Source: a phage. Taken from it: a stretch of 64,000 bases of DNA. The stretch's first letter is position 1. Every line of letters starts with the position of its first letter. The stretch lies in the sequence record PZ386955.1; one strand, given 5' to 3'. Below the pieces are notes generated by a model. The model worked only from the letters and a program-made list of their open reading frames with translations. It was not told the origin of the DNA and did no database searches. The position numbers and the translations under genes are program-made. This document shows, one piece after another, positions 1 through 64,000 of the stretch.

Positions 1-9494: not shown

Positions 9495-10901
9495 ATGGCA
9501 ACTTTTCGTGATAAGGTAGTTTCCGTAACCCTTACCTACGGTGCTACTTCAATTAGTGAAACACAGTTTGATATCCCTCTAATTCTTACAGGGCATAACG
9601 TTACTGGAAATCTTGTAGATTATTTCACTTCTTCAGACGCACTTCTGCAAGCAGGTTTTGGCACTGCCGATCCAGCTTATAAAATGGCAAAACTACTATT
9701 TGACGGTCTGTTCGCACCAGAACAAGTTATCGTCGGTAAGCGTGATGTTTCTAAAACGACTCTAACTCCAGTAGTTGAAGATAGTGCAACTTACGTTATC
9801 ACTATTAAAGCAAATTCAAAAAGCAAGGACTTCAAGTTTGTTGCCGATGATACTGCAACTGCTCAAGAGATTGTTGTTGGTTTAACAGAAATGATCAACG
9901 CAGACGTAGTGTATAAAGAATTTTTCACTGTGTCAAACGATGGTAGTGTTATCACTGTAACCCCAGTTGCAGGTAAATACGCTACTATGGATAGTTCAGG
10001 ATTCACAACTAACGTAGAATATGCAAATGATATCTTAGAAGATATTGCTAAAATTGCAGACTATGAAAACAGTTGGTTCTGGTTACTATCTGATTCTCAC
10101 GCAGAACAAGATATTATCGATCTAGCAGGTTATGTAGAAGAGCACGATAAAGTGTATTTCTTCTCTACCTCGCAACCAGGTGTTCTAACTAAAGAAGAAG
10201 ATAACATTCTAGAACGCTTAGGTGATATGGGCTACAATAACACTTGTATGGCATTGTGGATGACTAACGCTGATACAGTGTTCCCAGAAGCTGCTGTAGT
10301 TGGTTCTATCTGCTCTGCAACACCAGGTACTACTACCCTGCATGGTAAAACCCTTGTTGGTATCGAGATTGAAAAACTTGGTCAGACAGCAGAAAACTTT
10401 ATCGTTCAACAGAATGGTAATATTTACCGTAAAGAACACGGTGTTCTGTTCTACCGTGATGGCTTCATGGTTAGTGGTTTCTATGTTGACTATGTGGTAC
10501 ACGCTCTGTGGTTCAAAGCTCGCGTAGAAGAATCTCTGTTCGCTCTATTCAAGCAGCAATCTATGCTTGGTAGTGGTGTTAGAGCAACTTCTGCTGGTCT
10601 TGCTTTGATTCGTCAGGCTGTTACTGCAAACCCAATCCAAGTAGGTATTAACAATGGTTCTATTGCCAATGAGGTAGTAACTTCAGAGGAAACAGGACTT
10701 CTGGTAAGCCTTAAACCTACTATCTATATCCCATCTCGTGCAGATATGACTGATGCTCAAATCAATGCACGTTTGGTTGATGGTATGGTTATTGAATACG
10801 TATATGCTGGATTCTTCCACTATGTTAAAGTGCAGGTAAACGTTCTGACGAACCGCACTGCAAATAGCCAGAATTCCAATAGCTCTACTGTATCTTCATA
10901 A
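9495..10901 (+). CDS. Tail sheath protein
   Basis: 468-aa ORF immediately upstream of a ~160-aa tube-like ORF, with its own terminator; size and synteny typical of contractile-tail sheath. Confidence 0.65.
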   Translation: MATFRDKVVSVTLTYGATSISETQFDIPLILTGHNVTGNLVDYFTSSDALLQAGFGTADPAYKMAKLLFDGLFAPEQVIVGKRDVSKTTLTPVVEDSATYVITIKANSKSKDFKFVADDTATAQEIVVGLTEMINADVVYKEFFTVSNDGSVITVTPVAGKYATMDSSGFTTNVEYANDILEDIAKIADYENSWFWLLSDSHAEQDIIDLAGYVEEHDKVYFFSTSQPGVLTKEEDNILERLGDMGYNNTCMALWMTNADTVFPEAAVVGSICSATPGTTTLHGKTLVGIEIEKLGQTAENFIVQQNGNIYRKEHGVLFYRDGFMVSGFYVDYVVHALWFKARVEESLFALFKQQSMLGSGVRATSAGLALIRQAVTANPIQVGINNGSIANEVVTSEETGLLVSLKPTIYIPSRADMTDAQINARLVDGMVIEYVYAGFFHYVKVQVNVLTNRTANSQNSNSSTVSS

Positions 10902-10909
10902 TTAAAAGC

Positions 10910-10933
10910 AGCGGGGGAAACCCCGCTTATATG
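10910..10933 (+). terminator. Stem-loop / weak terminator after the sheath gene
   Basis: AGCGGGG-GAAA-CCCCGCT hairpin followed by TATATG. Confidence 0.45.
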
Positions 10934-10959
10934 AAAAGTAGTATAAAAGGAGATCCACT

Positions 10960-11439
10960 TTGGATAAAATGCTTACTGGCGTAATGGCCTATGATCCTTC
11001 TCAAGTAATCCTGTCTTTGGGTGGTTGGGAACCTTGGGGTTTCGCCGCAGATACCAAAATTGTTATTAACAAAACTAACGATATCATCAACCCATATTCA
11101 GGTACTGATGGTGACGTTTCCTTGGCTCTTAGTCGTAACCGTTTAGGTACGCTAACAATGTCACTGCAACGTACTTCCCCAGCAAACGAAGTTCTTGCTG
11201 CTTATGCACAAACGATGTATTCTACTCGTCAAGTAGCATTTAGCGTATATCTAGAAGACCCTCGCGGATATTATATCAGCACAATTGGTTGGATTCAAAG
11301 CCAACCGGACGACACTATTGGTGAAACTATTCAAGAAAACCAATGGGTAATTGGTCTTAAAGATGCAAGCCTACTTCGTTCTACTGTAGGTGTTGGTGTT
11401 AACGCACTTAACTCTATTAGTGCTCTAACTATTCAGTAA
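10960..11439 (+). CDS. Tail tube protein
   Basis: 159-aa ORF after sheath with AAGGAGAT RBS and TTG start; followed by a strong terminator. Confidence 0.6.
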   Translation: MDKMLTGVMAYDPSQVILSLGGWEPWGFAADTKIVINKTNDIINPYSGTDGDVSLALSRNRLGTLTMSLQRTSPANEVLAAYAQTMYSTRQVAFSVYLEDPRGYYISTIGWIQSQPDDTIGETIQENQWVIGLKDASLLRSTVGVGVNALNSISALTIQ

Positions 11440-11443
11440 CAAA

Positions 11444-11470
11444 AAGGGCAGAAATGCCCTTTATTTTTAA
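11444..11470 (+). terminator. Rho-independent terminator after the tube gene
   Basis: AAGGGCA-GAAA-TGCCCTT hairpin followed by TATTTTTAA. Confidence 0.65.
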
Positions 11471-11482
11471 AGAGAGGAAATA

Positions 11483-11965
11483 ATGGAACAACAAAAAGAT
11501 AATACTATTGCAAAATTTGCTCGTCCAGAAGTAATGGTTGAAATTGATCTGGATGAAGGACGCAGTGTAAAATTTAGAGTTCTCAAGTGGAGTCCAACTA
11601 AAGTTTTTGAAAGGATTCCAGAACTAGGTAGTGTACTAGCTGTTCCTATGACAATGTATAATACTGCTCTTATGTCAGCAGACGAAGATCTAGAAGCTCG
11701 TATTGCTATGGCGCTGATCCAATTATTCAGTGGTCTGGAAGAAAAAAACTTAGCCGCATTCTTACGTAAAATTTTAGATGAAGTTTACACAGAAGCAGGT
11801 CACAGTGTTTCCGATAATTTTGATGAATTGTTTTTTGCTCACCCAGAATTAGTTGTTGACTTAGCTGCAAAAGTTCTTGAGGTGAACTATGCCCCTTTTT
11901 TCAAACGAGGTTTCGGAAAACTGTTGACCCAATTTCAAGGAATAGAGACTCTAGCGAAGAGTTAA
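11483..11965 (+). CDS. Tail assembly chaperone (lambda G-like)
   Basis: Acidic 160-aa ORF between tube and tape measure genes; contains slippery heptamer TTTTTTC near its 3' end. Confidence 0.6.
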   Translation: MEQQKDNTIAKFARPEVMVEIDLDEGRSVKFRVLKWSPTKVFERIPELGSVLAVPMTMYNTALMSADEDLEARIAMALIQLFSGLEEKNLAAFLRKILDEVYTEAGHSVSDNFDELFFAHPELVVDLAAKVLEVNYAPFFKRGFGKLLTQFQGIETLAKS

Positions 11966-12240
11966 GTCCGGCAATTAAATCAGCAATTGAAATTGCCTCA
12001 CAAACCCTTAGCTTGACATGGTATGAAGTAATTCTTTGTAAGGTAATTAAGAATACCTCCGAAACCTTGTCCTCGTTAGATAATTACGGTGTAGATTATC
12101 TACTTAAAATTTATGAATATTTAACATTTGAAGACTATGTACAAGATCTTCACGTTAAAGATGCGGATATTAAACGTGGTCAACAGAGAACAATAAGAGA
12201 ACTGGATACGGCTATGAAAAAATTAATTCCAGATTCATAA
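11483..12240 (+). CDS. Tail assembly chaperone, predicted -1 frameshift extended isoform (GT-like)
   Basis: The -1 frame is open from the slippery site at 11896-11902 through track ORF 12013..12240 with no stop; conserved position before the tape measure gene. Confidence 0.5.
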
Positions 12241-12259
12241 GTAATACGGAGGATTACCC

Positions 12260-14239
12260 TTGTTAGAAATTAACACTTCCAAGATTAAGAATACAGTAAC
12301 GTTTACTGTAGATAAAGACAGTTTAAAAAATACTAAAGACGCAATTAAAAACCTTAAAACTTTTACAGAATCTATTGAACCATCTTTAAATATGACTAAA
12401 ATGCGTCGTCAGTTTAAAAGTATGGAAGAGTATGCTAAAAGAATAAGGCAGCAAATGTCAGGTCTTGGCGGCGGTAATCCTCCACCAATCCCACCAACCG
12501 GAGGTTCAAGTGGTGGTGGAAAAGGAGGAAGTGGCAGAGGTGGTTCTGGATCTTCTGGAGGACGTAAGACACCGGAGGAAAGAGCCGCAGAAGCCGCCGC
12601 TAAACGTGCAGCACTTGCTAATATGAAGCAAGACGATTTTAGTTTTAAAGCTATGCCTTTTACAAAAGCAGACAGCAGAATTCTAGAAAAATCTAAGAAG
12701 ATTGTAGAAGAAACTGTTGAACTTTATCGTAAAGGTGTGATTACTAGCCAACAAATGAACAATACTTTGGCTAGACAGTTAGAAGAACTACGCAGATCTC
12801 ATAAAGAGAAGAATGCACAACTTCTTGATGAAGAGAGAGCTAGACGTAGAATTGCCCGTCTGCAAGAAGCAGAAGATAAAAGAAGACAGCGTGTTCGAGA
12901 AAGAGAAAGAAAGGAGTTCGAACGTCAGCAAAGGAGAGAAAAAGAAGCAAGACAGCGAGATAGACAACGTAAGCTATCTGGCGTAGGTAATGCTGCTATT
13001 GCTCTTAACCCTGCTATGTTTGGTGCTGCTCTTTTAGGTGCTGGTTTATATCAAGGCATAAGCAAAATAGCTGAAAGTATCACAACTGCGGCAGAACGTA
13101 TTAATATGGTTAGTAAAGGTGGTCAGAACGTACAGGTAAACCCTAATGCAATTTTAACAATGCGTACTTGGGGTGAGATGAACGGTGTAGACTCTGCCAG
13201 CATTATTAAAGCCATTGACAATATTAAAGACGTTCGTGAACGTTTAGGTAATACTGTACTCCACTCTGAATTTGATGAAAAATCAGGTAAATGGAAAGGT
13301 GGAGATAGTGGTATTAATGAAATCATGAACCAATTTGGTTGGTCGAAAGAAGATGTTGCTAAATTCCAGAACAGACCTTTAGACTTTGTTCAAGCACTTG
13401 TTAATGAAGGTCAAAAAAGAGGAATGAACTCCGCGCAAATTGGTCGTTTGATGGAAAACCTTGGTGATGACTTAATGCACTACCAACGTATGTTTTTGGA
13501 TAACGGTAAAGAGTACATGAAAGTCTTGGATATGTTAAAAAATTCAGGAGCCACTCTTAACGATGAAAACATCAAAGCAGCACAAGATTTTGTTAAGCTA
13601 AGAGCACAAATTAGTGCAGCAGGAGAAGGTTTTACCAATAACTTACTTATAGGATTTATGGATGGTTTAAAATCTGCACCAGATTTTGCAGAGAATATGA
13701 AAACTTTCCAAGAAGCTGCTCGTGGTCTTGGTGAAATGTCTGGTAGTATTGTAAGTAGCCTTGCAAAAATTGCGAAATATTTCCTTGATTTTTCAAATAA
13801 GGTTGGGCCAAAAAACAATACTAAAGAAGCTGTAAGAGATTATTATAATGGTACGCAGTATGGGTACGATGCACAGGTTGGTGGTAATCCTTGGGCTTAT
13901 TGGCCTATTGGAAGAGATCAACATCTACCTGAAAATCAACCTTTAGGTAACTTTGATAGTAGTTTCTTAACTAGTGCCTTAAACCCAAGTGCTTCTAGTA
14001 TCGGTTACAATAGACCTGATTTAACAGCATCTATGCTAACACCACGCCAAGGTGTTCCAGTACCGTTAAGTGTAGAGAATACGGTTGTTATCCCAGACAA
14101 CGCATTCCAGATTAATGTTATTCCAGATGGCTATGGTTTTAGTAATTATCTAGATGCGACAATGAATACCAGTTTTAGTAACTTCTCACAAGGTTTAACT
14201 CTTCAGTTAAGCAGTGGACAATCTTCTACTGGTGGTTAA
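12260..14239 (+). CDS. Tail tape measure protein
   Basis: 659 aa, Gly-rich linker (GGGNPPPIPPTGGSSGGGKGGSG), charged coiled-coil region, hydrophobic GA-rich segment; follows the chaperone pair. Confidence 0.75.
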   Translation: MLEINTSKIKNTVTFTVDKDSLKNTKDAIKNLKTFTESIEPSLNMTKMRRQFKSMEEYAKRIRQQMSGLGGGNPPPIPPTGGSSGGGKGGSGRGGSGSSGGRKTPEERAAEAAAKRAALANMKQDDFSFKAMPFTKADSRILEKSKKIVEETVELYRKGVITSQQMNNTLARQLEELRRSHKEKNAQLLDEERARRRIARLQEAEDKRRQRVRERERKEFERQQRREKEARQRDRQRKLSGVGNAAIALNPAMFGAALLGAGLYQGISKIAESITTAAERINMVSKGGQNVQVNPNAILTMRTWGEMNGVDSASIIKAIDNIKDVRERLGNTVLHSEFDEKSGKWKGGDSGINEIMNQFGWSKEDVAKFQNRPLDFVQALVNEGQKRGMNSAQIGRLMENLGDDLMHYQRMFLDNGKEYMKVLDMLKNSGATLNDENIKAAQDFVKLRAQISAAGEGFTNNLLIGFMDGLKSAPDFAENMKTFQEAARGLGEMSGSIVSSLAKIAKYFLDFSNKVGPKNNTKEAVRDYYNGTQYGYDAQVGGNPWAYWPIGRDQHLPENQPLGNFDSSFLTSALNPSASSIGYNRPDLTASMLTPRQGVPVPLSVENTVVIPDNAFQINVIPDGYGFSNYLDATMNTSFSNFSQGLTLQLSSGQSSTGG

Positions 14240-14246
14240 TGCATAA

Positions 14247-14275
14247 AGCCTCGCTTCGGCGGGGCTTTTTATTTG
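14247..14275 (+). terminator. Rho-independent terminator after the tape measure gene
   Basis: AGCCTCGC-TTCG-GCGGGGCT hairpin followed by TTTTTATTTG. Confidence 0.65.
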
Positions 14276-14277
14276 TC

Positions 14278-14307
14278 TTGACAAAGAGTTGTTTTTCGTG
14301 ATAAAAT
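14278..14307 (+). promoter_or_regulatory. Candidate sigma70-like promoter for the baseplate operon
   Basis: TTGACA at 14278-14283, 17-nt spacer, ATAAAAT; followed by a 7-bp inverted repeat TGATAAG/CTTATCA at 14308-14337. Confidence 0.45.
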
Positions 14308-14354
14308 GAGTGATAAGGGAGAATGTTTCTTATCACATTAAGAGGTAAAATTAT

Positions 14355-15065
14355 ATGGCAGCAAACACTCCAGAACAACACGTTCAAGCGGTTTATAAAG
14401 CGGAACAAGATATAAATTCTACAAAAAACACAAATAACTCTGCCTCTACTGTGAAAGGGGAGAATGGTTTTTGTATTTTAGCAAGTGTTTACAATAGTGC
14501 AAGTGATCAATATATTCAAAACTACCAAGCTATAGTTTTTGATGCTGTTCCAAATATCGGTGTAAAACGTCAAGCAGATGTAACTAGTTATCCTGTAGAA
14601 AATGGAGCTAACGTATCGGATCACGTTCAAGTTAAAAATAATACTTTCTCTTTATCAGGAATGATTACAGAGACACCTGTAAGATTAATGCGAGATATGC
14701 TATATAGTGCTGGTGTTAACGGTACTCGTATCAGTCAAGCAATTACTTACTTAGATAAAATATTTGATGAAAGACAGCCTATCATTTTAATAACAGAACA
14801 TAAGGTGTATGAGAATGTTATTTTGAAAGGCATATCATATGAATATCAAACAGAATATGCAATGCAATTTGACTTGGAATTTGAACAAGTAAGATTAGTT
14901 TCTTACGGGGAAACAAATGCTATTGCACTTAAGACAAAACCAAATAAGAATACAGGTGTTAAAAACAAGAAAGGTACTAGTCCAGATGCTGATTTGGATG
15001 CAAGAACAGGGAAAGCAACTGGTACAGAACATCTTAGTGATCACAGTGCAGATGGTAAAAAATAA
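14355..15065 (+). CDS. Hypothetical baseplate / tail assembly protein
   Basis: First ORF after the tape measure gene; AAGAGG RBS. Confidence 0.45.
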   Translation: MAANTPEQHVQAVYKAEQDINSTKNTNNSASTVKGENGFCILASVYNSASDQYIQNYQAIVFDAVPNIGVKRQADVTSYPVENGANVSDHVQVKNNTFSLSGMITETPVRLMRDMLYSAGVNGTRISQAITYLDKIFDERQPIILITEHKVYENVILKGISYEYQTEYAMQFDLEFEQVRLVSYGETNAIALKTKPNKNTGVKNKKGTSPDADLDARTGKATGTEHLSDHSADGKK

Positions 15066-15076
15066 GGAGAAAATTT

Positions 15077-15496
15077 TTGGCTATTTCATCTTATTCAAAG
15101 ATCAGTAGAAGCACATCTAATAGTGGCTACAATGCAGTATTTATTGATCGAAATTTAGGTTATTATTCTTGGTACTTACCTACAGAACAGTACCCAGACC
15201 AAACATATACAGTAACTCTCGATGGAGTAGATTATGATATACGTTTGAGATGGAATACAAGAGATCAAGCGTGGCAAATGCAATTAGGGTTATCAGGAGA
15301 CAATCCTAGTGTAACTTTTAAAGTAACCAATGGTTTAGATCTTCTAGAGCCATATAAGTATATAGAATCTGTGCCGGATGGTCAACTTTATTTGGTAGAT
15401 ACTGTTAAAATAAACGGTAGACCTAATTACTATGACACAGGTGTAGATAAAAGATTTGCTTTGGTTTATATCGACGCTCTTCCATATCAAGCATGA
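15077..15496 (+). CDS. Hypothetical tail protein
   Basis: ORF with AAGGAGA RBS and TTG start. Confidence 0.4.
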   Translation: MAISSYSKISRSTSNSGYNAVFIDRNLGYYSWYLPTEQYPDQTYTVTLDGVDYDIRLRWNTRDQAWQMQLGLSGDNPSVTFKVTNGLDLLEPYKYIESVPDGQLYLVDTVKINGRPNYYDTGVDKRFALVYIDALPYQA

Positions 15497-15512
15497 TAAA
15501 AGGAGTTTTTAA

Positions 15513-16523
15513 ATGGCAGAAGAAAGAAATTACACAAAAGCTCCTGCACCCAATCTAAACAGAGCATACAAACTGTTAATAGGTACAGCTACTAATACTA
15601 AAGAAAAAAGGACAAAAAATTCCTCTTTCAAATCTACAGTAGACTTAGATACTAAACTAGGGGATGCTAAAAAATCAACCCCTAATTTGTATGTTATTAC
15701 GGAGCACCAAATATCTTTCACAATAAGAAAAGATAATAATAAAGATCCTAATCAAGCCGAGATAACTATTTATAACCTAAGTGATGATACTGTTAATTAT
15801 ATTAACAAAGGTATTCGTAACAACTTGGCTGTTGCTTTGGCAGTAGGTTATGAAGGTCAAGAGTTAATTATGATCTTTAAGGGAACGGTGCAATGGGTGA
15901 GTGATACTTTTAACAATACAGACAGACGTACAGTGTTACATTGTCTGGATGGTGGTATTAACATCTCCGAAGCAAGGACAAGCCGAAGTTATCCGAAAGG
16001 TACAAAAGTAAGTAAGGTTGTTAAAGATTTAGTTAAAGATCTAGGTACTACAGAAGGTAATATTCACGTAGACACAGAGAAAACTTTATCATCTGCAACA
16101 GCTATGTGTGGGAACACATCACATTACTTAGAAAGTATCTGTAAAGGTATTGATCACAATGTGTCGATACAAGATGGATCTGTTTACGTGACACCAAGAT
16201 CACAAATGTCTAGTGCAAGATGCGCATATATTAGTGCAGAAACAGGTTTAATTGGTAGTCCAGAACCTTTCCACAACGATATTAAACCGACACAAAAAGT
16301 AACTAAATCTTCTAAGAAAGCTAAAAAGCCTACAGATGGTGTTAAGTTCAGATGTGAAATGAACGGTGCTATCTTACCAGAAAAAACTGTTTGGCTCAAG
16401 AGCCATAACTACGATGGTGGTTTTAAGGTAGTATCTGTTGTTCATACAGGAGATAGGGAAGGTAAAGACTGGACAACTGAAGTAGAGTCTGTATCTGTAT
16501 CTGCAATTATTAAGAAGGGCTAG
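15513..16523 (+). CDS. Putative baseplate hub protein (gpD / Mu gp44-like position)
   Basis: 336-aa ORF immediately upstream of the spike gene; assignment by synteny. Confidence 0.4.
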   Translation: MAEERNYTKAPAPNLNRAYKLLIGTATNTKEKRTKNSSFKSTVDLDTKLGDAKKSTPNLYVITEHQISFTIRKDNNKDPNQAEITIYNLSDDTVNYINKGIRNNLAVALAVGYEGQELIMIFKGTVQWVSDTFNNTDRRTVLHCLDGGINISEARTSRSYPKGTKVSKVVKDLVKDLGTTEGNIHVDTEKTLSSATAMCGNTSHYLESICKGIDHNVSIQDGSVYVTPRSQMSSARCAYISAETGLIGSPEPFHNDIKPTQKVTKSSKKAKKPTDGVKFRCEMNGAILPEKTVWLKSHNYDGGFKVVSVVHTGDREGKDWTTEVESVSVSAIIKKG

Positions 16524-16525
16524 AA

Positions 16526-17263
16526 ATGGATGCTTTAAATTTTGTAACAGCAATCCGTGGATTAATCAACGAGCAAGTTGCGGAAGTACATACATCTTTA
16601 CCTGTAAGGGTAATTGGTGTAGATTATGGATCTAAGACAGTAACTTTAGAATCTATTGTAAAAAACACCAGATCTACTGAAGATGAAATAGATTACCCAA
16701 CATTCCACGATGTTCCTTTTATGGTAAATGGTGGTGGTACAGGTAGAATTTCATTTCCAATTAAAGCAGGAGATATTGGTGTTGTTGTCTTTTCAGAAAG
16801 AGATCCGTCGAATGCTTTCCAGACAGACGGAGATACAGCCAGCAGCGGAACATTAATTCAACCTTGTGGTTTGTATCCAGCCTGTTTTATTCCTAAGATA
16901 GCAACAGCTACAGATTCTTCTGAAGAAGTAGACCCTGAAAAAGTTGTTATCTCAAATAATAAGCAAACTTACGCTTCGTTTGATCCTAACGGTAATATAT
17001 CTGTGTACAACACACAAGGTATGAAAATAGATATGACACCAAACAGTATCGTTCTTACTGATGCAGGAGGAGGAAAACTTACACTGCAAGGTGGGACTAT
17101 GACATATAAAGGTGGTACTGTAAATTTAAACGGTTTAACAATCACACCTGACGGTCGTATGAAAGATAGTGGTGGCATTGGTTTACACACACATACACAC
17201 CCTGTACGCGGTGTTGAAACTGGTGGTAGCACTGTTACTTCCGACAAACCAAATGGAGGTTAA
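16526..17263 (+). CDS. Baseplate central spike (P2 gpV / Mu gp45-like)
   Basis: N-terminal OB-like region (LPVRVIGVDYG...AGDIGVVVFSERD), Gly-rich beta-helix-like repeats, His cluster LHTHTHP near the C-terminus. Confidence 0.5.
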   Translation: MDALNFVTAIRGLINEQVAEVHTSLPVRVIGVDYGSKTVTLESIVKNTRSTEDEIDYPTFHDVPFMVNGGGTGRISFPIKAGDIGVVVFSERDPSNAFQTDGDTASSGTLIQPCGLYPACFIPKIATATDSSEEVDPEKVVISNNKQTYASFDPNGNISVYNTQGMKIDMTPNSIVLTDAGGGKLTLQGGTMTYKGGTVNLNGLTITPDGRMKDSGGIGLHTHTHPVRGVETGGSTVTSDKPNGG

Positions 17264-17266
17264 CAG

Positions 17267-17902
17267 ATGGGAATACCATTTGATTTAAAACTTGATGGTT
17301 CTAACGATTTAGTAATGGTGGATGGTGATTTAACACTAACCACAACTAAAAGTGAAATTGCAGCACAGACGCTTGGAATAACACTTAGAACTTTCCGTGG
17401 AGAATGGTTCCTCAACTCTAATTTTGGGGTTCCATATCTGCAAGAGATTATTGGTGTTGCCAAGAAGAAAGAGATTGTTGATCGCATTTTCTTATCAACT
17501 ATCGCAAGTAATGTTTATATAGATAATATTAATTCCTACACATCCTCTTATGATAGAGATGATAGGTATTACTCAATGAACGTTACTGTTACAGTTGGTG
17601 AACAAGTTGTTAGTGCTCTATTCAGTACACAGCCGTCTGAAGAATATATCTATCCAGAAGCTGGTGACGATAATGCAGCAATCACTTGTGAAGCATTTGA
17701 AATTGTTGAATCTGCAAATAGACTCTATCGCTTTATTAACATTGTTGGTCTTCCTAGAGATACTTATTCTACTTGGTGGAATGAGTGGTCTAACGAGGCA
17801 TTGATTGAAAAATACCTTGTTAACGAAGCCAATAAAGGTCTTGCAACCAATTACAACTATGCATTAACAGCAACAATGGGAGCTACAAATAATAATGGCT
17901 GA
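17267..17902 (+). CDS. Baseplate wedge protein (gp25 / gpW-like N-terminal domain)
   Basis: N-terminal pattern (DG..LVMVDGDL...Q.LGITLRTFRGEWFLN..FGVPYLQEI) typical of gp25/W-like proteins; position after spike. Confidence 0.45.
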   Translation: MGIPFDLKLDGSNDLVMVDGDLTLTTTKSEIAAQTLGITLRTFRGEWFLNSNFGVPYLQEIIGVAKKKEIVDRIFLSTIASNVYIDNINSYTSSYDRDDRYYSMNVTVTVGEQVVSALFSTQPSEEYIYPEAGDDNAAITCEAFEIVESANRLYRFINIVGLPRDTYSTWWNEWSNEALIEKYLVNEANKGLATNYNYALTATMGATNNNG

Positions 17903-18368
17903 TTTAACTACAATCAAGGTGTCTGATCTACCTGTAACAACATCTGTTTCAGACACAGATTATTTTGTAACAGATCAATCAGGCATCACTAAGAAAACAT
18001 CATTACGTGTTCTTCTTGCGGGTGCTGGTGTTACACGAAATCGTCTTTCTGCAAGGGGTACTGTCACAAATACCCTAGCTTTAGATATTAGCACGGCAGA
18101 GTATTTCTCTGCCACTTTATCTAGTCCAACTTGCAGTATTTCATTTAGTAATGTTCCAGTTACAACTAACATTGTTCAAAACTTTACTCTATCCCTACGT
18201 CAAGGCAGTGGAGCAAATAAAGTAACGTGGCCTCAATCTGTTAAATGGAGTTTTGGTCGCGCTCCTGTTTTGAGTTATAAACAGGGAGCTACAGATATTT
18301 TTGAATTTGTTAGTTATGATAATGGAGCTACCTGGATAGGTAGTTTAGTGATGGCAGGAGTGATTTAA
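17895..18368 (+). CDS. Hypothetical tail fibre-related protein
   Basis: N-terminus (IKVSDLPVTTSVSDTDYFVTDQSG..KKTSL) resembles the N-terminal anchor motif of the tailspike at 23421. Confidence 0.4.
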   Translation: MADLTTIKVSDLPVTTSVSDTDYFVTDQSGITKKTSLRVLLAGAGVTRNRLSARGTVTNTLALDISTAEYFSATLSSPTCSISFSNVPVTTNIVQNFTLSLRQGSGANKVTWPQSVKWSFGRAPVLSYKQGATDIFEFVSYDNGATWIGSLVMAGVI

Positions 18369-21244
18369 TGTCAAGAATTAAGCACAGAATTGACAATGTT
18401 TTTCAATTGATCGATGGACATATTCAGTTCTTAGATCGTAATACAGGTTTAACTGTAGATCCTACAGTGCAACACTATGTATTAAACCCACAAAACGTTC
18501 TAGCTAATAACAGACACTTTATAAACTGGACTGCTCAAGAAGGGCAACCAAACGGGGATGCTACAACAGAAGGTCAATCCGTGCTTATTCTTGGTTGCGC
18601 TTATGCATACCTAGCTTCCGGCGATACAAAGTATTTAGACTCTGCTAAAAAATATTGGCAAGCCTATATAGATTACTTCTTTGGTGGTCAACCTATCCCA
18701 GATCCGCCAGCAAAGTATCGCCCTAACTGGATTATTAACGGTAAAGAACCACGTCTTGCACATTATCCTCTTACAGATGATGGCTACCCTACACACGGAG
18801 GTTTTAAGGGTAGCTTAATGACGTGGACTAACGGTAGAACAGTTATTCCTCATGGTGCTCCACATTGGGGAGAATACCTTGACAAAGCATGGTTTGCTTT
18901 TAATGGTAATCTAGGATGGAACTCTGTAAACGCTACAGTATATGCTGTTAATGCAGATGGTACAACAGATTGGTCTAAGAAGGGAGATCAATGGGATGTT
19001 GATTGGATCATTGATCGTCTAGGACGTAAAGTTGACTGGGATGGGAATATCTTAGAAGAAGGTTTTCCAACATCTCAATACGGAACAGTTCAACTAAAAA
19101 ATACTTCTGTAAACGGTACATATAAATTTAACTACGCGACTTGTAACCCTGTTGAACACGGTGGTTATTTAATGGAGCGTAACACTATGTGGCATAACAG
19201 ACCAGTTAACGTTCCGGTAGAAATGGGCTTTCAGGATAATGCGTCAGATGCCGAAACTTGGTGGTGTGATGCTAATTACCTGATGTACCAAATTACAGGA
19301 GAAAGAAAATATTGGCTATGCTGGCAGTCTTCACTGTTAGTGTGTCAAGATTACTCAAACATTGATATGTTTGATAAATTCTTCCGTAAGTCTACATATG
19401 CAACTATTCCGTTTACAGATGGCATCTCTTACGATTATTCGTACCCATCTACAGCGATACCTAAATATTCAAGAGATACTTTAGGTTATATTGTTATTAG
19501 ACAAGATGTTGCTGCTCAAACAACATTAGAACAGCAATCTATTTGGTTTAAAGTTGATCAGAACTCTAAGTTACGAGTCCAGTTTCAAGGTGTAGATGAC
19601 GCAGGACATGGTATTCTTTTCCGTCCAGAGTTGGAATTAAGTAAGACCAAAGATGAAAATAACACAGTAACTTACCGCTGTGGCTTACCACTAGGTACAG
19701 CTAATATGACAAGCATGGATATTCCACTATCCAGCTTTATGAGAAGTACCCCTCCAAATGGTGGAACATATATTATCGCAGATCCGCGAATTATTGTTGA
19801 CTGGGGTGACAATACTGTGGTACAATATAAGTATGTAACAGGTATTGCTGGAACTAATAATGACCAGATTGTTACTGCATCAATGGATACGGATGGTGGT
19901 GTTACTGTTGGTTTTTGGTTAACTCCTACATCAAAAGCTAATGTTAAGTCTATTACATATAGAACATATGAAGATGACTTTAACATGACTATCACGGATG
20001 CTCAAGGTTGGAGATGGTGGGCTATGCTGCCTAAAACGCAAGGGGCATGGAGTACGAAGACTTTATCAGCCTCTGCTTTTAAGTTAAGTGCTTACCAGCC
20101 TAATCATCCAGAAACAGATCCTAAACCTTCAGCAATAAATCTTACTGCTGTAGATCAGGTAAATTTAGTTCTTGATACGGCTCCTGTCAATGGTTTAACA
20201 GGAACAATAGATTTCTATTGTATTAACGATGTACCTGAAAGATATTCGTCATCTTCTGGTGATGATTATACCATGTACTTCCGTATTACTGTACAGGCTT
20301 CAAGTCCTCATACTGCTAAGTTAGGTGATTGTACTATTATTGACTATAAGTTAAATAGTCTTAATTACACACCAGGAATAATTCCATTCTCTAATATCAG
20401 TGACCCAAACACTGCATTATACGATGGATGGCGTGGTATTCCATACCCAGGATACCAGTATCCTTCCTTATACTGTTTCGCAGGTAGGGATATTGATTGG
20501 ACACGTTTAAACAACAGTATTGATTTCTTGTATGATGCTCAAATGTGGTTTTATAACACGTTTGATCCTGTGATGCCTGGGCCTATGGCACAAGCATATG
20601 TGTGGGATCGTTGGGATGCAAGGAAATACGGTGAACCTAATACGTTTACAATGAAACACTGGAATGAAAAAGCGTGGGATGGTTATGAAGCTCGTGCATT
20701 CTACTGTGCTTGTCATGCTGTATACGAACTTGTACAAAGAGGAGAAACACCTCCTGAAAAACTAGTAACTGTTTGTAAAAATTGGATCAACTACCTTAAA
20801 TGGTTCCAAGACAATAATGATGGAAGAACACCAACTATCTTTAACCCAGATGGTACAGTTCTTGCGCCTATAGATGACTTTACTAGTCATATGTCTGCAC
20901 TGTTTATGGCGGGTTGTTCAATCATGGGCTTGGCAGGTTATGATTCACAAATTCCAAACATTGGTATTGTAGCAGACAGATGTTTTGATCTGATTCAGCA
21001 AAACTATATTGTGCTTTCCCCTAACCATCCGATGAATGGTTCCTGGAGTGTTGCACCGCGTCCAGATTCAGATAACGGAATGTTCTTTGGTTTCCATGCT
21101 GGAGAACTATTACGTGGTTTTGGTTTATATGCTTTATATCGTAAACTAAATCCTCAAAACGCCTTACCAATTTTGGACAATAGTAACATACCGACACTAA
21201 CTGTTCTAACTATGAATGATATTAGTGTTGATGTAACCAAATAA
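18368..21244 (+). CDS. Large virion protein (958 aa), probable baseplate/fibre component
   Basis: Long Trp/Tyr-rich ORF in the baseplate-fibre block, coupled to the upstream gene (ATGA overlap). Confidence 0.45.
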   Translation: MSRIKHRIDNVFQLIDGHIQFLDRNTGLTVDPTVQHYVLNPQNVLANNRHFINWTAQEGQPNGDATTEGQSVLILGCAYAYLASGDTKYLDSAKKYWQAYIDYFFGGQPIPDPPAKYRPNWIINGKEPRLAHYPLTDDGYPTHGGFKGSLMTWTNGRTVIPHGAPHWGEYLDKAWFAFNGNLGWNSVNATVYAVNADGTTDWSKKGDQWDVDWIIDRLGRKVDWDGNILEEGFPTSQYGTVQLKNTSVNGTYKFNYATCNPVEHGGYLMERNTMWHNRPVNVPVEMGFQDNASDAETWWCDANYLMYQITGERKYWLCWQSSLLVCQDYSNIDMFDKFFRKSTYATIPFTDGISYDYSYPSTAIPKYSRDTLGYIVIRQDVAAQTTLEQQSIWFKVDQNSKLRVQFQGVDDAGHGILFRPELELSKTKDENNTVTYRCGLPLGTANMTSMDIPLSSFMRSTPPNGGTYIIADPRIIVDWGDNTVVQYKYVTGIAGTNNDQIVTASMDTDGGVTVGFWLTPTSKANVKSITYRTYEDDFNMTITDAQGWRWWAMLPKTQGAWSTKTLSASAFKLSAYQPNHPETDPKPSAINLTAVDQVNLVLDTAPVNGLTGTIDFYCINDVPERYSSSSGDDYTMYFRITVQASSPHTAKLGDCTIIDYKLNSLNYTPGIIPFSNISDPNTALYDGWRGIPYPGYQYPSLYCFAGRDIDWTRLNNSIDFLYDAQMWFYNTFDPVMPGPMAQAYVWDRWDARKYGEPNTFTMKHWNEKAWDGYEARAFYCACHAVYELVQRGETPPEKLVTVCKNWINYLKWFQDNNDGRTPTIFNPDGTVLAPIDDFTSHMSALFMAGCSIMGLAGYDSQIPNIGIVADRCFDLIQQNYIVLSPNHPMNGSWSVAPRPDSDNGMFFGFHAGELLRGFGLYALYRKLNPQNALPILDNSNIPTLTVLTMNDISVDVTK

Positions 21245-21252
21245 GGAAAATA

Positions 21253-23412
21253 ATGAAACAGGCTATTTTTACTGTAACTCGAAATACGAGAGTAAATGCC
21301 AGTTCATTCAGCTATAAGACCGTCGATGGAACGGCGGTCGCTGGTAGAGATTATGTAGCTAAACAGGGAACAGTAACGTTCCCTTCTGATGCAGATTCTG
21401 CTACTGTAGTGGTTGATGTATATGAACGTCCGGCAAACTCTTTAGATCTTTATTTTACTCTTGAGATTACTAGCATAAGTCAAAATAACATGATGATCAA
21501 CGAAGAAATTCGTTGTGTTATTACGACTGATCAATCGAATACAACCCCGCTAACTTGGCCTGTTGTGAAGTCTAGAATGTTTGATCCTAAGTTTTGGACA
21601 ATAGATTCTCAAGCAACAGAAAGTTGTTCTATTATCTCTAATGGTGATTCTTTCACAGCAAGAATGGTTAATAGGACAGTGGCTGGTCTTGCTGGGATTA
21701 TTTGGTCAACTTACGATAAATATGATCACAAAGGATTAGGCTACCAAGAACATTCTGACTTAAGTAAAGAGAAACTTTGGTTTAAAATGGAACTTAGTCA
21801 AGGTGTTCCTGGATTAAAAGAAGAAAAATTAATACCATCCTTAACAGTGACACTGAAGGATGAAACAGTTCATTATGTATCTCTAAACTTTTATGCAGAA
21901 GAAGTTTCAGAAGATGGTAAGACAGCAACAATCAAACTAGATTTCTCAAATTTAAAATCTGGGCCAGAAAATGATATTGTTGTTGACACTACACAGATAG
22001 ATAATATGTTCTTCTCCTTGATCTCCACAAGGTATCAAGAAATTGAAGATATTATTCCTGTAGACAATGTGGATCTTTCCTTTAAGTTTACCATACTGGA
22101 GCCTGATACTGGTTACAGTATGATGAATATGGGTAATTTAAATGTTCCGGCGCACACCATAAGAATGTGTACATCTTATGATGATATGTATAACCTAACC
22201 CCGGAGCGAGTTATTTCTAACACCTATAGATTAGGTTATAGAGATATGATTAACCATTATAATGGTATGTCACATTATTATCAATTTAGTTGGGACGCTG
22301 GCTCTAATAAATGGGCTTTGAACAGAACAGAATATTTAAACCCAGCAACAGAAGCCTGGTTTGATAACTTCCACGCTAATGCAAAAGCTATGGGCTACAC
22401 AGTAATGAACTCCTTAAGTTTTGAACTTATGAGTACAGTGTGTCCCGTAGAATGGGTACAACATACTTGGAATGATGATCTGGCTGCTACAGGTTATGAG
22501 CCACCAAGTTATGTTTTATCTCCTTCAATTGATGAAGGGATGAATTATTTACAAGGTGTAATAAATAAGATAGCTTCTATATCCGCTGCTAATGATCTTC
22601 CGGTTATTATTCAGGTTGGTGAACCGTGGTGGTGGTATAACACAGCTACCAATCTCCCGTGTATTTATGATTATACAACCAAAGTTGCATTTAATAATGA
22701 AACTGGATTGTATGCACAAGATGTTGGTACAGTTAAAAATTATAAAACTGGTACACCATATGATGAATATTATGCATTCCTATCTAAAACATTAGGACTG
22801 CGTGTTGCTAAATTTGCAACAGATACCAGATTAGCATACCCTGGAGCGAAAGTTACATTGTTACCATTTGTACCATCCATCTTAGGTAATGGTATGATGG
22901 AGTTTGTTAACTTCCCTAAAGATTATTATATTCCAGAAAACTTTGACTTTTATTGTTCAGAATGTTATGACTGGTTGTTGGAAGGCAAGATGGAAAGATC
23001 TTTCGACGCTATCACAATACCTAATGAGCAACTAGGTTTTAGTTATGATAAGATACATTATCTTGCAGGGTTTGTTCCAGACGCAACTCTAGCACCATTA
23101 TATGGCTTTGATCCTGAATCAAACTATAGAACATATTTGTGGAAAATGATTATAGGCAATATTGTCTTGAATGACCAGAAGTTTGTTGGTTTATATCAAT
23201 ACATATGGGCTTACCCACAAATAATGCATGATTCAATAACTGTTCTTAATTCAAAATCCCAAGTGTTTTATATGGGTAATGTGCCTTTGAATTGCTACTT
23301 GCAAGATATCACTCTTAAACAGGTAAATGTTGAGATTGCCACTATAAGTGGAATTACATTAGCCACTAAATCTGGAGAAGATTTAGTAACAACACAAAAA
23401 TTTTATATATAG
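21253..23412 (+). CDS. Large virion protein (719 aa), probable fibre/spike component
   Basis: Long Trp-rich ORF in the fibre block; no recognisable catalytic motif. Confidence 0.45.
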   Translation: MKQAIFTVTRNTRVNASSFSYKTVDGTAVAGRDYVAKQGTVTFPSDADSATVVVDVYERPANSLDLYFTLEITSISQNNMMINEEIRCVITTDQSNTTPLTWPVVKSRMFDPKFWTIDSQATESCSIISNGDSFTARMVNRTVAGLAGIIWSTYDKYDHKGLGYQEHSDLSKEKLWFKMELSQGVPGLKEEKLIPSLTVTLKDETVHYVSLNFYAEEVSEDGKTATIKLDFSNLKSGPENDIVVDTTQIDNMFFSLISTRYQEIEDIIPVDNVDLSFKFTILEPDTGYSMMNMGNLNVPAHTIRMCTSYDDMYNLTPERVISNTYRLGYRDMINHYNGMSHYYQFSWDAGSNKWALNRTEYLNPATEAWFDNFHANAKAMGYTVMNSLSFELMSTVCPVEWVQHTWNDDLAATGYEPPSYVLSPSIDEGMNYLQGVINKIASISAANDLPVIIQVGEPWWWYNTATNLPCIYDYTTKVAFNNETGLYAQDVGTVKNYKTGTPYDEYYAFLSKTLGLRVAKFATDTRLAYPGAKVTLLPFVPSILGNGMMEFVNFPKDYYIPENFDFYCSECYDWLLEGKMERSFDAITIPNEQLGFSYDKIHYLAGFVPDATLAPLYGFDPESNYRTYLWKMIIGNIVLNDQKFVGLYQYIWAYPQIMHDSITVLNSKSQVFYMGNVPLNCYLQDITLKQVNVEIATISGITLATKSGEDLVTTQKFYI

Positions 23413-23420
23413 GAGTAAAA

Positions 23421-25019
23421 ATGTCAACTACAATTACTAATTTACCCGAAACATCAAAAGTTAATGGTTCTGATTACCTGGTTTTAGACCAACCTGATAA
23501 GACTGTTAAAAGCACAGTTTCCAACTTTCTTACTGACACTGGGGTGGTTTTAGCCACCCAGTTGAAAGATACAGATGGTGCACAGTTGGTTGGATTCGGC
23601 CCTGGGCATACAGTTGCGGACTTAAAAAGTCCGACCACGGCAAACGGTGATGCCTTAATTCCAGTTGTTCAGCCGTACCCAAATGCTGTAGTAACCACTG
23701 TTCATGAGAAGATGGACGAGATTAAAACTGTAGTAGATTGGGGAGCCGTCAGTGACGTAGAGTCATCATCGGCTGCACAAAAGATGGTTGATGATACGGG
23801 AACATTAATTGTACCTGCTGGATTTAATTTGGTTGCTAAAAATATAAATATCTCCAGCGCCGACAAAGTGTTCATTTACGGAAAAATGACTTTACCGTCT
23901 GGATGTGTAGATTTTGACCGAGCCTTGTATGCGTACAGCAACACGCGGGGTCTTCAGGTGTATATTAACGAAATAGACGGTAATAAGGCTGGTCAGTCCG
24001 GCGATAACGTAGGCACACATTTATTGTATTTAATACAATGCCAGAAAGTGAATGTATACGTTAAGTACGCGCACAGTAACTACTTCAGCCGTACCTATAC
24101 GCCTGTACCGTCCCCCGATGGATTCCGTACTGAATCAGCTGGTGCCTTGTTCTTCCATGAATGCCACTACTCTCAATTCATCGCTGACAGAATTGAGAAT
24201 TGGGGTCGTGAAGGTATTATGGCTAATAAAACCAACTACTCCGTAATGGCGCTAGGTTTAGCGTTAGGTGATGCTAGTTCCAACGGGCAGGAGTACAGCG
24301 GCTTCCAATTTTCCGGTGACTACAATAACCTGCTATATGCTAATGTAGAGAACTCCGGTGCAAGCGGGGGTAGCTTTGACTGTCGTTATAGCCATGCTGG
24401 TACTATCAAGGTTATTAGAAACAAGTACTTTGGAAGCGTCGGATTTGGCCATTCTAATTCCCCTGCTGAGTACAACGTGATTGATTGTATCATTAGCATT
24501 AACTCCGCTGCTAACGGTTTCCAGTTTGCAGCCAACAGCAATAACAACCGAGTACTATCTGCAACCGTAATAAGTCCAGCGGCTGTAGGCATAAACCAGT
24601 CAGACGGCGCTGATAACAATAGTGTTGACAACTTCACAGTTAAAGACCCAGGAGCCTATCACGTAACAGCTTTTAACTCTACGTTAACGCTAACTAACGG
24701 CGACTTAACAAGCAACGCCAACAACAAGACCAGGCTAAACGCCGTAGGGACAGGAAAGTTCATACTCAGAAACGTTCGCTTAGACCCAGAAAAACCACTC
24801 CATATGCGCGCCTTCAATGGTTTAGCCGGAAACTCTAGGGCAGATATAGTAGACGCAAACATAAATGTTTGGTCACATATAATTATTGTACCCGCTAATG
24901 CAAATGGGGCGTTGGCAAATGCCTATGTAGCAGCAGTTAATAACGGCTCTTGCACTATAGCTACCGCTTCTGGTTCTCCTGCTGGGTCGGGGGCTAGTTT
25001 TAGGTATATGGTGGTTTAA
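23421..25019 (+). CDS. Tailspike / receptor-binding protein (beta-helix-like), compositionally distinct
   Basis: N-terminal anchor motif (ITNLPETSKVNGSDYLVLDQPDKTVKSTVS); Asn/Gly/Ser-rich repeats; central and C-terminal part visibly richer in G/C than neighbours. Confidence 0.5.
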   Translation: MSTTITNLPETSKVNGSDYLVLDQPDKTVKSTVSNFLTDTGVVLATQLKDTDGAQLVGFGPGHTVADLKSPTTANGDALIPVVQPYPNAVVTTVHEKMDEIKTVVDWGAVSDVESSSAAQKMVDDTGTLIVPAGFNLVAKNINISSADKVFIYGKMTLPSGCVDFDRALYAYSNTRGLQVYINEIDGNKAGQSGDNVGTHLLYLIQCQKVNVYVKYAHSNYFSRTYTPVPSPDGFRTESAGALFFHECHYSQFIADRIENWGREGIMANKTNYSVMALGLALGDASSNGQEYSGFQFSGDYNNLLYANVENSGASGGSFDCRYSHAGTIKVIRNKYFGSVGFGHSNSPAEYNVIDCIISINSAANGFQFAANSNNNRVLSATVISPAAVGINQSDGADNNSVDNFTVKDPGAYHVTAFNSTLTLTNGDLTSNANNKTRLNAVGTGKFILRNVRLDPEKPLHMRAFNGLAGNSRADIVDANINVWSHIIIVPANANGALANAYVAAVNNGSCTIATASGSPAGSGASFRYMVV

Positions 25020-25026
25020 TTTATTT

Positions 25027-25049
25027 CCCCCTCTTCGGAGGGGTTTACT
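25027..25049 (+). terminator. Rho-independent terminator after the tailspike gene
   Basis: CCCCCTC-TTCG-GAGGGG hairpin followed by TTTACT. Confidence 0.5.
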
Positions 25050-25069
25050 AGAAAAACAATGAGGTTTAT

Positions 25070-25219
25070 ATGAACGAAATGTTCTCGCAAGGCGGTATTG
25101 CCCCAGGTATTACTGCCATTAGTCTTAGTGCTGCTGTACTTGTGCATTCAGCGGGTTCTGTAGACCTTGGGGAATTAGCTGTATCTCGTGATTTAAAAAG
25201 TAATGAGAACGCACTATGA
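25070..25219 (+). CDS. Small hydrophobic protein (49 aa), not in ORF track
   Basis: ATG with GAGG RBS; MNEMFSQGGIAPGITAISLSAAVLVHSAGSV...; stop overlaps next start (ATGA). Confidence 0.3.
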   Translation: MNEMFSQGGIAPGITAISLSAAVLVHSAGSVDLGELAVSRDLKSNENAL

Positions 25220-25461
25220 GAAAATTTTTAATAGGTATGTTCTGTACATATCCTGATAATAAAGTCAGTTCTACTAAAGTTTGGAATGCTATTGGTATGA
25301 TTGTTATGTCCAGTATGTTTATTTATTTGGGAATTGATAAAGAAATTCCTGAATGGATGGGCTGGGCTTTTGTTTTTATGATCACACCATCCAGACTAAT
25401 GAAGAATTTAATAGATTTACGTTGGGGCAGATCACCTGCCCCTGATAAGGAGGATAACTAA
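25216..25461 (+). CDS. Small membrane protein (two predicted TM helices)
   Basis: 81 aa with hydrophobic stretches IGMIVMSSMFIYLGI and WMGWAFVFMI; coupled to neighbours. Confidence 0.4.
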   Translation: MRKFLIGMFCTYPDNKVSSTKVWNAIGMIVMSSMFIYLGIDKEIPEWMGWAFVFMITPSRLMKNLIDLRWGRSPAPDKEDN

Positions 25462-26948
25462 TGGCAGATTATGGTTTAACAGATGCTGGTTTTGTAATTC
25501 CAACGTTTGATGATATTTTAAATAATTATATGACAGCATTGAAAAACACTTTCGGTGCAGATACAGCTACATCTGAAGATACTGTCTTTGGTCAACTGTT
25601 CCGTATTATTGCATACACAGATTACACCCTTTGGGAAGGTATGCAAGGTGTTTACAATACCCAAACCTTAGATGGTGCAGAAGGTATTTACCTTGATGAA
25701 ATCTTCTCTAAAAGAGGTTTTTATCGTAAAGCTGCTTCTGCTGGTAGTGGTTATGCTTATGTTAAATCTAACAATAAGGCAGCTTGGACTTATGAACTAA
25801 GCACAGATGTTTATTTTAATGCCGATAACGATTTGACATATTATGTCAGTGCACCAACAATGTTGAATGCTAAGATTGGAGCATATACCATTTCTAAAGC
25901 AAACGCAACAGCTTCTGGTGAAACTTCTATTACTTTCTACATTCAAAGTGCTATTGATGGTGGTCTTAACAGTAAAACACTAAGTCCTAGCAATACAAAC
26001 TTTATTTTAGATCTCACAAATTTCATTAAAGCTAACGTATCAACAACAGATCGTGCTTTAGTATGGAATGATGCTAGTAATGTTTATATGGGTTATAATC
26101 CAGAAGATAATGTTAACCCAATAGGTCTAGTAACACCAGTGAAATTTTACGCATCTATTGCAATAGGTACAAAATGGAGTGAAATTCCAGTTACGTGTTC
26201 AGACGTTGGTTATAATCCAGTAGGTACAGAAAGTATCACAGGTATTTCTTCAACGTTTACAGGCTTTTTAGATACAGGTAACTTCTATCCATTCTCTCCA
26301 GGTACAGATGTTGAAACAGATGCAGAATTCCGCTCTCGTTTCAATGATAATATGGATGAAGCTAATGCTGCTACTCGTGCTGCTATTGTTAAAGCTCTGC
26401 TACTGACAGATGGTGTGACAAAGGTTAAGATTTATGATAACCCTACATTACACGATCAGGAACATGCGCCAGCTATGACATTCCAGACTATTGTGTATGG
26501 TGGTACAGCAGAAGAAGTTGCACAGGTTATTTATAATACTAAGCCTATTAACACCTTAACCTATGGTACAACAGCAATTACTATCGTAACAGAAGATGGC
26601 GGTCAAGAAGTAATTCGTTTTTCTCCTGGTGACAATGCTGAATATTCACTTAAACTAGTATATCAAACTGGTAATGGTAGTGTGCTAAGTACAACAGAAA
26701 GGGAAAATATTGTTTCTGCTCTTGCAAACTTACAGGCTTATTTTGAATTAGGGTCAACAGTAACTAACGACCAGATAAAAGGTGTAATTTATTCTGCACT
26801 TGCGTTCGGACGCTTGACTTCTCTCCGTGTTTATGTTAAACTTAATACTGAGGATGACAGTAAATATAATGAGGGAGATATCACTCCAGCGTACAATGTT
26901 GTACCATCCTTTGACCTTGATAATATTTCCTACGAGTACGGAGTCTAA
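25461..26948 (+). CDS. Baseplate J-like protein (P2 gpJ / Mu gp47 family)
   Basis: N-terminal pattern (LTDAGFVIPTFDDIL...FGADTATSEDTVFGQLFRIIAY...GIYLDEI) typical of baseplate J; followed by gpI-like and fibre genes. Confidence 0.5.
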   Translation: MADYGLTDAGFVIPTFDDILNNYMTALKNTFGADTATSEDTVFGQLFRIIAYTDYTLWEGMQGVYNTQTLDGAEGIYLDEIFSKRGFYRKAASAGSGYAYVKSNNKAAWTYELSTDVYFNADNDLTYYVSAPTMLNAKIGAYTISKANATASGETSITFYIQSAIDGGLNSKTLSPSNTNFILDLTNFIKANVSTTDRALVWNDASNVYMGYNPEDNVNPIGLVTPVKFYASIAIGTKWSEIPVTCSDVGYNPVGTESITGISSTFTGFLDTGNFYPFSPGTDVETDAEFRSRFNDNMDEANAATRAAIVKALLLTDGVTKVKIYDNPTLHDQEHAPAMTFQTIVYGGTAEEVAQVIYNTKPINTLTYGTTAITIVTEDGGQEVIRFSPGDNAEYSLKLVYQTGNGSVLSTTERENIVSALANLQAYFELGSTVTNDQIKGVIYSALAFGRLTSLRVYVKLNTEDDSKYNEGDITPAYNVVPSFDLDNISYEYGV

Positions 26949-26950
26949 AA

Positions 26951-27580
26951 ATGGCAGTGAGTGTTGACCATGTGACAACGTGGGATAGTATCAATGAAGA
27001 TGTTAAAGACCTACTGATTGAAGATTTTAAATCTTCTCCGAACATTGTCAAACTACTCTATATCATTTCTAGCGAAAAACAAAAGATAGATCAGGCAATG
27101 ATCTATCTTGCCAAACACCGCTTAATCTCTACTGCAACTGGTAAGTATTTAGATCTTATTGGTGAAGAAATGGGGATGGAAAGAAATGGTGCTACAGATG
27201 AAGAGTATCGTACAATATTAAAAATCAGGGCTTATCGTGTTGCGTCTTCTGGTACGCGAGATGATATCATTGATATGTTCGCTCGTTTTACAGGAACAGA
27301 AAAAGAAACGATCAATACATACGTTGGATTAAATAAAACATTCGACGTATTCTTTTATAATTTGTGTCTACAATCCGATCAGGCAGTAGCACAGTTACTT
27401 AACGTTTTCCCGATCCTAAGTAGTTATCGCTTAGGTGCGAAAGCGGGTTCAGCCTTTGGTTTCACTTCCTATTATGCCACAAAGCCACCTCATGGTATAG
27501 GTGGTTTAGGTTCTCTTTACACAGAGGCTGAAGGAGATGACACAGGGCGAATGACTATGCTGATAGCTCAAATAGAATAA
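26951..27580 (+). CDS. Baseplate protein (P2 gpI-like position)
   Basis: 209-aa ORF between J-like gene and tail fibre gene; synteny only. Confidence 0.4.
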   Translation: MAVSVDHVTTWDSINEDVKDLLIEDFKSSPNIVKLLYIISSEKQKIDQAMIYLAKHRLISTATGKYLDLIGEEMGMERNGATDEEYRTILKIRAYRVASSGTRDDIIDMFARFTGTEKETINTYVGLNKTFDVFFYNLCLQSDQAVAQLLNVFPILSSYRLGAKAGSAFGFTSYYATKPPHGIGGLGSLYTEAEGDDTGRMTMLIAQIE

Positions 27581-27593
27581 GGAGTTACTCTTA

Positions 27594-28574
27594 ATGGCAA
27601 AGCCACAATACTACCCTGACTGGGCGACACAAACAGTAACCCTCCCAGGAACGGGAAACACAAACAAGATTAGACCAAAAGAAACCATCCGTAATGTTGG
27701 TATGGACTTTGGTCAGATTATGACTTGTGAAGAAATGAACTGGATTTTAAACAATATTGGGTCTTGGATTCGCTACATGCAAGATGAATTCTTCCCAACA
27801 TTGCCTACTACATATCTTCCTATAGTCGGTACTAAAATTACAATGGCAGGTGATGCTACAGGTGAAGTTACATGGAATGGTAATGCTGCTGTAACATTAT
27901 CTATTCAAGTCGTAGATAACAGCCATAATCACTTATCAGCTAATATTACAGACGCAACATCAAACCAAGTTGTAGGGAATGTCCTTGTTAAGCGTGATAA
28001 TGGTGGTGCTATCTATGCAGGTGATATTTACACTTGTGGTACAGGTGCTACAGATCCTGCAACATTATTTTTTAGAAACTATAATGGACAAACAGTAGGC
28101 AATATGTCTTCTGAACCAGGTGCAGGTGGTCAACTCTATATTTATAGAATAAATCCATCTACTGGAGGAACATCTTGTGGAGTTCGTTTGTATGATGCAG
28201 GTTATGTTTTAATAGACAATCCTCGTTCTAATTCTGGTCAAGATACTGGTAATGGTAATGCTCTTGTAAGATTAGATTATCTTAACTCAAGACTAAACTC
28301 ATTGCAAAGCACACTGCAAAATAATATTAACAACGTTAATAGCAACTTGCAAGGCCAAATTAATAACATTAACAATAGAGTTTCTTCTGTTGTGTCTTCT
28401 ATCCGTCTAGGTACACGTATTAAAGCTGGTGTATCTGAATCTCCTTTCTATGCTGGTCACGTGATCACAGGTTGGGGTTTTGGTGATAAGAAAGAACTTC
28501 GTGGTGCTTGGTATTGGTCTGCTCCGCTACAATATTACATTAATGGTAGGTGGATAACAGTAACCAACGTTTAG
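27594..28574 (+). CDS. Tail fibre protein
   Basis: 326 aa, Gly/Asn/Thr-rich, located after J/I-like genes. Confidence 0.45.
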   Translation: MAKPQYYPDWATQTVTLPGTGNTNKIRPKETIRNVGMDFGQIMTCEEMNWILNNIGSWIRYMQDEFFPTLPTTYLPIVGTKITMAGDATGEVTWNGNAAVTLSIQVVDNSHNHLSANITDATSNQVVGNVLVKRDNGGAIYAGDIYTCGTGATDPATLFFRNYNGQTVGNMSSEPGAGGQLYIYRINPSTGGTSCGVRLYDAGYVLIDNPRSNSGQDTGNGNALVRLDYLNSRLNSLQSTLQNNINNVNSNLQGQINNINNRVSSVVSSIRLGTRIKAGVSESPFYAGHVITGWGFGDKKELRGAWYWSAPLQYYINGRWITVTNV

Positions 28575-28586
28575 TAAGGAGAACAC

Positions 28587-29138
28587 ATGAAAAAAGATGT
28601 TATTTACACTGGCTTTGAACTATATCAACCAGAATTGACAGAAGAAAATGTCATCTATCTTTCAATAGGTGCTGGTTTTCTTAAAGATAAAGATGGTAAT
28701 GATTGGTACGAAATTCAGAAATATTTATCCAAAAATTACCCTGATGCCTATTTCTTAACTCTAGATCACAACAATGTAGTTGTTGCAGCTACGAAAGATG
28801 TTTCTACATATTTTCCCGCTGGTCTTACTGTTCTTGTAACATACAATGTTCCAGATAAAATAGAAGAAGAAAGCAACCTAGGGTCGTGGAGATATGACAA
28901 TGGTAAGTTTATTTCTCATAATGGGTTTGCAATAGAAGATGCCAACCTTAAAATGGAAAAAGAATTAACTTGGGCCACAAATCAAATATCTGCAATTCAA
29001 GATTTAGAGGAATTACAAGGTTTATCTGAAGAACAAAAAGATTGGTTAGGAAAAGTTAAACTCTATCGTGCAACATTAATTCAAATTAACGTTGAAGATG
29101 CACCTAATATAACTTGGCCTACAAGACCTAAGAAATAG
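28587..29138 (+). CDS. Hypothetical protein (possible tail fibre assembly chaperone)
   Basis: 183-aa ORF immediately downstream of the fibre gene; synteny only. Confidence 0.3.
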   Translation: MKKDVIYTGFELYQPELTEENVIYLSIGAGFLKDKDGNDWYEIQKYLSKNYPDAYFLTLDHNNVVVAATKDVSTYFPAGLTVLVTYNVPDKIEEESNLGSWRYDNGKFISHNGFAIEDANLKMEKELTWATNQISAIQDLEELQGLSEEQKDWLGKVKLYRATLIQINVEDAPNITWPTRPKK

Positions 29139-29147
29139 GGGCAATGT

Positions 29148-29489
29148 ATGGAGCTAACAGAAGTATGGGATATCGCTAAAGAGGCGATTATCCCTCTTAT
29201 TGGCGTAATCTGGGTGGTCTTCAAACAGAAGATAGATGATATGGCAAGTGATTTGGATAAAATGGAAGACAAATACCGCGAACTAGAAAAGAAGTTGGTG
29301 TTTGTTGAATCCACTTATGCTACCAAAGCAGAACTTGCTCAAATGCTTAACCAGATCAACTCTACATTAATGGCAAATAATACTGCCTTAGAACAGAAGA
29401 TTGAAAAAATAATGGATTTAAAAAATGCTCCTGTTCAATTAATGTTAGAGGAGATTACAAAGCGCACACAAAGTAAGGACAAAAATTAA
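29148..29489 (+). CDS. Hypothetical coiled-coil protein
   Basis: 113 aa, N-terminal hydrophobic segment then charged helical region. Confidence 0.4.
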   Translation: MELTEVWDIAKEAIIPLIGVIWVVFKQKIDDMASDLDKMEDKYRELEKKLVFVESTYATKAELAQMLNQINSTLMANNTALEQKIEKIMDLKNAPVQLMLEEITKRTQSKDKN

Positions 29490-31903
29490 TGGCGAATTTT
29501 CCAACATATCCTGCTACGACACTAGAACAAGGTGTTGATCTGGTTATATTCTCGTCTAACCAGATGCATGATGTTATTAATGGGGATGCTACAGCAACTG
29601 TAGAAACCGAAACAGGTTTAATACCTACACTGCGTAAAGCACTTGTTGATAACTTCTTCTTTAAGAGTCCTGTTGCTTGGTCAGCAGGATCAACTGAAAC
29701 TGTATTTAACCAGTTACGTTATTTTGAAAACGGTATCTTGAGTGGGTACTATTATGCTCCATCTGCCACTACTGCGAACCCTGTACCTATGCAGGGTACA
29801 CCTGTAGGAGACAGTAACTGGACTCTGTACGCTCTTAAAACTGAACAGTTAGCTTCAGATGTGTATCCTTGGTATTTTAAAGGTGCTACAGGATATGAAA
29901 CAGAAATCAGTCCTCCTTATATCTTTGATAATGCTATTGTCACCATTAACGGTGTAATTCAGATTCAAGGTGAAGCATTTACTATCAAAGATAGTAAAAT
30001 TATTCTGGCAGAACCATTAGGTTTAGATCCGTCTACTGGTCTACCTAATAAATTGTTTGCTTTTATTGGTAAAACAACAGCCTCTACTTCTTACGTAGAG
30101 AAAAACCTTTTGTCATCTACCACTGGTGCAGCAATGGTTGGTCTTCCATCTGGAGGCAACCTGTTACAAGCTCAATACTTTGTAACGCCTGAGCAGTTTG
30201 GTGCAATTGGTGATGGAGTTACCGATGATACTCAAGCAATTTTAAAAACCATTACTTTCGCTAACACGAATAACATTCAAGTACGTGCAGATAAGAATTA
30301 TAGATTCACAAGCTCAATTGCTATGTCTGGTATTCGTTGGTATGGTGGTACATTCACTGGTAACGGTGGAACAATGATTTCTACTGTGTCCTGTTGGATG
30401 GAAAACGTTCGCTTTGAAAAATGTTATGTTAAGATGTTAGGTGGTGATTGCCGATTCTATCGTAATATCTTCTCCAACGCAACATCTACAGCAGCATTCT
30501 TAATGCAAGCAATGACAAGTGAAGGTACGTTGGACTTCAGTTACAACGAAATGTATGGTTGTAAATATGCGATCCTGCAACAAGGTACTGGAGAAGTAAT
30601 GACCTACGGGCGTTACTCTAACAACTATATTCACGATATTAAAGGTGATGCTATTGAACTTAACGTAGTTCAAAAACACTACACTGAAGGTTTGATTATC
30701 GAGAATAACCACATTGCTAACGTAGATGCTTCTGGACAAGGGGCAAACTGGGGTATTGGTATTGGTGTAGCAGGTAGTGGCCCATATGGTGTTGATGTTC
30801 CTGATTCACAATATGTACGTAATTTCAGTATCATTGGGAATAGGGTTTACAATTGCCGTCAATGTTTACACGTTGAAATGGGTAAAAACTTCACAATACG
30901 TGATAATGAAGTTTATCCTAACACAGCAGTTTCAACAGGTACAGGTTTAACTACTTGTGGTGTTGCATTATACGGATGCCAAGATTTTGAAGTTGATGGT
31001 TTAACTGGTTATCTGCTTAATGATCCATCTGTTTCAACACGCATGGTCTTTATTGACTGGGGTGTTAACAGTGGAAGATATGCGGGGCCACCAATTAACT
31101 TTACAATTAAGAATTTGGATATTCCAGAATCTTCAATTGAGATTGCAACGGCTGGATCAGATGCCTGGGAAAACTCTACAATTGTTAGTAACATCAATTG
31201 TAATGTTTTTAAATGGCGTGGACTACCATCTAGCTCTACCTTTAATAACATTCGTTGCCGTAGCATTGACTTTATTGGTCAACATGGAAGCGGAGAAGGA
31301 AGTGGTGGCGGTTTCTATACTCGCAGCCAATTCACGTATATGAAGTGGGTAGGATGTACAGCACTTAGCGGAGATGAAACAACAGTTTCTTTTGCTAAAA
31401 TCTACACTGATCGTTGCGATCAGGTTGGAAATAACTTTGGTGTTCCAACTGCTGTTGATGGTACAGGTCATCGTGGGCCAGTTTTAACTACTATCTCTGA
31501 ACAATATTTTACAGCTTATGATGAATTCCCAGGTGGGCGTGAATTCCCTACTGGAACAGTTATTCATTGTGCAAGCGGTAAAAAACATGTTGTTACAGTA
31601 GGTGGTGCTTTCTTTAGTGCCAACGAGAAAATAAAAGCAACTGTTACAGGTCAAACCTATCTACAGTCTAATGCTTTAAACTGGGCTAGTAATGGCTACG
31701 CTAAAGCAGCAGGTACTAAGATTGTTATTCCAGGTGCAGGTGCAAATGGAGGAGATCTTGTGACAACTATAGCACGTGCTACATATGTGACAAATAGTTT
31801 GTACACAATAGATATTGCAGATCCAATTGTAACACCTACAGCAGAGAATACACAAATTAAAGCTCTGAATCCTGTTACTTTTGTTACTGTCAACAATGCT
31901 TAA
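29489..31903 (+). CDS. Tailspike with pectate-lyase-type right-handed beta-helix (putative depolymerase)
   Basis: Motif QFGAIGDGVTDDTQAI typical of the N-terminus of pectate lyase / GH28-like beta-helix domains; 804 aa. Confidence 0.6.
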   Translation: MANFPTYPATTLEQGVDLVIFSSNQMHDVINGDATATVETETGLIPTLRKALVDNFFFKSPVAWSAGSTETVFNQLRYFENGILSGYYYAPSATTANPVPMQGTPVGDSNWTLYALKTEQLASDVYPWYFKGATGYETEISPPYIFDNAIVTINGVIQIQGEAFTIKDSKIILAEPLGLDPSTGLPNKLFAFIGKTTASTSYVEKNLLSSTTGAAMVGLPSGGNLLQAQYFVTPEQFGAIGDGVTDDTQAILKTITFANTNNIQVRADKNYRFTSSIAMSGIRWYGGTFTGNGGTMISTVSCWMENVRFEKCYVKMLGGDCRFYRNIFSNATSTAAFLMQAMTSEGTLDFSYNEMYGCKYAILQQGTGEVMTYGRYSNNYIHDIKGDAIELNVVQKHYTEGLIIENNHIANVDASGQGANWGIGIGVAGSGPYGVDVPDSQYVRNFSIIGNRVYNCRQCLHVEMGKNFTIRDNEVYPNTAVSTGTGLTTCGVALYGCQDFEVDGLTGYLLNDPSVSTRMVFIDWGVNSGRYAGPPINFTIKNLDIPESSIEIATAGSDAWENSTIVSNINCNVFKWRGLPSSSTFNNIRCRSIDFIGQHGSGEGSGGGFYTRSQFTYMKWVGCTALSGDETTVSFAKIYTDRCDQVGNNFGVPTAVDGTGHRGPVLTTISEQYFTAYDEFPGGREFPTGTVIHCASGKKHVVTVGGAFFSANEKIKATVTGQTYLQSNALNWASNGYAKAAGTKIVIPGAGANGGDLVTTIARATYVTNSLYTIDIADPIVTPTAENTQIKALNPVTFVTVNNA

Positions 31904-31907
31904 TTAA

Positions 31908-31930
31908 AAAGGGGCGAAAGCCCCTTTATA
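31908..31930 (+). terminator. Rho-independent terminator
   Basis: AAAGGGGC-GAAA-GCCCCTTT hairpin followed by ATAAAA. Confidence 0.55.
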
Positions 31931-31944
31931 AAAGGAGTAGTAAA

Positions 31945-33906
31945 GTGATTTTAACACGTCCAAATAGTGCCATTGCAGACATGGTAGAGTCTCGCTATAG
32001 AAAGCGTAGAAGTTTTGCAAGTGGTTTTACCTTAAGAGATGCTCGTGAAGCATTGCTCTTTGAAACTGACGGTAACTACTATCAGTGGAAAGGTTCTCTA
32101 CCTAAAGTTGTACCTGCTAACTCTACTCCTACATCTACTGGAGGGATTTCAGATACAGCTTGGAAAAATGTGGGTAATGCAGATGACATTGCTCAAATAG
32201 AATCAGAATTAGATGCTATTGAAGCTGAAATTGAAGATCTTAGAGAATCCATCCCAGAAGCTGGTAAATCAGCTTACCAGATTGCCGTAGACAATGGTTT
32301 CCAAGGTACTGAGACACAGTGGTTGGCTTCTTTAAAAGGTGATCCAGGTGCTCCATTAAAGCTACTAGGGACGCTATCTAATACCAACCAATTACCTACA
32401 ACTGGAAACAATGCAGGGGATGCATGGATTGTAGGCGAGAATATGTATGCTTGGGATGGTACTGCTTGGAGAAAAGTAAACTCACAGGGGCCAGAAGGTA
32501 AATCAGCTTATCAAGTTTGGCTTGCAGCAGGAAACCAAGGTACAGAACTAGACTATCTTGCTGCAATTAAAGGTGATAAAGGGGAGCCTGGCCCAGAGGG
32601 GCCACAAGGTGTGCCAGGTAACAATGCTAATGGTTTTGATTACCAAGGTGCAGCTAATTCCGTTTCAGATCTTCCTTCTGCATCTCATGGAAACACATCT
32701 CAAGCATGGAGTATTGGTACATATCTATACGTGTCAAACGGTGTAGAATGGATCAATATGGGTGCTATAGTGGGGCCAAAAGGAGATAAAGGCGACAAAG
32801 GAGATAAGGGTAACACTGGTGATTCAGCTTATCAAGTCTGGTTAAACGCTGGTAACGTTGGTACTATTGACGAATATATTGCCTCTCTGAAAGGAGAAAA
32901 AGGTGATAAGGGAGACAAGGGTGATCAAGGTGAACAGGGTATACAAGGCTTGACGGGGCCAACTGGTGCAGGGTTGACCATTATTGATATTCTGACTAAC
33001 ACTTCTGAACTACCACAAACTGGAGAAGATGGTGATGGTTATCTAATCAATAATGAACTTTGGGTCTGGTTGCAAGGAGCCACAGAGTGGACAAATGTTG
33101 GTCGTTTAGCTGGTACTCCAATCACTGCAAAAGGACACGTTGCGTCTGCAAGTGCGCTTCCTCCTACAGCCAATTACGGTGATGCTTATCTGACGGAAGA
33201 TACAGGTCATCTTTACATTTACACCTATAATGAACAAACTCAAACTGCTGAATATGTAGATATGGGTAGTTTGAAAGGTGATAAGGGTGAAAAAGGTGAC
33301 GCTGGTACTAACGGTACAGACGGTGCAACTTGGATTGTTAAAACAACAGATCCAATCTCTAGTGATGGTAAACAAGGGGATTATGCCTTTAATATCTCCA
33401 CTGGCGAGGTGTTCTTAAAAACATCTGCAACTGTCTGGACTTCTCAAGGTACACTACCTAGCATTACAGATGCACCTAGTGATGGTAAAATTTATGCTCG
33501 TAAAGATGGAGCATGGGAAGAACTAACTAGTTCTGTAGATGGTCAAGATATAGTTCCAACAAAAGTAACAACTAATTTTATAGAGGTTACAGCATATACC
33601 AACAACTCTGTTACAGGTGACTGGACACCTCCAGGAACACATAACATGAATGTGTTGAATCTTACTGGTAACTCTACTATAAAAGCATGGCCTGGTGTCG
33701 AAGATAGCACAAAACCTAAACCATTCTCTGCAATAGTTTATCTTATCCAAGATGCCACTGGAGGTCGTACTGTTACTTTAGATCCATCTTACAAAGTAAT
33801 TGGTTCTAGTGATATTAATACAGATCCTAACGGAGTAACAATACTACAACTAACATATTGTGGTGTTGGCGATTACGTGGATGCTATTGTTGCTAAACGC
33901 ACATAA
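31945..33906 (+). CDS. Tail fibre with collagen-like G-X-Y repeats and three phage tail-fibre repeats
   Basis: GPKGDKGDKGDKGNTGD, KGEKGDKGDKGDQGEQGIQGLTGPTGAG, KGDKGEKGDAGTNGTDG; repeated ~30-aa unit SAYQ..(V/I)..G(F/N).GT...(W/Y)L...KG occurs three times. Confidence 0.7.
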   Translation: MILTRPNSAIADMVESRYRKRRSFASGFTLRDAREALLFETDGNYYQWKGSLPKVVPANSTPTSTGGISDTAWKNVGNADDIAQIESELDAIEAEIEDLRESIPEAGKSAYQIAVDNGFQGTETQWLASLKGDPGAPLKLLGTLSNTNQLPTTGNNAGDAWIVGENMYAWDGTAWRKVNSQGPEGKSAYQVWLAAGNQGTELDYLAAIKGDKGEPGPEGPQGVPGNNANGFDYQGAANSVSDLPSASHGNTSQAWSIGTYLYVSNGVEWINMGAIVGPKGDKGDKGDKGNTGDSAYQVWLNAGNVGTIDEYIASLKGEKGDKGDKGDQGEQGIQGLTGPTGAGLTIIDILTNTSELPQTGEDGDGYLINNELWVWLQGATEWTNVGRLAGTPITAKGHVASASALPPTANYGDAYLTEDTGHLYIYTYNEQTQTAEYVDMGSLKGDKGEKGDAGTNGTDGATWIVKTTDPISSDGKQGDYAFNISTGEVFLKTSATVWTSQGTLPSITDAPSDGKIYARKDGAWEELTSSVDGQDIVPTKVTTNFIEVTAYTNNSVTGDWTPPGTHNMNVLNLTGNSTIKAWPGVEDSTKPKPFSAIVYLIQDATGGRTVTLDPSYKVIGSSDINTDPNGVTILQLTYCGVGDYVDAIVAKRT

Positions 33907-33909
33907 TCA

Positions 33910-33934
33910 AAGCCCCTTCGGGGGCTTATTATTT
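33910..33934 (+). terminator. Rho-independent terminator
   Basis: AAGCCCC-TTCG-GGGGCTT hairpin followed by ATTATTT. Confidence 0.55.
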
Positions 33935-33945
33935 AAGGAGATTAA

Positions 33946-36765
33946 ATGTATCCTATTCCTTTATTTATGTCAACAACATCAGCTTCAGTAGTAACAGCTA
34001 CATCTATAACCACTTCCTCTATTGGTATTGCAATAGTTGGTAGTAAAAAGCAACTGACATACACAGTTTCACCGGAAGATGGTGCGTTATTTGATATAGC
34101 TTTTTCATCTTCAGATAATACCAAAATGGTTATAGATAATAGTGGTATGATGGAGTTTGTTGCCGAAGGTGGTTTTGATGCAATAATGACAGCTAAAAAT
34201 AATTTAGGTGCTGTCTTAACTGATCAATCTGGTGGTTATGCTTCAGAATTAAGCGTGTACACTGAAAGTCTATCAGCTATGGATGTAGGCACTACTCAAC
34301 AGTTGGTTGCTACAATCAGTCCAGAAGGTGCTAAAGATCTTCCAGACATGGTAATTACGTACACCACAACAGATCCAGAAGTAGCTACTGTAAGCCCTAC
34401 AGGATTAATAACTGCTCTTAAAGATGGTAATTGCCGTATAGGTTGTACTGCAACGTATCAAGGAACAGTGGTGGCCTCTGATAGTTCTTATTTAGGTGTT
34501 AATGCTATTCCTGTCATTTCTAATGTAACAGCCGTGGCAAACAGCTATGGAGACGTTCGTGTTGCTTGGGATGTAGCTGATCCGCTAGATGGTGATACTT
34601 ATACTGTAGAAGTATTAGATTTAAGTAATAATAGTGTCCAGTGGACTACAACAACCACGAATACTTACGCTTACTTTGATATCTCTGACTCTATTCCTCT
34701 TTATGGGTTTGCTCCAACATACCTTAAAATTAGCGTTAAGAGCACCAAAGCAGCAGCCGTTATCTTTAATAACTCAATAGCTACAGATGATTCATTCATT
34801 AAAGAAGTTATTGTCTTTGCTGGACAAGATAACGTAAATGCACACTTTACAGAATTATCTGGTGCAAATAAAGCAGCAATGAGTAGCACAACAGTCCGTA
34901 ATGCATATGCTACGCAACGTGGTTTAGCAAATGCTGAAGTTCTTCCGTTAAATACAGCTTCTGGATCATCAGCAGCAGATAAATATGCTGACGATAAAGC
35001 TGGAACAGGTACACCAGACAACTACTGGTATGATCTGGATAACACAGCAGATGGGCCATGCTTAACTAACTTTATCACTAAAGTCACACCTTATGCAAGT
35101 AAGGTTAAAGCAATTGTTTGGGGACAAGGTGAAAATGATGCTGTATCAGCATCTTCAACTGTTGCAGGTAGGTACAGTAACACTACACGTTACCATGATG
35201 CTACGATAGCTATCTTTGATAAGATGCGTACAATAGTTCCTGCTTCTCAAGCAAAAATTGTTTGGCAGATCCTAGGACGTTCTTATTTATATGGTGTAGA
35301 AGTTAATGGTGTGGATTGGCAGAAGTACAGAAATGTACAAAGAACCATCTCTACAGCACGTGATGATGTTATCATTGGTTCTTGGGTAGATGGTGCTGAA
35401 CGTTACAGTGGCTATGTTTATGAAGAAGGTATTGATGGTCGTATCCATTATGTTTCTTCTGTATACCAAACAGCAGCTACAAAACTTGCTAAATCGGCAG
35501 CAGACGGTACAGACTTAACATCAACGTCACCTGTTTGGGTTGATATGGCTGTTCCAACTGGAGCAACAGCTACTTCCCAATCTAATCAAGATACAATTTT
35601 AGCATGGGATGCTCAAGGCTATAGTAAACACTACTTCCGTAATATTAACGTCTTAACAGCATCTGTATTAACGGAACAAACGCTTAATACGAACAGCTAT
35701 ACGTTTACCTATGCAGATCAAGTAGCACAATATGGTTTTGCAGCAGGAACTACTATATTTGATGTTGCATATTATGACGAAGCAAATGATGTGTTATCTC
35801 CTTTAGTACGTTTTAATGTTAACGTTACAGCAGGAACCGAAGAAGATAAACCTGTCGTGATGGACTATGATTTGACGCAAGAAACTCTCCCATCAGATGT
35901 TAAGGTTAATGGTGGGAACTCTTTTGCTCGTGCTTCTGGAGATAAACTTGTAGCCACTAACACCTTGGTTGCTCCGTTGGAGTATGTTGGTACTACCCCT
36001 GTAGGTAGACGTGTAACAGCTAACACAGCTACACAAATTTTTGTCAACAACGCCTTAACAAGTGCAAGCCCGTGGGTAAAGACCAACTTAACTGTTGCAG
36101 CTTCATCTGATAACTCTCCGGCTGGAACTACTGCTAATGTATTCAAATTAACTCCGACTACAACCTCTAGTAGTCATATCTTAACTGCGACATATACTAA
36201 CGCGTACAACATATCTGCCGGACGTAACTGGTCTGCCTCTGTTTTCTTGAAAGCGAATGGGATTACTAAGGCCAAACTAAGATTAAAAGCAGGAACTGAA
36301 GTTAATGAGGGTACTTTTGATTTAGCAGCAGGTACATTCACAGGAAGTGAAGCTAATATTATATCTATGGGCAACGGTTGGTATCGTGCTATTCTGCATA
36401 AAACAGGGATAGCCAAACAGTCCTCCATAAGTTTTGAAATAATTGCCTTGGATGCAACTGGTGCGGAGATTTTCGCTGGAGATGGTACTAGTAACCTTGC
36501 AGTTTGGTTGCCACAGCTTGAAGGTGCTTCTACAGGAGAAACATCAAAAGCTGGATCGCCTTATGTCTGCACATATCCTGGAAATTTAGGAGGAGTATCC
36601 TTCACTATACCAAGGAACGGACATACTGGTGTGGATGTTTACTATTCCAACGGAGACGTTGTTCGTGACGTATTCTCTGGTACGGCATCTACTTGGACAA
36701 TAAACTACTCCAGCTTGTATGATTGGGGATCAGTCTTTATTACAGGTTTGAAATATTACGACTAA
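33946..36765 (+). CDS. Tail fibre/spike with Ig-like region and SGNH-type esterase-like domain
   Basis: VIVFAGQDNVNAH (GQSN-like block) and KAIVWGQGENDA (W.QGE.D block) in the order seen in SGNH acetylesterases; 939 aa. Confidence 0.5.
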   Translation: MYPIPLFMSTTSASVVTATSITTSSIGIAIVGSKKQLTYTVSPEDGALFDIAFSSSDNTKMVIDNSGMMEFVAEGGFDAIMTAKNNLGAVLTDQSGGYASELSVYTESLSAMDVGTTQQLVATISPEGAKDLPDMVITYTTTDPEVATVSPTGLITALKDGNCRIGCTATYQGTVVASDSSYLGVNAIPVISNVTAVANSYGDVRVAWDVADPLDGDTYTVEVLDLSNNSVQWTTTTTNTYAYFDISDSIPLYGFAPTYLKISVKSTKAAAVIFNNSIATDDSFIKEVIVFAGQDNVNAHFTELSGANKAAMSSTTVRNAYATQRGLANAEVLPLNTASGSSAADKYADDKAGTGTPDNYWYDLDNTADGPCLTNFITKVTPYASKVKAIVWGQGENDAVSASSTVAGRYSNTTRYHDATIAIFDKMRTIVPASQAKIVWQILGRSYLYGVEVNGVDWQKYRNVQRTISTARDDVIIGSWVDGAERYSGYVYEEGIDGRIHYVSSVYQTAATKLAKSAADGTDLTSTSPVWVDMAVPTGATATSQSNQDTILAWDAQGYSKHYFRNINVLTASVLTEQTLNTNSYTFTYADQVAQYGFAAGTTIFDVAYYDEANDVLSPLVRFNVNVTAGTEEDKPVVMDYDLTQETLPSDVKVNGGNSFARASGDKLVATNTLVAPLEYVGTTPVGRRVTANTATQIFVNNALTSASPWVKTNLTVAASSDNSPAGTTANVFKLTPTTTSSSHILTATYTNAYNISAGRNWSASVFLKANGITKAKLRLKAGTEVNEGTFDLAAGTFTGSEANIISMGNGWYRAILHKTGIAKQSSISFEIIALDATGAEIFAGDGTSNLAVWLPQLEGASTGETSKAGSPYVCTYPGNLGGVSFTIPRNGHTGVDVYYSNGDVVRDVFSGTASTWTINYSSLYDWGSVFITGLKYYD

Positions 36766-36770
36766 TAAAA

Positions 36771-36797
36771 AAGGAGCCATTAGGCTCCTTTTCTTTT
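36771..36797. terminator. Bidirectional terminator at the boundary between structural (+) and replication (-) modules
   Basis: GGAGCC-ATTA-GGCTCC hairpin flanked by an A-run upstream and TTTTCTTTT downstream; convergent genes on both sides. Confidence 0.6.
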
Positions 36798-36800
36798 ATC

Positions 36801-37181
36801 TTAATCAGTGAAAATTACACTTACATCTTCTTTAGAAAAGAGTTTATGATCTTCACCTTTTGTCTCAAGAGTTTCATACAGGTTAAGAAGTTCTGAAACA
36901 TCTTTCTCTACCAGTTTCTTCAATGTTGCAATTTTCTGTTTGCGACTCTTAATACGTTCAGCTACAACCTTACGTTGGTATCCAGCAGTACGATAACCTG
37001 AGAAAGTTACACCAGTGAGACTTGCAGTTACAGGATCGTAATGACGTTCAATCTGAAATTTATTAAAAGGTACAGCGTCATCACGAATAATCTTCCCACC
37101 ATTACTTACTTGACGAAGACCAGTAACTTGTTCTAGTCGTGCCATAGAAATCTTTGGAGACAGACCAGAGTCCAGGTTCAT
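36801..37181 (-). CDS. Hypothetical protein
   Basis: Track ORF 36801..37232 overlaps the methyltransferase gene; internal ATG at 37181 starts just after the upstream stop. Confidence 0.4.
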   Translation of the reverse strand: MNLDSGLSPKISMARLEQVTGLRQVSNGGKIIRDDAVPFNKFQIERHYDPVTASLTGVTFSGYRTAGYQRKVVAERIKSRKQKIATLKKLVEKDVSELLNLYETLETKGEDHKLFSKEDVSVIFTD

Positions 37182-37188
37182 ACCATTG

Positions 37189-37920
37189 TTAATCAGTGCT
37201 TTCAGGGTGATTTTGCTGTTCAGTGTACTCATTTAGTCGTTCCTCCGCTTGCTTAAAAATATTTACATCGGCTTCACAGCCTAAGTATTCTCTACCTGTT
37301 AAAAGTGCCGCAACTTGTGTTGTTGCACTTCCAGAGAAGAAGTCTAAGACTACATCTCCTTCGTTGGTGTGTATATTAATAAGGTCACAAAACAAAGTCA
37401 AGTGTTTTTGTGTTGGATGAAAACGATCTGCTCCTTGATAGATAGGATACTCAAACACACCCTTATGGTAGGAAGCATTGAAGGTTGGCTTAGAACCTTT
37501 AACACAAACAATAGCCATTTCTTTAGCGTTACTAAGGTAGTTAACACCACTGTTGATGGGTACAGGGTTTGTTTTAATCCATTCAATAGTACGGAACATA
37601 CGAAAACCAAGCGGTTCAAGGATTTCACGTAGCTCCTGGATCTTCCACATATCATACCAAACTATGCAAGTACCACCTTTTCTAAGCACCCTGTAGGCTT
37701 CTTTGAATACTTCTTTAAAGTAAGGAATATCTACAACATCCCAATCACCAAAGTTGTAAGATACACGGAATCTATCCGTATCTTTTCCAGTAGGCTCTCC
37801 AGACTGAAAATTTGTGTCACGAGAAATAGCATATGGTGGGTCAGTAAGAATCAAATCTACACTATTGCTTTCGAGGGTTTGCAGGTAGTTTAATGCAGTG
37901 TTGTTTACAAATTCGCTCAT
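37189..37920 (-). CDS. DNA methyltransferase (N6-adenine / N4-cytosine type, beta-class motif order), orphan
   Basis: DPPY motif near N-terminus (LILTDPPYAISRD) and AdoMet-binding F.G.G-like motif near C-terminus (VVLDFFSGSATT); no adjacent restriction enzyme gene. Confidence 0.75.
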   Translation of the reverse strand: MSEFVNNTALNYLQTLESNSVDLILTDPPYAISRDTNFQSGEPTGKDTDRFRVSYNFGDWDVVDIPYFKEVFKEAYRVLRKGGTCIVWYDMWKIQELREILEPLGFRMFRTIEWIKTNPVPINSGVNYLSNAKEMAIVCVKGSKPTFNASYHKGVFEYPIYQGADRFHPTQKHLTLFCDLINIHTNEGDVVLDFFSGSATTQVAALLTGREYLGCEADVNIFKQAEERLNEYTEQQNHPESTD

Positions 37921-37938
37921 TATATCTCCTTCAAAGAA

Positions 37939-37958
37939 AAGGAGCCGTTAGGCTCCTT
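37939..37958 (-). terminator. Rho-independent terminator (minus strand) after the SSB-like gene
   Basis: AAGGAGCC-GTTA-GGCTCCTT hairpin; on the minus strand followed by TTTTCTTTG; near-identical to the 36771 hairpin. Confidence 0.55.
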
Positions 37959-37980
37959 ATATTCACACAATATTTAACTA

Positions 37981-38928
37981 TTAGAAACAGTGCAGGAAGT
38001 TTCGACCATACTGCAAACCAATAGGAGCAAATGGGATATCATCATCGAAATCTTGAACAACAGGTTCTGGTTCTTTCGGTGCTGGCTCTTTCTTCTCTAC
38101 TTTTTTAGTTTCTTTCTTAACTTCTTGTACTGGGGTAGACATTCCACGGATAGCAGCAGCTACTTTATCAGACAAAGCAAGAACTTCACGAGCAGCTTCA
38201 ATAATCTCTTCTGCCGTTACAGTTTTACCTGTATGATCACGACAAGCGTTAAGAATTGCGTGTCCAACTGAAGCACCAAGATCATAGTCAGTCACATCAA
38301 CGCCACGATCTTTAGCAATTTCAGCTTTCAGAGTAACAGTTGCAGATTGTACCACACCAGCCAAGTCGAAAGCATCACCTTTCACACCAGCACGTAGAAG
38401 CTCCAGAGCGCCGTTTACAGCGTGTCCTGTTTCAATCCCTACGGTATCACGTTTTTTGTAGTTAGGCTTGCTACCTTCGTTATTAGATGGCTTATTTCCA
38501 CCTTTTGAAGAAGATTGCGCTTGCTGAACACCTTCTGTTGAAAGAACAGTGATTTTACCTTTAGAGGAGTTGTAGTATGTTTTGCCATTCCATTCGGAAG
38601 GTTTAACATCCATAGTTAGTTCTACACCTTTTTCGATAGTAACCCACTTGTCACCATCTTTAACTTGCAGGTTTTCATGTTCTGGATGCAGTTTAACTTC
38701 ACCTAGGCTAACCCAAACACCTTTATCATCAGCACCAGCACCTTTCTCTTTAATAAGCAGAGATGCTTTGTGAGTTGATTCAATTTTCTTATCTGGCTGA
38801 CCTGCAACCTTAATATAAGAGACTTTCATTTCATCAAACTTATCCAGTTTGACATATTCAACGATACCTTCAGCCCAGAATGCTTCTTTTTTAGTACGAC
38901 GGTCGATTTCAGAATTAATTACTGGCAT
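37981..38928 (-). CDS. Putative ssDNA-binding protein with SSB-like acidic DFDDDIPF motif
   Basis: Gly/Ser/Asn/Lys-rich linker, Pro/Glu/Lys-rich segment, then QDFDDDIPF (same as the E. coli SSB C-terminal tip) followed by a further 15 residues. Confidence 0.45.
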   Translation of the reverse strand: MPVINSEIDRRTKKEAFWAEGIVEYVKLDKFDEMKVSYIKVAGQPDKKIESTHKASLLIKEKGAGADDKGVWVSLGEVKLHPEHENLQVKDGDKWVTIEKGVELTMDVKPSEWNGKTYYNSSKGKITVLSTEGVQQAQSSSKGGNKPSNNEGSKPNYKKRDTVGIETGHAVNGALELLRAGVKGDAFDLAGVVQSATVTLKAEIAKDRGVDVTDYDLGASVGHAILNACRDHTGKTVTAEEIIEAAREVLALSDKVAAAIRGMSTPVQEVKKETKKVEKKEPAPKEPEPVVQDFDDDIPFAPIGLQYGRNFLHCF

Positions 38929-38944
38929 AAATTCTCCTCTATAA

Positions 38945-39343
38945 TTACATTACTTTAACACAAAACTCTCGTAAAAGAGTAGCGTCAGTTTCTTCCAACA
39001 GGTATTTACCAAGACCAATACCAAATCCTATTTCACCACTTTCGAAATGGAGGATTTGTATCTTTTCTCCACCAAGGTTAATTACTTTTGCTTTTCCAGG
39101 ATTATCCAAAACATCTCGTATTGTATCCTGTAGTAGCATTAGTTCACGTTTTGTGATAGTGGTTTCAGATATCTCTTTGTTTTCTACTCTCACTGTTAAA
39201 CGATTGTATCCACCAAAGAGACATAGTATTTGAATAAAAAAGGTATTATCTTGAGGTTCAACATCTTTTTTAGTTAGCTCAAGACGATTAGTTTCTCTAC
39301 TATAGAACGTCTCGACTAAGATTTTAGAACGATTATCTGTCAT
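38945..39343 (-). CDS. Hypothetical protein
   Basis: 132-aa ORF between the nucleotidyltransferase and SSB-like genes. Confidence 0.4.
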   Translation of the reverse strand: MTDNRSKILVETFYSRETNRLELTKKDVEPQDNTFFIQILCLFGGYNRLTVRVENKEISETTITKRELMLLQDTIRDVLDNPGKAKVINLGGEKIQILHFESGEIGFGIGLGKYLLEETDATLLREFCVKVM

Positions 39344-39386
39344 TCAAGTCCTCATAATAACACATAATTATAATGTTTGTCAACAC

Positions 39387-39980
39387 TTAAATTTTAAATT
39401 CTTCATTGTTAAATGAATCCAGTGTACGTACTTCTGGCTCTTTGGGAATGAAAACGTCTTTTACAAAGCGGAACATAGGGAAACGTTCTGCCATTTTACG
39501 GACGTGTGCTTCTTTACCTGTGTATCGGTGATTAATAGTACAAATATTAGTTTTCAGTGCAAATTCAAAATCTGGATGATATACATAATTTTGACCATCC
39601 CAGTAACACAAGCAAATAGCTACATCAAAGTTCCATACGATTTCACTGCGTACACCTTCTTCCATGATCATAAAGTTAAACTTAAGATCTTTATAGTATG
39701 CTTCAAATACCCATTTCAAATGTGGTAGTTCGGCATAAGTGTGTTCTGTTTGCTTAGTAAGTTGTTTAACATTACGTGCACCAACACCCAACATCAAAAA
39801 CTTCTCTACTAGCACGAGTGTATTGTGGTTAGGCATACGCAAGTAAATGTCAATGTCTTGTGCAGGTTTCTCTAATCGCCAATCACGTACAGCGCCGCCA
39901 GCTACAATTGCAAACGGATCTACCAGTTGGCACATACGTAATACTTCTAAAGCGCGTACTTTTTGATCTTCAATATTCAT
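39387..39980 (-). CDS. Small nucleotidyltransferase (Pol beta superfamily; GGAVRD ... DIDI motif)
   Basis: IVAGGAVRDWRL...AQDIDIYL matches the hG[GS]-x-DhD signature (CCA-adding / minimal nucleotidyltransferase-like head); only 197 aa. Confidence 0.55.
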   Translation of the reverse strand: MNIEDQKVRALEVLRMCQLVDPFAIVAGGAVRDWRLEKPAQDIDIYLRMPNHNTLVLVEKFLMLGVGARNVKQLTKQTEHTYAELPHLKWVFEAYYKDLKFNFMIMEEGVRSEIVWNFDVAICLCYWDGQNYVYHPDFEFALKTNICTINHRYTGKEAHVRKMAERFPMFRFVKDVFIPKEPEVRTLDSFNNEEFKI

Positions 39981-40117
39981 ATTTTCTCCTATCTCTTATG
40001 GTCTTTGCGTTATTCTAGATGTTCAAACATCTAATTATGAAATGGTTTAAAAGTGTGGAACAACCTTGGCAATAACAGATTGTCCCACATAAAAACTCCT
40101 TTAAAATCAAATAGATA

Positions 40118-42697
40118 CTAGTGACAACTGGCCCATGAGTTACCAACATCGTAACCAGCAGTGAGAGGTACATTAAGATTGTAATACTCACCAGCTTTAT
40201 TAACAGCAATAGATGCTAATTCTCCAGCACGACTGTAGGCTGTAAACCAACCACCTTTCGGAGATTCATGTACGTTAGCCCAAATCTTGCCAGTACGTTT
40301 CTCTTCCTCTTCTTTCCAGGCATTAACTTTATCCAAACATTCTTTATCAATTTTCTTTTGTTCTTCTGGATCATCAACTTGAGTCCAACCTAAAGATTCT
40401 TTAGAGAACCATTTAAAATGCACCAGATCACGAGTTACTTCAAGCTGTGCTTCATCGTGGTATGCAATCATTTGTTGAACGAATGACTTATTTTTCCAGT
40501 CATCAACAAAAAAGTCAACAGCTAATCCTTCTTCTTCGATAAGATCGTCGTAGATAACCATTGCTCTTTTTGCACAAATAACACCACCACTCTGGAACAG
40601 AGAGTTAAGTATTGCGTGTGCAGATCGTGTAGGTACTTTTCTACCATCAATACCGAGAATGTATTTCTTACCTGTTTTAACCCAAAAATCATGCAGACGT
40701 TCTTTAAGAAGCGCAAGAGGTTTTGCAGCTTCCCAGAAAGCATCGTATACAAGCTGTCCTGTATACATATCACTACCAATAGTTTTTGCTACTTTTGCAG
40801 CTTGAGCACCATAAGTAATACCATACTTAACAGATTTAGCAGGGCTTCGTTCAAACTTACGACCAATAGTATCAGAAATACGTCGAGCCATCATTGTATG
40901 AACATCATTAGGTTTTTCCAACAATAGAGCATTACAATATTCGTGTGGTTCCTGCTCGTACCGCCAACAGTAGTGTGATTCTATTTTTGCCTCAAGAGAA
41001 TCAAAGTCATAACCAATTTGGAAGTATTTTGGAACTTCTACACCAAATAAGTTACGCATTTCATACCCGTACAAAGATGTTACACGTGGGATGTTTGCTA
41101 CTAACCTATGTTTCATACGAGACGTAGCTGCATCACACGTTGCAGCAGGAGTTGGTATACGACCATCAGCCCTTACTGCCGCCAGATACCCTTTATCATA
41201 ATCCTCTTCATCTTCTTCCCAATCAGCACCACCACCTAGAATAGAGTTTCTACGATGTTTATACGTAAGATACTGCACAATCTGCGTAGCATAAGGAAAC
41301 TTTTCACCTAGTGCTTCCAAGTTAGGACAAATATCCTTCTCTTGCCCTTTTGTAAAGGAAGGGTTAGTAAGCACTTTAACACCACGACCTTTAGCTTTAG
41401 CAATACGATCTCTTAGTTTCCATTCCAAAGTTTCTGGTGTGCACTCCAGATGATCACATCTATCCTGGCAGAAGTTAGATGCTAATGTTTGATCAACATA
41501 GTCACGAATAGCTTTCTCCATTTGTGCTTCATCTTTCTTAATCTTAGTGCCAGATTTAAGAGTGATATCTTTATCTTTATATTCAGATGGACTCCAACCT
41601 AAACCAACTAACCAATTTTTAATATGTGTAGTGTCATCTAAAGTAGCAGGTACTGTAGGATCACAAATAGGTTCTTCTGCTGGAATAGGTAGTTTAAACT
41701 CTTTACCTAATGCAAATAACCACCAACCATCTTCTTTTTGTACAAGTTCACCAGAATGTTTCTCTGCAAACTTTATCATGTTACTTGAAGGTTCACCATT
41801 CTTTTTAAACTGTAGTTTAGGTGGAATGAATGATTTCAAATAACCTTTAGTAGCAGGTTTAGGAGGTAGCACAGGTTCTGCCTCTAAACGACATGCTTCC
41901 ATTCGAGCATCCAGATCACGAATATTATCTTCTGCTTGTTTCATATTGAAAGCAAAGCCACGGTGCTCTTGACGTGTAATAATATCAGCTACACGTTGTT
42001 CTAAGTTAAATGGTTCAGACCACTTATTATAATCACCCCACTCTTCCATCAAATAACGGAACACTGCGGTGTTAGCTTTGTTATCGTAAATACAGTAATA
42101 CAGCATATCTGCTGCAAATGTTTTAAATCTTTCAGTTTCAGGAATGTTTTTTCTAAAATCAATTTTAACATCCCCTCCAGCTTTCTTAGATAACTCTGCC
42201 AGACTATGACCACCGAAGCGATCAGGGTTTAGTGTCTTACTTAAGATCATAGTATCACAAATTTCAATGTTACTATTACCCCAAGTATTGTACTTAATAC
42301 TGTAGTTGAGTTTAAAAAATAATTTAATTGCCAGTAAGTCGAAGTTAATGATGTTGTGTCCAACTACTTTGGTAATTTTATAGTTTGAATTACCTTTAAA
42401 TTTACCTGTTCCATTTACAAAATCAGGAAAATCTTTAAGAGGGAAATGGGTATATTCTAAATGCTCATATTCCTCCAGTCGGTATTCATACTTTCCGTCA
42501 GTCTCAATATACGGACGACCATCGAAAAGATATTTATCACCATCATGGAAAGCAATAATCTCTCCAGTATCATGACTTTCGCACACAATACAGTGCATTG
42601 CAAAACTATCTTTTAAACGATATGGACTTGCCAAGTAATCTACACTTTCGTCATTAAGCAAGTTGTTACTTTCAATGTCGAAAGTAAAAGCTCCCAT
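40118..42697 (-). CDS. DNA polymerase, family A, with 3'-5' exonuclease domain
   Basis: Exo I FTFDIESNN; motif A-like DFDSLEAKI; motif B-like RSPAKSVKYGITYGAQ; motif C IAYHDEAQ; 859 aa. Confidence 0.8.
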   Translation of the reverse strand: MGAFTFDIESNNLLNDESVDYLASPYRLKDSFAMHCIVCESHDTGEIIAFHDGDKYLFDGRPYIETDGKYEYRLEEYEHLEYTHFPLKDFPDFVNGTGKFKGNSNYKITKVVGHNIINFDLLAIKLFFKLNYSIKYNTWGNSNIEICDTMILSKTLNPDRFGGHSLAELSKKAGGDVKIDFRKNIPETERFKTFAADMLYYCIYDNKANTAVFRYLMEEWGDYNKWSEPFNLEQRVADIITRQEHRGFAFNMKQAEDNIRDLDARMEACRLEAEPVLPPKPATKGYLKSFIPPKLQFKKNGEPSSNMIKFAEKHSGELVQKEDGWWLFALGKEFKLPIPAEEPICDPTVPATLDDTTHIKNWLVGLGWSPSEYKDKDITLKSGTKIKKDEAQMEKAIRDYVDQTLASNFCQDRCDHLECTPETLEWKLRDRIAKAKGRGVKVLTNPSFTKGQEKDICPNLEALGEKFPYATQIVQYLTYKHRRNSILGGGADWEEDEEDYDKGYLAAVRADGRIPTPAATCDAATSRMKHRLVANIPRVTSLYGYEMRNLFGVEVPKYFQIGYDFDSLEAKIESHYCWRYEQEPHEYCNALLLEKPNDVHTMMARRISDTIGRKFERSPAKSVKYGITYGAQAAKVAKTIGSDMYTGQLVYDAFWEAAKPLALLKERLHDFWVKTGKKYILGIDGRKVPTRSAHAILNSLFQSGGVICAKRAMVIYDDLIEEEGLAVDFFVDDWKNKSFVQQMIAYHDEAQLEVTRDLVHFKWFSKESLGWTQVDDPEEQKKIDKECLDKVNAWKEEEEKRTGKIWANVHESPKGGWFTAYSRAGELASIAVNKAGEYYNLNVPLTAGYDVGNSWASCH

Positions 42698-42787
42698 TCT
42701 CCCTCCTTAAAATATTTCTAAAGTCTTAATTTGTTAATACTGTACCATAAATTAATTGTTTTGTAAAGGGGCTTTCGCCCCTTCTTG

Positions 42788-43183
42788 TTATTTATTGTCA
42801 GCACTTAATTGTACTTTAATAAGGCAATTAGGGACACCATTGGTATTTCTCAAGCCTACACGTTCAATTTTAACTGTCCCTGTTAAGCCACTAAAAGTGG
42901 AAACAATGTTGTTAATGTTTTCATCCTTACTAGCGATATCAAGAACAACTTTATCACTAACATTTTTCAACATACGATCTACAAGCTCTCCCACAAAACC
43001 ACTGGTAGTTTGAATGAGAAGGTATAGGCAACCATCCTCAAACCACAAATGTTCACCATAAGCATAACCGTATGGTTCTAACTCCGATCCATCTTGAAAT
43101 TTAAACTTAGCAATAGTTTTCGTATAATCATACCCTAACGCATAAGGGGATACCCCATAGAGGATATTTTCGTTGTCTTTCAT
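42788..43183 (-). CDS. Hypothetical protein
   Basis: Track ORF 42788..43312 overlaps the primase-helicase 3' end; internal ATG at 43183 with AAGGAGAG RBS. Confidence 0.4.
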   Translation of the reverse strand: MKDNENILYGVSPYALGYDYTKTIAKFKFQDGSELEPYGYAYGEHLWFEDGCLYLLIQTTSGFVGELVDRMLKNVSDKVVLDIASKDENINNIVSTFSGLTGTVKIERVGLRNTNGVPNCLIKVQLSADNK

Positions 43184-43193
43184 ATTTCTCTCC

Positions 43194-44966
43194 TTAATAA
43201 GAACCATCAGGAATATTCTCTGGGTTACTTGTGTATTGATCGTAATCGTGAAGTGTAGCTGTTTTAATCTCATAGAAGAAACTACCTGCTGCACCAGTCT
43301 CTGAGAACTCACGGTTCTTTAGAATGTAGCAATATGTGCGGTTACGTTCCATAGGATCTTCAGCTTGTTTATCACGCTCCAGCGCAATTGTGATACCAGC
43401 ACCTTTAGCAAGGAAGCTACTACCCATTGCATCATCTTCTACAATATGTTCATTACTATTGTTAGAAGACTTTTTAACGTGTGAAATTACAACAATGGTA
43501 ATTGCGTACTCTTTCATAATGCGTTTGAGCCACGTCGCAAGTTCCTCTTGTTGTGACACGTCCATACCAGAAAGCAAATCAGAATAAGGGTCGATAACAA
43601 GAATGGTTACTCCGAAATAAATAATCATTTCCAGAACCTTCTCTTTAATCACATCTACGTTAGCTCCACGATCATCACAAACATAGAAACGTGGTGTTCC
43701 ATCTTCCCGTTCGTAAAAATCACGAATCTTTTCTTCATTATCTTTTAAAATCTTTTCCTTCTCTTCTTTCGTTTTACGGTGAAGAGGGATATGCAAGAAT
43801 GAAGACAGTAAGTTACGAGAATACTTCTTATACGTTGCCTCCAAAGATAAAATACCAAGAGTATGTTCTGGGTGTGCAAGAATAATGTGCTTCGTAATCT
43901 CGTTAACCAACAGTGTTTTACCGATACTTGTTTTTGCAAGTATAACAGTAATTTCTTCTTCTACCAAGCCTCCACCTAACATATTAGAAGCAACACGCAT
44001 GAATGGAGGAAGGGTGATCATTTTAGCTTCCAGGCATTCCAAGGCTGCTTCATACAGTACGTTAGAAGCATAAACACCAGCAGGTGTGTACAGTTTAGCT
44101 TTGAAAAAGCGATCAAGAAAGTGATCAATTTTTCCTTCTACTAGTGCCTGGTTAGGATCTTTAACATCTGTTAGTTCCATCACGTAAACTTTATTACGTG
44201 GTAAGATTTTAACACATTTCTCAACTGCTGCACGTCCAGCTTCATCATTATCCATACATAGAACAATCTTTTTAAATTGATCTAAGAATTTATAACGATG
44301 TTGAAGCTGCTTATGCAGAGATGTTTCGCCACAAGTGCCAGATACTACAGCAGGAACAGGATATTTACCACCCTTGTTATAATCTTTTAGCATCTGTGTT
44401 GCAGCCAGCATATCGTGTTCACCACCAACGATTAGAATAGTACCGCTGTGGTTACGATATTTAAACTCCCCAAAAAGATCACAATCCTTTCCTGTTTCAC
44501 CGATAGGATGTGAGAAATCTTTTGGATCGATACGTTGTTTATACCCAGCAATATTGTAATCTTTAGTTGTAGGGTATAGTGTTGAAATTACTTCGCCAGT
44601 AGCTTCATCGTACATATAACGTACACCGAAAGGCTTAGAGATATCTTCACGAATACCGCGATAACCTTTTGGATTAGTTCCAGTGCTGGCTTTCAGTTTA
44701 TCATGTACTTCTGGATTAAACTCACTACCCAAGATATCCTCCTCTTCAATTTCTTCGCCGTGTGCATTTAACCATTTTTGATCAGGGATAGTAAAGCCAC
44801 AAGAAAAACAATGTGCGCCTCGATGGTCTTCATCGGCATCTAAGCCATATACCATCAAATTGTTTTGTGATCGATCACGCCCTCCTTTCATACAACGAGG
44901 ACACCCAGTATGTCCTTCTTGACTTAGATCAATATTATACCCATATTTATTTACAACATAAGACAC
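43194..44966 (-). CDS. DNA primase-helicase (T7 gp4-like: zinc-ribbon primase + DnaB-like helicase)
   Basis: N-terminal zinc ribbon C.RC...C.SC; DnaB-like C-terminal half with Walker A AKTSIGKT and Walker B-like VLVIDPYSDL. Confidence 0.75.
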   Translation of the reverse strand: MSYVVNKYGYNIDLSQEGHTGCPRCMKGGRDRSQNNLMVYGLDADEDHRGAHCFSCGFTIPDQKWLNAHGEEIEEEDILGSEFNPEVHDKLKASTGTNPKGYRGIREDISKPFGVRYMYDEATGEVISTLYPTTKDYNIAGYKQRIDPKDFSHPIGETGKDCDLFGEFKYRNHSGTILIVGGEHDMLAATQMLKDYNKGGKYPVPAVVSGTCGETSLHKQLQHRYKFLDQFKKIVLCMDNDEAGRAAVEKCVKILPRNKVYVMELTDVKDPNQALVEGKIDHFLDRFFKAKLYTPAGVYASNVLYEAALECLEAKMITLPPFMRVASNMLGGGLVEEEITVILAKTSIGKTLLVNEITKHIILAHPEHTLGILSLEATYKKYSRNLLSSFLHIPLHRKTKEEKEKILKDNEEKIRDFYEREDGTPRFYVCDDRGANVDVIKEKVLEMIIYFGVTILVIDPYSDLLSGMDVSQQEELATWLKRIMKEYAITIVVISHVKKSSNNSNEHIVEDDAMGSSFLAKGAGITIALERDKQAEDPMERNRTYCYILKNREFSETGAAGSFFYEIKTATLHDYDQYTSNPENIPDGSY

Positions 44967-44978
44967 ATGATTCTCCTA

Positions 44979-45248
44979 CTAAAATGATTCGTTTGTCTCC
45001 ATAATATATTGCATTTCCAAATCTTCCATATGTTTCTTAAATTGGTAAACAATTTCCGATGGGGAAATATCTATATCAAAAAGTTCTTTTGTACCAGAAT
45101 AAAATCTAATACCATCAACAATAAGACCACCATAATAATCCCAATCACTTTCTCGTGAGAAAGGGTTAGGTTCTTCATAATAGTAATCTACTTCAACAAT
45201 AATAGGTTCTTTATTATCTTGTTTATACTCAAAATCAAAAGTGTTCAT
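44979..45248 (-). CDS. Hypothetical protein
   Basis: 89-aa acidic ORF coupled to neighbours. Confidence 0.35.
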   Translation of the reverse strand: MNTFDFEYKQDNKEPIIVEVDYYYEEPNPFSRESDWDYYGGLIVDGIRFYSGTKELFDIDISPSEIVYQFKKHMEDLEMQYIMETNESF

Positions 45249-46192
45249 TATAAATCCTCGATAAGCAGTCTGCGGGTTTCATTTAAATCATCAATATTGT
45301 AGTTATCTCTTACATACTTAGCAAGAGCCAATCCTTTCTCAATACAAACATCAGGAGATTCGATTAAGTATTCTACAATATCTTTCCACTCTTTAACTGA
45401 ATCAGCAAAGAAGATTAGATCTTTAAACTCTTCAGTATAATAGTTCTCTCGTGGTGAACAAACGAGTGGCAAACCTTTAGCACCAGCTTCAAGAATTTTT
45501 AAATTACTTTTGGCATTATTAAAATGATTATTTACTAATGGAGCTATGGAGATTTGATGACCATCGTATGCTTCCATATAACACTCATAAGGACGAATAC
45601 CCTCATAAACACAATCTGGTTGAATATCTTCTTTAATTTGCAACCATTGAGCACTACTTAACTCTTCGTGATCTCTACGAAATCCACATAAAGTTAAATC
45701 TTTACCAAAACTAGGAAGAATAGCTAAATCATGTTTATGTGTTTCACTTCCCGCCCAAACCAGTGGACTTTTAGAATAACGATCTTTAGTAAGAACAAAC
45801 TGTCCTTCATCAAAAGGTAGTCCGTTAGGCACAATATGTACATTATCATTGTATTGGCTTAATTCAACCTTTAATGCTGGAGTTGTTGTAGTTACAAGAT
45901 CGCTTCTTTCAAGGAACCATTTTAGATCATCTCGGATTTGATTTTCAAATAATCCTTCAAGCATATGTCCTTCAGGAATAATTAAAGAATCATCCAGATC
46001 CATTACCAATTTAAACCCAAGTTGTTTAAGAGCCAGGAAACCTGGCTTTCCACGGGTTGGTACTCCATTGAACACAAAAATATTATGCTTAGGATTAATG
46101 GTCAGTTTGCGTTTATATGGCAAAATGATTCTATGAAAATCACATACACTATACTTTTCATTTTCGCGTGTGTCAAGAATAATGTTAGGCAT
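45248..46192 (-). CDS. Glycosyltransferase (GT-B-like), paralogue 1
   Basis: C-terminal block DGHQISIAPLVNNHFNNAKSNLKILEAGAKGLPLVCS resembles the GT1/GT4 sugar-donor-binding region; paralogous to 46204 gene. Confidence 0.5.
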   Translation of the reverse strand: MPNIILDTRENEKYSVCDFHRIILPYKRKLTINPKHNIFVFNGVPTRGKPGFLALKQLGFKLVMDLDDSLIIPEGHMLEGLFENQIRDDLKWFLERSDLVTTTTPALKVELSQYNDNVHIVPNGLPFDEGQFVLTKDRYSKSPLVWAGSETHKHDLAILPSFGKDLTLCGFRRDHEELSSAQWLQIKEDIQPDCVYEGIRPYECYMEAYDGHQISIAPLVNNHFNNAKSNLKILEAGAKGLPLVCSPRENYYTEEFKDLIFFADSVKEWKDIVEYLIESPDVCIEKGLALAKYVRDNYNIDDLNETRRLLIEDL

Positions 46193-46203
46193 ATCGCTCC
46201 TTA

Positions 46204-47178
46204 TTAAAGACTTTCAATAACTTGACGACGCAGTTCATTGGCATCTGCAAGATTATAATTAAGACGAACGTGTTCTGCAAGCATCATACCACGATCTTCT
46301 GTGTATCTAGGGTTCCTCATTAGCTTGACAACTTCATAATGCCAAGATGCTTTAGAGTCTGCATAAATAACAGCCTTTGCATCTACTGGATTGAAGTACG
46401 GCAGCACAGGAGAACAGATAATAGGAAGACCCTTTGCACCTGCTTCCAAAATCTTCAAATTGCTTTTACAGTTGTTGAAGTCATTATCTACCAGAGGAGC
46501 AATTGCAATACTGTGACCGTCATACACAGACATATACTCACCTAGATTTTTAATAGCTGGTTTATACTGTGCATTTGGAATTTTACGTTTTATTTTAACC
46601 CACTCCGCAGTAGTTAGATACTGACTATTATTTCCAACAGGTGCAGAAGGATACACTTCGTACCCTGCAATTGTCAATAGTGTATCATCAAATGTATTAG
46701 CTACAAGAGATAAATCAGGTTCATGGCTTGCTCCTCCAGCCCAAACAATAGGTGTGTCAGAATAACGGTCTTTTGTTAAAGTAAATTGACCTTCATCGTA
46801 AGGCAGTGCGTTTCTAATAACGACAACATTACGATTTAAATGACGAATTTTGTAAGCTAGGTATTCTGTTGTTACAGTAACCACATCTGCTAACTTAATC
46901 ATCTCTACAATAGTCTTTGAGTGATTAGTAAATACGCCAGCCATATAATGTTCAGGATTAAGCGAATAAAAATCATCTAAATCAACAATAATCTTAACAC
47001 CTTGTGCCTTCAGGCGTTTAACTTCGTCTGATCCACGAGAATACACTCTATTAAAAACTAAAACGTCTTTCTTAGGTTTAAACGTATTTCCAGCAAATGG
47101 CATTACAATACGATGGTAATCACAACCACTGCCTAACTTATTATCACACTTAAGTACAGGAGTATTAGGATTTACCAT
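46204..47178 (-). CDS. Glycosyltransferase (GT-B-like), paralogue 2
   Basis: Block DGHSIAIAPLVDNDFNNCKSNLKILEAGAKGLPIICS nearly identical to paralogue 1; start taken at internal ATG 47178 after GAGGAGG (track start 47217 also possible). Confidence 0.5.
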   Translation of the reverse strand: MVNPNTPVLKCDNKLGSGCDYHRIVMPFAGNTFKPKKDVLVFNRVYSRGSDEVKRLKAQGVKIIVDLDDFYSLNPEHYMAGVFTNHSKTIVEMIKLADVVTVTTEYLAYKIRHLNRNVVVIRNALPYDEGQFTLTKDRYSDTPIVWAGGASHEPDLSLVANTFDDTLLTIAGYEVYPSAPVGNNSQYLTTAEWVKIKRKIPNAQYKPAIKNLGEYMSVYDGHSIAIAPLVDNDFNNCKSNLKILEAGAKGLPIICSPVLPYFNPVDAKAVIYADSKASWHYEVVKLMRNPRYTEDRGMMLAEHVRLNYNLADANELRRQVIESL

Positions 47179-47851
47179 ATTTTTGAGCCTCCTCATAAGA
47201 GATAAAAGTTTTACCATTGCGAAGATCCTCCAGTGATTGTTTATATTGTTCCCAGTTTACACCAATCCCCTGTTCTTTCTCTTCTTTTGACAGATTCGCA
47301 AAAGGTAAAGGATTGTCTCCAAACACATCGTCAGGATGGATAAACGCCATAATTCGAATAGGACATGGTACGCCGTGAATACCTCGGTTCAAACCTGCCA
47401 GTGGAACGCGCTGAATCCACTCTGCATCTTCATATCCATAACCGTGGGTGTATGAGCGGAAATAGCCAGCTTTCTCAATAACTGCACGGGAATACATACC
47501 AAACTGGCACATGCCTAGCTCCCAAATAACCACTTCTCCTTCAATACCTTTTACTTTATCTTTAAAGTATTCAGGCATACCAAAGAAATCCCAACCATTT
47601 TCCTTCGCCTGTTTTACAAAATATGTTTCCCAACCTGGAACAACAGGATAACAATCATCATCAAAAATAAACCAGTAGTCATACCCTTCATCATAAAACT
47701 TTTTCATCAGTTCATTACGGGCATATGCAACACCTTTTCGTTCACGATCATACTGTACAACAAAAGTAGCATTAGGATCAGTTACAAGATAATCTTTAAG
47801 AGGACGCTTACCTACAGTAATAACACCAACACCAATTTTTGTATTTTCCAA
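47165..47851 (-). CDS. Glycosyltransferase, GT-A-like (DxD motif)
   Basis: Rossmann-like N-terminus IGVGVITVGKRP and acidic FIFDDDCYP motif typical of family 2-like GT-A enzymes. Confidence 0.5.
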   Translation of the reverse strand: MENTKIGVGVITVGKRPLKDYLVTDPNATFVVQYDRERKGVAYARNELMKKFYDEGYDYWFIFDDDCYPVVPGWETYFVKQAKENGWDFFGMPEYFKDKVKGIEGEVVIWELGMCQFGMYSRAVIEKAGYFRSYTHGYGYEDAEWIQRVPLAGLNRGIHGVPCPIRIMAFIHPDDVFGDNPLPFANLSKEEKEQGIGVNWEQYKQSLEDLRNGKTFISYEEAQKYGKS

Positions 47852-47860
47852 AATAACTCC

Positions 47861-48424
47861 TTAAATAATTTTATTCATGTCTTGACAATGTAAAAGGTGT
47901 GAAACAGCTTTTCTAGGATCATCATTACCTAAACGGTATGTGTGAAATAAATATAACCCACGTAGTAAACCTAGCCTTTTATTGTTAGCGTGCAATGCTT
48001 TAGAGAAAATTATATCAAACTGTATTGATCTTTCCTCAAAAGGAATTTCATTCCACAGACTCTTACGAAAGAGAAGAAAGAATCCTGCTAAGATAGCATC
48101 TGTAGGTACTTCCTCTATTGAGTTTCCCCATTCTAGATGTGCTCTTTTTGCAATCTCAATGTGGTGTAATATATTCGGATCTTCACTTCTTTCATTATTA
48201 AATAATTGATATGTTGATCCCAATCTGTTACAAGATGCACCAAGAACATCAAAATCAGGATTTGAACGGACAATTGATTCCAGCCAAGCAGGTTGTTCTG
48301 GAAGAAGAAACATTGTATCAATGTCTCTTAGGCAAATCCAACTATCTTCTGGTAAGACACTTATTGTGTCATTGATACCTTTTCCAATATCTCCAGAAAG
48401 ATAGGGAGTTATGTGAAATATCAT
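47861..48424 (-). CDS. Hypothetical protein, possible GT-A-like glycosyltransferase
   Basis: ICLRDIDTMF acidic motif; adjacent to the glycosyltransferase genes. Confidence 0.3.
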   Translation of the reverse strand: MIFHITPYLSGDIGKGINDTISVLPEDSWICLRDIDTMFLLPEQPAWLESIVRSNPDFDVLGASCNRLGSTYQLFNNERSEDPNILHHIEIAKRAHLEWGNSIEEVPTDAILAGFFLLFRKSLWNEIPFEERSIQFDIIFSKALHANNKRLGLLRGLYLFHTYRLGNDDPRKAVSHLLHCQDMNKII

Positions 48425-48481
48425 ACTCCCTCCGTATTATTACTTTAGCATTTTTAGACTAAAAAGTCCAAATGGTTTTAC

Positions 48482-48676
48482 CTATTGATTACGTTTTGCG
48501 AGTTCCATTTGGATAGCTAAACTGTGATCTCGTGCTTCCATATACTCTTTATATGTTTCATTAAGATGATCACGACAAACATCACGCAGTTTAATCAGTT
48601 TATCTGTAGGGATACCACTAAGATCATCCCAAGATTTTACAACTTCACCAGTATCATTGATCCCAATGGTTTTCAT
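48482..48676 (-). CDS. Hypothetical protein
   Basis: 64-aa ORF. Confidence 0.3.
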   Translation of the reverse strand: MKTIGINDTGEVVKSWDDLSGIPTDKLIKLRDVCRDHLNETYKEYMEARDHSLAIQMELAKRNQ

Positions 48677-48884
48677 CTACAACCTCCTTAATTGCTACAG
48701 CACAGTTTTTGCAGATACACTGCCCTTTACCTTTAGAAATCTGGATGTAAGGTTCATTTTCATTTTCGCCCTTACGTGAGTCATATATTACAGAATTGAA
48801 GCACACAACGCAAATATTTTTTAAGATTGTATACTTATCAACTTTCTTTTTTGTTTTAAAGTTAACTTCAATAACATCAGCCAT
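48654..48884 (-). CDS. Small zinc-ribbon protein
   Basis: CVVCF ... CICKNC pairs of cysteines; start at internal ATG 48884 overlapping upstream stop (ATGA). Confidence 0.4.
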   Translation of the reverse strand: MADVIEVNFKTKKKVDKYTILKNICVVCFNSVIYDSRKGENENEPYIQISKGKGQCICKNCAVAIKEVVDENHWDQ

Positions 48885-49162
48885 CAGTGTAACACTCCCA
48901 GTATGTTGCTTTGTGACATAACCATAGAACATTCAACATTATCGTGACTACGTGAAAAACGTTCCCAAACATCTTCATCGACTCGTAAAGCTATACAAGG
49001 ATAGACGTTATCATTGATCATTTCAATTGAATAAACATCCACATTGTCTTCGTCTTCGATGAACATCATTGCAAACTGTTCTAAATGTTTCCTAATGTAA
49101 TGTACATCCTCTTCTGTAAGACCAATAACAAGATAACTTGCAACGATAATGCCATCTTTCAT
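48884..49162 (-). CDS. Hypothetical protein
   Basis: 92-aa acidic ORF. Confidence 0.35.
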   Translation of the reverse strand: MKDGIIVASYLVIGLTEEDVHYIRKHLEQFAMMFIEDEDNVDVYSIEMINDNVYPCIALRVDEDVWERFSRSHDNVECSMVMSQSNILGVLH

Positions 49163-49172
49163 CTATATCTCC

Positions 49173-49682
49173 TTAGCGATAGAATTGATGTTCTTTGTAG
49201 CGGTACACTAGAACCATATCTTTTTCCCAGTGTGCTCTTATTGTAGATTTTTTAAAGTATAATGCTCCTTTTGTAATATCTAATGCAATTCGTAATTCTG
49301 GAAAATGCGTATCGAGATAAAGTAGACGTTCTGCTATAGCCTTAGCTTCCTTCCACTTATCACGTTCCATAACGTTGAATGTCTTTGTGTAAGAGAATTG
49401 TCCTTTTTGAAACAAAACTTCTTTTATAGTATCAGGGAAATATGAATCTCTAGCCCTATTCAATACTACATTACCAACAGCAGACATACCGCGCTTTCCT
49501 TGATTACGACTTTCTGCATAGATTGCACAAGCTAATAGATTTTCTTTACTATCACGCTTTGTACACTTGTGAACTACTTTAGCAGTTTTTACGTTTGCAG
49601 CTTCGGCTTGCGCCACAACAGGTGTAAATGTAAAAGCAGTTAAGGATAGTAACGCAATTGCGACAAAGGTTTTTATTGACAA
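49173..49682 (-). CDS. Secreted cell-wall hydrolase (SleB/CwlJ-type), candidate endolysin
   Basis: N-terminal signal peptide MSIKTFVAIALLSLTAFTFTPVVAQA; hydrolase block LLACAIYAESRNQGKRGMSAVGNVVLNRA. Confidence 0.6.
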   Translation of the reverse strand: MSIKTFVAIALLSLTAFTFTPVVAQAEAANVKTAKVVHKCTKRDSKENLLACAIYAESRNQGKRGMSAVGNVVLNRARDSYFPDTIKEVLFQKGQFSYTKTFNVMERDKWKEAKAIAERLLYLDTHFPELRIALDITKGALYFKKSTIRAHWEKDMVLVYRYKEHQFYR

Positions 49683-49774
49683 ACTTGCCTCCTATTTTGT
49701 TAAACGAACTTTTATTGTAACACAGAAGAGGCTGTTTTGCAAGTGGAGGGGGATTATCCCCCTCTTACACTCTG

Positions 49775-50377
49775 TTAGATATTGTAAACCTTCGTATGAG
49801 TTACTACACCATCTTCTACAAAATCAATACGTTCTTGATCCGTAACTAGTGCAGACAACACTTTAAATTTAATTTTTACACGTTCAAAAGCTGGTTGACC
49901 ATCTTTAAGATAATTATGTTCGGTTGTCACTGTCTTGTTTACAAAATCAACTTTCGCTTTACCGTTTTCGCGTAGGTGGAATGTTTTTCCTGCTTTGTAC
50001 ACAATTTCAACATTACCTTCGAGAATAATTCCTTCAAAAAGTTCACCCTCTTCTTCATTTTCTTCACTTTTGAACAGACGACGAAACTCTTCCATATCAA
50101 GATAAACAACATCTTCAGAATAACTATCAGTAAGGTATGTCTTACCATCCATTAACCCGAAATATTGCCAGATCGCAGAATAAACATCACTAGTTGATCC
50201 AAGGGTTTCTCTGAGTTTAGTTCCACGGATTACTTCATAAACTTCAAAATTGAAACCAGACTGCAAAGCATCAAACAGTACATCACTAACTTCTACAGCA
50301 TAATCTTGATTGTTGTCAACATCCACAAGAAAATTGCCGCTACGAATAAGTTTTTGACCTTCTAAAGTAATACCCAT
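49775..50377 (-). CDS. Hypothetical protein
   Basis: 200-aa acidic ORF downstream of TerD; no recognisable motif. Confidence 0.4.
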   Translation of the reverse strand: MGITLEGQKLIRSGNFLVDVDNNQDYAVEVSDVLFDALQSGFNFEVYEVIRGTKLRETLGSTSDVYSAIWQYFGLMDGKTYLTDSYSEDVVYLDMEEFRRLFKSEENEEEGELFEGIILEGNVEIVYKAGKTFHLRENGKAKVDFVNKTVTTEHNYLKDGQPAFERVKIKFKVLSALVTDQERIDFVEDGVVTHTKVYNI

Positions 50378-50404
50378 TGTTTTCTCCTCTTTTATTTAAA
50401 ATAT

Positions 50405-50420
50405 GCGCCCCGAAGGGCGC
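50405..50420 (-). terminator. Rho-independent terminator after the TerD gene
   Basis: GCGCCC-CGAA-GGGCGC hairpin; on the minus strand followed by ATATTTTAAATAAAAG. Confidence 0.55.
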
Positions 50421-50429
50421 TATGATTTA

Positions 50430-51026
50430 TTACTCGAACCAATCGTCGCCAGCGCCAAACGCTTTAACTACATCGTAAATGTCAAGCCCAGCTTTACCCA
50501 CACCATACGCTTTCAGTTTCCATTCGCTATCTTCTCGCACCAGGGAGGCAACGTGGCAAATGGTGTTACCTGCAAGTTCTGGAGCCAAGAAGTCAAAGTC
50601 CAGCAGTTCAACATTACGTTCATCATCGAAGATTTTAAGGAAACCTTCGGTAGCGTGACCAAGGCGTTTCTTACCCGTTTCGTCATCAATAGTAATTACG
50701 AATGCAATTTCCTGTGCTTCAGCAGAGATATTATCCAGTGTAACATCAATCTGCTCCATCTGTCCTACACCATCACGAACATCTTCACCTGCAAAAGTAG
50801 AACGTTCAGGATCAAATTTCTGCGCGTAGCACACCAGGTGACGAGGAGACAACAGTTCCGGCAGACCAGATGCATTGTGTCGGCAAATCAGAGCACTAAC
50901 ATCCAGATCCAGTTTTTCGTTAGATTTCCAAGAGAATTCCAGACGAATGCGTTTCAGTGCTGGTGCAATCTTTTTCAGAGAAACTTTTTCGCTAGAACCT
51001 TTTTTCAGGGAAATTTTCTGAGTCAT
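50430..51026 (-). CDS. TerD-family protein (tellurium-resistance TerD/TerE/TerZ domain)
   Basis: N-terminal ISLKKGSSEKVSLKK, DLDVSAL, IAFVITIDD, C-terminal EWKLKAYGVGKAG align block-by-block with R478 TerD. Confidence 0.75.
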   Translation of the reverse strand: MTQKISLKKGSSEKVSLKKIAPALKRIRLEFSWKSNEKLDLDVSALICRHNASGLPELLSPRHLVCYAQKFDPERSTFAGEDVRDGVGQMEQIDVTLDNISAEAQEIAFVITIDDETGKKRLGHATEGFLKIFDDERNVELLDFDFLAPELAGNTICHVASLVREDSEWKLKAYGVGKAGLDIYDVVKAFGAGDDWFE

Positions 51027-51098
51027 AATTTATTATCTCCTTTGTTGTTAATTTACGTTGTCTATTTTACTAATCTTTTCTACAAAGTCAAGCGTTTT

Positions 51099-51893
51099 TT
51101 ACGCTTTTGCTCCAAATTTTTTAACCCACTCACCAAACTCTTCGGATAGCAGTTTATCGTAAAGTTCTTCGTCAGACAAGGACAAATCTGCAATACCGAT
51201 AAAATCAACATTATCGTATTCTTTTGCCAAGTCTTTCAGGAATTTAAAGTTTGCATTACCTACACCAACCATAAACCAGTAAACAGGCGTATTGCGGTGT
51301 TTGTTCAGTAAGCTACGTACTGCTGAAGTATCCATGTTCTCCCCGTCAGTTTGGAAGAAAATCATTGCAGGAGTACGATCAACTTGTGCATCAGTATCTA
51401 CAACCTGTTCTACAACAGTACGTGTTACTTCTACAAGTTCTTTTTTACCAGTTAGTTTAGCAAGGAAACCTTTAGCCGGAACTTCTTCATACTCAACGAC
51501 TTCGCGTGTAATATTTTTCATAGGTACACTACCGAAGTATGTATCATAGATCTCTTGCATTACTGGAGCATAAGCAGTACCACCGTTGATGCAAACATTA
51601 GACATGCAAGAGCCGACATAATCATCATACACATCAGCCGTTGCAGGAGGCAGTTCAAAAGAAGAACTATTGAAAGCCCACATGTCAATCTGTGCATTAT
51701 CATCAAACTTCATACCAAACGGCAGCAGTTTACCTACAAAATCGCTAACAGTGCCATCACGATACAGCTCACACATACTACCCGAAATATCTAAGGCGCT
51801 ACCTACACGAAGAACAACATCGTTAATCTTTTTCTTACGCAGGGATACAGTAAGAGTTTCTTGACGTTTTTTAAGACTGATTTTATTGGACAT
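51099..51893 (-). CDS. von Willebrand factor A domain protein (TerY-like)
   Basis: MIDAS-type motif DISGSM and downstream FFQTDGENMD (TDG motif); N-terminus ISLKKRQETLTVSLRKK resembles the TerD N-terminal strand. Confidence 0.65.
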   Translation of the reverse strand: MSNKISLKKRQETLTVSLRKKKINDVVLRVGSALDISGSMCELYRDGTVSDFVGKLLPFGMKFDDNAQIDMWAFNSSSFELPPATADVYDDYVGSCMSNVCINGGTAYAPVMQEIYDTYFGSVPMKNITREVVEYEEVPAKGFLAKLTGKKELVEVTRTVVEQVVDTDAQVDRTPAMIFFQTDGENMDTSAVRSLLNKHRNTPVYWFMVGVGNANFKFLKDLAKEYDNVDFIGIADLSLSDEELYDKLLSEEFGEWVKKFGAKA

Positions 51894-51894
51894 A

Positions 51895-52164
51895 TTATTT
51901 CTCCTTTCTGACTGTAATGTTAGTAACTTCTAAATCCACTTCTACCACTTCTGTATCATATAAAATACAGTTAAGTTGACCTCTTTGTGAACCGTTAAGA
52001 CACATTGCTTGGTTTGTATTAACCTTAATAAACACTAAGTTTCTGAACGTATCTAAACCAGCATCTTGATAGGCAACATAATATACGAATGTATCACCTG
52101 TGTCAAGTTCTCCAAAACATTTAGGTTCATCTGATTTGTCGTCTTTGATATTAAATTTAAGCAC
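51895..52164 (-). CDS. Hypothetical protein
   Basis: 89-aa ORF coupled to the vWA gene. Confidence 0.35.
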   Translation of the reverse strand: MLKFNIKDDKSDEPKCFGELDTGDTFVYYVAYQDAGLDTFRNLVFIKVNTNQAMCLNGSQRGQLNCILYDTEVVEVDLEVTNITVRKEK

Positions 52165-52720
52165 TGTCTTCTCCTTTACCTGCTCTCAAGCCTAAATAGA
52201 AAGCCTCTCTAGTGATTTTTTGCAACTCGTTTAAAGAGATAGTTACAACTAAATCATCTTCAATTTCTAGCTTTGAGTCTTCTTCTGTCTCAATGCAAGT
52301 ATTATGCACTTTGTGGTAAGGATTGTCAACACGTTTAAATTTATTATTTTCAGTGCTGAAGAAGCAATCTGGATCTTCTTCTCCATCACCCCAACCCTGG
52401 TTAGGGTCTTCTTCAGATCTTTCTGTTGGGATCTCACCTGTAAAGTGTTCTTCTAATACCAGAGCAATCCCATCTCCAAGATCGGAAGAGAACATCAAAT
52501 TACAAACTTCTTCCCAAGGCATAGACCACTTGAATCTTTTACGATTGCCATGTTTATCTTCTTCGTTAGAGAAAACACTACCATAGCTATCATAATTCCC
52601 ATACATCTCTTCGACAACCTTACCACCTTTCAAAAGAAATAGGTAGCAAGGAGAGCCATCGAAAGAGGTAGAAAGAGCAGCATTACCAGACTCTTTGCAC
52701 AAGAAACTAAAACACCCCAT
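52157..52720 (-). CDS. Hypothetical acidic protein
   Basis: 187-aa ORF, Asp/Glu-rich, Cys-containing. Confidence 0.4.
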   Translation of the reverse strand: MGCFSFLCKESGNAALSTSFDGSPCYLFLLKGGKVVEEMYGNYDSYGSVFSNEEDKHGNRKRFKWSMPWEEVCNLMFSSDLGDGIALVLEEHFTGEIPTERSEEDPNQGWGDGEEDPDCFFSTENNKFKRVDNPYHKVHNTCIETEEDSKLEIEDDLVVTISLNELQKITREAFYLGLRAGKGEDSA

Positions 52721-52920
52721 TATACACCAGCCTTAAGATCAATTAAAGCCAAAGTTGTTTCAGAGTGTGTTTGCTCGTCTACAGGTGCAGTCATATGATA
52801 ATACAAAAAATCTTCGGCATCATACCAATCTGATTCTTGACCTTGTTTCCAACCATCAATGAAAGCATCTTCCATAATGGTTTGCAATTCTTCACGAGTT
52901 AAGTGAATATCTTTACTCAT
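52720..52920 (-). CDS. Hypothetical protein
   Basis: 66-aa acidic ORF, coupled. Confidence 0.3.
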   Translation of the reverse strand: MSKDIHLTREELQTIMEDAFIDGWKQGQESDWYDAEDFLYYHMTAPVDEQTHSETTLALIDLKAGV

Positions 52921-53126
52921 TACACATTCTCCTCTTTTACCAATTCCATCGTTGAACTATCAAAACCATCTTTAGAAGAATAGGTATAGACAGAACGTAG
53001 TTCTCGCAGGACAGTGAATACATTGGGATCATCTAACCAAGCATCCTGGAGGAGAACATAACGATCTTCATTGTCGTACTGGACAGCAATCATAGAACCA
53101 GACAGTTTGTAAATTTTAATATTCAT
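52920..53126 (-). CDS. Hypothetical protein
   Basis: Start moved to internal ATG 53126 preceded by AAGGAGAA (track start 53153 overlaps upstream gene). Confidence 0.3.
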   Translation of the reverse strand: MNIKIYKLSGSMIAVQYDNEDRYVLLQDAWLDDPNVFTVLRELRSVYTYSSKDGFDSSTMELVKEENV

Positions 53127-53139
53127 AATATATTTCTCC

Positions 53140-54243
53140 TTAAAGTAGACCACGTTTAACAGTTTGAATCATACCATCTTCAAGAGATTGCACTTCTTGA
53201 ATGTAATCAATACGCGCAGCACGGGCTTCAGTGTTGATTCGGTTAGTTTCTTCCAACATTTTAACTAAGTTTTCTTGATCGCGACGTAATGTTTCAATAT
53301 CCAATACTTGACGATTAGCAAGTTGTGTAGCTTCAATTTGGTTTTGTGCAGCCAGATCACTACCCATTGCAATAGCAGCATTAAATTCATTCAGCACATT
53401 GTTCTGTGTATCGGCTGCTTTCTTCTGGCGTAGACTTTCAATATACATAGAAAAGTTTGCAGAGTAAGCAGGGATAACATTATTCACAATATTACGGGCT
53501 GATCGCATCAAACTTGCAGATACTTTCTGCATACTTTGTACCCGTGGCCCCATCTGAACACACAGTAAACGCAAGGCTTTCAGGTCTGCAATACGAATTT
53601 CAAGCAGATCCATAGTATCACGAGTACGTTGACGCTCTTCTACTTCATTTTCAGGTAGTGTATTAAGGCGAACTTCTTCTTTTTCATAAGTAGCTGTTAG
53701 AAGCTCTATATCCCTGTTTAAGCTAAGAGCATATTTTGCAATAGCCTCTTCTAAACGTTGCAGATATCGTAAAGAATCTTCTTCTTTTTTCAAGTCTGTT
53801 TGTAGTGTCTTTACCAAACCTTCAATACGGTTATTGATGGTGTCAAATTCTCCAAACAAATCTTCTTTCATACCTAATACTTTCTTAACTAGTTTACCTA
53901 AGCCTTTAGATTGTTTAATAGAGTTAGGATCAAGTTGCTTTGCTTGCTTAATAAGTGCAGTTAAACGTTCACTCATTTCATCCCCCTGAGATGAACGCTG
54001 GTGTTTAAGCACTTCAGCATTAAGGTTACGAAGAGTAAGTCCTGCATCAGCACCAACTTGTTCAATCTCTTCACGAGACATTGGAGGCAGCATTTGTACA
54101 GGTCGTGCAACAGCAGGGGCATATACAGGGCTTGCATCCATAGCACTTGGAGCAAACAAAGACTTACTTTTTTCTGTTGTTGCCGTGAATACACTCATTT
54201 CAGACGGTTTGCTTTTTACGGCACTGATAAAAGGACTGGACAT
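53140..54243 (-). CDS. TelA/KlaA-like toxic-anion-resistance family protein (tentative)
   Basis: 367-aa, predicted largely helical/coiled-coil, size and composition fit TelA; located among TerD, vWA and TerC genes; not verified by HMM. Confidence 0.4.
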   Translation of the reverse strand: MSSPFISAVKSKPSEMSVFTATTEKSKSLFAPSAMDASPVYAPAVARPVQMLPPMSREEIEQVGADAGLTLRNLNAEVLKHQRSSQGDEMSERLTALIKQAKQLDPNSIKQSKGLGKLVKKVLGMKEDLFGEFDTINNRIEGLVKTLQTDLKKEEDSLRYLQRLEEAIAKYALSLNRDIELLTATYEKEEVRLNTLPENEVEERQRTRDTMDLLEIRIADLKALRLLCVQMGPRVQSMQKVSASLMRSARNIVNNVIPAYSANFSMYIESLRQKKAADTQNNVLNEFNAAIAMGSDLAAQNQIEATQLANRQVLDIETLRRDQENLVKMLEETNRINTEARAARIDYIQEVQSLEDGMIQTVKRGLL

Positions 54244-54311
54244 TCAATTTCCTCCATATTCTTTAGTAGATGGTGATACCTCTGTACCACCATCATAACA
54301 CAAATTAAGTA

Positions 54312-55163
54312 TTAAACAAACATATCTAAATAATTTGTAGTAATAAATGCTCCATCTGCTTCCAGATTAACATAACCAGTAGCATTAGTGGTTAAGAAAT
54401 CCAGATCGAAGGACTCTTTAACACCCCGTACCTCAACACGAGAGATATCGAATACAGGTAGTGTAACAGCCTCTTCGTGCAATACCGTACCTTTGTAGGT
54501 TGCCTTAATGATAAACTTGATATTACCCGTTCCAGCATCATACAAAACACTTTCAAACCCTTTGAGAGTATACTTATCACCAGAAGTGAAGTGCAAAGTT
54601 GCTTTGTTTACAGTACGTTTCTTACGAGGAGTTCCTTTCACACGTTTATGATCACTACGTTTTTTGTATTTAGGAATGAATACAAACGATACATTGTGAA
54701 GAAAGGTATCAACATCAAGGATTTTAATATCCTCTGTTGCAGCAAATTTTGAAGTTGTTGCATCAAAATGCTTTTCCCTGCGATCATACATAAAGATATC
54801 AAACCGATCTTCTAAATCAAACAAATTATGTATTTTAATTTCAGAATGCTTGCGCATTGCAGCAACCTTGAACTCTTCAAAACGTGGGTGTTCTACAAGT
54901 TCTTCAAGTTTTACACCAAAGACAGTATATTGCTTCGGAGTTTTTTCTGGTGTTGGCATTACAGAAGCATAATCCCCGATTGCGCTCTTAAAGCAAAATT
55001 GTTCTTGACCTGTATTTTTACCAACGAATTTACAGTATTCGTCATCGTGCATACTTTCCTGGGTAGTACCAACAAACTCAAAACCATCTTTATTCTTCTC
55101 AAGAATTTCTTGATTAAAGATCCAACCTTCCAGGCGATACACTTTACCAACTTCTAGTTTCAT
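54312..55163 (-). CDS. Hypothetical protein
   Basis: 283-aa ORF, Lys-rich central region. Confidence 0.4.
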   Translation of the reverse strand: MKLEVGKVYRLEGWIFNQEILEKNKDGFEFVGTTQESMHDDEYCKFVGKNTGQEQFCFKSAIGDYASVMPTPEKTPKQYTVFGVKLEELVEHPRFEEFKVAAMRKHSEIKIHNLFDLEDRFDIFMYDRREKHFDATTSKFAATEDIKILDVDTFLHNVSFVFIPKYKKRSDHKRVKGTPRKKRTVNKATLHFTSGDKYTLKGFESVLYDAGTGNIKFIIKATYKGTVLHEEAVTLPVFDISRVEVRGVKESFDLDFLTTNATGYVNLEADGAFITTNYLDMFV

Positions 55164-55198
55164 CTGTTTCTCCTTCTTATTTAATCTGTATTAAATTA

Positions 55199-55789
55199 TT
55201 AACGACGACGTGAGCTACTAAAACTACGTTTCGACGAAGAATAACTTTTCGAAGACTTACTATAAGAGCTAATAGGGCTTGAGTAAGACTTACGAGCAGA
55301 GTAATTACTATTCACTTTTGTTGTTGATGGGCGTGAATACGTTTGTACACTTTGCTGCTTAATTGTGTTTTGTTTAGTGGTTGTATATGTATTCCCTTGT
55401 TTATCATAAAAACTATGCTTTTGTGTTGTATATGCTTTACTGTTAGTTATAGGAGCAGCGTTGTTATTAATAATTGTTGTGCTGCTACCACCATCCCTAT
55501 AACCACCACCGCCACTATTACCACTCAACATATGACCAAGAAGCATACCTGTAGCGAACTCACCTACGCCAGAAGAACCACTGCCGCCTCCTTGAACAAC
55601 AACTGTTGAAGGTTGTGCAGGTGCTGCTTGAACAACTTGAGGTGCAGGTTGATTTACATATTGCTCATCTACCATCTGATTTGGTGTTTGTTGGTAACGT
55701 TGATTTTGTACATTTTCAGAATCATCACAACCTACCAGCAATACACTACCTAAAACAACTGCAACAATAAAAGATTTAATGTTTTTCAT
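55199..55789 (-). CDS. Lipoprotein with glycine-zipper and Ser/Tyr/Lys-rich tail
   Basis: Signal peptide plus lipobox MKNIKSFIVAVVLGSVLLVGC; GGGSGSSGVGEFATGMLLGHMLSG; C-terminal SYSKSSKSYSSSKRSFSSSRRR. Confidence 0.55.
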   Translation of the reverse strand: MKNIKSFIVAVVLGSVLLVGCDDSENVQNQRYQQTPNQMVDEQYVNQPAPQVVQAAPAQPSTVVVQGGGSGSSGVGEFATGMLLGHMLSGNSGGGGYRDGGSSTTIINNNAAPITNSKAYTTQKHSFYDKQGNTYTTTKQNTIKQQSVQTYSRPSTTKVNSNYSARKSYSSPISSYSKSSKSYSSSKRSFSSSRRR

Positions 55790-55982
55790 TTGTAACCCTC
55801 TCATTTAAAGTCTCAACACAATTTTTAAAATCCCTAGAGAAACAATACATCTGTTCTCCGTTCCTGTTGATAGTAATTGTATGGTTATCAATATATGTTG
55901 TCAAGATAAAAATCAAACAAAACAACCCTAGAGCAAAACAAATATTTTCAAACAGAATCCAAAGAACACGTAAAACCACCAT
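55776..55982 (-). CDS. Small membrane protein
   Basis: 68 aa with hydrophobic helix; stop overlaps the lipoprotein start by 14 nt. Confidence 0.35.
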   Translation of the reverse strand: MVVLRVLWILFENICFALGLFCLIFILTTYIDNHTITINRNGEQMYCFSRDFKNCVETLNERVTNEKH

Positions 55983-56021
55983 CAGATCACCTCAACAAAG
56001 CCCCCGAAGGGGCTTAATGAA

Positions 56022-56999
56022 TTAAGCAACAGTCTGGTCTTCTTTTTCAGGGAAGATTAAACTTGCAATAACACCCAACCCAAGAGTACCTAACACGATA
56101 TACATACTGATCGTCGGGTCAATGTGTGCTGGCAGGAAACTCATTTTTGCGTGCAGAGTTTCTGCAAACGGATGATACATCAGTTTTACACCCACAAACA
56201 CCAAGACTACGATAACTGCTTTCTCCAGATGAACCAAATACTTCAGTGCAACACTAAGAACAAAGAACAGAGCACGTAAACCTAAGATTGCACAGAGCAT
56301 CGAAGAGAACACCAGCAGAGGTTCTTGTGTCACTGCAATTACTGCTGGAACAGAGTCTACTGCAAAGATTACGTCAACCATTTCCATTACAAACACACAA
56401 ACCAGAGCCGGAGTTGCTACACGAACACCATTTTTGATTGTGAAGAACTTCTCACCATCCATCTGATCAGATACAGGGAACAGCTTACGAACAATGCGAG
56501 TAGCCCAGTGTTTAGAGTAATCAACTTCTGCATCATTATCTCCAGCGAATACCATTTTAGCCGCACAGAAAAGGATGACAGCACCGAAGAAGATATTAAC
56601 ATACCAGCCCAAACTCAACAAGTAAGTGCCTACTGCTACAAACACACCTCGGAAGACAATCGCACCTGCAATACCCCAAAGTAGAATCTTGTGTTGTAAG
56701 TGTGTGCTTTTAATACCAAAACTTGCGAATACTGCCACAAATACTACTAAGTTATCTACAGAAAGAGATTTCTCCAACACATACCCACTCAAGAACAAGC
56801 TCGCAAAATCAGCACCGTGTTGGAAGTATACAAAACCATAGTAGGCTAATGATACTCCAATCCAGAAAATTGACCAGCCAATTGCAGATTTAAATGAAAT
56901 TTCTTTGTTTTCTCTGTGTCCAAAGAAGTCAATACAAATCGACAAGACTAAAATACCCACTAAAACAACCACATCAATAATTGGGAAACCCAGTTGCAT
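56022..56999 (-). CDS. TerC-family integral membrane protein
   Basis: Multi-pass membrane protein with duplicated TerC signature: EKSLSVDNLVVFVAVFASFG and FAVDSVPAVIAVTQEPLLVFSSMLCAILGLRALFF. Confidence 0.75.
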   Translation of the reverse strand: MQLGFPIIDVVVLVGILVLSICIDFFGHRENKEISFKSAIGWSIFWIGVSLAYYGFVYFQHGADFASLFLSGYVLEKSLSVDNLVVFVAVFASFGIKSTHLQHKILLWGIAGAIVFRGVFVAVGTYLLSLGWYVNIFFGAVILFCAAKMVFAGDNDAEVDYSKHWATRIVRKLFPVSDQMDGEKFFTIKNGVRVATPALVCVFVMEMVDVIFAVDSVPAVIAVTQEPLLVFSSMLCAILGLRALFFVLSVALKYLVHLEKAVIVVLVFVGVKLMYHPFAETLHAKMSFLPAHIDPTISMYIVLGTLGLGVIASLIFPEKEDQTVA

Positions 57000-57076
57000 T
57001 CTTTTCTCCTCTTTAATGCGGAGGACAATCCTCCGCTCTATGTCTTATACTATAAACTGTTTTTAAAGAAAGTCAA

Positions 57077-57325
57077 CTAGTTCAGTTCTGTAATTTTAAG
57101 TTTATCTTCTTTGTTAATGATAGGGAAAGCTACAGCATCACCTACATCATCAATAAAGCAAATAGCAAGACCACCTTCCACTTTGCTAACCTGACCATTA
57201 AAGGCATGATACGGGGCAGGAACTTCATCTCCATCTTCAATGAGAATAGCCTCGTAAACCTTGCCGATAGTACAATCACGGGTGTTTATAAATTTTTCAA
57301 GCACTTCAACATTTACTTTACGCAT
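57077..57325 (-). CDS. Hypothetical protein
   Basis: 82-aa ORF upstream of TerC. Confidence 0.35.
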   Translation of the reverse strand: MRKVNVEVLEKFINTRDCTIGKVYEAILIEDGDEVPAPYHAFNGQVSKVEGGLAICFIDDVGDAVAFPIINKEDKLKITELN

Positions 57326-57339
57326 ATAAAGATCCTCTC

Positions 57340-57546
57340 TTATTTGTTAGATTGAAAGATACCACGGAGTACCGCAAGAATGAACGTCACACAGACTACA
57401 CTCCAAAACGTTACAGGAACATGATGCCAGTCTAAGCCGATAATGTCAATCATATAATTGTATGCTAAAAGCAGTAGCCAACTAGGGATTAACACAATCA
57501 AGAACACAACAATAAAACAACCTAATACTGCTAAAACACCTGCCAT
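57340..57546 (-). CDS. Small two-TM membrane protein (holin-like topology)
   Basis: 68 aa with two hydrophobic helices and a short charged C-terminus. Confidence 0.4.
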   Translation of the reverse strand: MAGVLAVLGCFIVVFLIVLIPSWLLLLAYNYMIDIIGLDWHHVPVTFWSVVCVTFILAVLRGIFQSNK

Positions 57547-57555
57547 ACTTTCTCC

Positions 57556-58272
57556 TTATTTCAGTTTGTAAACAATTACATTTAAACCTTTGTTTACTAG
57601 AGTTTCTTCGATCATAAGTTTTACAATATTCCAAGAACCTCCAGCCAAACCACAACCAAGCATTGGTAAACCTACAATTTTACCGCCTGAAGATACAACA
57701 TCGTCTCCCATACTATCTAGCGCATTGTAGATAGCTTCATAATTCAGGTCACGCTTACCTTCCTCACGACGACTATAACCATATTGTCCATATAAATTAT
57801 AAATTGTCAAATTGTTTTCTGTATATTTGGTAAACGTACCTAATTTTTTATAATCACCACGTTTAGTGGCACAATCTGCTTTAAACGCACCAGGCCACTT
57901 GCTTTTAATTTTTGGTGCAATACCACTACCCATAGTGCAAAAACAGTTACAGCAGTGTGCTATAGCGTCTATATCGCCTCTCTCGGCTGCTGCTAAAAGA
58001 TCACCGTATACCTCAATGATACCTGCTGGATAACTTGTTACAATTTCATCTTCCCAGTACATTTTCTCTACACCACCGATCAGTGCAAAGTTTTGTGTAA
58101 TGCGATCATCAATATAGTTAAGACCTGAAACATACACAGCGTATTCATCCTGTGCTGTAATACCTTGCACACGAATTCTTAAGACACCATCTTTATCTGT
58201 TGCTACACGCCCAAAATCTTTTTCTGTAATATTGGTGATAGGATCTCCGAAAGTCATTACTTTATTAGACAT
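57556..58272 (-). CDS. Macrodomain protein, TARG1/OARD1-like (ADP-ribose processing)
   Basis: C-terminal ~150 aa align with human TARG1: GDLLA..(11)..IAHCCNCFCTMGSGIA vs GDLFA..LAHCISEDCRMGAGIA; LPMLGCGLAGGSWNIVKLMIEE...VIVYKL vs [24 protein letters not shown]...ITVYTL. Start at internal ATG 58272. Confidence 0.65.
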   Translation of the reverse strand: MSNKVMTFGDPITNITEKDFGRVATDKDGVLRIRVQGITAQDEYAVYVSGLNYIDDRITQNFALIGGVEKMYWEDEIVTSYPAGIIEVYGDLLAAAERGDIDAIAHCCNCFCTMGSGIAPKIKSKWPGAFKADCATKRGDYKKLGTFTKYTENNLTIYNLYGQYGYSRREEGKRDLNYEAIYNALDSMGDDVVSSGGKIVGLPMLGCGLAGGSWNIVKLMIEETLVNKGLNVIVYKLK

Positions 58273-59122
58273 AATAATCCCCTTTAACATTAGATTTGTT
58301 GATAATGTTGCTTTCAAAAAATTGACGTAGGAAATCAAAGTTCTCTTTGTATTTTTCAATGTTATTGTAACCTTCTGCAAGGCAACCAAAGAACAGTTGT
58401 TCTACATAATACAAAGGAAGTTGTGAAAGTGCAATTTTAAAATCAACTTCGCTTTGACTCATTAGATACTTAATAGGACGAACCAAACATTTAGCATCAG
58501 TTTCTTGCTTAATCATTTTAATAAAAGCTGCCAGATTATTGATATAGTTGAAGTTAAGTGCAGCTTCGGTATTGGCTTCTGTACCTTCATACTTTGCAAA
58601 GTACAGGAAAAACGTATCGTTTTCAACACCTTCTTTGTCTAAAATTTCAATAAGTTTTTCTTCGTGCGTTCCTGTAATATTAACATCATCAATGAAAATC
58701 AGAGTTTTATTACCCCAGAAATCACGATTGATAGAGAAAGTGTCACCATCGATCAAAGCCTTACGATCTTCTTTGCTAAGAAATCCATAATCATTGATAT
58801 AGCTCACTTTACGATGAACGATATCCCACTCCACTGGTTTACCACCTTTGATAGAGATTAGGTAGTTGAGGTGATCTACAAAATGTTCAGATAACACTGT
58901 AGCTGCATTTTTCACATAGTTATATGGAGATGGAATAACAACAAAACTTTCATTTACCAGTCGTTCTTCATACTTAGAAAAGAAACTTTCAGCCAGAATG
59001 CGCCCCATTCTTTTTGCTGCCTGGTTACTACCAAACTTTAGCTTGGAATAATCTGCAATGTTAAATTTTGCTTCCTTCAGGTTAGTAAAAGTATTAGCAA
59101 AATGTTGAATTTGATTACGCAT
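58265..59122 (-). CDS. Phosphoribosyltransferase (type I PRPP-binding motif)
   Basis: PRPP-binding signature TLIFIDDVNITGTHEEK; stop overlaps the macrodomain start by 8 nt. Confidence 0.55.
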   Translation of the reverse strand: MRNQIQHFANTFTNLKEAKFNIADYSKLKFGSNQAAKRMGRILAESFFSKYEERLVNESFVVIPSPYNYVKNAATVLSEHFVDHLNYLISIKGGKPVEWDIVHRKVSYINDYGFLSKEDRKALIDGDTFSINRDFWGNKTLIFIDDVNITGTHEEKLIEILDKEGVENDTFFLYFAKYEGTEANTEAALNFNYINNLAAFIKMIKQETDAKCLVRPIKYLMSQSEVDFKIALSQLPLYYVEQLFFGCLAEGYNNIEKYKENFDFLRQFFESNIINKSNVKGDYYV

Positions 59123-59771
59123 TAATAAGTTCCTCTTTTTTAAGTTTAGCCAACAAGTCTTCTGGATTAATAATATGACAGAACTTCATCCCTATGTCAA
59201 CAGCTTTTCCATCATAAATCAAACTATCTCCAACGTGTAAAATCTCCTCTGGTGCAAGATCAAACGTCACCATTTCATCAAAAGAGAGTTTAAAAAACCT
59301 AGGATCTGGTTTACACAAGCAAAACTCGTCAGAAAAATGCATAAAGTCGAATGGTAATTTTGTTAAACCAGAATATACAGCTAAGAAACTACCTGGTACA
59401 AAATTAGTATTGCTCTTAATACTCAAAGAATAGGTTGAACTTAGCTCTTCCAACTTCTTGCAAAGTTCAGGATTCAATGTTGGAGGATGTTTTATAAACA
59501 TTGCTAAACAGTCTCTTTTTAACCCATCCACTTTATCAAGATCAATGTTCAAACGAGTAGAAAGTGTAACCCAAGCATCCTTAGACGTTCCACAAATGCC
59601 TTTTTCTGCTTTTAAATCCAAGAGGGTTTTTACCTCTTTATATACGGTAGCTGCTTCTACCTCAGAACAAGAGGCATACTCGGCAATGACCTTGTTGCGC
59701 TCTTCTGCATACAAAGGGTTAGCAGTAATAAGAGTATTCCATACATCAAAAGAAATATGCTTAACAGTCAT
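59115..59771 (-). CDS. HAD-superfamily hydrolase-like protein
   Basis: Motif I-like ISFDVWNTLI and motif IV GDSLIYD; start at ATG 59771 with GGAGGA RBS; stop overlaps PRTase start by 8 nt. Confidence 0.45.
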   Translation of the reverse strand: MTVKHISFDVWNTLITANPLYAEERNKVIAEYASCSEVEAATVYKEVKTLLDLKAEKGICGTSKDAWVTLSTRLNIDLDKVDGLKRDCLAMFIKHPPTLNPELCKKLEELSSTYSLSIKSNTNFVPGSFLAVYSGLTKLPFDFMHFSDEFCLCKPDPRFFKLSFDEMVTFDLAPEEILHVGDSLIYDGKAVDIGMKFCHIINPEDLLAKLKKEELINA

Positions 59772-59773
59772 TT

Positions 59774-59929
59774 TTAATCCTCCGTCCAAAAGAATATCAT
59801 CTGCTTAATTTTATTGATCTCTTGATGTAGTAACTTTCCAGCATGTGATTGATCTTTAATATTGACAGCAAGAATTTCAAGTTCCGTTAGTTTTTCTTGG
59901 ATAGCTTTATATTCATCATCTGTAAGCAT
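59774..59929 (-). CDS. Small hypothetical protein (51 aa), not in ORF track
   Basis: ATG at 59929 preceded by AAGGGGAAG; MLTDDEYKAIQEKLTELEILAVNIKDQSHAGK...; stop 2 nt before the HAD start. Confidence 0.3.
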   Translation of the reverse strand: MLTDDEYKAIQEKLTELEILAVNIKDQSHAGKLLHQEINKIKQMIFFWTED

Positions 59930-59940
59930 TTTCTTCCCCT

Positions 59941-60144
59941 TTAGAATGGTAATCTTTGTATGTCACTTATACCCACACCAAGAAGTCTAGCAATATCCTT
60001 ATCTAAAAGCAACTCTTTTTGTTCTAAAATGTTAATCAGATCTCCTAATACTTCTTTAATGTCACGATCATTTTTAGCAACGTGACCACCTGCCGTATCA
60101 ACTTTATCTTTAAAAACAAAGTAATGATCCATAATACCCTCCAT
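59941..60144 (-). CDS. Hypothetical protein
   Basis: 67-aa ORF directly after a terminator hairpin. Confidence 0.35.
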   Translation of the reverse strand: MEGIMDHYFVFKDKVDTAGGHVAKNDRDIKEVLGDLINILEQKELLLDKDIARLLGVGISDIQRLPF

Positions 60145-60150
60145 ATAAAT

Positions 60151-60172
60151 AAAGGAGGCTTTCGCCTCCTTT
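60151..60172 (-). terminator. Rho-independent terminator after the AAA ATPase gene
   Basis: AAAGGAGGC-loop-GCCTCCTTT hairpin; on the minus strand followed by ATTTAT. Confidence 0.5.
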
Positions 60173-60178
60173 TATCAC

Positions 60179-61339
60179 TTAGTAAGAACGACCACCAAAC
60201 ACATACTCTGTGTAGTTTTTACGTTCTTTGTTTTTAATAACAACTTCAATGTTGTTGCCTTTATCATCGGTGAACACAAAGTGATAACCGTCACCACCCA
60301 TTGTACGGATGTGTTTTTCATCATACGTCAGCAAGATACGGTCTACACCCCAGTAGTAGTCACCTTCTTCATCTTTATCTTCTACGGTAACGACTCCTTC
60401 CATTTCAGGAAGATGCTCTTCTCCTAGCTTATGGTCTACAGCTACAACATAACGATTACCGCTAAACAAACCCTGTGCTGTCATACCGTCAATATCGGTA
60501 TCTGCCGAAACATCTCCTGTACGGTCTACACCGTTGACTTTCAGAAGTTTAACTTCTTTTGCAGCATAGCGGTGTTCAGTAATACTGATACCCATTAATG
60601 CAAGTGCATCAGAGAATTTGTCATTAGGGTAACGGTTAAGTTCTTCTACTAAGGACTGAACAATATCAAAGTTCAAATCCACGGAAAGATTATAAAGCGT
60701 TTCAAAATCTGGTAAAAAGGCTTTGTTCTCCAGATTTTTAGCCAGATAGTCATCCATAGTAGCTTTAGGTAGTTTCTTATAGCTAAAGCTGTAGAAAATA
60801 CGGCTAGGACGATTACGCAAAAATTCTGATACATAACCATCATTTTTAGTCAATACAAACAGCTTGTCATAGCCACCAACACCATCCAGCAGGGTAAGCA
60901 AACCATCCTGTGCATCTTTTTCAGCATACAGTTTATCAAATTCATCGATCATAATCATCACAGGTTGTGTGATTTTAGACATAAAATTGATAAAGCCTTC
61001 ACCATTAAAAGCACTACCGATAGAAATAGTAGGAATACCCATTTCACGAAGAGCAGAAGACAGCATTTTAGCTTGCAAAGTTTTACCGCTACCCTTCGTA
61101 CCCTCAAGGAGAACACCTGTGTTTTTACCTTTGCGGCTAAGGAACGTCTTGATAATACGTTCTGATTTATCATCAGTATCACCGTATGTTACTGAAGGGA
61201 CTTCCATATCGTTTTTAGGATACAGGAAGAACTCACCACTTTGAGTAACACCTACACCAAAAGTTCCTGCTGGAATTTCTTCGATATCTGTACCAGACTT
61301 CTGACGCAGGAAGATTTGATTGCCGAATACTGTAAACAT
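60179..61339 (-). CDS. AAA-type ATPase with uncharacterised C-terminal domain
   Basis: Walker A LLEGTKGSGKT and Walker B VMIMIDEFDK; C-terminal ~130 aa have no recognisable motif. Confidence 0.55.
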   Translation of the reverse strand: MFTVFGNQIFLRQKSGTDIEEIPAGTFGVGVTQSGEFFLYPKNDMEVPSVTYGDTDDKSERIIKTFLSRKGKNTGVLLEGTKGSGKTLQAKMLSSALREMGIPTISIGSAFNGEGFINFMSKITQPVMIMIDEFDKLYAEKDAQDGLLTLLDGVGGYDKLFVLTKNDGYVSEFLRNRPSRIFYSFSYKKLPKATMDDYLAKNLENKAFLPDFETLYNLSVDLNFDIVQSLVEELNRYPNDKFSDALALMGISITEHRYAAKEVKLLKVNGVDRTGDVSADTDIDGMTAQGLFSGNRYVVAVDHKLGEEHLPEMEGVVTVEDKDEEGDYYWGVDRILLTYDEKHIRTMGGDGYHFVFTDDKGNNIEVVIKNKERKNYTEYVFGGRSY

Positions 61340-61359
61340 AGTTTTCTCCTCTATTTAAT

Positions 61360-61830
61360 TTAGTCAGATTCCCAAATGTTGTCTTTCTTAATCCACATTC
61401 GTTGATTATCTGAACCTCTATAACGTTTCGTTGTTGGTTGATTCATATCATACTTACCATCTATCACTATGTCAACCAGTTTTTTAATTTTTTCTGGAAT
61501 TTCCTCAAAAAGATATCCTGTATATAAGACAATATCTTTTTTGTTTCCAAAACAATCTCTTACCTTCTCAAGAACATACTCTACAGTGTCAATGTTCTCT
61601 TTGTCAAGAGGTTCACCACCTAAAACTGTTAATCCTTTAATGAAAGGTCGAGATAAATCTTTCAAGATAAGACCTAATGTTTCAGTAGTGAACTCTTGTC
61701 CGTAGTTATACGACCAGGCTTTCTGGTTAAAGCAGCCACGGCAACCGTGGCTACAACCGCTCACCCACAAAGAGCATCTTACACCGTCACCGTTGAGCAT
61801 GTCAACAGGTTCATATCCGGCGTAATTCAA
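61360..61830 (-). CDS. nrdG: Anaerobic ribonucleotide reductase activating enzyme (radical SAM)
   Basis: Cys cluster CSLWVSGCSHGCRGCFN (C.{3}C.{2}C) and position immediately downstream of, and overlapping, nrdD. Confidence 0.75.
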   Translation of the reverse strand: MNYAGYEPVDMLNGDGVRCSLWVSGCSHGCRGCFNQKAWSYNYGQEFTTETLGLILKDLSRPFIKGLTVLGGEPLDKENIDTVEYVLEKVRDCFGNKKDIVLYTGYLFEEIPEKIKKLVDIVIDGKYDMNQPTTKRYRGSDNQRMWIKKDNIWESD

Positions 61831-63626
61831 AAATGTTTCTCCCTTTCTAGTACCTCTTGCATTTTACCTTTATTATAAGGGCGAGAGTTAGGGGCAGACA
61901 GGTATCCTGACACTCTTCTGATTACAGATATAGATTCTTCCTCATGATTGCCACAACTTGGACACTCGAAGCCTTTAGCTGTTGCCTTAAATTCACCATG
62001 AAAACCACATTTGAAACACTGATCTACAGGTTGGTTCACGCCAAAATAAGGAATTTTGTTGTAGGCATAATCTACAAGGGTTTCCAGTGCTTGCAAGTTA
62101 TTTTTAAGGTTTGGTGTTTCTACATAACCTATGTTCCCACCATTACTGATTTGTGCAAAACCTTCCTCATAATCCCACTTTTGGAACGGGGTAGTGTGCA
62201 TCCATACAGGTTGATGGAAAGAGTTTGTCAAGTAGTCACGATCAATAGAACCAGGATAGCGATCATTTAATGCTTTGGCAAATTTATAGCACAAGGATTC
62301 TGCTGGTGTTCCATACAAACTAAAAGCTAAACCAGAACGTTCTTTAAATGTGCCACAGATATCCTTCATATATTGAAGGATGTTTTTACCCATTGCTTTT
62401 GGATTGGTGTTACCTGGGTATAAAATCTCCATAGCTTCTGCTAAACCTACATAACCGATACTAATAGAGGCATAACCACCTTCGAATAGTTTACCAATCT
62501 CTTCATTAGCTTCTAGTCGAGCTAAAGCCCCTTCCATAAACAATGTAGGGTTTTGAGATGCTTTGGTATGTCTAATACGGTTAACACGTAGCATATGTGC
62601 CTTATACGCCATCTCCATATGTTGTTCCAACAGTTCAGTAAATAAGATGCCCTTTTCACGGGACTCTGCTGCAATGATAGGTAAGTTTAAAGAAACTACG
62701 CCTAAGTTGAAACGACCATCATATTTTTCACCCTGCTCTGTTGCATAGTATGACAAGAAGCTACGGCAACCCATGCTTGTGACGCGACCATCTGAAGATC
62801 CTGTAACTTCTTTGTTTAAAGGTACAGAGATAAAATCAGGATAAATGCGTTCAGCACAACACTCCATTGCCAGTTGCTTCAAATCATAATTTGGATCGCC
62901 AGCTTTCATGTTAACACCATCTTCCAAGAAGAAGATAACTTTAGGAAACACAGGAGTTACCCTATCTTTTCCCAACCCTTGTTTGTGCACCATTAGGTAG
63001 TTTTTAGTGATCATTCTACCAAAAGCAGAGGTATCCAAACCTAAACTAATTGTTATAAAAGGTGACTGACCATTTACACTCATTAGAGTGTTCACCTGGT
63101 AGATTAAAGTTTGCATTGCATCATAGACCTGTTTATCTACCATACGCATAGCAATATCATAATCGCCAACATCGGCATATATTTTATTAAAACTTGCTTT
63201 AACGTATTGACTAAGCCCAGTATCAACATGTGCACAAGTTTGTCCACCATATTGGCTAGAAGCTACTGCTTGAATAATTTGAGTTAGGACAGTAGTCGCT
63301 ACACCGATAGATTTTGGTTTTTCAATATGTGCATTACCAATACGGAAACCGTTCTCAAGCATATCTTGGTAATTTACCAGGCAACAATTAGTTAAAGGTG
63401 AGAGTAAATAATCTAAATCGTGAATGTGACCATACCCACTTTTATGCCATTCTGCCAGATCTTCCGGTAAAATATGGGTCATTGCCATGTGCTTGCTTAG
63501 GATACCTGCTAGTAAGTCTCGGTGAGTATTAACAATCATTGCAGGTTTGTTTGCATTTTCACGAGTAAATTCTTCGGATGTTTGTTCGAGGAATCCGATT
63601 ACATCCTCATATAGTTTTTGGGTCAT
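61827..63626 (-). CDS. nrdD: Anaerobic ribonucleoside-triphosphate reductase (class III)
   Basis: C-terminal zinc ribbon CFKCGFHGEF...CPSCGN and glycyl-radical motif RVSGYLS; start at ATG 63626 with GGAGGA RBS (track start 63656). Confidence 0.8.
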   Translation of the reverse strand: MTQKLYEDVIGFLEQTSEEFTRENANKPAMIVNTHRDLLAGILSKHMAMTHILPEDLAEWHKSGYGHIHDLDYLLSPLTNCCLVNYQDMLENGFRIGNAHIEKPKSIGVATTVLTQIIQAVASSQYGGQTCAHVDTGLSQYVKASFNKIYADVGDYDIAMRMVDKQVYDAMQTLIYQVNTLMSVNGQSPFITISLGLDTSAFGRMITKNYLMVHKQGLGKDRVTPVFPKVIFFLEDGVNMKAGDPNYDLKQLAMECCAERIYPDFISVPLNKEVTGSSDGRVTSMGCRSFLSYYATEQGEKYDGRFNLGVVSLNLPIIAAESREKGILFTELLEQHMEMAYKAHMLRVNRIRHTKASQNPTLFMEGALARLEANEEIGKLFEGGYASISIGYVGLAEAMEILYPGNTNPKAMGKNILQYMKDICGTFKERSGLAFSLYGTPAESLCYKFAKALNDRYPGSIDRDYLTNSFHQPVWMHTTPFQKWDYEEGFAQISNGGNIGYVETPNLKNNLQALETLVDYAYNKIPYFGVNQPVDQCFKCGFHGEFKATAKGFECPSCGNHEEESISVIRRVSGYLSAPNSRPYNKGKMQEVLEREKHF

Positions 63627-63645
63627 TAATCCTCCGTGGAAAATA

Positions 63646-63668
63646 AAAGCCAGCATTAAGCTGGCTTT
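63646..63668 (-). terminator. Terminator hairpin upstream of nrdD
   Basis: AAAGCCAGC-ATTAA-GCTGGCTTT hairpin; on the minus strand followed by TATTTTCC then the nrdD RBS. Confidence 0.5.
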
Positions 63669-63715
63669 AGGGTGGATCTTTATTTTAAATCTTTTTCGTA
63701 AGATTGTCCTTGATC

Positions 63716-63913
63716 TTAGTCAAGGTTTTTGGTAATACGTGTACAACCATCAGAAGTCAAACCGTCAACTTGAGTTTCCCAAGTGCCATGAATATTTCGG
63801 AACAATGTTGTTACACCTTTTGGTTCATTAATAATGATTGCCATAACAAGTTTAGGATCGATAACAGACATAATCTTTTCCTCAATACCCTCTGTAATAA
63901 CATTATTACGCAC
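63716..63913 (-). CDS. Hypothetical protein
   Basis: 65-aa ORF near the window edge. Confidence 0.3.
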   Translation of the reverse strand: MRNNVITEGIEEKIMSVIDPKLVMAIIINEPKGVTTLFRNIHGTWETQVDGLTSDGCTRITKNLD

Positions 63914-64000
63914 AATATTAATTACATCTTCTTGTACAGAAAGGGTACTTACGTTCTTAAGAGTATATACCTGCTGCGTAGTGTAAATGATACGAACATA

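What the first reader, a model, noticed from the sequence alone, without database searches (positions are those of the whole stretch)
11483..12240. Programmed -1 frameshift site (TTTTTTC) in the tail assembly chaperone upstream of the tape measure gene
Seen in sequence: heptamer T TTT TTC at 11896-11902 in the zero frame of ORF 11483-11965; the -1 frame is open from there through 12240 (joining track ORF 12013-12240, which otherwise begins at a weak TTG). Established knowledge: a G/GT-type chaperone frameshift between tube and tape measure genes is conserved across long-tailed phages. The predicted products are about 160 aa and about 250 aa.
Basis: partly seen in the sequence, partly recalled or inferred. 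Interest (0 to 1): 0.45.

Follow-up and report, generated by a model that had tools for sequence, protein, structure and literature searches.

The report
Tail chaperone -1 frameshift site, confirmed
This phi92-like E. coli phage almost certainly makes a short and a long version of its tail assembly chaperone by letting some ribosomes slip back one base at a fixed TTTTTTC site, which is a well-known phage trick that public annotations of this phage group have missed.

Summary
T_TTT_TTC lies at 11896-11902 in the zero frame of ORF 11483-11965. That ORF is phi92 gp132 (Pfam Phage_TAC_15) and sits between the tube and tape measure genes. The -1 frame is open from 11881 to 12240. A shift would give 160-aa and 252-aa products.

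The heptamer on its own is not beyond chance: 18 copies in the window against about 27 expected. The comparative evidence is what makes the case:
- In 62 of 62 related loci (51 distinct sequences, down to about 25% identity) the C-terminal domain is in the -1 frame.
- The slip-site codons are always TTT TTC, preceded by a T-ending codon. Other conserved Phe codons vary freely.
- An RFR motif just after the site is conserved only in the -1 frame.
- Conserved residues lie upstream of the annotated TTG "start", which encodes an invariant Leu and has no Shine-Dalgarno sequence.

The phi92 clade adds an overlapping C_CCT_TTT heptamer and an upstream GAGGTG. No conserved downstream RNA structure was found.

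None of the 22 annotated GenBank records inspected, and no protein in the collection searched, carries the fusion. The orthologous site is already annotated in phage Moogle and has been proposed for Pakpunavirus and Felix O1 relatives. This is a new member of a known kind.

The parts
10960..11439 (+). Tail tube gene (phi92 gp131). This is the upstream neighbour that defines the chaperone position.
   Evidence: Pfam KPP10_Orf10 at E 4.5e-6. PHROG 280, virion structural protein. Annotated as tail tube protein in KMB37 and SKA64.
11483..11965 (+). Zero-frame chaperone ORF (TAC-N, 160 aa, phi92 gp132). It has an ATG start with the purine-rich GAGAGGAAA just upstream.
   Evidence: Pfam Phage_TAC_15 PF21822 at E 1.6e-22. 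PHROG 3840, tail assembly chaperone, at E 4.4e-54. The AF2 model puts the last confident helix at residues 121-139 and gives residues 141-160 pLDDT below 50.
11879..11884 (+). Shine-Dalgarno-like GAGGTG. It lies 11 nt 5' of T_TTT_TTC and 8 nt 5' of C_CCT_TTT, and is a candidate upstream stimulator.
   Evidence: Sequence. GAGGT is invariant in 10 divergent clade sequences. It is built from codons that are rare in this genome: GAG is 19% of Glu codons and GTG is 10% of Val codons. Its function is inferred, not shown.
11893..11899 (+). First slippery heptamer, C_CCT_TTT, in the zero frame. It is specific to the phi92/Phapecoctavirus clade.
   Evidence: C_CC.U_UU.U belongs to the H_HH.U_UU.Y class, rated most efficient in E. 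coli (PMC4066793).
11896..11902 (+). Second slippery heptamer, T_TTT_TTC, in the zero frame. This is the deeply conserved shift site.
   Evidence: Invariant and in phase in 62 of 62 loci. TTT is 51/51 and TTC is 51/51, while Phe31 and Phe117 use both codons. The preceding codon is TGT, CCT, TCT or AGT, always T-ending. In L040 a -1-frame TAG abuts the heptamer.
11902..12240 (+). -1-frame extension of 112 codons, ending at TAA 12238-40. It is translated only after the shift and yields the 252-aa long form (TAC-NC).
   Evidence: Open frame. The fused proteins of 16 loci align end to end at 244-264 aa. Matches PHROG 16039, 10409 and 8811, all of unknown function.
11908..11916 (+). Arg-Phe-Arg codons (AGG TTT CGG) in the -1 frame, inside the two-frame overlap.
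   Evidence: RFR is present in 34 of 36 distinct sequences. The zero frame at the same bases reads GFG, GFA, GLG, GLD or GFE. RFR is also present in Pakpunavirus Zigelbrucke.
12013..12240 (+). The ORF annotated as the separate gene phi92 gp133 (75 aa, TTG start). It is reinterpreted here as the C-terminal part of the long form.
   Evidence: No SD within -18..-4 of the TTG. No RBS is annotated for it in phi92, unlike most neighbouring genes. The TTG encodes the invariant Leu178 of the S-L-x-W motif and is TTA or CTT in close relatives. The invariant Ala168 (11983-85) lies upstream of it.
12260..14239 (+). Tape measure gene (TTG start, GGAGGA SD at 12249-54). This is the downstream neighbour.
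   Evidence: PHROG 16051, tail length tape measure protein, full-length match. phi92 gp134.
11905..12070 (+). Long-range 13-bp pairing, 11905-11917 with 12058-12070. It was examined as a possible stimulator and is NOT supported.
   Evidence: Present in the MFE and centroid folds of 11870-12260. In 10 clade sequences 67.7% of cells pair, against 67.0% in shuffles, with no covariation. Only a 5-bp GUUUC/GAAAC core is conserved, and both sides of it are fixed by conserved amino acids.

Best explanation
This is a programmed -1 ribosomal frameshift of the lambda G/GT type in the tail assembly chaperone gene of a phi92-like myophage.

Most ribosomes translate 11483-11965 and release the 160-aa chaperone. 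A minority slip back one base on the run C_CCU_UUU_UUC (11893-11902). At that point tRNA-Phe occupies the A site, with tRNA-Phe or tRNA-Pro in the P site, and both tRNAs re-pair in the -1 frame. Slippage at either heptamer gives the same peptide, ...NYAPFF-QTRFRK...

Those ribosomes continue to the TAA at 12238-40 and make a 252-aa long form. This form has the chaperone domain, a short linker that starts with a conserved RFR, and a conserved C-terminal domain.

By analogy with lambda gpG/gpGT, both forms would coat the tape measure protein, and the extra domain of the rare long form would recruit the tube protein. Neither form would end up in the virion.

What is shown here: the site, its phase, the open frame, the conservation, selection on the -1 frame, and the lack of an independent start. 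What is inferred: that slippage occurs on the ribosome, its efficiency, a stimulatory role for the upstream GAGGUG, and the roles of the two proteins.
For: - Anatomy.
- Family and position: Pfam PF21822 and PHROG 3840; sheath, tube and tape measure neighbours.
- Conservation: the two-frame arrangement is seen in 371 phage records by tblastn. In 62 of 62 fetched loci the C-domain is in the -1 frame and T_TTT_TTC is in phase.
- Synonymous-site control: F139 is TTT 51/51 and F140 is TTC 51/51. F31 is 26 TTT and 23 TTC; F117 is 20 and 30. Y136, three codons upstream, uses both codons. The preceding codon is always T-ending across four different codons.
- -1-frame selection starts 3 codons after the site: RFR in 34/36.
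- In many loci the first possible start codon of the -1 ORF lies downstream of the conserved S-L-x-W motif, and SD motifs are absent.
- The -1 frame is closed a few codons upstream of the heptamer in most loci, and in L040 directly before it.
- Both heptamers are in the class that is most efficient in E. coli (PMC4066793).
- The same T_TTT_TTC in the same N-(F/Y)-G-x-F-F context occurs in a Felix O1-like phage. [quoted passage not shown] A conserved -1 PRF with a GTTTTT motif was proposed for the related Vandenendeviridae and Andersonviridae (PMC12846349).
Against: - There is no experimental evidence for the fusion protein in this phage group in the literature that could be searched.
- No conserved downstream RNA stimulator was found. 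The local fold has z -1.39, and the long-range stem shows no covariation. Efficiency therefore cannot be guessed.
- The SD-like element is absent in some Vequintavirinae, such as CR3 with TGAAGT, so it is not a universal part of the signal.
- A T6 run could in principle also support RNA polymerase slippage, which would give the identical protein.
- One of the two peptide patterns used to fetch IMG/VR loci contained 'FF'. That pre-selects the dipeptide but not its codons. The GenBank loci were found without it.
Confidence: 0.86

Rival explanations
1. Transcriptional slippage. RNA polymerase occasionally adds one extra U on the T6 run. Ribosomes then read such transcripts normally and enter what is the -1 frame of the DNA, producing the same 252-aa protein.
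For: The site is a homopolymer run of six T, and it is conserved. The protein product would be identical (...APFFQTR...), so none of the coding-sequence evidence separates the two mechanisms. [quoted passage not shown]
Against: - Six bases is shorter than the runs of about 8-9 that are known, from my own knowledge, to give appreciable slippage by bacterial RNA polymerase.
- The run is never lengthened to T7, although TTT is synonymous at F140: TTC is 51/51.
- The run is always in the exact X_XXY_YYZ phase. In the phi92 clade it is extended on the 5' side by CCC, which creates a second ribosomal heptamer but does not lengthen the homopolymer.
- U_UU.U_UU.C is an experimentally efficient ribosomal shift motif in E. 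coli.
Confidence: 0.07
2. Two separate genes, as annotated in GenBank. gp133 would be translated on its own from the TTG at 12013 (or by re-initiation after the gp132 stop), and the heptamer would be incidental.
For: All 22 annotated GenBank records inspected list either two separate CDS or only the first one. The 75-aa protein is present in databases as Phi92_gp133.
Against: - There is no SD before the TTG, and no RBS is annotated for it in phi92, unlike most neighbouring genes.
- The TTG is the codon of an invariant Leu and is TTA or CTT in close relatives.
- Annotated 'starts' of the homologues are scattered, giving products of 38 to 88 aa.
- In the CR3-, KB57- and L026-type loci the first ATG, GTG or TTG lies well inside the conserved domain.
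- Invariant or near-invariant residues (R143, F144, R145, A168) lie upstream of the TTG, and three of them are upstream of the gp132 stop.
- The -1 frame is never interrupted between heptamer and stop in 62 loci.
Confidence: 0.04
3. Non-programmed coincidence or decay. The downstream frame would be a remnant and the slippery run would have no function.
For: TTTTTTC by itself is not enriched in the window.
Against: The arrangement is conserved with saturated synonymous change elsewhere in the gene. It spans phages of Escherichia, Klebsiella, Salmonella, Cronobacter, Pectobacterium, Acinetobacter, Aeromonas and Pseudomonas.
Confidence: 0.01

Closest known systems
Phage lambda gpG / gpGT tail assembly chaperones (Levin 1993; Xu, Hendrix & Duda 2004, 2013, 2014, as summarised in PMC5009743)
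   Same: The gene sits directly upstream of the tape measure gene. There is a -1 shift near the 3' end on an X_XXY_YYZ heptamer. The result is a short abundant form and a rare long form with an extra C-terminal domain.
   Different: Lambda is a siphovirus and uses G_GGA_AAG (from my own knowledge). Here the tail is contractile and the site is U_UUU_UUC, with an overlapping C_CCU_UUU. There is no detectable sequence similarity to lambda G/T. The product ratio and protein contacts are untested here.
[quoted passage not shown]
   Same: This appears to be the orthologous site. Felixounavirus H12 has ...AAC TTC GGA AGT TTT TTC..., which is the same T_TTT_TTC, the same phase and the same N-(F/Y)-G-x-F-F context, with a -1 ORF of 106 codons. 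The BFVD search also returned the Moogle chaperone.
   Different: Protein identity is too low for tblastn to link them. Felix O1-like phages have HFQ where this group has RFR after the site. They lack the CCC extension.
Pakpunavirus / Vandenendeviridae TAC-N / TAC-NC with conserved GTTTTT (PMC12846349)
   Same: It has the same module order and the same T6C run at the end of TAC-N. RFR follows in the -1 frame (Zigelbrucke). The paper uses the same argument from an uninterrupted -1 frame across many genomes.
   Different: In Zigelbrucke the run is phased G_GTT_TTT_TCT, so it is not a canonical X_XXY_YYZ heptamer in the zero frame. In the window it is canonical and doubled. That paper did not analyse the chaperone locus of Stephanstirmvirinae or Vequintavirinae.
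Phage P2 E / E+E' (myovirus tail chaperone frameshift; Christie 2002, from my own knowledge; efficiency note in PMC5009743)
   Same: A contractile-tail phage with a -1 shift on a T-rich heptamer between the tube and tape measure genes.
   Different: There is no sequence relationship. As I recall, the P2 site is T_TTT_TTG.
E. coli dnaX gamma/tau -1 frameshift
   Same: A slippery heptamer with a Shine-Dalgarno-like sequence about 10 nt upstream. Here GAGGUG lies 11 nt upstream.
   Different: dnaX also needs a strong downstream hairpin, and none is conserved here. The dnaX shift truncates the protein, whereas here it extends it.

Membership tests
G/GT-type tail assembly chaperone with programmed -1 frameshift | The gene lies between the major tail (tube) gene and the tape measure gene. 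| tested here: met
   Sheath 9495-10901, tube 10960-11439, chaperone 11483-11965 and tape measure 12260-14239.
G/GT-type tail assembly chaperone with programmed -1 frameshift | A second ORF overlaps the 3' end of the first, in the -1 frame. | tested here: met
   The -1 frame is open 11881-12240 and overlaps the zero frame by 85 nt. The +1 frame is closed.
G/GT-type tail assembly chaperone with programmed -1 frameshift | A slippery X_XXY_YYZ heptamer in the zero-frame phase lies inside the overlap. | tested here: met
   T_TTT_TTC at 11896-11902 and C_CCT_TTT at 11893-11899.
G/GT-type tail assembly chaperone with programmed -1 frameshift | The arrangement is conserved among relatives despite sequence divergence. 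| tested here: met
   62 of 62 loci, with zero synonymous change in the heptamer while other codons are saturated. It extends to Felix O1-like and Pakpunavirus outgroups.
G/GT-type tail assembly chaperone with programmed -1 frameshift | The downstream ORF has no translation start of its own. | tested here: met
   There is no SD. The TTG is an invariant Leu codon. Conserved residues lie upstream of it. Candidate start codons are not conserved.
G/GT-type tail assembly chaperone with programmed -1 frameshift | Sequence or fold relationship to recognised tail assembly chaperones. | tested here: met
G/GT-type tail assembly chaperone with programmed -1 frameshift | A fusion protein is actually made, at a low fixed ratio to the short form. 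| not testable with these tools
   This needs mass spectrometry, western blot or reporter assays.
G/GT-type tail assembly chaperone with programmed -1 frameshift | Both forms are required for tail assembly and both are absent from virions. | not testable with these tools
   This needs genetics and virion proteomics.
dnaX-type stimulated -1 frameshift signal | A Shine-Dalgarno-like element about 10-14 nt upstream of the heptamer. | tested here: inconclusive
   GAGGTG is present 11 nt upstream, made of rare codons and invariant within the clade. It is absent in CR3-type relatives, and the same bases also encode the conserved Glu-Val.
dnaX-type stimulated -1 frameshift signal | A stable, conserved stem-loop or pseudoknot 5-9 nt downstream. 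| tested here: not met
   The local fold has z -1.39. RNAalifold keeps only a 5-bp long-range core at -4.35 kcal/mol with no covariation. The named 13-bp stem does not differ from shuffles.
Transcriptional slippage site | A homopolymer run long enough for RNA polymerase slippage (about 8-9 or more, from my own knowledge). | tested here: not met
   The run is exactly T6 followed by C in all 51 distinct sequences.

The most novel reading that the evidence does not exclude
The phi92/Phapecoctavirus lineage may have upgraded an ancient single-heptamer chaperone frameshift into a compound signal. The signal would comprise two overlapping high-efficiency heptamers (C_CCU_UUU_UUC) and an internal Shine-Dalgarno sequence (GAGGUG) at dnaX-like spacing, with no RNA structure. 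This would set a different, probably higher, long-to-short ratio than in rV5-like relatives. The near-invariant Arg-Phe-Arg encoded immediately after the shift would then be a functional element of the long form, or of the shift itself through the nascent chain, rather than a passive linker.
Probability: 0.2. Interest if true: 0.4.

Novelty: new member of a known kind. Interest (0 to 1): 0.3.

Why it matters
The phi92-, rV5-, PVP-SE1- and CR3-like myophages are widely isolated and are used as therapeutic and biocontrol candidates. At least 371 GenBank genomes carry this locus.

None of the 22 annotated records inspected joins the two ORFs. The downstream part is listed as a hypothetical protein with an arbitrary start, or is omitted. 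The 252-aa product is absent from a collection of about 15 billion proteins.

Recognising the frameshift has three uses. It corrects the annotation. It removes a spurious 'hypothetical gene' family (PHROG 16039, 10409 and 8811). It shows that one slip site has been kept unchanged across a very broad supergroup of contractile-tail phages: Stephanstirmvirinae, Vequintavirinae, Felix O1-like and Pakpunavirus-like.

It does not reveal a new mechanism.

Tried and rejected
1. A local downstream stimulatory hairpin. The fold of 11903-12000 is not better than shuffles (z -1.39).
2. A 13-bp long-range stem, 11905-17 with 12058-70. It appears in the MFE fold. It was rejected because pairing in 10 clade sequences equals the shuffled control, and third-codon changes break pairs without compensation. 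Its conserved 5-bp core is explained by the conserved amino acids on both sides.
3. A consensus structure over 16 Vequintavirinae sequences. RNAalifold predicts no pairs. A hand-named 5-bp helix there does show covariation, but it has no conserved counterpart in the window's clade.
4. A search for in-frame natural fusions or annotated fusion proteins. There were none: all 45 homologues are 151-175 aa, and the exact fusion is not on record.
5. A PDB sequence search with the fused-protein profile gave only chance-level hits.
Only TAC-N was modelled.
7. Literature searches for a published frameshift in phi92/rV5-group phages found nothing specific.
8. A whole-window scan for other frameshift candidates found only an artefact at 31208.

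Full report
**What the window is.** Bases 10900-12400 are 100% identical to Escherichia phage Nernie and 99.8% identical to phage phi92 (genus Justusliebigvirus, subfamily Stephanstirmvirinae). The local gene order on the + strand is:
- a Phage_tail_terminator_9 (neck terminator) protein, 8773-9474;
- sheath, 9495-10901 (DUF3383);
- tube, 10960-11439;
- ORF 11483-11965, which is phi92 gp132 (Pfam Phage_TAC_15 at E 1.6e-22; PHROG 3840 'tail assembly chaperone' at E 4e-54);
- ORF 12013-12240, which is phi92 gp133, a hypothetical protein;
- tape measure, 12260-14239.

A terminator-like hairpin follows the tube gene and a strong one follows the tape measure gene. Nothing separates the chaperone, the gp133 region and the tape measure gene.

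**Checking the observation.** The sequence reads GAG GTG AAC TAT GCC CCT TTT TTC AAA CGA in the frame of 11483-11965. T_TTT_TTC at 11896-11902 is therefore a canonical X_XXY_YYZ heptamer in phase. C_CCT_TTT at 11893-11899 is a second, overlapping one.

The -1 frame has a TGA at 11878-80 and is then open to the TAA at 12238-40, 119 codons. The +1 frame closes after 7 codons. A shift at either heptamer gives the same 252-aa protein, 140 zero-frame residues followed by 112 -1-frame residues, with the junction ...NYAPFF/QTRFRK.... The short product is 160 aa.

The motif alone is not remarkable. It occurs 18 times on both strands, against 26.9 expected. Among 93 in-phase slippery heptamers in ORFs of at least 100 aa, only this locus has a real long -1 extension. 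The other hit is a spurious ORF nested inside gene 29489-31903.

**Comparative evidence.** A tblastn search with the fused protein found 371 phage records. The match is nearly always in two pieces in two frames. The records span Stephanstirmvirinae, Vequintavirinae (rV5, PVP-SE1/Seunavirus, CR3/phiTE Certrevirus, KB57 Mydovirus), Acinetobacter ABPH49 and Aeromonas Plateaulakevirus. I fetched 19 GenBank loci and 43 IMG/VR loci.

In 62 of 62 analysable loci the C-terminal domain is in the -1 frame relative to the N-terminal domain. In all of them T_TTT_TTC lies in the zero-frame phase inside the overlap.

A codon-level control on 51 distinct sequences shows the constraint is at the nucleotide level:
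- The two Phe codons of the site are TTT in 51/51 and TTC in 51/51.
- Other conserved Phe positions use both codons freely: F31 is 26 TTT and 23 TTC; F117 is 20 and 30.
- Tyr136, three codons upstream, is 14 TAT and 37 TAC.
- The codon before the run is TGT, CCT, TCT or AGT. That is three different amino acids, and the codon always ends in T.

**The -1 frame is translated from the slip site onward.** Three to five codons after the heptamer, still inside the overlap, the -1 frame reads Arg-Phe-Arg in 34 of 36 distinct sequences. The zero frame at the same bases reads GFG, GFA, GLG, GLD or GFE. For example, GGT TTA GGA in rV5-like phages changes Phe to Leu in frame 0 but is CGG-to-AGG synonymous in frame -1.

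The fused proteins of 16 divergent loci align over their whole length at 244-264 aa. Invariant A168, L178 and W180 and near-invariant R143, F144 and R145 lie downstream of the junction. A168 (11983-85) lies between the gp132 stop and the annotated TTG start.

The TTG itself encodes the invariant Leu of an S-L-x-W motif. It is TTA or CTT in close relatives. No SD precedes it. In many loci the first ATG, GTG or TTG of the -1 ORF lies deep inside the conserved domain. Annotators accordingly gave the homologues scattered starts, producing proteins of 38-88 aa, or left them out.

The shift window is narrow. The -1 frame is closed a few codons upstream of the heptamer in most loci. In IMG/VR locus L040 a -1-frame TAG directly abuts the T run.

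**Mechanism.** Both heptamers belong to the H_HH.U_UU.Y class, which Sharma et al. rated among the most efficient -1 motifs in E. coli. U_UU.U_UU.C is under-represented in E. coli genes (PMC4066793). The CCC extension that creates the second heptamer is specific to the phi92/Phapecoctavirus clade. rV5-like phages have TGT TTT TTC.

Eleven bases upstream lies GAGGTG, which is complementary to the 16S rRNA 3' end. It is invariant as GAGGT in 10 divergent clade members. It is built from codons that are rare in this 38% G+C genome: GAG is 19% of Glu codons and GTG is 10% of Val codons. Its spacing resembles the dnaX stimulator. However, it is absent in CR3-like phages, and its bases also encode the conserved Glu-Val, so its role is inferred only.

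I found no conserved downstream structure:
- The local fold is unexceptional (z -1.39).
- A 13-bp long-range stem (11905-17 with 12058-70) appears in the MFE fold. It shows no covariation, and pairing equals the shuffled controls.

Low-level, structure-independent slippage, as in lambda G/GT, is the most economical reading. In lambda the 30:1 ratio of the two forms matters for assembly (PMC5009743).

**Rivals.**
- Transcriptional slippage on T6 would give the identical protein and cannot be excluded from sequence alone. Against it: the run is short, it is never extended to T7 although that would be synonymous, it is always in ribosomal phase, and it is extended in this clade by C rather than T.
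- Independent translation of gp133 is contradicted by the start-codon, SD and upstream-conservation data.
- Coincidence is excluded by the conservation.

**Relation to what is known.** The G/GT-type frameshift is a textbook feature of long-tailed phages. The same T_TTT_TTC, in the same N-(F/Y)-G-x-F-F context, is present in a Felix O1-like phage. A T6C run followed by RFR in the -1 frame is present in a Pakpunavirus. [quoted passage not shown] A December 2025 paper proposed a conserved -1 PRF with a GTTTTT motif for Vandenendeviridae and Andersonviridae and noted their kinship with Vequintavirinae, but it did not analyse this locus in the phi92/rV5 groups.

For the window's own group, none of the 22 annotated records inspected carries a joined CDS. 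That includes the RefSeq phi92 record and the carefully annotated Murica record. The fusion sequence is not in the protein collection, and no homologue longer than 175 aa was found.

**Verdict.** This is an ordinary instance of a known recoding device. It is very well supported computationally, unannotated in this phage group, and lacks experimental confirmation.

Noticed in passing
Loci L004-L059 (alignment A3, columns 14-18 with 115-119); e.g. L009:1570-1574 with L009:1662-1666: In Vequintavirinae (not the window's clade) a 5-bp helix starts 6-7 nt after the heptamer. Its 3' arm lies just downstream of the zero-frame stop, about 90 nt away. Two of its pairs switch between G-C and A-U in 5 of 16 sequences each. 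81% of cells pair, against 25-41% in slid controls, and 0 of 500 shuffles reach this. RNAalifold did not find it. The switches may be only one or two events on the tree.
   Followed up: partly
window 11443-11462: A terminator-like hairpin (8 bp, followed by a T run) lies in the 43-nt gap between the tube gene and the chaperone gene, and it scores on both strands. It could attenuate transcription after the abundant tube gene. Murica has a terminator annotated at the equivalent place.
   Followed up: no
window 11743-11749: A second in-phase slippery heptamer, A_AAA_AAC (GAA GAA AAA AAC), lies inside the chaperone gene. The -1 frame closes about 10 codons later, so a slip there would only truncate the protein.
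   Followed up: no
window 11872-11888: A small hairpin, AGUUC/GAACU, with the SD-like GAGGU in its loop lies directly upstream of the slip site. It is kept in 10 clade sequences but without covariation, and all positions are also fixed by the K-V-L-E-V-N-Y coding.
   Followed up: partly
window 1-42146, + strand: TTTTTTC occurs only once on the + strand in the first 42 kb, and that copy is the frameshift site. The other 6 + strand copies lie beyond 42 kb, and 11 copies are on the - strand. This would fit avoidance of the motif in the sense strand of the structural genes, but gene orientation across the window was not checked.
   Followed up: no
window 31020-31343: This 107-aa ORF is nested in another frame of the 804-aa gene 29489-31903 and is almost certainly spurious. 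It produced the only other 'long -1 extension' in the whole-window heptamer scan.
   Followed up: yes
window 9495-10901 (phi92 record positions 66790-66882): The RefSeq phi92 record annotates a 'Hypothetical tRNA' inside the sheath gene. ARAGORN finds no tRNA anywhere in the window.
   Followed up: partly
GenBank MG065639, MG065645, MG065656, MG065689: Records named 'Campylobacter phage' with host Campylobacter jejuni are 99.9% identical to this E. coli phi92-like phage over the query. Others of the same series match rV5-like phages. The host labels look doubtful.
   Followed up: no
L011 (phiTE) 1970-3070; L019 (Aeromonas 4L372XY) 2167-3324: In phiTE and in the Aeromonas phage, one or two extra ORFs are inserted between the end of the chaperone -1 extension and the tape measure gene. 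The chaperone is therefore not always immediately adjacent to the tape measure gene in this supergroup.
   Followed up: no
L004 (phage V18, NC_041937) 1974-3074: The tape measure gene of V18 is annotated as two overlapping CDS (1974-2813 and 2810 onward). This suggests a frameshift or sequencing error in that record.
   Followed up: no

What the first reader, a model, noticed from the sequence alone, without database searches (positions are those of the whole stretch)
17895..36765. Large multi-protein adsorption apparatus: several distinct fibre/spike genes including predicted depolymerase and esterase domains
Seen in sequence: a beta-helix-like spike (23421-25019), a pectate-lyase-type spike with QFGAIGDGVTDDTQAI (29489-31903), a collagen-like fibre (31945-33906), an esterase-domain fibre (33946-36765), a short fibre (27594-28574), plus two very large Trp-rich proteins (18368-21244, 21253-23412). 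Inference: a branched receptor-binding complex, probably targeting several surface polysaccharides.
Basis: partly seen in the sequence, partly recalled or inferred. Interest (0 to 1): 0.4.

Follow-up and report, generated by a model that had tools for sequence, protein, structure and literature searches.

The report
Phi92-type multi-fibre phage adsorption apparatus
This is the well-known "Swiss-army-knife" tail-fibre and baseplate gene cluster of a phi92-like E. coli phage, almost identical to phi92 itself except that one tailspike has been swapped for an O-antigen-type spike and the last fibre gene is intact.

Summary
All ORFs sit at the stated coordinates, and the quoted motif and the collagen repeats are present.

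The window is a Justusliebigvirus (phi92-like) myophage. Genes 17895-33906 are collinear with phi92 gp140-gp151, and 11 of the 12 are 96-100% identical in protein.

- **Swapped spike.** The 532-aa spike (23421-25019) occupies the phi92 endosialidase slot. It keeps only the first ~54 residues. Its body is absent from 50,697 deposited phage genomes but 81-91% identical to tailspikes of a P22-like E. coli prophage and a siphovirus-like contig.
- **"Pectate-lyase spike".** This is the phi92 colanidase gp150 (99.4% identical; PDB 6e0v).
- **"Esterase fibre".** It has only a sub-threshold SASA-like domain, homologous to N4 gp65, with Asp where relatives carry the nucleophile Ser. It is probably a binding module rather than an esterase.
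- **Other genes.** The span also holds wedge, chaperone and membrane-protein genes.

Ordinary and already explained; low interest.

The parts
17895..18368 (+). gp140-like 157-aa fibre-like protein
   Evidence: 100% aa identity to phi92 gp140. PHROG 9017 'tail fiber protein', E 1e-69. Its N-terminus (aa 9-46) resembles the N-terminus of the 532-aa spike (37% id, E 4.5e-4). Listed as a fibre candidate in PMC13450770.
18368..21244 (+). gp141-like 958-aa conserved tail protein: (alpha/alpha)6 glycoside-hydrolase-like barrel with inserted beta-sandwich (CBM-like) domains
21253..23412 (+). gp142-like 719-aa protein: Calx-beta + N4 gp65 N-terminal domain + N4 gp64-type TIM barrel (putative glycan deacetylase; NGR-glycan candidate binder)
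   Evidence: Pfam PF03160, PF23844 and PF23845, all above cut-off. PDB 9lc0_M (N4 gp64) E 2e-27 and 9lc0_I (gp65) E 4e-12. BLASTP mapping to N4 gp64 and gp65. NGR dependence of phi92-like phages from PMC8669472 and PMC11990801.
23421..23582 (+). Conserved N-terminal anchor (first ~54 codons) of the spike in the phi92 gp143 slot
   Evidence: 94% aa identity to phi92 gp143 aa 1-54. Nucleotide homology to relatives stops at window 23582.
23583..25019 (+). Swapped receptor-binding body of the 532-aa tailspike (O-antigen-type, probable right-handed beta-helix)
   Evidence: No tblastn hit beyond aa ~180 in 50,697 phage genomes. 81-91% identical to tailspikes carrying other anchors (P22 head-binding, TSP1/gp66-N, T7 fibre-N). 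Found in a P22-like prophage next to an Oac-like acyltransferase and an integrase, and in a siphovirus-like contig. The cap region is homologous to the Sf6 tailspike (hhalign prob 98.8). Beta_helix hits 7 of 21 homologues.
25028..25044 (+). Hairpin CCCCTC-TTCG-GAGGGG just after the spike stop codon, at the point where homology to relatives resumes
   Evidence: Read from the sequence. Homology to KMB37/alia resumes at 25028.
25070..25219 (+). 49-aa ORF: either a leftover of an earlier spike cassette or a small conserved gene
   Evidence: ORF listed. 96% identical to a KMB37 CDS annotated 'tail spike'. Absent from phi92.
25216..25461 (+). gp144-like 81-aa membrane protein
   Evidence: 96% identical to phi92 gp144. 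PHROG 1322 'membrane protein'.
25461..26948 (+). gp145 baseplate wedge subunit (Baseplate_J)
   Evidence: Pfam PF04865. 99.8% identical to phi92 gp145, which is modelled in the cryo-EM baseplate.
26951..27580 (+). gp146 baseplate wedge subunit
   Evidence: PF11041 and PHROG 4056. 99% identical to phi92 gp146.
27594..28574 (+). gp147 short tail fibre (phi92 fibre III)
   Evidence: 99.4% identical to phi92 gp147, which cryo-EM identifies as fibre III. N-terminal aa 2-72 is homologous to the wedge-binding N-terminus of the phiTE short tail fibre (PDB 9cuy_c, E 2e-11).
28587..29138 (+). gp148 tail-fibre assembly chaperone
   Evidence: Pfam Caudo_TAP PF02413, E 3e-11. 100% identical to phi92 gp148.
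29148..29489 (+). gp149-like 113-aa protein (hydrophobic N-terminus plus coiled coil; the 'lipoprotein' label is not supported)
   Evidence: PHROG 15210. No cysteine, so no lipobox.
29489..31903 (+). gp150 colanidase tailspike (colanic-acid depolymerase)
   Evidence: 99.4% identical to phi92 gp150. PDB 6e0v, 1428 bits over aa 180-804. PHROG 6117 'colanic acid degradation'. N-terminal aa 12-126 is homologous to the baseplate-anchoring N-terminus of the phiTE long tail fibre (9cuy_g, E 9e-18). Enzymology is cited in PMC13450770.
31945..33906 (+). gp151 collagen-like fibre with TSP1/gp66-type N-terminal anchor and a foldon-like motif
   Evidence: Pfam PF18668 (E 3.5e-21), Collagen (E 9e-8) and Fibritin_C (E 1e-3, below cut-off). 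G-X-Y runs. 98.3% identical to phi92 gp151.
33910..33927 (+). Terminator-like hairpin after the gp151-like gene
33946..36765 (+). 939-aa multi-domain fibre or appendage protein: Ig-like (Big_2) domains, a SASA-like alpha/beta domain with Asp295 in place of the Ser nucleophile, beta-sandwich domains and a C-terminal jelly-roll-like domain. It is the intact form of the fragmented phi92 gp152/gp153.
   Evidence: Pfam Big_2. SASA sub-threshold. Alignment shows GQDN against GQS[NH] in relatives. Homology to two tandem domains of N4 gp65 (E 6e-32; Foldseek E 6e-25; BLASTP). AF2 model pLDDT 68. phi92 fragmentation.
36769..36792 (.). Bidirectional terminator-like hairpin closing the late tail operon (convergent with minus-strand genes)
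   Evidence: The strand switch also shows in the GC skew and the ORF map.

Best explanation
The region is the distal half of the late tail operon of a phi92-like (Justusliebigvirus, Stephanstirmvirinae) E. coli myophage. It encodes the baseplate periphery and a multivalent adsorption apparatus.

Shown here:
- Gene-for-gene collinearity with phi92 gp140-gp151, with 96-100% protein identity at every gene except the gp143-slot spike.
- gp145 and gp146 are the wedge, and gp147 with its chaperone gp148 is the downward-pointing short fibre (phi92 fibre III).
- gp150 is the colanic-acid-degrading tailspike.

Inferred working model:
- Several trimeric fibres and spikes are displayed together, six copies each.
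- gp150 clears colanic acid.
- The spike in the gp143 slot, here an O-antigen-type tailspike module acquired by recombination after codon ~54, binds and probably cleaves one particular E. coli O-antigen. It replaces the polysialic-acid endosialidase of phi92.
- gp142 and the 939-aa protein together carry the domain repertoire of the N4 sheath proteins gp64 and gp65. They mediate recognition of the conserved NGR glycan, which lets these phages bypass O-antigen.
- gp141 contributes an (alpha/alpha)6 glycoside-hydrolase-like barrel and CBM-like domains. It is either a further glycan-processing unit or the scaffold arm that carries gp142 and the spike.
- gp151 is a collagen-like fibre docked through a TSP1/gp66-type anchor.
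- gp147 makes the final irreversible contact with the LPS core and triggers wedge rearrangement and sheath contraction.
- The SASA-like domain of the 939-aa protein has Asp in place of the catalytic Ser, so it most likely binds glycan rather than hydrolysing acetyl esters.
For: - Genome identity: 92% of the region aligns at ~98% nt identity to Justusliebigvirus genomes. The ORF order and lengths match phi92 gene_134-151, and aa identities are 96-100% except at the gp143-slot spike.
- Domains: Baseplate_J, DUF2612, Caudo_TAP, NCTSP_N plus NCTSP TIM barrel, Tail_spike_N, Collagen, TSP_Ig-like and Big_2.
- Solved structures: phi92 gp150 (6e0v), N4 gp64/gp65 (9lc0), and the phiTE short and long fibre N-termini (9cuy).
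- Spike swap.
- Ser-to-Asp substitution.
- Literature: three fibre sets, fibre III = gp147, and wedge = gp145/146 (PMC13450770). The 'Swiss army knife' picture and the conserved deacetylase fibre (PMC8594841). NGR dependence of Bas60-62 (PMC8669472; PMC11990801).
Against: - No experiment on this phage is available.
- The virion positions of gp140, gp141, gp142, gp150, gp151 and the 939-aa protein are unresolved even in the 2026 phi92 structure. Fibre II is unassigned, and the fibre I = gp143 assignment is itself speculative.
- The window's spike lacks the TSP1/gp66-type domain that most alleles in this slot carry after the first ~67 aa, so its attachment is assumed rather than shown.
- The beta-helix fold of the spike and any enzymatic activity are not demonstrated.
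- The 939-aa model is of only moderate quality (pLDDT 68; residues 630-758 are poor).
- Assigning NGR binding to gp142 and the 939-aa protein rests on homology and on shared host-factor dependence, not on binding data.
Confidence: 0.88

Rival explanations
1. gp141 and gp142, and possibly the 939-aa protein, are mainly structural scaffold or adaptor arms of the baseplate periphery. An example would be the 'arm' of the L-shaped fibre I that carries the exchangeable spike. On this reading their enzyme-like folds are catalytically inert relics, so the apparatus has fewer independent specificities than gene counting suggests.
For: - gp141 is highly conserved across distant hosts (~45% identity in Pseudomonas, Enterobacter and Stenotrophomonas phages and prophages) and does not vary between close relatives. 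That pattern is typical of scaffolds, not receptor-binding proteins.
- gp141-like proteins occur fused to variable C-terminal extensions and to gp142-type domains.
- The phi92 paper describes fibre I as an arm-like scaffold with the enzyme at its tip.
- The BASEL paper notes that most of the locus is conserved.
Against: - The homologous N4 gp64/gp65 sheath is itself the receptor-binding protein.
- Scaffold and glycan-binding roles are not mutually exclusive.
Confidence: 0.35
2. The 939-aa protein is an active carbohydrate esterase, as the first reader and the KMB37 annotation say. It would remove O-acetyl or similar groups from a surface glycan, using Asp295 or another residue in a non-canonical mechanism.
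For: - There is a SASA-like alpha/beta domain. Four of five family members hit Pfam SASA (best E 9e-7).
- The QGExD block and His501 are retained in the window protein.
- Esterase tailspikes are known in Schitoviridae (G7C, Moo19/B2, cited).
Against: - The nucleophile position of the GQSN block is Asp in the window protein and in the three close relatives aligned (87-98% identity). It is GGDN in a sister group, two of whose three aligned members have also replaced the His. More distant relatives and N4 gp65 keep Ser.
- The window copy scores below the Pfam cut-off.
- In phi92 the domain is disrupted exactly at this motif, yet phi92 is a viable broad-host phage.
Confidence: 0.15
3. The 532-aa spike is a capsule or exopolysaccharide depolymerase rather than an O-antigen spike, or it is a poorly attached or non-functional recombinant.
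For: - In phi92 the slot holds a capsule depolymerase.
- One distant homologue (P0021, 28% identity) carries a K1-lyase C-terminal domain (E 1e-3, below the Pfam cut-off).
- The window allele lacks the TSP1/gp66-type domain present in most alleles of this slot.
Against: - The closest homologues (81-91% identity) are tailspikes of a P22-like prophage lying next to an O-antigen acetyltransferase-type gene and an integrase. That is the classic serotype-converting arrangement, also seen in Sf6.
- The reading frame is intact to the family's consensus C-terminus.
- The identical protein occurs on three independent contigs.
Confidence: 0.15

Closest known systems
Escherichia phage phi92 multivalent adsorption apparatus (gp140-gp153; Schwarzer et al. 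2012; cryo-EM PMC13450770)
   Same: Same genus. Identical gene order and ORF lengths from gp134 to gp151, with 96-100% protein identity everywhere except the gp143-slot spike. Same colanidase gp150, short fibre gp147, wedge gp145/146, and gp141 and gp142.
   Different: The gp143 slot holds a 532-aa O-antigen-type spike instead of the 918-aa endosialidase EndoN92; only aa 1-54 are shared. A 49-aa ORF and a hairpin follow the spike. The last gene is an intact 939-aa ORF, whereas phi92 has fragments gp152 and gp153 and lacks aa 199-272 and 629-939.
BASEL Justusliebigvirus phages PaulScherrer (Bas60) and relatives; KMB37, alia, W22
   Same: About 98% nt identity over 92% of the region, with the same intact 939-aa gene.
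   Different: They carry other alleles in the spike slot (glycosidase or hydrolase types, many with a TSP1/gp66 N-domain). The body of the window's allele is not found in any of 50,697 phage records.
Phage N4 non-contractile sheath gp64/gp65 (PDB 9lc0, 9yf4), the NfrA/NGR receptor-binding unit
   Same: gp142-like aa 106-344 matches the gp65 N-domain and aa 356-608 matches the gp64 TIM barrel. The 939-aa protein's aa 192-610 matches gp65 428-1059, including the duplicated SASA-like domains. Both phage groups depend on the NGR pathway.
   Different: N4 is a podovirus in which these proteins form a sheath around the tail tube. Here the modules are spread over two proteins of a myovirus baseplate. 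The window protein has Asp where N4 gp65 copy 1 has Ser.
P22/Sf6-type O-antigen tailspikes of Lederbergvirus prophages
   Same: The body of the 532-aa spike is 50-81% identical to prophage tailspikes with the P22 head-binding domain. Its cap region is homologous to Sf6 tailspike aa 5-189.
   Different: The anchor is the Justusliebigvirus N-terminus, not the P22 head-binding domain. Beyond the cap there is no detectable sequence similarity to the Sf6 beta-helix.
Pectobacterium myophage phiTE baseplate fibre network (PDB 9cuy; PMC11972413)
   Same: The N-termini of gp147-like and gp150-like are homologous to the phiTE short and long fibre N-termini. In phiTE these bind wedge 1 and wedge 2A plus the sheath-initiator helix, respectively.
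   Different: The distal parts are unrelated. phiTE is flagellotropic and lacks the enzymatic spikes.
Branched tailspike complexes of CBA120 (TSP1-4) and G7C (gp63.1/gp66)
   Same: gp151-like, and most alleles of the spike slot, carry the PF18668 TSP1/gp66 N-terminal domain used for spike-on-spike docking.
   Different: The baseplate context is different, and no XD-type adaptor protein was identified here.

Membership tests
phi92-like (Justusliebigvirus) adsorption/baseplate module | Collinear gene set gp134-gp151 with orthologous proteins | tested here: met
   Same order and ORF lengths. 96-100% aa identity for gp134-gp142 and gp144-gp151. 98% nt identity to genus members.
phi92-like (Justusliebigvirus) adsorption/baseplate module | Exchangeable spike in the gp143 slot with a conserved N-terminal anchor | tested here: met
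   aa 1-54 are 94% identical to phi92 gp143, and the rest is unrelated. Many alleles share the first 10-13% of the protein.
Colanidase tailspike (phi92 gp150, PDB 6e0v) | Sequence identity to the crystallised, biochemically characterised enzyme | tested here: met
   1428 bits over aa 180-804. 99.4% identity. PHROG 6117.
Pectate-lyase-like beta-helix (Pfam PF12708) | Profile match above the gathering threshold | tested here: not met
   16.4 bits against a cut-off of 27, covering only the motif region. The GDGxTDDT-type motif is present.
Right-handed beta-helix O-antigen tailspike (P22/Sf6 type) | Beta-helix body | tested here: inconclusive
   Pfam Beta_helix is matched by 7 of 21 homologues (best E 2e-5) but not by the window copy. 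No structure was predicted for it.
Right-handed beta-helix O-antigen tailspike (P22/Sf6 type) | Homology to a known tailspike and a prophage tailspike context | tested here: met
   hhalign prob 98.8 to Sf6 tailspike aa 5-189. 81% identical homologue in a P22-like prophage beside an acyltransferase and an integrase.
SASA/SGNH-type carbohydrate esterase (Pfam PF03629) | Profile match above the gathering threshold | tested here: not met
   Window copy scores 15-16 bits against a cut-off of 24.8. Relatives reach E 9e-7.
SASA/SGNH-type carbohydrate esterase (Pfam PF03629) | Nucleophile Ser in the GQSN block. Its role is taken from established knowledge of the family. | tested here: not met
   FAGQDN at aa 291-296, with Asp295. 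P0129, P0134 and P0136 have GQS[NH], and N4 gp65 has GES.
SASA/SGNH-type carbohydrate esterase (Pfam PF03629) | Alpha/beta flavodoxin-like fold | tested here: inconclusive
   The AF2 model shows alternating strand/helix elements at aa 287-520 with mixed confidence. The best structural match is N4 gp65. No direct fold match to a solved esterase was obtained.
N4 gp64/gp65 non-contractile sheath family (Pfam PF23844, PF23845) | Both domains above threshold | tested here: met
   gp142-like: PF23845 at 274.9 bits and PF23844 at 75.4 bits. PDB 9lc0 hits.
N4 gp64/gp65 non-contractile sheath family (Pfam PF23844, PF23845) | Forms a sheath around a podovirus tail tube | not testable with these tools
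   The context here is a contractile-tailed phage, so the quaternary arrangement must differ.
Collagen-like phage fibre | Runs of G-X-Y triplets and a Pfam Collagen hit | tested here: met
   Four runs of 6-9 triplets. PF01391 at 32.2 bits, above the 27.2 cut-off.
(alpha/alpha)6-barrel glycoside hydrolases (GH105/GH88/GH8/GH76-like) | Fold | tested here: met
(alpha/alpha)6-barrel glycoside hydrolases (GH105/GH88/GH8/GH76-like) | Catalytic acid residues in the family-specific positions | not tested
   Sequence identity to the structural matches is 7-12%, and no residue-level superposition was available.
Mu gpS/phiTE-type short tail fibre with gpU/Tfa chaperone | Wedge-binding N-terminus plus an adjacent Caudo_TAP chaperone gene | tested here: met
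   9cuy_c, E 2e-11. PF02413, E 3e-11 in the next gene. phi92 gp147 is fibre III.

The most novel reading that the evidence does not exclude
In phi92-like myophages the N4 receptor-binding sheath has been split and redeployed. On this reading gp142 carries the gp65 N-domain and the gp64 TIM barrel. The 939-aa protein carries the gp65 SASA-like and beta-sandwich domains, with the esterase nucleophile mutated to Asp so that it acts as a lectin. Carried on the gp141 glycoside-hydrolase-like arm, these proteins would form the still-unassigned fibre (fibre II, or the arm of fibre I) that reads the conserved NGR glycan and explains how these phages bypass O-antigen. A pseudo-esterase lectin shared between a podovirus sheath and a myovirus fibre does not appear in the papers read here.
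Probability: 0.2. Interest if true: 0.45.

Novelty: new member of a known kind. Interest (0 to 1): 0.2.

Why it matters
The apparatus is a textbook case of multivalent host recognition and adds nothing conceptually new. It has three practical uses.

1. It is a natural example of spike exchange at a precisely mapped junction (after codon ~54, with the downstream boundary at a hairpin). The donor module also occurs in podovirus-type prophages and siphovirus-like contigs. That is directly useful for engineering the host range of phi92-type therapeutic phages.
2. The domain mapping of gp142 and the 939-aa protein onto N4 gp64/gp65, and the homology of the gp150 and gp147 N-termini to the structurally resolved phiTE fibre anchors, give testable hypotheses for the fibre densities still unassigned in phi92 cryo-EM maps.
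3. The Ser-to-Asp change warns against annotating this protein as an active 'tail carbohydrate esterase'.

Tried and rejected
- A profile of spike-532 homologues against the PDB, and hhalign against the Sf6 tailspike, matched only the N-terminal or cap region, not the body. The beta-helix therefore could not be confirmed by sequence.
- Foldseek of the whole 939-aa model was swamped by Ig-like domain hits, so no esterase structure could be matched directly. A domain-only profile against the PDB found N4 gp65, while a carbohydrate esterase (9h4u) scored only E 0.74.
- The original phi92 paper (PMC3457257), which holds the virion mass spectrometry, is not in the library. The 'proteomics' paper on O177 phages contains no virion mass spectrometry.
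- Promoter-like sites in the region are not more frequent than in shuffled sequence (67 against 60.9 +/- 7.4). No tRNA genes are present.
- I considered and rejected the idea that phi92 lacks the SASA-like domain. tblastn shows phi92 gp153 covers aa 335-628, while aa 199-272 and 629-939 are missing and the GQDN motif lies out of frame.
- The O-serotype targeted by the spike could not be determined. The homologue-bearing contigs give only +/-6 kb of prophage context.

Full report
**Observation**

All genes lie on the + strand and are tightly packed from 17895 to 36765. The block ends at a strand switch, visible in the GC skew and marked by a bidirectional terminator-like hairpin at 36769-36792.
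- The quoted motif QFGAIGDGVTDDTQAI lies at aa 236-251 of the 804-aa protein.
- The 653-aa protein has four G-X-Y runs and a Pfam Collagen hit above cut-off.
- Tryptophan is 3.44% in the 958-aa protein and 2.09% in the 719-aa protein, against a locus mean of 1.71%.

**What the window is**

Megablast of the region finds 156 phage records. The best ones cover 92% at about 98% identity: KMB37, W22, alia and PaulScherrer/Bas60, all Stephanstirmvirinae of the genus Justusliebigvirus.

The annotated phi92 genome shows the same gene order and the same ORF lengths for gene_134 to gene_151. tblastn gives 96-100% protein identity to phi92 for the tape measure through gp142 and for gp144 through gp151. 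The upstream genes are the tube initiator, plug, hub, central spike and sheath initiator.

The literature describes this apparatus in three ways:
- It is a multivalent 'nanosized Swiss army knife' with three co-expressed fibre sets (PMC8594841; PMC11984140).
- In the 2026 cryo-EM study the wedge is gp145/gp146 and fibre III is gp147. Fibre I is tentatively gp143, and fibre II is attached to the base of fibre I but unassigned (PMC13450770).
- phi92-like phages depend on the NGR glycan pathway, as N4 does (PMC8669472; PMC11990801).

**Gene by gene**

**17895-18368 (gp140-like).** This is a small fibre-like protein (PHROG 9017). Its N-terminus resembles that of the spike.

**18368-21244 (gp141-like, 958 aa).**
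- It has no Pfam or PDB sequence match.
- It belongs to a large family: more than 300 homologues, about 45% identical in phages and prophages of Pseudomonas, Enterobacter and Stenotrophomonas. Some members are fused to gp142-type domains.
- The barrel carries beta-sandwich inserts resembling CBM11 and CBM22.

**21253-23412 (gp142-like, 719 aa).** It combines Calx-beta, the N4 gp65 N-terminal domain and the N4 gp64 TIM barrel. This is the conserved 'deacetylase' fibre noted by the BASEL authors.

**23421-25019 (532-aa spike).**
- It sits in the slot of the phi92 endosialidase.
- Homology to relatives stops at nt 23582 (codon ~54). It resumes at 25028, 25096 or 25221, depending on the relative.
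- Its body has no tblastn match in 50,697 phage genomes.
- In the large protein collection the body is 81-91% identical to tailspikes that carry other anchors. These are a TSP1/gp66 N-domain, alone or with a T7 fibre N-terminus, and the P22 head-binding domain.
- One such homologue (P0003, 81%) lies in a P22-like E. coli prophage, next to an Oac-type acyltransferase and an integrase. Another (P0002, 91%) lies after the tape-measure and distal tail genes of a siphovirus-like contig.
- The cap region is homologous to the Sf6 tailspike. Pfam Beta_helix is matched by 7 of 21 homologues.
- I infer an O-antigen-specific tailspike module acquired by recombination. The serotype is unknown, and the fold was not modelled.

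**25028-25219.** A hairpin at 25028-25044 and a conserved 49-aa ORF at 25070-25219 follow the spike.

**25216-29489.** These genes are not receptor-binding spikes, apart from gp147 itself, which is the short fibre.
- gp144-like membrane protein
- wedge subunits gp145 and gp146
- short fibre gp147
- Caudo_TAP chaperone gp148
- gp149-like protein

**29489-31903 (gp150).**
- This is the phi92 colanidase: PDB 6e0v at 1428 bits and 99.4% identity.
- It is reported to hydrolyse the beta-1,4 Glc-Fuc bond of colanic acid.
- The pectate-lyase Pfam model is only sub-threshold.
- Its N-terminal 12-126 is homologous to the phiTE long-fibre N-terminus. In phiTE that segment docks on wedge 2A and the sheath-initiator helix.

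**31945-33906 (gp151).** It has a TSP1/gp66-type anchor, collagen repeats and a weak foldon-like motif.

**33946-36765 (939 aa).**
- It begins with Big_2 Ig-like domains.
- Next comes an alpha/beta domain followed by beta-sandwiches. These are homologous to the two tandem domains of N4 gp65 (E 6e-32; Foldseek E 6e-25).
- Relatives of this domain match Pfam SASA (best E 9e-7). The window copy does not reach the cut-off.
- The nucleophile position is Asp295 (FAGQDN). Distant relatives have GQS[NH] and N4 gp65 has GES.
- In a sister group the motif is GGDN, and two of its three aligned members have also replaced the His.
- In phi92 the gene is fragmented: gp152 covers aa 1-198 and gp153 covers aa 335-628. 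The motif lies out of frame, and aa 199-272 and 629-939 are missing.
- I conclude that an active serine esterase is unlikely and that a glycan-binding role is more probable. This is an inference.

**Mechanism**

Shown by identity to characterised phi92 proteins are the wedge, short fibre, chaperone and colanidase.

Inferred is a set of co-displayed fibres that work in sequence:
1. Colanic acid is removed by gp150.
2. One O-antigen is bound or cleaved by the swapped spike.
3. The conserved NGR glycan is recognised by the N4-like modules of gp142 and the 939-aa protein.
4. gp141 acts as a glycoside-hydrolase-like processing unit or as the scaffold.
5. gp147 makes the terminal LPS-core contact, which triggers wedge opening and contraction.

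The anchor types suggest how the complex is built. The phiTE-type N-termini on gp147 and gp150 point to direct docking on the wedge. The TSP1/gp66-type domain on gp151 and the short shared N-terminus on gp140 and the spike point to docking on other fibre proteins. That supports the 'branched' picture, but no position was verified here.

**Comparison and novelty**

The apparatus belongs to the phi92/Justusliebigvirus family by every feature tested.

Two things are particular to this window. The first is the allele in the spike slot, which is not in deposited phage genomes but occurs identically on three assembled contigs. The second is the intact last gene, which it shares with most members of the genus.

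The N4-module mapping of the 939-aa protein and the Ser-to-Asp substitution are small additions that I did not find stated in the papers read.

**Verdict**

I rate it a new member of a known kind, with interest 0.2.

Noticed in passing
window 25028-25219: A hairpin (CCCCTC-TTCG-GAGGGG, 25028-25044) lies just after the spike stop codon. A 49-aa ORF with a ribosome-binding site (25070-25219) follows and overlaps the start of the gp144-like gene. The ORF is 96% identical to a KMB37 CDS annotated 'tail spike' and is absent from phi92. It is either a leftover 3' end of an earlier spike cassette or a small conserved gene.
   Followed up: partly
L003 (phi92) 21321-22983 vs window 33946-36765: The phi92 genes gp152 and gp153 are fragments of the 939-aa gene that is intact here and in most Justusliebigvirus genomes. 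aa 199-272 and 629-939 are missing in phi92, and the segment with the GQDN motif lies out of frame.
   Followed up: yes
window 29148-29489: The gp149-like protein is labelled 'lipoprotein' in PHROGs and in the phi92 RefSeq record, yet it contains no cysteine and so has no lipobox. It has a hydrophobic N-terminal segment followed by a coiled-coil-like sequence, and it sits between the fibre chaperone and the colanidase.
   Followed up: partly
P0308 and P0293, P0305-P0321 (homologues of window 18368-21244): gp141-like proteins occur as natural fusions. Some are joined to N4-type NCTSP domains, giving a gp141+gp142 equivalent of 1557 aa. Others carry long C-terminal extensions (1425-1657 aa). This suggests that gp141 and gp142 act as one unit.
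   Followed up: no
window 17895-18030 and 23421-23550: The N-termini of gp140-like (aa 9-46) and of the 532-aa spike (aa 5-42) share a motif (37% identity, E 4.5e-4). This may be a common docking peptide.
   Followed up: no
L008 7840-9681 (E. coli prophage carrying the 81%-identical tailspike): The prophage tailspike is followed by an Acyl_transf_3+SGNH O-antigen-acetyltransferase-type gene and an integrase. This is the same layout as tailspike-oac-int in Sf6, and it points to an O-antigen target for the shared spike module.
   Followed up: partly
window 36801-37920 (minus strand): Convergent genes lie downstream of the tail operon. They include a 243-aa ORF whose orthologues are annotated as a Dam-like N6-adenine methyltransferase (Bas60_0039) or as a type III methylation subunit (KMB37).
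   Followed up: no

Follow-up and report, generated by a model that had tools for sequence, protein, structure and literature searches.

A chimeric tailspike gene in a phi92-like phage: a lineage-type anchor joined to a probably imported beta-helix body

Results

The tailspike gene of a phi92-like phage (ORF 23421-25019) is a chimera, in which the lineage's own anchor is followed by a body that was very probably imported by recombination and that likely targets a serotype-specific polysaccharide. All positions refer to the window, the whole stretch of 64,000 nucleotides that was analysed (record PZ386955.1), and the parts of the tailspike locus and the ORF at 17895-18368 described here lie on its plus strand.

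The gp143 slot and its anchor

Judged by its sequence, the window belongs to a phi92-like myovirus (Justusliebigvirus). The region 21000-27000 matched 148 phage records (megablast), mostly Escherichia phages of the Stephanstirmvirinae (Justusliebigvirus, Phapecoctavirus), and the best matches were about 98% identical, with a query coverage of at most 76% and always in two pieces. Over 8999-40000 the window is collinear with phi92 (98.5-98.8%), except for 23582-25220 and a second block at about 34535-36768. The 939-aa ORF at 33946-36765 was considered as a second mosaic relative to phi92 and rejected, as it is the common form in the genus.

The tailspike gene occupies the slot of phi92 gp143, an endosialidase tailspike, as seen from the Pfam domains of its neighbours, the phi92 annotation and the collinearity, and the first ~54-67 residues of its product are common to the group. 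Upstream lies a gp142-like gene for a sheath-type fibre with the Pfam domains Calx-beta, NCTSP_N and NCTSP TIM barrel; downstream follow a gene for a gp144-like membrane protein and then a baseplate wedge gene. The slot can be emptied: in phage ESCO9, grown on DH5alpha, it is reduced to an 82-aa anchor remnant.

The N-terminal anchor (23421-23573, approximately residues 1-51) is of the phi92 gp143 type. Residues 1-67 are 84-87% identical to the tailspikes of many relatives, and the DNA is 97-99% identical to the phi92 group through codon 54 (to 23582), in agreement with an earlier note on this DNA that had described the anchor as conserved. The same note had pointed to a similar motif in the ORF at 17895-18368, which encodes a gp140-like small tail fibre protein (a homolog of phi92 gp140; PHROG 9017, 'tail fiber protein') with the N-terminal motif LPxTxxVxxxDYxVxDQ...T.K. 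This likeness stands up to statistical comparison: tailspike residues 5-42 align with residues 9-46 of the smaller protein at 37% identity (BLASTP E 1e-4), with a Smith-Waterman z of 7.3 and a score that none of 500 shuffles reached, and the same comparison found nothing in seven further tail proteins from the window. Since gp140 has a related motif, the two proteins may use similar docking sites. Presumably the anchor would dock a trimer on the baseplate-associated fibre scaffold, and gp143 has been inferred to sit at the tip of the L-shaped 'fibre I' in a recent cryo-EM study (PMC13450770).

Base and codon composition

The GC content of the window is 0.380. The tailspike ORF has a GC content of 0.445 and a GC3 of 0.422, the highest among the 59 ORFs of the window (mean 0.272, sd 0.050), corresponding to z = +3.0. 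At the first and second codon positions (GC1, GC2) it is unremarkable, and the raised GC3 is therefore not a consequence of amino-acid composition. The first 40 codons have a GC3 of 0.25; in 200-nt windows the GC content, at first 0.31-0.375, then steps up at about 23540-23580, reaches 0.48 within the interval 23400-23600 and remains at 0.40-0.49 to about 25100. Specifically, the anchor (23421-23573) has a GC content of 0.373 and the body (23574-25019) one of 0.453.

For body codons 55-532 (23583-25019) the GC3 is 0.437, compared with a mean of 0.26 (sd 0.023, maximum 0.303) in 34 codon blocks of equal length from the other genes of the window. A chi-square-like statistic of synonymous codon usage gives 213 for the body and 47 ± 12 (maximum 91) for the same 34 blocks. 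The composition of the body thus lies far outside the window's own variation. The claim of the earlier note that the body is richer in G/C and in G/C-ending codons than the flanking structural genes had been made by eye, and two of the checks that it proposed, sliding-window GC and codon usage, bear it out, with a step inside the ORF and a gene that departs clearly from the average of the window's ORFs. The raised GC runs on past the stop codon to about 25215 (GC 0.429); the stretch from 25020 to there is a separate conserved element of the phi92 group, outside the swapped body.

Boundaries of the swapped module

In direct alignments with five relatives (phi92, ECGD1, KMB37, PaulScherrer and ZCKP1) homology stops at 23581/23582, in codon 54, and the matches listed among 330 phage records stop at about the same point. 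This breakpoint and the step in composition coincide within a few bases. Up to the nine-nucleotide microhomology GATGGTGCA (23574-23582), which encodes the D-G-A of an L-x-x-x-DGAxLVG linker, the window is the same as phi92, ECGD1 and KMB37, and from GATGGTGCA on it follows a siphovirus-like contig, L002. The switch of alignment partner at this microhomology places the crossover within the linker.

The acquired receptor-binding body (23574-25019, residues 52-532), in which we predict a right-handed beta-helix and a polysaccharide depolymerase, is 92.3% identical to L002 in DNA over exactly this interval, and the L002 tailspike has a different N-terminus. On the 3' side the homology to L002 ends at the tailspike stop codon, and phi92-group sequence resumes at 25016-25028, at a hairpin. 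The swap of the distal receptor-binding domain behind a conserved anchor that the earlier note had put forward is seen here in the breakpoint, in the match to L002 and in the foreign N-termini of related bodies.

The body is missing from more than 100 close relatives. Searched alone (23583-25015), it gave no blastn match (distant mode) in 50,697 phage records, and tblastn of the whole tailspike against phage records returned anchor and linker matches only, reaching residue 178 at most; the empty body search suggests that the donor is not among the sequenced phage isolates. About 155 Salmonella phage records were considered as body donors and rejected, since they match only after the stop codon and give no match when that part is excluded.

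Movement of the cassette between genera

An 83-kb contig, L006, encodes a protein identical to the window tailspike. The flanks of this contig are 96% identical to Phapecoctavirus ZCKP1 and 60-85% (~76%) identical to the window, and over 23304-25215 the contig matches the window at 97-100% in 100-nt windows. The 1794 nt of 23304-25097 differ at 12 positions, and the eight of these that fall inside the ORF are all synonymous. One cassette is thus present in two genera with backbones ~24% different, and the sharing points to a recent transfer between them.

The 5' conserved arm of the cassette (23283-23582) runs from the last part of the gp142-like gene across the RBS to codon 54 of the tailspike. 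It is 97-99% identical in more than 100 Stephanstirmvirinae records, and against ZCKP1 it reaches 93-100%, compared with 67-85% in the adjoining backbone. The 3' conserved arm (25096-25215) lies inside a short ORF downstream of the tailspike gene; its identity to ZCKP1 is 97-98%, versus 57-88% in the downstream backbone, and 92-97% across many relatives. Between the two arms ZCKP1 holds another cassette. Both flanks have the appearance of homogenised recombination arms, and within the Stephanstirmvirinae the whole cassette would move by homologous recombination through these two near-invariant arms.

Relatives of the body and direction of transfer

One identical protein was found in a large protein database, in Logan assemblies only. 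Below it comes a graded series of homologs from about residue 45 to the end, starting at 91% identity (P0002) and 81% (P0003 and P0004) and going down to 53% (P0013). Their N-termini differ, carrying Pfam PF18668, PF09008 (P22 head-binding) or PF03906 together with PF18668, so that bodies with 53-91% protein identity to ours are found behind N-termini of P22 head-binding, TSP1/gp66, T7-tail-fibre and other types. PF09008 is present in P0003, P0007 and P0013; a Pfam search found none in the window tailspike, which has only the body in common with the P22-type proteins.

The genomic contexts of these homologs are equally varied. P0002 is encoded on a 39-kb siphovirus-like contig with tape measure, DUF1833, PolA, SNF2 and PD-(D/E)XK genes, a T7-like podovirus has P0004 as its tail fibre, and P0011 lies in an SU10-like podovirus. 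P0003 belongs to a P22-like E. coli prophage with coat/gp16, SieA, Arc, Ant and Mnt-like genes, where the tailspike gene is followed directly 3' by a gene for an Acyl_transf_3+SGNH O-antigen acyltransferase and then by the integrase. P0012 comes from a siphovirus-type prophage that is integrated at the same mlaA-fadL site, and gtrA, gtrB and a type-specific glucosyltransferase gene lie directly 3' of it. In DNA, the window matches a P22-like prophage (L004) over 23727-24704 with 88.8% identity. Where an organism is named, the homologs come from Escherichia, except for one from Enterobacter cancerogenus.

Taken over the collections searched, the body module appears to be rare, which limits what can be inferred about the serotype targeted. 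Among 5,426 complete E. coli genomes there was a single weak match (66.8% over 278 nt), so that these genomes allow no serotype inference. Single-sequence scans of species-representative genome contigs and IMG/VR viral contigs gave no match, and profile scans of one-genome-per-species and IMG/VR sets gave distant relatives only (32-53% identity, including a Pararhodobacter MAG). A near-identical DNA donor was not found outside the Stephanstirmvirinae; the best external match is 92%.

The body has a GC content of 0.453 in the window, 0.479 in L002 (genome 0.50) and 0.441 in the prophage copy (prophage 0.437). With L002 at 0.50 and 0.48 and the P22-like prophage at 0.44, composition singles out no one donor. 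Of the 111 sites that differ between the two copies, 67 have A/T in the window and G/C in L002, and 30 the reverse (binomial p = 2e-4). When the changes are polarised by the outgroup L004, GC-to-AT and AT-to-GC substitutions number 26 and 16 in the lineage of the window copy and 8 and 22 in that of L002 (Fisher p = 0.004). Each copy of the body is drifting towards its resident genome. This drift is compatible with import into an AT-rich myovirus, which is the direction we predict.

The most probable course of events can then be described as follows. Residues 1 to ~51 would be the lineage's own anchor, and everything from the DGA linker to the stop codon would be an import from genes of phages or prophages with a higher GC content. 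At the 5' side the crossover would have used a short linker motif that is common to many tailspikes, and the 3' end of the import would lie between the stop codon and the conserved hairpin.

Two other explanations of these data must be weighed against import. The gene could be native and owe its high GC3 to codon selection for translation or expression. The major capsid gene (5878-6879; Pfam Phage_cap_E) offers a parallel: this core gene has the second highest GC3 in the window, 0.398, and shows that GC3 alone is no proof of transfer. We nevertheless give this explanation almost no credence, because GC3 is 0.24-0.28 in the remaining four large genes for fibres and spikes, the rise begins within the ORF at precisely the position where homology breaks off, and a body that is 92% identical in DNA to an unrelated phage gene and missing from the close relatives makes a mosaic pattern that contradicts translational selection as the cause. 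The alternative of export, in which the module arose in phi92-like myoviruses and was passed on to siphoviruses, podoviruses and prophages, draws on the symmetry of recombination, on the missing near-identical external donor and on the presence of the module in two Stephanstirmvirinae genera. It is improbable in our view, as the GC content of the body (0.45) is far from that of the backbone (0.38) and near that of the prophage and siphovirus copies (0.44-0.48), and the polarised substitutions take the window copy from GC to AT, as expected of a newcomer in an AT-rich genome. It is also in E. coli prophages that the family is diverse, with tens of cluster members and identities of 53-91%, and the Stephanstirmvirinae copies are essentially one allele.

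Fold and predicted function

The imported body is predicted to be a beta-helix. An AlphaFold2 monomer model from a 21-sequence alignment has a mean pLDDT of 82.5; residues 100-532 are mostly above 90 and form successive short strands, and residues 1-99 have no confident model in the monomer, with the anchor below 50. The top Foldseek matches of the model are the tailspikes of Sf6 and HK620, at 10-15% identity, and phmmer aligns residues 72-139 with Sf6 tailspike residues 131-198 (E 1e-4). The structure prediction that had been proposed as a check thus gives a beta-helix for the central domain. No Pfam family matched the tailspike at E <= 0.01, including PF12708 (Pectate_lyase_3) and PF13229 (Beta_helix), so that membership of the beta-helix class is a matter of fold only; the Pfam glycosidase and lyase families likewise gave no match, and PHROGs gave weak N-terminal matches only. 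On the strength of the model we regard the protein as a beta-helix tailspike, predicted to act as a homotrimer with polysaccharide-cleaving activity. Four acidic residues, D186, E264, D320 and D395, are invariant in 21 homologs and would by inference be candidate catalytic residues.

For its target we favour the O-antigen, on balance, because the prophage homologs adjoin O-antigen-modifying genes. P22-like phages classically have their seroconversion genes, for O-antigen acetylation or glucosylation, beside the tailspike gene. Among beta-helix spikes there are some with binding or deacetylating activity only, and the module might accordingly be such a spike, without glycosidic cleavage, or might be directed at a capsule (K-antigen) or another exopolysaccharide. 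We think this unlikely, though considerably less so than export or codon selection: the closest characterised relatives by Foldseek and phmmer are the P22-like O-antigen endoglycosidases Sf6 and HK620, and a homolog stands directly beside O-antigen-modifying genes (the acyltransferase in one case, gtrABC in the other) in two independent prophage types. With the O-antigen as the favoured target, the beta-helix would bind and cleave the serotype polysaccharide, letting the other fibres reach the outer membrane.

The hairpin and the stub downstream

The interval given in the earlier note (23421-25219) extends beyond the tailspike stop codon. Its last 200 nt belong to the conserved 3' flank and contain a hairpin, followed by what remains of a second tailspike, a stub with the anchor only. 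The conserved hairpin CCCCTC-TTCG-GAGGGG (25028-25043; predicted -11.7 kcal/mol) lies just 3' of the stop codon, and in ECGD1 it takes the compensatory form CCCCGC/GCGGGG. A simple terminator scan passed over the hairpin because its T-tail has only 3 T, and instead picked a weaker site within the ORF, near its 3' terminus. Given its conservation, the one compensatory change and the literature, it is probably a terminator, and probably the downstream 'motif three' of Pas et al. 2023 (PMC10408124).

The stub, a 49-aa ORF (25070-25219), has an RBS and ends in a stop codon that overlaps the start (ATG) of the gp144-like gene. In L006, L008, ZCKP1 and PaulScherrer the ORF is 101-102 aa long, and an in-frame deletion of 159 nt is common to the window, ECGD1 and KMB37. 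With CBA120 TSP1 (PDB 4OJ5) the 102-aa form aligns over residues 1-95 of the latter (E 4e-50, ~90% identity); it also matches G7C gp63.1, CBA120 TSP3 and TSP4, and the N-termini of many PHROG tailspike families; the 49-aa form of the window matches PHROG 7992 (1.3e-12) over its C-terminal part. In tblastn the 102-aa form matched 179 Salmonella phage records, in most cases at a gene annotated as a tailspike, with 64-93% identity to the tailspike N-termini. Homology to the TSP1/gp63.1-type N-terminal domain is therefore clear, and no receptor-binding body follows the stub, nor is a full-length gene present in the relatives examined. Some records annotate 25020-25215 as 'tail spike protein'; a reading of this stretch as the 3' remnant of the preceding tailspike was rejected, since what it contains is the start of another tailspike gene, which is truncated.

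We interpret the stub as the anchor-only remnant of a second tailspike, which would double as the 3' homology arm. Compared with CBA120 TSP1 and G7C gp63.1 (PDB 4QNL), the window form lacks a receptor-binding body and keeps the first 9 and last 40 residues of the domain; because more than half of the domain is deleted, the 49-aa stub is unlikely to fold. Amino-acid changes among the short copies (M4L, I/T, R/C, L/P) suggest relaxed constraint, and the 101-aa variant of PaulScherrer is diverged yet intact. In a bolder reading the stub would be more than debris: the ORF would be a maintained landing pad, its DNA, 97-98% identical between the two genera compared, would serve as a 3' arm for capturing tailspike cassettes from phages of Kuttervirus or Gamaleyavirus type, and the 102-aa product might cap a docking site on the virion; separately, the body could be a depolymerase of uncharacterised specificity. 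This reading strikes us as rather doubtful.

Discussion

Conserved anchors with horizontally exchanged receptor-binding domains have been described in eight genera, including Justusliebigvirus, Kuttervirus and Gamaleyavirus (Pas, Latka, Fieseler and Briers 2023, Virol J, PMC10408124), and the window fits this scheme of modular exchange with conserved flanking motifs. Two details differ here from the published scheme: the crossover can be placed within a microhomology of 9 nt, and an anchor-only stub ORF forms the 3' arm. The tailspike is a new allele in a known system; as modularity of tailspikes in the genus is already published, current understanding is unchanged.

The protein shares its slot, anchor and flanking arms with phi92 gp143 (EndoN92) and the other slot tailspikes of Justusliebigvirus and Phapecoctavirus, among which it is, at 532 aa, one of the shortest. 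Its body, however, is unrelated to that of gp143 and has neither the C-terminal intramolecular chaperone nor PF18668 after the anchor; Pfam found none of the endosialidase domains PF12217, PF12218, PF12219 and PF12195 and no chaperone domain PF13884 in the window tailspike. From the linker to the C-terminus it resembles the tailspikes of P22-like (Lederbergvirus) E. coli prophages (53-81% identity), and it shares with those of Sf6 and HK620 the predicted beta-helix fold, along with the weak sequence similarity to Sf6 already given. Unlike the P22-type proteins it lacks PF09008 and is mounted on the baseplate of a contractile tail rather than on a podovirus tail, and from every solved tailspike it is set apart by an identity of only 10-15%.

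The example is an unusually clean, base-resolved exchange of a module, with a 9-nt crossover in the DGA linker and a 3' boundary at the stop codon and hairpin. It shows arms that are 93-100% identical between genera ~24% apart, together with a measurable AT-ward drift of the DNA held to be imported. The boundaries provide exact splice points for engineering new tailspike bodies into phi92-like broad-host-range phages, and the body itself is a rare module of predicted E. coli glycan specificity, without a solved structure or Pfam family. Phi92-like phages are known for a multivalent, 'Swiss army knife' mode of adsorption (PMC11984140). In such a virion the module would most likely bind and cleave the E. 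coli O-antigen or another serotype-specific surface polysaccharide, and would as a result give access to strains of the matching serotype, making this a clear but ordinary example of phage host-range change.

The 3' side of the tailspike gene

Immediately 3' of the tailspike stop, on the plus strand, lies a GC-rich hairpin (25028-25043), whose loop is TTCG and which is kept in relatives, the stem in phage ECGD1 carrying one compensatory change. The hairpin is probably the counterpart of the published 'motif three', the downstream terminator motif of Pas et al. 2023 (PMC10408124). A simple terminator scan did not call it, because its T-tail is too short.

The next feature is an anchor-only stub ORF of 49 aa (25070-25219, plus strand), corresponding to the N-terminal domain of CBA120 TSP1/G7C gp63.1-type tailspikes. 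The same ORF has 102 aa in Phapecoctavirus relatives and in PaulScherrer, whereas a 159-nt in-frame deletion in it is common to the window, ECGD1 and KMB37. The gp144-like gene begins within the stub's stop codon, so that the two genes overlap. The stub ORF also serves as the conserved 3' recombination arm.

Composition and gene content elsewhere in the window

Third-codon-position GC (GC3) is also raised outside the tailspike gene: within 5464-6879 (plus strand) it is 0.398 in the major capsid protein gene and 0.336 in the ORF immediately upstream, while the small gp149-like ORF at 29148-29489 (plus strand) has 0.386 and the TerC-family membrane protein gene at 56022-56999 (minus strand) 0.377. 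Cumulative GC skew reaches its maximum at approximately 36000-37000, where plus-strand structural genes give way to minus-strand genes; this peak is an ordinary transcription-strand effect.

The Big_2-containing tail protein of 939 aa (33946-36765, plus strand) differs from its counterpart in phi92, which has two short genes at this position (gp152 and gp153) and lacks approximately 1.1 kb. The long form, which 27 records match with a query coverage of at least 80%, at 98.3-98.6% identity in the best matches listed, is the common one in the genus, and phi92 is therefore the exception.

Homologs of the receptor-binding body and an emptied slot

Homologs of the receptor-binding body occur in two E. 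coli prophages of different types, one P22-like (L004:10001-15152) and one siphovirus-like (L019:5535-10095), that share one integration site, adjoining mlaA, fadL, DUF406 and thiolase genes. In both, O-antigen-modifying genes follow directly after the tailspike: the P22-like prophage has an acyltransferase there, the siphovirus-like prophage gtrABC.

The slot can also be emptied. In Escherichia phage ESCO9, grown on DH5alpha, the body is gone and only an 82-aa remnant, annotated as 'endo-N-acetylneuraminidase' (L022:2622-2870), occupies the slot; the tailspike of this slot is therefore dispensable on this laboratory strain.

Follow-up and report, generated by a model that had tools for sequence, protein, structure and literature searches.

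A probable pseudo-esterase domain of SGNH fold in a modular 939-residue tail protein of a phi92-like phage

The tail protein analysed here carries a true SGNH/SASA-fold domain in which aspartate occupies the position of the catalytic serine. We propose, with a probability of about 0.65, that this domain is a pseudo-esterase module of a modular, peripheral virion adhesin and serves a structural and/or ligand-binding role. Because the nucleophile serine has become aspartate, the domain has most likely lost its activity as a hydrolase.

The gene and its modules

The window, meaning the whole 64,000-nucleotide stretch of phage DNA that was analysed (PZ386955.1), comes from a phi92-like E. coli phage of the genus Justusliebigvirus, by its taxonomy a contractile-tailed myovirus. 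The ORF is the final gene of the structural and adsorption cluster on the + strand and is followed by a hairpin, at a place where phages Paula and PATM have an annotated terminator; the GC skew switches sign at about 36-38 kb of the window. The protein is 98-99% identical to proteins of phages Antha, Paula, alia and PaulScherrer (bas60_0037) and matches PHROG 32204 and 11922, described as 'tail protein'. Two near-identical loci in viral contigs were returned by a related-locus search. Features of the gene, and of the domains and motifs of its product, are as follows.

33946-36765, + strand: complete ORF of 939 aa in the ORF list, tail protein gene
33946-34035, + strand: N-terminal ~30 residues (MYPIPLFMSTTSASVV...), candidate virion-attachment peptide
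34033-34515, + strand: two Ig-like (Big_2) domains, aa ~30-190, from Pfam, PHROG and PDB matches
34519-34785, + strand: first β-sandwich (FN3-like), aa ~192-280, from internal similarity and alignment with N4 gp65
34804-35505, + strand: α/β domain of SGNH/SASA fold, aa 287-520, nucleophile Ser replaced by Asp
34807-34845, + strand: block I, VIVFAGQDNVNAH, aa 288-300, GQDN where esterases have GQSN
34957-34974, + strand: block II, ASGSSA, with Gly340 as the oxyanion-hole glycine, from alignment to the family consensus
35107-35142, + strand: block III, KAIVWGQGENDA, aa 388-399, with Gln394 followed by G-E-N-D
35434-35451, + strand: block V, DGRIHY, with His501 at the general-base position and Asp497 at His-4
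35566-35823, + strand: second β-sandwich (FN3-like), aa 541-626, from AF2 strands at model residues 278-363
35863-36756, + strand: exchangeable C-terminal domain, aa ~640-937, homologous to the RcGTA fibre and the Sf11 gp17 appendage
36769-36792, + strand: terminator-like hairpin 3' of the stop codon, where + and - strand genes converge

We picture the product as a beads-on-a-string virion protein that would run from an N-terminal anchor to a swappable C-terminal domain of the GTA-spike-fibre type; the order of its domains is two Ig-like, a β-sandwich, the SGNH-like domain, a second β-sandwich and the exchangeable C-terminal domain. The N-terminal peptide is a possible means of attachment to the virion, and a similar N-terminus, MFPIPIFTIMTSTGVV, occurs in a Phapecoctavirus protein with another domain layout, that of phage Schickermooser. 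The Ig-like region has a Pfam Big_2 match in two stretches (E 1.1e-13), PHROG matches to Ig-domain proteins of tails and heads, and a match to the Ig-like region of PDB 6n1a. The first β-sandwich aligns with residues 619-700 of N4 gp65 and resembles residues ~521-600 of the 939-residue protein itself (through the relative P0004, in which query residues 258-337 match aa 173-257), while the second has its counterpart in three repeats of N4 gp65 (aa 1081-1365). In the Schickermooser protein the Big_2 pair is joined straight to the C-terminal domain and the cassette of SGNH-like domain and β-sandwich is absent, which makes the cassette an optional insert.

The C-terminal ~300 residues match PDB 9occ_C (E 1.4e-19) and Rcc01080 (6tb9, E 4e-14), and residues 694-863 score 67.8 bits against the NCBIfam model GTA_spike_fiber (NF048003), whose cut-off is 36. 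This domain is missing or replaced in many orthologues; many of them stop just past the cassette, at residue ~628, and in those phages the cassette therefore forms the distal end of the protein. The C-terminal domain is presumed to be the receptor-binding end, and host specificity would come mainly from it.

The earlier note on this DNA had called the product a tail fibre. The gene does lie in a cluster for the adsorption apparatus. 'Tail fibre' is an annotation label: no coiled-coil, β-helix, collagen, trimerisation or fibre-shaft signature was found in the ORF. A position in the virion, within the phi92-like adsorption apparatus, is the best reading of the evidence. The 2026 cryo-EM paper on phi92 nowhere mentions gp152 or gp153, and functional data on the 939-residue protein were not found in the papers on BME3 and Eryne. 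BASEL phage Bas63, for which a cryo-EM structure has been published, was ruled out as a relative, being a Felixounavirus; the 'glycan deacetylase' tail fibre of the BASEL paper is not this protein and is instead similar to N4 gp64.

An SGNH domain with aspartate in the serine column

The SGNH-type domain is real: homology traced through relatives points to it, as do the predicted fold and the fold searches. A phmmer search with residues 264-632 yielded 82 relatives, 21 of them at E<1e-30; these were gathered by exhaustive search of representatives, and a word-indexed search gave three proteins. In an alignment of the window domain with 27 segments of relatives, 20 of the 28 sequences matched Pfam SASA (PF03629) at E<=0.01, the best at E 2.5e-13, and the family profile matched the SASA-type esterases 2APJ and 1ZMB. 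The fold is a flavodoxin-like α/β/α arrangement with a parallel β-sheet, the AF2 model having been built from the 28-sequence alignment. Both peptide blocks from which the earlier note had proposed an esterase-like region are thus accompanied, in the ORF that it had indicated, by a resemblance beyond chance and by the SGNH fold on which its proposal depended.

It is hardly conceivable that the motifs arose by chance or through a sequencing error and that no esterase-type domain exists. Such a reading could appeal to the score of the window protein alone, which at 13.4 bits (E 0.06) misses the Pfam SASA cut-off of 24.8, and to single-sequence AF2, which gave no fold (pLDDT 30). It is refuted by the concordant homology and fold evidence and by a block I peptide that is identical in 55 independent genomes; moreover, the codon of Asp295 (GAT, 34828-34830) differs from every serine codon in at least two positions.

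Block I aligns in the family profile with the GQSNM of 2APJ and 1ZMB, and Asp295 sits in the column of the catalytic serine. The block reads GQDN and not the GQSN that the note had matched, so that the sole differing residue is the catalytic nucleophile. The W.QGE.D-type match held: block III contains WGQGENDA (aa 392-399), with the QGExD feature, and the glutamine of this block is an oxyanion residue of the CE6/CE20 type (PMC12313940). The two blocks also follow each other in the order claimed, although their starts lie 100 residues apart and not about 110; the spacing of blocks I and III is 108 in 1ZMB and 129 in 2APJ (PMC10792757). Block II aligns with the family consensus xGSS/xGGS and corresponds to SGGTAI in 2APJ and EGGSSI in 1ZMB, and block V of both structures reads D-x-(L/I)-H (PMC10792757). 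Here, Asp497 is found at His-4, whereas the classical triad has its aspartate at His-3. The nearest GQSN relatives likewise lack an aspartate at His-3, which suggests a dyad-type arrangement. The block V histidine is shared by 55 of the 77 family copies. In every Justusliebigvirus checked, blocks II and III and the block V histidine are canonical and conserved, and the residues retained in the genus are Gln294, Asn296, Gly340, Gln394, Gly395, Glu396, Asn397, Asp398 and His501.

The nucleophile position is aspartate in 55/55 Justusliebigvirus genomes and also in the sister Avunavirus lineage, while serine occupies this column in 58 of the 77 aligned domain copies. Both the window protein and P0004, a relative with 87% identity, carry GQDN. 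This clade is sister to a GGDN clade of Avunavirus in a neighbour-joining tree (bootstrap 96/100), and the outgroups have GQSN or GQAN. The Avunavirus clade keeps a full-length domain at 47% identity, with Gln294 changed to Gly, Gly340 to Ala or Thr and Gln394 to Leu; in its members P0002 and phage 19-1-2, His501 has become Gln. Elsewhere in the family serine has been lost independently (GQAN, GQMN, GQVN, GDAN), and an INSL class retains the serine and histidine columns and lacks the block III glutamine. Within Justusliebigvirus, pN/pS of the SGNH domain is 0.09-0.31, a pattern of substitution by which the domain is under purifying selection and not decaying. With values well below 1, a pseudogene in this genome is ruled out. 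So is an acetyltransferase role, as the serine is absent; SGNH transferases of the PatB/OatA type also require it.

Possible roles of the domain

We suggest that the domain descends from genuine carbohydrate acetylesterases with GQSN, QGExD and His, and that an ancestor shared with the Avunavirus phages exchanged the nucleophile serine for aspartate. Purifying selection would then have preserved it as a rigid module with a structural role, a ligand-binding role or both, in the manner of N4 gp65. Because the remaining acetyl pocket is intact in Justusliebigvirus, we prefer a lectin-like mechanism, in which the domain would bind a surface glycan without cleaving it. A 'dead' sialate/carbohydrate-acetylesterase pocket turned lectin may be common to the N4 sheath and the side appendages of phi92-like phages.

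The closest solved structure is phage N4 gp65 (PDB 9LC0, 9YF4 and 9YF5), with which the protein has the cassette of SGNH-like α/β domain and β-sandwich in common (profile E 1.3e-120 in five stretches; pairwise BLASTP 3e-14 and 2e-13; Foldseek TM 0.75). The N4 paper describes gp65 as a non-contractile tail sheath and receptor-binding protein and does not mention an enzymatic role. The catalytic set is incomplete in both gp65 copies of the domain, His being absent from copy 1 and Ser, Gln and His from copy 2.

The retention of every catalytic-site residue except the serine would also be compatible with a site that still works through another nucleophile or general base. An esterase that actively deacetylates the receptor would use Asp295 as nucleophile, through a mixed-anhydride intermediate, or as the general base for water, together with His501 and the oxyanion hole. 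The canonical blocks II, III and V and the purifying selection agree with such activity. The nearest serine-bearing relatives, P0007 and P0008 (42-47% identity), resemble working esterases, and P0007 also ends a structural cluster, directly before the lysis genes. SGNH subfamilies are further known to tolerate an odd acid side, with Ser-His dyads and water-mediated triads (PMC12313940). We nevertheless consider this activity improbable. We found no SGNH hydrolase with an Asp nucleophile, and among 30 surveyed SGNH-fold structures Asp occupied this position in a single one, the Oskar domain, which is not an enzyme (PMC10792757). In the sister clade, which has the same aspartate, the oxyanion Gly and Gln subsequently disappeared, as did the His in some members; this would be unexpected had selection acted for Asp-based catalysis, and so counts against it. 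N4 gp65, the nearest homologue of solved structure, is presented as a receptor-binding sheath protein and not as an enzyme. The receptor polysaccharide deacetylation put forward in the earlier note is therefore not upheld, given the substitution throughout the genus, the further loss of active-site residues in the sister lineage and the degenerate copies of N4 gp65.

A stronger competitor of the pseudo-esterase adhesin, though still an unlikely one, is a purely architectural role, in which the SGNH-like domain and the β-sandwiches would be a rigid spacer or a protein-protein interface with no function for the ligand pocket, and contact with the receptor would be made solely by the Ig-like and C-terminal domains. 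The equivalent cassette forms the sheath wall in N4 gp65, and its optional nature, seen from the Phapecoctavirus protein, also agrees with a spacer. The Avunavirus orthologues show that the domain can persist without the pocket residues, and this loss speaks for an architectural function rather than a lectin-like one. Against it, nine pocket residues have been kept despite ~55% divergence of the domain from the nearest serine-bearing relatives, and the cassette is the distal end in many orthologues that lack the C-terminal domain.

Some annotators (phages ALITA and KMB37) name the protein 'tail carbohydrate esterase', a label given by homology. As the serine is missing, this label is probably wrong, as are inferences on host range or for enzyme mining that build on it. 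In this family an esterase fold has lost catalysis repeatedly and independently while phages went on using it as a building block, which offers a natural series for the study of pseudo-enzyme evolution. If the Asp variant were active after all, a very well-studied fold would have yielded a new way of catalysis; an Asp295 esterase removing acetyl groups from an E. coli surface glycan would, as far as we found, be without natural precedent among SGNH-fold esterases, with a carboxylate standing in for the nucleophile serine.

Comparison with known systems

N4 gp65 differs from the 939-residue protein in having two α/β copies and at least three β-sandwich repeats, and its site is more eroded, whereas here Ser alone is changed. 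Its N-terminal part has an NCTSP_N domain and the start of a TIM barrel, which pairs with gp64. The 939-residue ORF lacks both and has the Big_2 domains and a GTA-spike-type C-terminus instead; the NCTSP_N domain and TIM barrel start were found on a separate 719-aa ORF (21253-23412). Counterparts of N4 gp64, of gp65 and of the gp66 N-terminus all occur in this phage as homologous modules spread over different proteins. The setting also differs, N4 having a six-fold sheath that surrounds a short tail tube and binds NfrA, and the phage studied here being a contractile myovirus. These modules link the 'Swiss-army-knife' adsorption apparatus of phi92-like phages evolutionarily to the N4 tail sheath, and the link could help to assign fibre densities in phi92 cryo-EM maps.

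The C-terminal domain has homologues in the RcGTA head-spike fibre Rcc01080 (6TB9) and in the appendage of the distal tail protein gp17 of Shigella phage Sf11 (9OCC). It is peripheral and distal in all three proteins, although the N-terminal parts of Rcc01080 and Sf11 gp17 are very different from those of the 939-residue protein.

In tail fibres and tailspikes of the G7C gp63.1 type the Ser-His-Asp triad is intact and deacetylase activity has been demonstrated. This type (G7C gp63.1, 4QNL, and the deacetylating proteins of Pectobacterium phage Possum and of Moo19 and B2) belongs to a different SGNH subfamily, from which the 939-residue protein is much further removed than from N4 gp65 or 1ZMB; its intact Ser-His(-Asp) site has no equivalent here, where Asp295 replaces Ser. 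The SASA/CE6-like family, labelled 'putative acetylxylan esterase-like' (PF03629; 1ZMB, 2APJ; also NanS 3PT5 and the CE20 enzymes XAC1771 7KMM and SIAE), carries the serine of GQSNM where the present domain has Asp. The latter differs further in its acid Asp, which lies off His-3, in its sub-threshold Pfam score and in being embedded in a phage structural protein. Finally, the OSK domain of Oskar (PDB 5A4A) is a eukaryotic RNA-binding domain with the triad wholly absent and has no specific homology or shared context with the 939-residue protein. Nonetheless, it has an SGNH-like fold in which Asp takes the place of the nucleophile, is not a hydrolase (PMC10792757) and provides a precedent for a Ser-to-Asp pseudo-esterase.

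Position and counterparts of the 939-aa gene

The 939-aa gene is the last member of the plus-strand structural and adsorption cluster, and the two motif blocks in its product start 100 residues apart.

33946-36765, plus strand: the 939-aa ORF, from the ORF list
34807-34845, plus strand: block I, VIVFAGQDNVNAH (aa 288-300)
35107-35142, plus strand: block III, KAIVWGQGENDA (aa 388-399)
36769-36792: terminator-like hairpin 3' of the gene, at the meeting point of convergent plus- and minus-strand genes

It is 98-99% identical to its counterparts in Justusliebigvirus (phi92-like E. coli myoviruses), such as Antha, Paula, alia and PaulScherrer/Bas60, where it is labelled 'tail protein' or 'lateral tail fiber protein'; two records name it 'tail carbohydrate esterase' and one 'non-contractile tail sheath'. 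In 3-4 'Campylobacter phage' records (A150, C3, A145; MG065639, MG065656, MG065645 etc.; ~146 kb) the gene is present too, its product 98.8-99% identical to that of E. coli Justusliebigvirus; these records seem to be coliphage genomes, either mislabelled or present as contaminants. In phi92 (FR775895.2, ~8609-8779), two frame changes split the orthologue into gp152 and gp153, leaving the block I region between the annotated CDSs in the third frame; either the 2012 record contains sequencing error here or the gene is truly interrupted in phi92. The downstream DNA polymerase gene has 2580 nt in ALITA (20175-22754) and is longer in PaulScherrer (20661-23975, 3315 nt), where it is annotated as intein-containing.

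An SGNH fold with Asp in the nucleophile column

On its own, the protein matched Pfam SASA below the cut-off (E 0.06, 13.4 bits; cut-off 24.8). With aa 264-632 as query, an exhaustive HMMER search returned 82 relatives, 21 at E<1e-30, most of them with canonical GQSN ... W.QGE.D ... H(Y/F) blocks. We aligned the window domain with 27 relative segments (alignment A1); 20 of these 28 sequences matched Pfam SASA (best E 2.5e-13). The A1 profile retrieved gp65 of phage N4 (9LC0/9YF4; E 1.3e-120), the SASA-type esterases 2APJ (2.4e-4) and 1ZMB (1.3e-3) and the CE20 enzyme FI8 (0.024). AF2 with A1 (pLDDT 93.4, pTM 0.88) gave an α/β domain at aa 287-520 followed by a β-sandwich at aa 541-626, and Foldseek matched this model to N4 gp65 (E 1.6e-23, TM 0.75), XAC1771 (6e-10) and SIAE (4e-7). 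The profile, Pfam, AF2 and Foldseek results therefore establish the SGNH/SASA fold and homology of the domain, and the fold proposed in the earlier note is present.

In SASA, CE6 and CE20 enzymes the nucleophile is the Ser of GQSNM, the base is the block V His, and the oxyanion hole is formed by the QGE Gln together with the Gly of block II (PMC10792757; PMC12313940). The earlier note had read both GQSN and W.QGE.D in the protein; the second is there (GQGEND), but block I is GQDN, with Asp295 (GAT, 34828-34830) in the Ser column. Blocks II (ASGSSA) and III and His501 of block V are intact, and Asp497 lies at His-4 rather than His-3. Across the family alignment the column holds Ser in 58 of 77 domain copies, and 37 carry the full Ser/Gln/His set. 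Sequencing error as the source of Asp295 is ruled out, because the 24-aa block I peptide with Asp is identical in 55 phage genomes.

In a neighbour-joining tree the window clade and an Avunavirus clade (Av-05, 19-1-2; 47% identity) were sisters with bootstrap 96/100; their outgroups carry GQSN or GQAN. The Avunavirus clade also has Asp (GGDN) and keeps the whole domain, while Gln294, Gly340 and Gln394 are lost, as is His501 in some members. The simplest history would be a single Ser-to-Asp change in the common ancestor of both clades, followed by an absence of selection on catalysis. Ser was lost independently elsewhere in the family (GQAN, GQMN, GQVN and GDAN in relatives P0009, P0016, P0050 and P0035), and in an INSL class Ser and His are retained in their columns and the block III Gln is missing. 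This 'INSL...GPGE...WVHY' class is large and occurs in N4-like 160-kDa proteins. Phage tail proteins commonly carry such putative pseudo-esterase copies. P0007, from an uncultured phage and the closest relative that carries the Ser, also ends its structural cluster, directly before the lysis genes.

Domain modules and the N4 adsorption apparatus

The protein is built from the following parts.

N-terminal ~30 residues: a similar N-terminus is found on a differently built Phapecoctavirus protein
next: two Big_2 Ig-like domains
aa ~192-280: first β-sandwich, resembling the region at aa ~521-600 (around the second β-sandwich) and N4 gp65 aa 619-700
aa 287-520: SGNH-like domain, between the two β-sandwiches
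aa 541-626: second β-sandwich, followed by the C-terminal domain
C-terminal ~300 aa: homologous to the Sf11 gp17 appendage and the RcGTA head-spike fibre

The C-terminal region matched the appendage of the Sf11 distal tail protein gp17 (9OCC, E 1.4e-19), the RcGTA head-spike fibre (6TB9, E 4e-14) and NCBIfam GTA_spike_fiber (67.8 bits; cut-off 36). Many orthologues stop at aa ~628 or diverge beyond aa ~848. The 891-aa protein of the Phapecoctavirus Schickermooser (MK373788, 1714-4389) has the N-terminal peptide in common with the 939-aa protein, as well as the Big_2 pair (62% identity) and the GTA-spike-type domain at the C-terminus (63%). In it the Big_2 pair is preceded by an unrelated glycine-rich stretch of ~400 aa and runs straight into the C-terminal domain, the FN3-SGNH-FN3 cassette (β-sandwich, SGNH-like domain, β-sandwich) being absent. 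By sequence comparison this is a clear case of module shuffling, and the modules are mobile.

Three further features of the window bear on the N4 comparison.

21253-23412, plus strand: 719-aa ORF with Calx-beta, Pfam NCTSP_N (4e-21) and a complete 'non-contractile tail sheath TIM barrel' (1e-81)
31945-33906, plus strand: 653-aa ORF upstream of the 939-aa gene, with a Tail_spike_N (TSP1/Gp66-type) N-terminal domain (3.5e-21)
33910-33927: terminator-like hairpin between the 653-aa ORF and the 939-aa gene

The 653-aa ORF, a homologue of phi92 gp151, contains collagen-like G-x-y repeats and weakly matches fibritin-C. The 719-aa ORF matched N4 gp64 (BLASTP 6e-33) and, because it carries NCTSP_N and the complete TIM barrel, corresponds to the N4 gp65 N-terminus plus gp64. 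The N4 sheath is a gp64/gp65 heterodimer (PMC13434306). With the SGNH cassette on the 939-aa ORF, ~10 kb downstream, the modules of this heterodimer are thus divided differently in the window myovirus, spread over separate proteins. N4 gp65 (NC_008720) has two SGNH-like copies, neither with a full catalytic set: copy 1 (aa 420-660) has GESQ and GQGDQD and no His, and copy 2 (aa 712-965) has INQF, no QGE and Tyr replacing His. We found no mention of an SGNH-like domain or fold in gp65 in the N4 papers retrieved or by full-text literature search.

Possible roles of the domain

We favour, at roughly 65%, a pseudo-esterase module that belongs to a modular adhesin on the periphery of the virion; the loss of activity, the binding role and the virion position are what we infer. 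Purifying selection acts on the domain within Justusliebigvirus (pN/pS 0.09-0.31, on small counts); it is functional, though probably not as a hydrolase. Since this genus conserves what remains of the pocket, we favour glycan binding without hydrolysis; the exchangeable C-terminal domain would supply most of the specificity. That the domain is a purely architectural spacer fits the retention of the fold without the pocket in N4 and Avunavirus; given the pocket conserved in Justusliebigvirus, we consider it rather unlikely. An esterase still active through Asp295, the most novel of these readings, is improbable: in a survey of 30 SGNH-fold structures, only the Oskar domain, which is not an enzyme, had Asp at the place of the nucleophile (PMC10792757). 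A chance match or artefact is refuted.

The 939-aa protein and its esterase-like annotation were already public; new here are the replacement of Ser by Asp, the way it is distributed over the tree, and the connection to the N4 sheath at the level of modules. Phage adsorption proteins with SGNH domains are well documented, some of these domains being active, as in G7C gp63.1, and others structural, as in N4 gp65.

Follow-up and report, generated by a model that had tools for sequence, protein, structure and literature searches.

A two-gene module of a phi92-like coliphage joins a permuted DNA methyltransferase to a conserved protein that appears to be a nuclease-less relative of IceA1/NlaIII-family enzymes

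We analysed a 64-kb window of DNA from a phage that is phi92-like (Justusliebigvirus). The locus under study lies at a convergent junction, where plus-strand tail-fibre genes meet minus-strand replication genes, in agreement with a sequence-only reading that had placed it at the border of the structural and replication modules. On the plus strand, a gene for a lateral tail-fibre or tail protein (33946-36765), which varies among relatives up to about 36721-36752, ends at a hairpin that we call T_dn (36769-36792). On the minus strand, the upstream neighbour in the same operon is an SSB-like gene, the homologue of phi92 gp156 (37981-38928). Its stop codon is followed by a 22-nt spacer (37959-37980), a second hairpin, T_up (37939-37958), a ribosome-binding site AAGGAG (37926-37931) located 7 nt past the T_up stem with TTCTTTG alone between them, a methyltransferase gene (37189-37920), and a small gene, gp154 (36801-37232).

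The methyltransferase gene stands as it was first read, an ORF for a DPPY-type enzyme on the minus strand. Its 243-aa product is a gp155-like, beta-class (permuted) N6-adenine/N4-cytosine DNA methyltransferase that matches Pfam PF01555 (N6_N4_Mtase) with an E of 5.4e-31 and 108.7 bits (gathering threshold 26.7), and its residues 21-227 span profile positions 1-221 of 221. The motif order is permuted, with DPPY at residues 27-30 in the N-terminal part and FFSGSATT at 194-201 (FSGSATT at 195-201) in the C-terminal part. The closest solved structure is that of the small H. pylori adenine methyltransferase 5hek (E 9e-29, end-to-end alignment), PADLOC assigns the protein to MTase_II at 1e-46, and database records label it as Dam-like or as a type III Mod subunit. 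Amino-acid identity over four deeply diverged lineages is 78-86%, with a dN/dS of 0.04-0.08. The enzyme had also been called an orphan, which is borne out in an operational sense: an adjacent intact cognate nuclease is absent, and gp154 lacks the DHK...N...Cys4 HNH region, within the 64 kb read of a roughly 148-kb genome. The phAPEC8 methyltransferase gp078, which lies beside the polymerase gene, was considered as a relocated copy and rejected, being NPPF-type and unrelated (BLASTP E 0.38).

The small gene had been read as an ORF at 36801-37181. The ORF is present, with a start that is likelier at 37232 than at 37181, as indicated by a ribosome-binding site GGAGG (37246-37242) within the 3' end of the methyltransferase gene, by the phi92 annotation, and by the conservation of residues 8-17 across the family. 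With this start the product has 143 aa, and the gene therefore overlaps that of the methyltransferase by 44 nt. Searches with the gp154 family returned no match in Pfam, NCBIfam or PADLOC; in PHROGs the family is phrog_20244, with no function assigned there, and the phi92-like records examined list gp154 as a hypothetical protein. Members are about 130-143 aa long, none exceeding 143 aa. The dN/dS of 0.08-0.27 points to a gene that is kept under purifying selection and is not a decaying pseudogene.

What the sequence-only reading had missed in this gene is its apparent derivation from a restriction enzyme. The gp154 HMM matches ORFs of the ICEA family (PF05315, Pfam E 2e-31) that lie directly after methyltransferase homologues or, in locus L020, adjoin one. 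The matches run both ways, the reverse search finding gp154 members, at E of about 1e-5 to 1e-8, and at least 10 bacterial ICEA ORFs are matched at 4e-8 to 7e-6. In hhalign, gp154 and ICEA score 45.7 (P 1.4e-6, probability 89-90%), while none of 21 controls scores above 21. The alignment stops at ICEA position about 152, just short of the IEIDHKNG motif; the HNH (beta-beta-alpha-metal) catalytic motif is absent from gp154, and the 'DHK' of the window protein is unconserved in its homologues. A long helix is predicted at about residues 83-125, where two AlphaFold2 models of low confidence score best (pLDDT 52 from the sequence alone, 53 with an alignment of 4 sequences). The Pfam ICEA model PF05315 itself misses every member of the gp154 family, even when E values up to 10 are admitted. 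Since the kinship is visible only with family profiles, we treat gp154 as a remote homologue of part of the ICEA domain and not as a PF05315 member. A PDB sequence search with an ICEA protein matched no solved structure, and because there is neither a confident gp154 structure nor a solved ICEA structure, the label 'DNA-recognition' for the common region is an assumption. NlaIII and IceA1 are two characterised members of this family, and both have CATG as their site. Overall, gp154 is a conserved protein that appears remotely homologous to the N-terminal part of enzymes of the IceA1/NlaIII family (PF05315) and lacks their HNH domain, and its function is most likely that of an accessory, a site shield or a regulator, not a nuclease. 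This apparent kinship is what is new here; nothing is unusual about the hairpins or the methyltransferase, for which related phage records already have annotations.

The association of the two genes is close. In every locus except two, gp154 lies directly downstream of a PF01555 methyltransferase gene, which it usually overlaps; the exceptions are J2-1 (L012), in which no methyltransferase is annotated, and L080, in which the upstream gene is cut by the contig end. Outside the phi92-like subfamily, at least five phage contexts unrelated to one another contain the pair (L016; L079/L177; L082/L176; L083; L084). The gp154-linked methyltransferases form one clade, next to the ICEA-linked methyltransferases. 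So far the gp154 family has been found on phage or virus-like contigs only, with about 11 of roughly 30 clusters checked. A tblastn search for ICEA proteins in 50,697 phage records, using one gammaproteobacterial ICEA query, gave 0 matches, and a search of plasmids gave one. Among the best 80 bacterial ICEA loci, 25 carry a methyltransferase of the same type directly upstream, co-oriented and overlapping, and the other 55 have no methyltransferase of PF01555 type within 2.5-kb flanks; these 80 include no H. pylori or Neisseria locus.

Comparison with related phages supports the proposal that the methyltransferase and the small ORF form an accessory unit gained at this junction. Both genes are present in all of the approximately 56 Justusliebigvirus records and, at the same site, in diverged metagenomic lineages; a scan of metagenome contigs for further lineages gave one phi92-like contig only. 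The site is empty in phAPEC8 of the sister genus Phapecoctavirus, in the unclassified Stephanstirmvirinae phage KP13-16 and in Seunavirus SSE121, where the SSB-like gene is followed by one hairpin and the convergent tail gene. The flanks of T_dn, ATAAAAGAAAAGG on the 5' side and TTTTTTATTAGTCGTAATATTTC on the 3' side, are common to the single hairpin of phAPEC8, SSE121 and Mt1B1_P17. From these shared flanks, T_dn is read as the ancestral bidirectional terminator of the SSB/tail-gene junction.

The two look-alike hairpins that had been reported around the cassette are both present, as GGAGCCATTAGGCTCC at 36773-36788 and GGAGCCGTTAGGCTCC at 37941-37956, and their copies agree at 21/22 positions. 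The pattern GGAGCC-N4-GGCTCC has these 2 matches in the window, even with up to one mismatch allowed, compared with 0.02 in shuffles, a statistic that overstates the surprise because the pattern was picked after the sequence had been seen. T_dn is a hairpin of the form AAAAGGAGCC-ATTA-GGCTCCTTTT, with 10 pairs and U tracts on both strands, and folds at -19.3 kcal/mol on the minus strand (z -5.5 against shuffles) and -15.9 on the plus strand (z -5.4). T_up, 3' of the SSB-like gene on the minus strand, has an 8-pair stem, AAGGAGCC-TAAC-GGCTCCTT, followed by TTCTTT; its U tract, UUUUCUUU with the last two stem U included, is on the minus strand only, and it folds at -14.3 kcal/mol there (z -2.4) and at -14.8 on the plus strand (z -4.9). 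Each is a G+C-rich stem-loop with a U tract directly after it, as in a Rho-independent terminator, and both sites carry terminator annotation in phage Paula (LR865361). By these features, we take both to be transcription terminators of an ordinary kind, on either side of two genes added in phi92-like coliphages, with T_up probably a leaky terminator or a 3'-end stabiliser.

The likeness of the hairpins could reflect convergence or chance within a small vocabulary of terminators built from an A-tract, a GGRGC stem, a tetraloop and a U-tract. The window has only about 11 terminator-like sites, with two identical pairs among them, and the stems are alike across sites (GGGGC, GGAGCC, GGAGGC). The second pair is AAGGGGC-GAAA-GCCCCTT, at 31909-31927 and 42766-42783. 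Its members are separated by 10.8 kb of tail-fibre and replication genes, the methyltransferase/gp154 cassette included, and do not enclose any accessory cassette in a comparable way. We nevertheless consider a chance origin unlikely. Over 34/34 nt, comprising hairpin, U tract and ribosome-binding site, the T_up region is identical to that of L006, despite adjacent methyltransferase genes that are only 51% identical at third-codon positions, with synonymous divergence saturated. This identity, together with the consistent co-occurrence of the hairpin with an HNH ORF, indicates copying rather than independent origin.

In Mt1B1_P17, nepoznato, Tr1, phiWec188 and L006, an endonuclease ORF lies right after the SSB gene and is followed by a GGAGCC hairpin; the GGAGCC stem is found 3' of the HNH ORF in 5/5 HNH-bearing junctions of the subfamily. 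Pfam gave no match for this HNH-type ORF. The more distant Mydovirus Ro1 has an inverted GGCTCCC...GGGAGCC after its HNH ORF, and the HNH-less phAPEC8, with an SSB 99% identical to that of Mt1B1_P17, has a GGGAACC hairpin. The link to HNH is not exclusive, as the HNH-less outgroup junctions of SSE121 and KP13-16 carry a GGAGCC-type hairpin (GGGAGCC in KP13-16). L175 and L006 have methyltransferases that are 96.7% identical (dS 0.1-0.2), yet their upstream hairpins differ, and only L006 has the HNH ORF. In the window, the spacer at 37959-37980 matches the last 22 nt of the L006 HNH ORF, at the same position, at 15/22 nt, and is possibly a remnant of an HNH homing-endonuclease 3' end, though weak evidence on its own. 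We infer that the resemblance of T_up to T_dn stems from HNH homing-endonuclease traffic and not from insertion of the cassette. As with free-standing HNH/endonuclease VII-type homing endonucleases, the ORF in relatives follows the SSB gene with the GGAGCC hairpin next to it, which would explain a replacement of the window's upstream hairpin; unlike them, the window has no HNH ORF and only 22 nt resembling its 3' end, and the homing and co-conversion are presumed.

That the pair arose by duplication, through insertion or recombination of the cassette at a single junction terminator, and marks the ends of a self-contained mobile unit is improbable: cassette-less genomes do have one GG(G)AGCC-type hairpin at the exact site, the two copies are nearly the same, and T_up is common to two deeply diverged cassette lineages, the window and L006, but in L005, L007-L009 and L175, where this gene pair occupies the corresponding site, the hairpins on its two sides are unlike, the upstream one being GGGGC-type (in L005, L007 and L175 at the T_up position), the close relatives L175 and L006 differ in this hairpin exactly with the absence or presence of the HNH ORF, the gene pair occurs in other phages with different or no flanking hairpins, no transposase, integrase or other recombinase ORF and no promoter is present, and no Justusliebigvirus record shows excision between the repeats. 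The sequence-only reading, which took the hairpins for the footprint of an insertion, had itself named relatives with these genes and no flanking repeats as its refutation, and L005, L007-L009 and L175 are such relatives; T_dn is the ancestral junction terminator, and T_up goes with the HNH insertion and not with the cassette. A lesson for method is that look-alike terminators round an accessory gene may be a by-product of a homing endonuclease and not the insertion scar of that gene.

The cassette is not self-contained in its expression either, contrary to what had been proposed. No sigma-70-like site was found between 37921 and 37980, in a scan that covered sites of this type alone, and T_up is separated from the methyltransferase ATG by only 20 nt, ribosome-binding site included. 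The best upstream sigma-70-like candidate, on the minus strand at 39354-39383, reads TTGACA-18-TATTAT with a TG motif and matches the consensus at 11/12 positions. For the sole reason that no sigma-70-like promoter was found closer by, we consider the cassette to be expressed probably at a reduced level by read-through of T_up, with the promoter near 39354-39383 as a candidate source. A promoter overlapping T_up, with TGTGAATAT as an extended -10 element, was rejected, as this stretch forms the end of the HNH ORF in L006 and lacks conservation in L005 and L007. An RNA switch in which the 3' arm of T_up (CUCCUU) pairs with the methyltransferase ribosome-binding site was likewise rejected, because the GGGGC-type hairpins of L005, L007 and L175 cannot make this pairing. 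Morons (Hendrix and colleagues) are independent promoter-gene-terminator units in phage genomes; the cassette resembles them as an extra unit between conserved genes with a terminator at its end, but differs in that it has no detected promoter of its own and that its upstream element is a terminator-like hairpin.

The site of IceA1/NlaIII is CATG (PMC13340068, PMC4202330), and the window contains 83 CATG sites against 218.8 expected (O/E 0.38, z -11.5), the most depleted of all 256 tetramers. CATG also ranks first of 256 in L005, L007, L012 and L019. The module-less sister phage phAPEC8 (50 kb) has an O/E of 0.75 and a rank of 12, and values of 0.6-0.75 in sequences lacking the module indicate a moderate background depletion. 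Two gp154-bearing contigs show little depletion (L016, O/E 0.84; L084, 9 observed and 7.1 expected). Host restriction pressure that has nothing to do with the module may account for part of the signal, since the source phage also avoids many 6-bp palindromes. Full methylation of CATG should moreover leave the phage little need to avoid the site, which counts against the model developed below. By the site of NlaIII and IceA1, the target of the methyltransferase is most likely the A of CATG.

On these data, gp154 might instead be unrelated to restriction enzymes, its profile match spurious or due to a generic small domain, the methyltransferase an ordinary orphan of other specificity with an anti-restriction or regulatory role, and the CATG depletion a product of host restriction only. 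The failure of the Pfam ICEA model, an hhalign probability of only 90%, the moderate depletion seen without the module, the avoidance of many 6-mers, and the Dam-like or type III Mod labels of the records would all fit such a reading. We judge it to have a low probability, in view of HMM matches in both directions with far lower control scores, of the matching location of the homologous region, whose gene overlaps a homologous methyltransferase gene at its 3' end, and of the first rank among 256 tetramers that CATG holds in three lineages with the cassette and does not hold in the sister genus.

The reading that we favour, at somewhat better than an even chance, combines a two-gene module of methyltransferase and nuclease-less, ICEA-like gp154, its expression by read-through, and an HNH-derived T_up. 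In this model, the accessory module, flanked by the two intrinsic-terminator hairpins where the replication and tail-fibre operons converge, would be transcribed through T_up from the promoter near 39354-39383, and gp154 appears to be translationally coupled to the methyltransferase through the 44-nt overlap. Since gp154 seems homologous to the pre-nuclease part of ICEA, the module would share its ancestry with bacterial type II operons of a methyltransferase and an overlapping ICEA gene. The predicted helix of gp154 would stand in place of the HNH and zinc domain, gp154 being either a truncated relic or a precursor, and the module would have been kept, under purifying selection, as a methyltransferase with a non-cutting partner. 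The methyltransferase would methylate the A of CATG, and gp154 most likely still binds the CATG site or the methyltransferase. As for T_up, an HNH homing-endonuclease gene carrying a copy of the junction terminator would insert just after the SSB gene; T_up would have been brought in or co-converted with this gene in the lineage of the source phage, and the HNH ORF lost since.

A further step is more tentative and in our view rather doubtful, namely that gp154-type proteins are previously unrecognised, domesticated and catalytically dead derivatives of restriction endonucleases that are coupled to the cognate methyltransferase and read its site, probably CATG. If so, gp154 could shield unmethylated sites from a host NlaIII-like enzyme, poison that enzyme via mixed dimers, or target or regulate the methyltransferase, and it is the presence of this reader that would have led to the strong CATG depletion of carrier phages. 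The partner gene may matter as an apparent non-catalytic part of a restriction enzyme that seems to be under selection and tied to one methyltransferase clade. Confirmation would reveal that, in a virulent phage, a restriction-modification system has become an epigenetic or anti-restriction module of two proteins, a defined case that is easily testable, and would provide a concrete specificity prediction, m6A at CATG, for broad-host-range coliphages in therapy collections.

With the NlaIII and IceA1-HpyIM type II systems, the cassette shares a methyltransferase gene followed by an overlapping gene whose product has an ICEA-homologous part, the adjacency and common orientation of the two, and the depletion of CATG in carrier genomes. 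It differs in that gp154 lacks the entire HNH and zinc-finger half, with a predicted helix there, and is a conserved family on phage or virus-like contigs and no decaying pseudogene. The cassette partner is a PF01555 methyltransferase. In H. pylori, iceA1 is often truncated while hpyIM stays active (PMC13340068).

Phage orphan methyltransferases such as T4 or T1 Dam have been reviewed by Murphy et al. 2013 (cited in PMC12210895). The cassette enzyme resembles them in having no active cognate nuclease, a situation usually read as protection from host restriction, which had also been proposed for this locus. Such a role is plausible here but narrow at best. Unlike the T4/T1 Dam orphans, the cassette methyltransferase has an obligate, conserved partner of apparent restriction-enzyme derivation, the source phage depletes the presumed target site, and in the BASEL study (PMC8594841) phi92-like phages reportedly proved exceptionally susceptible to those restriction systems that were tested. 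Literature searches for methylomes of phi92-like or BASEL phages and for phage CATG methyltransferases gave nothing usable.

In T4-like phages, the shuffling of modules is mediated by PeSLs, motifs that combine a promoter with a stem-loop (PMC2839356, PMC4122927). The hairpins of the window are similar in being short stem-loops repeated at the borders of accessory genes, and hence possible recombination points, but they are not promoter-embedded, have no flanking hexamers and are unconserved as a pair in relatives, and T_up goes with a homing-endonuclease gene. As a separate observation, the gene pair of L016 is preceded by TTGACA, a 17-nt palindrome and TATTCT, an arrangement that is PeSL-like.

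The 3-kb stretch around the cassette is 98-99% identical to many Escherichia phages, phi92, alia, PaulScherrer and BME3 among them, of Justusliebigvirus, a genus in the subfamily Stephanstirmvirinae, and the genes of the region correspond to phi92 gp153 to gp159. On the plus strand, the gene for a 939-aa tail or tail-fibre protein ends at 36765. Reading downstream on the minus strand are the genes for DNA polymerase (40118-42697), a nucleotidyltransferase-like protein (39387-39980), a gp157-like protein (38945-39343), an SSB-like protein (37981-38928), the methyltransferase (37189-37920) and the small 143-aa protein named gp154 in phi92 (36801-37232). The PaulScherrer and phi92 orthologues of the polymerase gene, at 3315 nt (L013 13716-17030), are annotated as containing an intein; the window's polymerase (859 aa) has none.

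The methyltransferase matches PF01555 (5e-31) and carries an N-terminal DPPY and a C-terminal FSGSATT motif, the beta-class order, which bears out its earlier classification as a DPPY-type enzyme. Its nearest solved structure is 5hek, a small H. pylori adenine methyltransferase (9e-29). Records label it variously as 'Dam-like', 'type III Mod' or 'site-specific', which is no evidence of specificity. For the small ORF, the sequence-only reading had chosen a start at 37181; position 37232 is most likely, given the upstream GGAGG, the phi92 annotation and conserved residues 8-17. The resulting 44-nt overlap with the methyltransferase gene, together with an internal GGAGG, suggests that the two genes are translationally coupled.

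Standard family libraries were uninformative on gp154, and a profile search across 1.84 billion representatives yielded no more than ~30 clusters, almost all with lengths of ~100-143 aa. Wherever the context was readable, the gp154 gene directly followed, and usually overlapped, a PF01555 methyltransferase gene. Outside this subfamily, the pairing was observed in no fewer than five unrelated phage contexts, with phage J2-1 as a possible exception, and the linked methyltransferases form one clade. The gp154-family HMM also matched longer ORFs in viral contigs L018-L020, which adjoin methyltransferase homologues (52-55% identical) and belong to PF05315 'ICEA' (2e-31), a family that includes the CATG-recognising H. 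pylori IceA1 and Neisseria R.NlaIII (PMC13340068, PMC4202330). At least ten bacterial ICEA ORFs were matched by the same HMM (4e-8 to 7e-6), and the reverse search from the ICEA side matched gp154 members. With hhalign, gp154 19-108 aligned to ICEA 58-152 at a probability of 89-90% (P 1.4e-6, score 45.7), the best score among 21 reversed or column-shuffled controls being 21. The alignment ends just short of the IEIDHKNG...N...Cys4 HNH and zinc part, which is present in no gp154 member. Of 80 bacterial ICEA loci, 25 have a methyltransferase gene of the phage type immediately upstream, in the same orientation and overlapping the ICEA gene, exactly as in the phage pair. We are fairly confident that gp154 shares a domain with the ICEA endonucleases, without the nuclease; it may be either a truncated relic or a precursor. 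With a dN/dS of 0.08-0.27, the protein is under purifying selection. On the grounds of ancestry, conservation and coupling, we favour a non-cutting accessory that would bind the site or the methyltransferase.

When all 256 tetramers of the window are scored against second-order expectation, none is as depleted as CATG, with 83 sites for an expectation of 218.8 (O/E 0.38, z -11.5). CATG is scarce to an even degree along the window, and the cassette contains no CATG site. CATG also ranks first in the cassette-bearing metagenomic relatives L005 (0.18) and L007 (0.40), in J2-1 (0 against 14.3) and in the ICEA contig L019 (0.11), and second in the pooled bacterial ICEA loci (0.50). Its O/E is 0.98 in KP13-16 and 0.75 (rank 12) in 50 kb of phAPEC8, where GTAC is lowest. 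This depletion fits a CATG-specific module but is not proof of one, because values of 0.6-0.75 also arise as background without the module, contigs L016 and L084 are not depleted, and many 6-bp palindromes are also avoided (AAGCTT, 0 observed against 20 expected; CTGCAG, 0 against 22; GGTACC, 0 against 14). GGATCC (0 against 8) and CAGCTG (1 against 13) are near-absent as well, and the scarcity of palindromes looks like strong general avoidance of restriction sites. We lean only slightly towards CATG as the specificity of the module. GTAC has an O/E of 0.31 in phAPEC8 (L086, 60000-109999) against 0.82 in the window; phAPEC8 gp078 is an unrelated NPPF-type methyltransferase whose gene adjoins the DNA polymerase gene on the upstream side, a position taken in the window by a hairpin only. 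The two genera may each avoid the site that their own methyltransferase recognises.

To our knowledge, CATG is the target of none of the restriction systems used in the BASEL study. Anti-restriction, the role proposed in the sequence-only reading, is still the default idea for the methyltransferase, though it would be a narrow one. In that study, phi92-like phages are reported to be exceptionally susceptible to the systems used (PMC8594841).

Both GGAGCC hairpins are present where the sequence-only reading had placed them, qualify in a terminator scan and are annotated as terminators in the record of phage Paula. The downstream hairpin, T_dn (36769-36792), is flanked by A and U tracts on both sides of its stem and is thus bidirectional, and the upstream hairpin, T_up (37958-37939), has a U tract on the minus strand only. 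Each folds better than its shuffles do, T_dn at -19.3 kcal/mol (z -5.5) and -15.9 (z -5.4) on its two strands, and T_up at -14.3 (z -2.4) on the minus and -14.8 (z -4.9) on the plus strand. Within the window, GGAGCC-N4-GGCTCC occurs at these two sites and nowhere else, compared with an expectation of 0.02 in shuffles; this comparison exaggerates the surprise since the pattern was set after the fact. The identity of the hairpins is also less unusual than it seems, because the window, with ~11 terminator-like sites in a simple census, holds a second identical pair, AAGGGGC-GAAA-GCCCCTT (31909-31927 and 42766-42783), 10.8 kb apart and enclosing no comparable accessory cassette. These two copies, one between tail-fibre genes and the second immediately before the DNA polymerase gene, are each sense-oriented to the local operon.

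The GGAGCC pair had been taken as the footprint of a self-contained insertion. As gene content, the insertion holds: in the sister genus, phAPEC8 has the SSB homologue, a single hairpin and the convergent tail gene without the cassette, and KP13-16 (unclassified Stephanstirmvirinae) and SSE121 (Seunavirus) have the same empty site. The footprint does not hold, since T_up is GGGGC-type in the cassette carriers L005, L007-L009 and L175, quite unlike their T_dn, a result that the earlier reading had itself named as refuting. Both cassette genes occupy the same site in these contigs and in L006, and the methyltransferase and gp154 genes (at least 95% identity) and the SSB-like gene (90%) occur in the same ~56 records. 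Polymerase identity to the window is 79% for phAPEC8 and 82-87% for L005 and L007, the other metagenomic contigs having no complete polymerase gene. Among cassette-bearing lineages, the methyltransferase is 78-86% identical against 54-74% for SSB, and synonymous sites are saturated, indicating that the gain is old and that the module has been passed on vertically.

T_dn is the ancestral terminator of the junction, its stem type and its two flanks (ATAAAAGAAAAGG upstream, TTTTTTATTAGTCG... downstream) recurring at the single hairpin of cassette-less genomes. Many related genomes become similar to the window only from ~36721-36752, where just 15-45 nt of the tail-protein gene are left before T_dn; the tail-fibre gene is exchanged among relatives, with a breakpoint adjoining T_dn.

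The GGAGCC-TAAC-GGCTCC form of T_up is confined to L006 and the genus of the window; in L006, SSB and T_up are separated by an HNH or endonuclease VII-like ORF. L175 is closely related to L006 (methyltransferases 96.7% identical, dS 0.1-0.2, T_dn almost unchanged); the HNH ORF is absent from it, and its T_up is of the GGGGC type. Mt1B1_P17 and phAPEC8 are 99-100% identical in SSB and polymerase; the former has an HNH ORF and then GGAGCC-AAAT-GGCTCC, the latter no HNH and the hairpin GGGAACC-TTTGC-GGGTTCCC. A GGAGCC stem also follows the HNH ORF in nepoznato, Tr1 and phiWec188. Between the window and L006, the T_up hairpin, the U tract and the ribosome-binding site are identical at 34 of 34 nt, although the methyltransferase genes next to them share just 51% of their third-codon positions. 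Of the 22 nt that end the L006 HNH ORF, 15 match the 22-nt spacer before T_up. In the simplest reading, an HNH homing element, carrying or co-converting a copy of the junction terminator, would have replaced T_up in this lineage and subsequently been deleted. We give this origin an even chance; outgroups that lack HNH also have GGAGCC-type junction hairpins, and the match to the presumed remnant is short.

Several Stephanstirmvirinae and a Mydovirus have a widespread endonuclease ORF, annotated as endonuclease VII or HNH, directly behind SSB (L004 5930-6399; L006 ~283-700; L178-L181), and a Pfam search with it gave no match. The L006 ORF has no in-frame ATG, and that of L004 starts within the 3' end of the SSB gene. 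In Raoultella phage Ro1 (L181, ~840-865), the post-HNH hairpin has an inverted stem, GGCTCCC-ATTT-GGGAGCC.

The hairpins, as terminators, and the methyltransferase were already known. No mention was found, in ~10 annotated records or the literature searched, of the gp154-ICEA link, of the obligate pairing of gp154 with a single methyltransferase clade, of depleted CATG or of an HNH-associated origin for T_up, and these points seem to be new.

Only 20 nt, AAGGAG included, separate T_up from the methyltransferase start codon, and a promoter scan found no sigma-70-like site in them, which makes transcription of the module by read-through of T_up probable; the best promoter-like site upstream is at 39383-39354. 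T_up looks weaker than T_dn (8-pair stem, interrupted U tract), and read-through would keep the methyltransferase level below that of SSB. The missing promoter is a local feature of the window, as sigma-70-like hexamers precede the pair in L016 (TTGACA, 17 nt, TATTCT) and L083 (TTGACT, 17 nt, TATAAT). In L016 (2445-2480), an unrelated viral contig, the spacer between these hexamers is a 17-nt palindrome, ACGCCCCTTAAGGGGCG, and this promoter with a stem-loop in its spacer resembles the PeSL motifs of T4-type phages.
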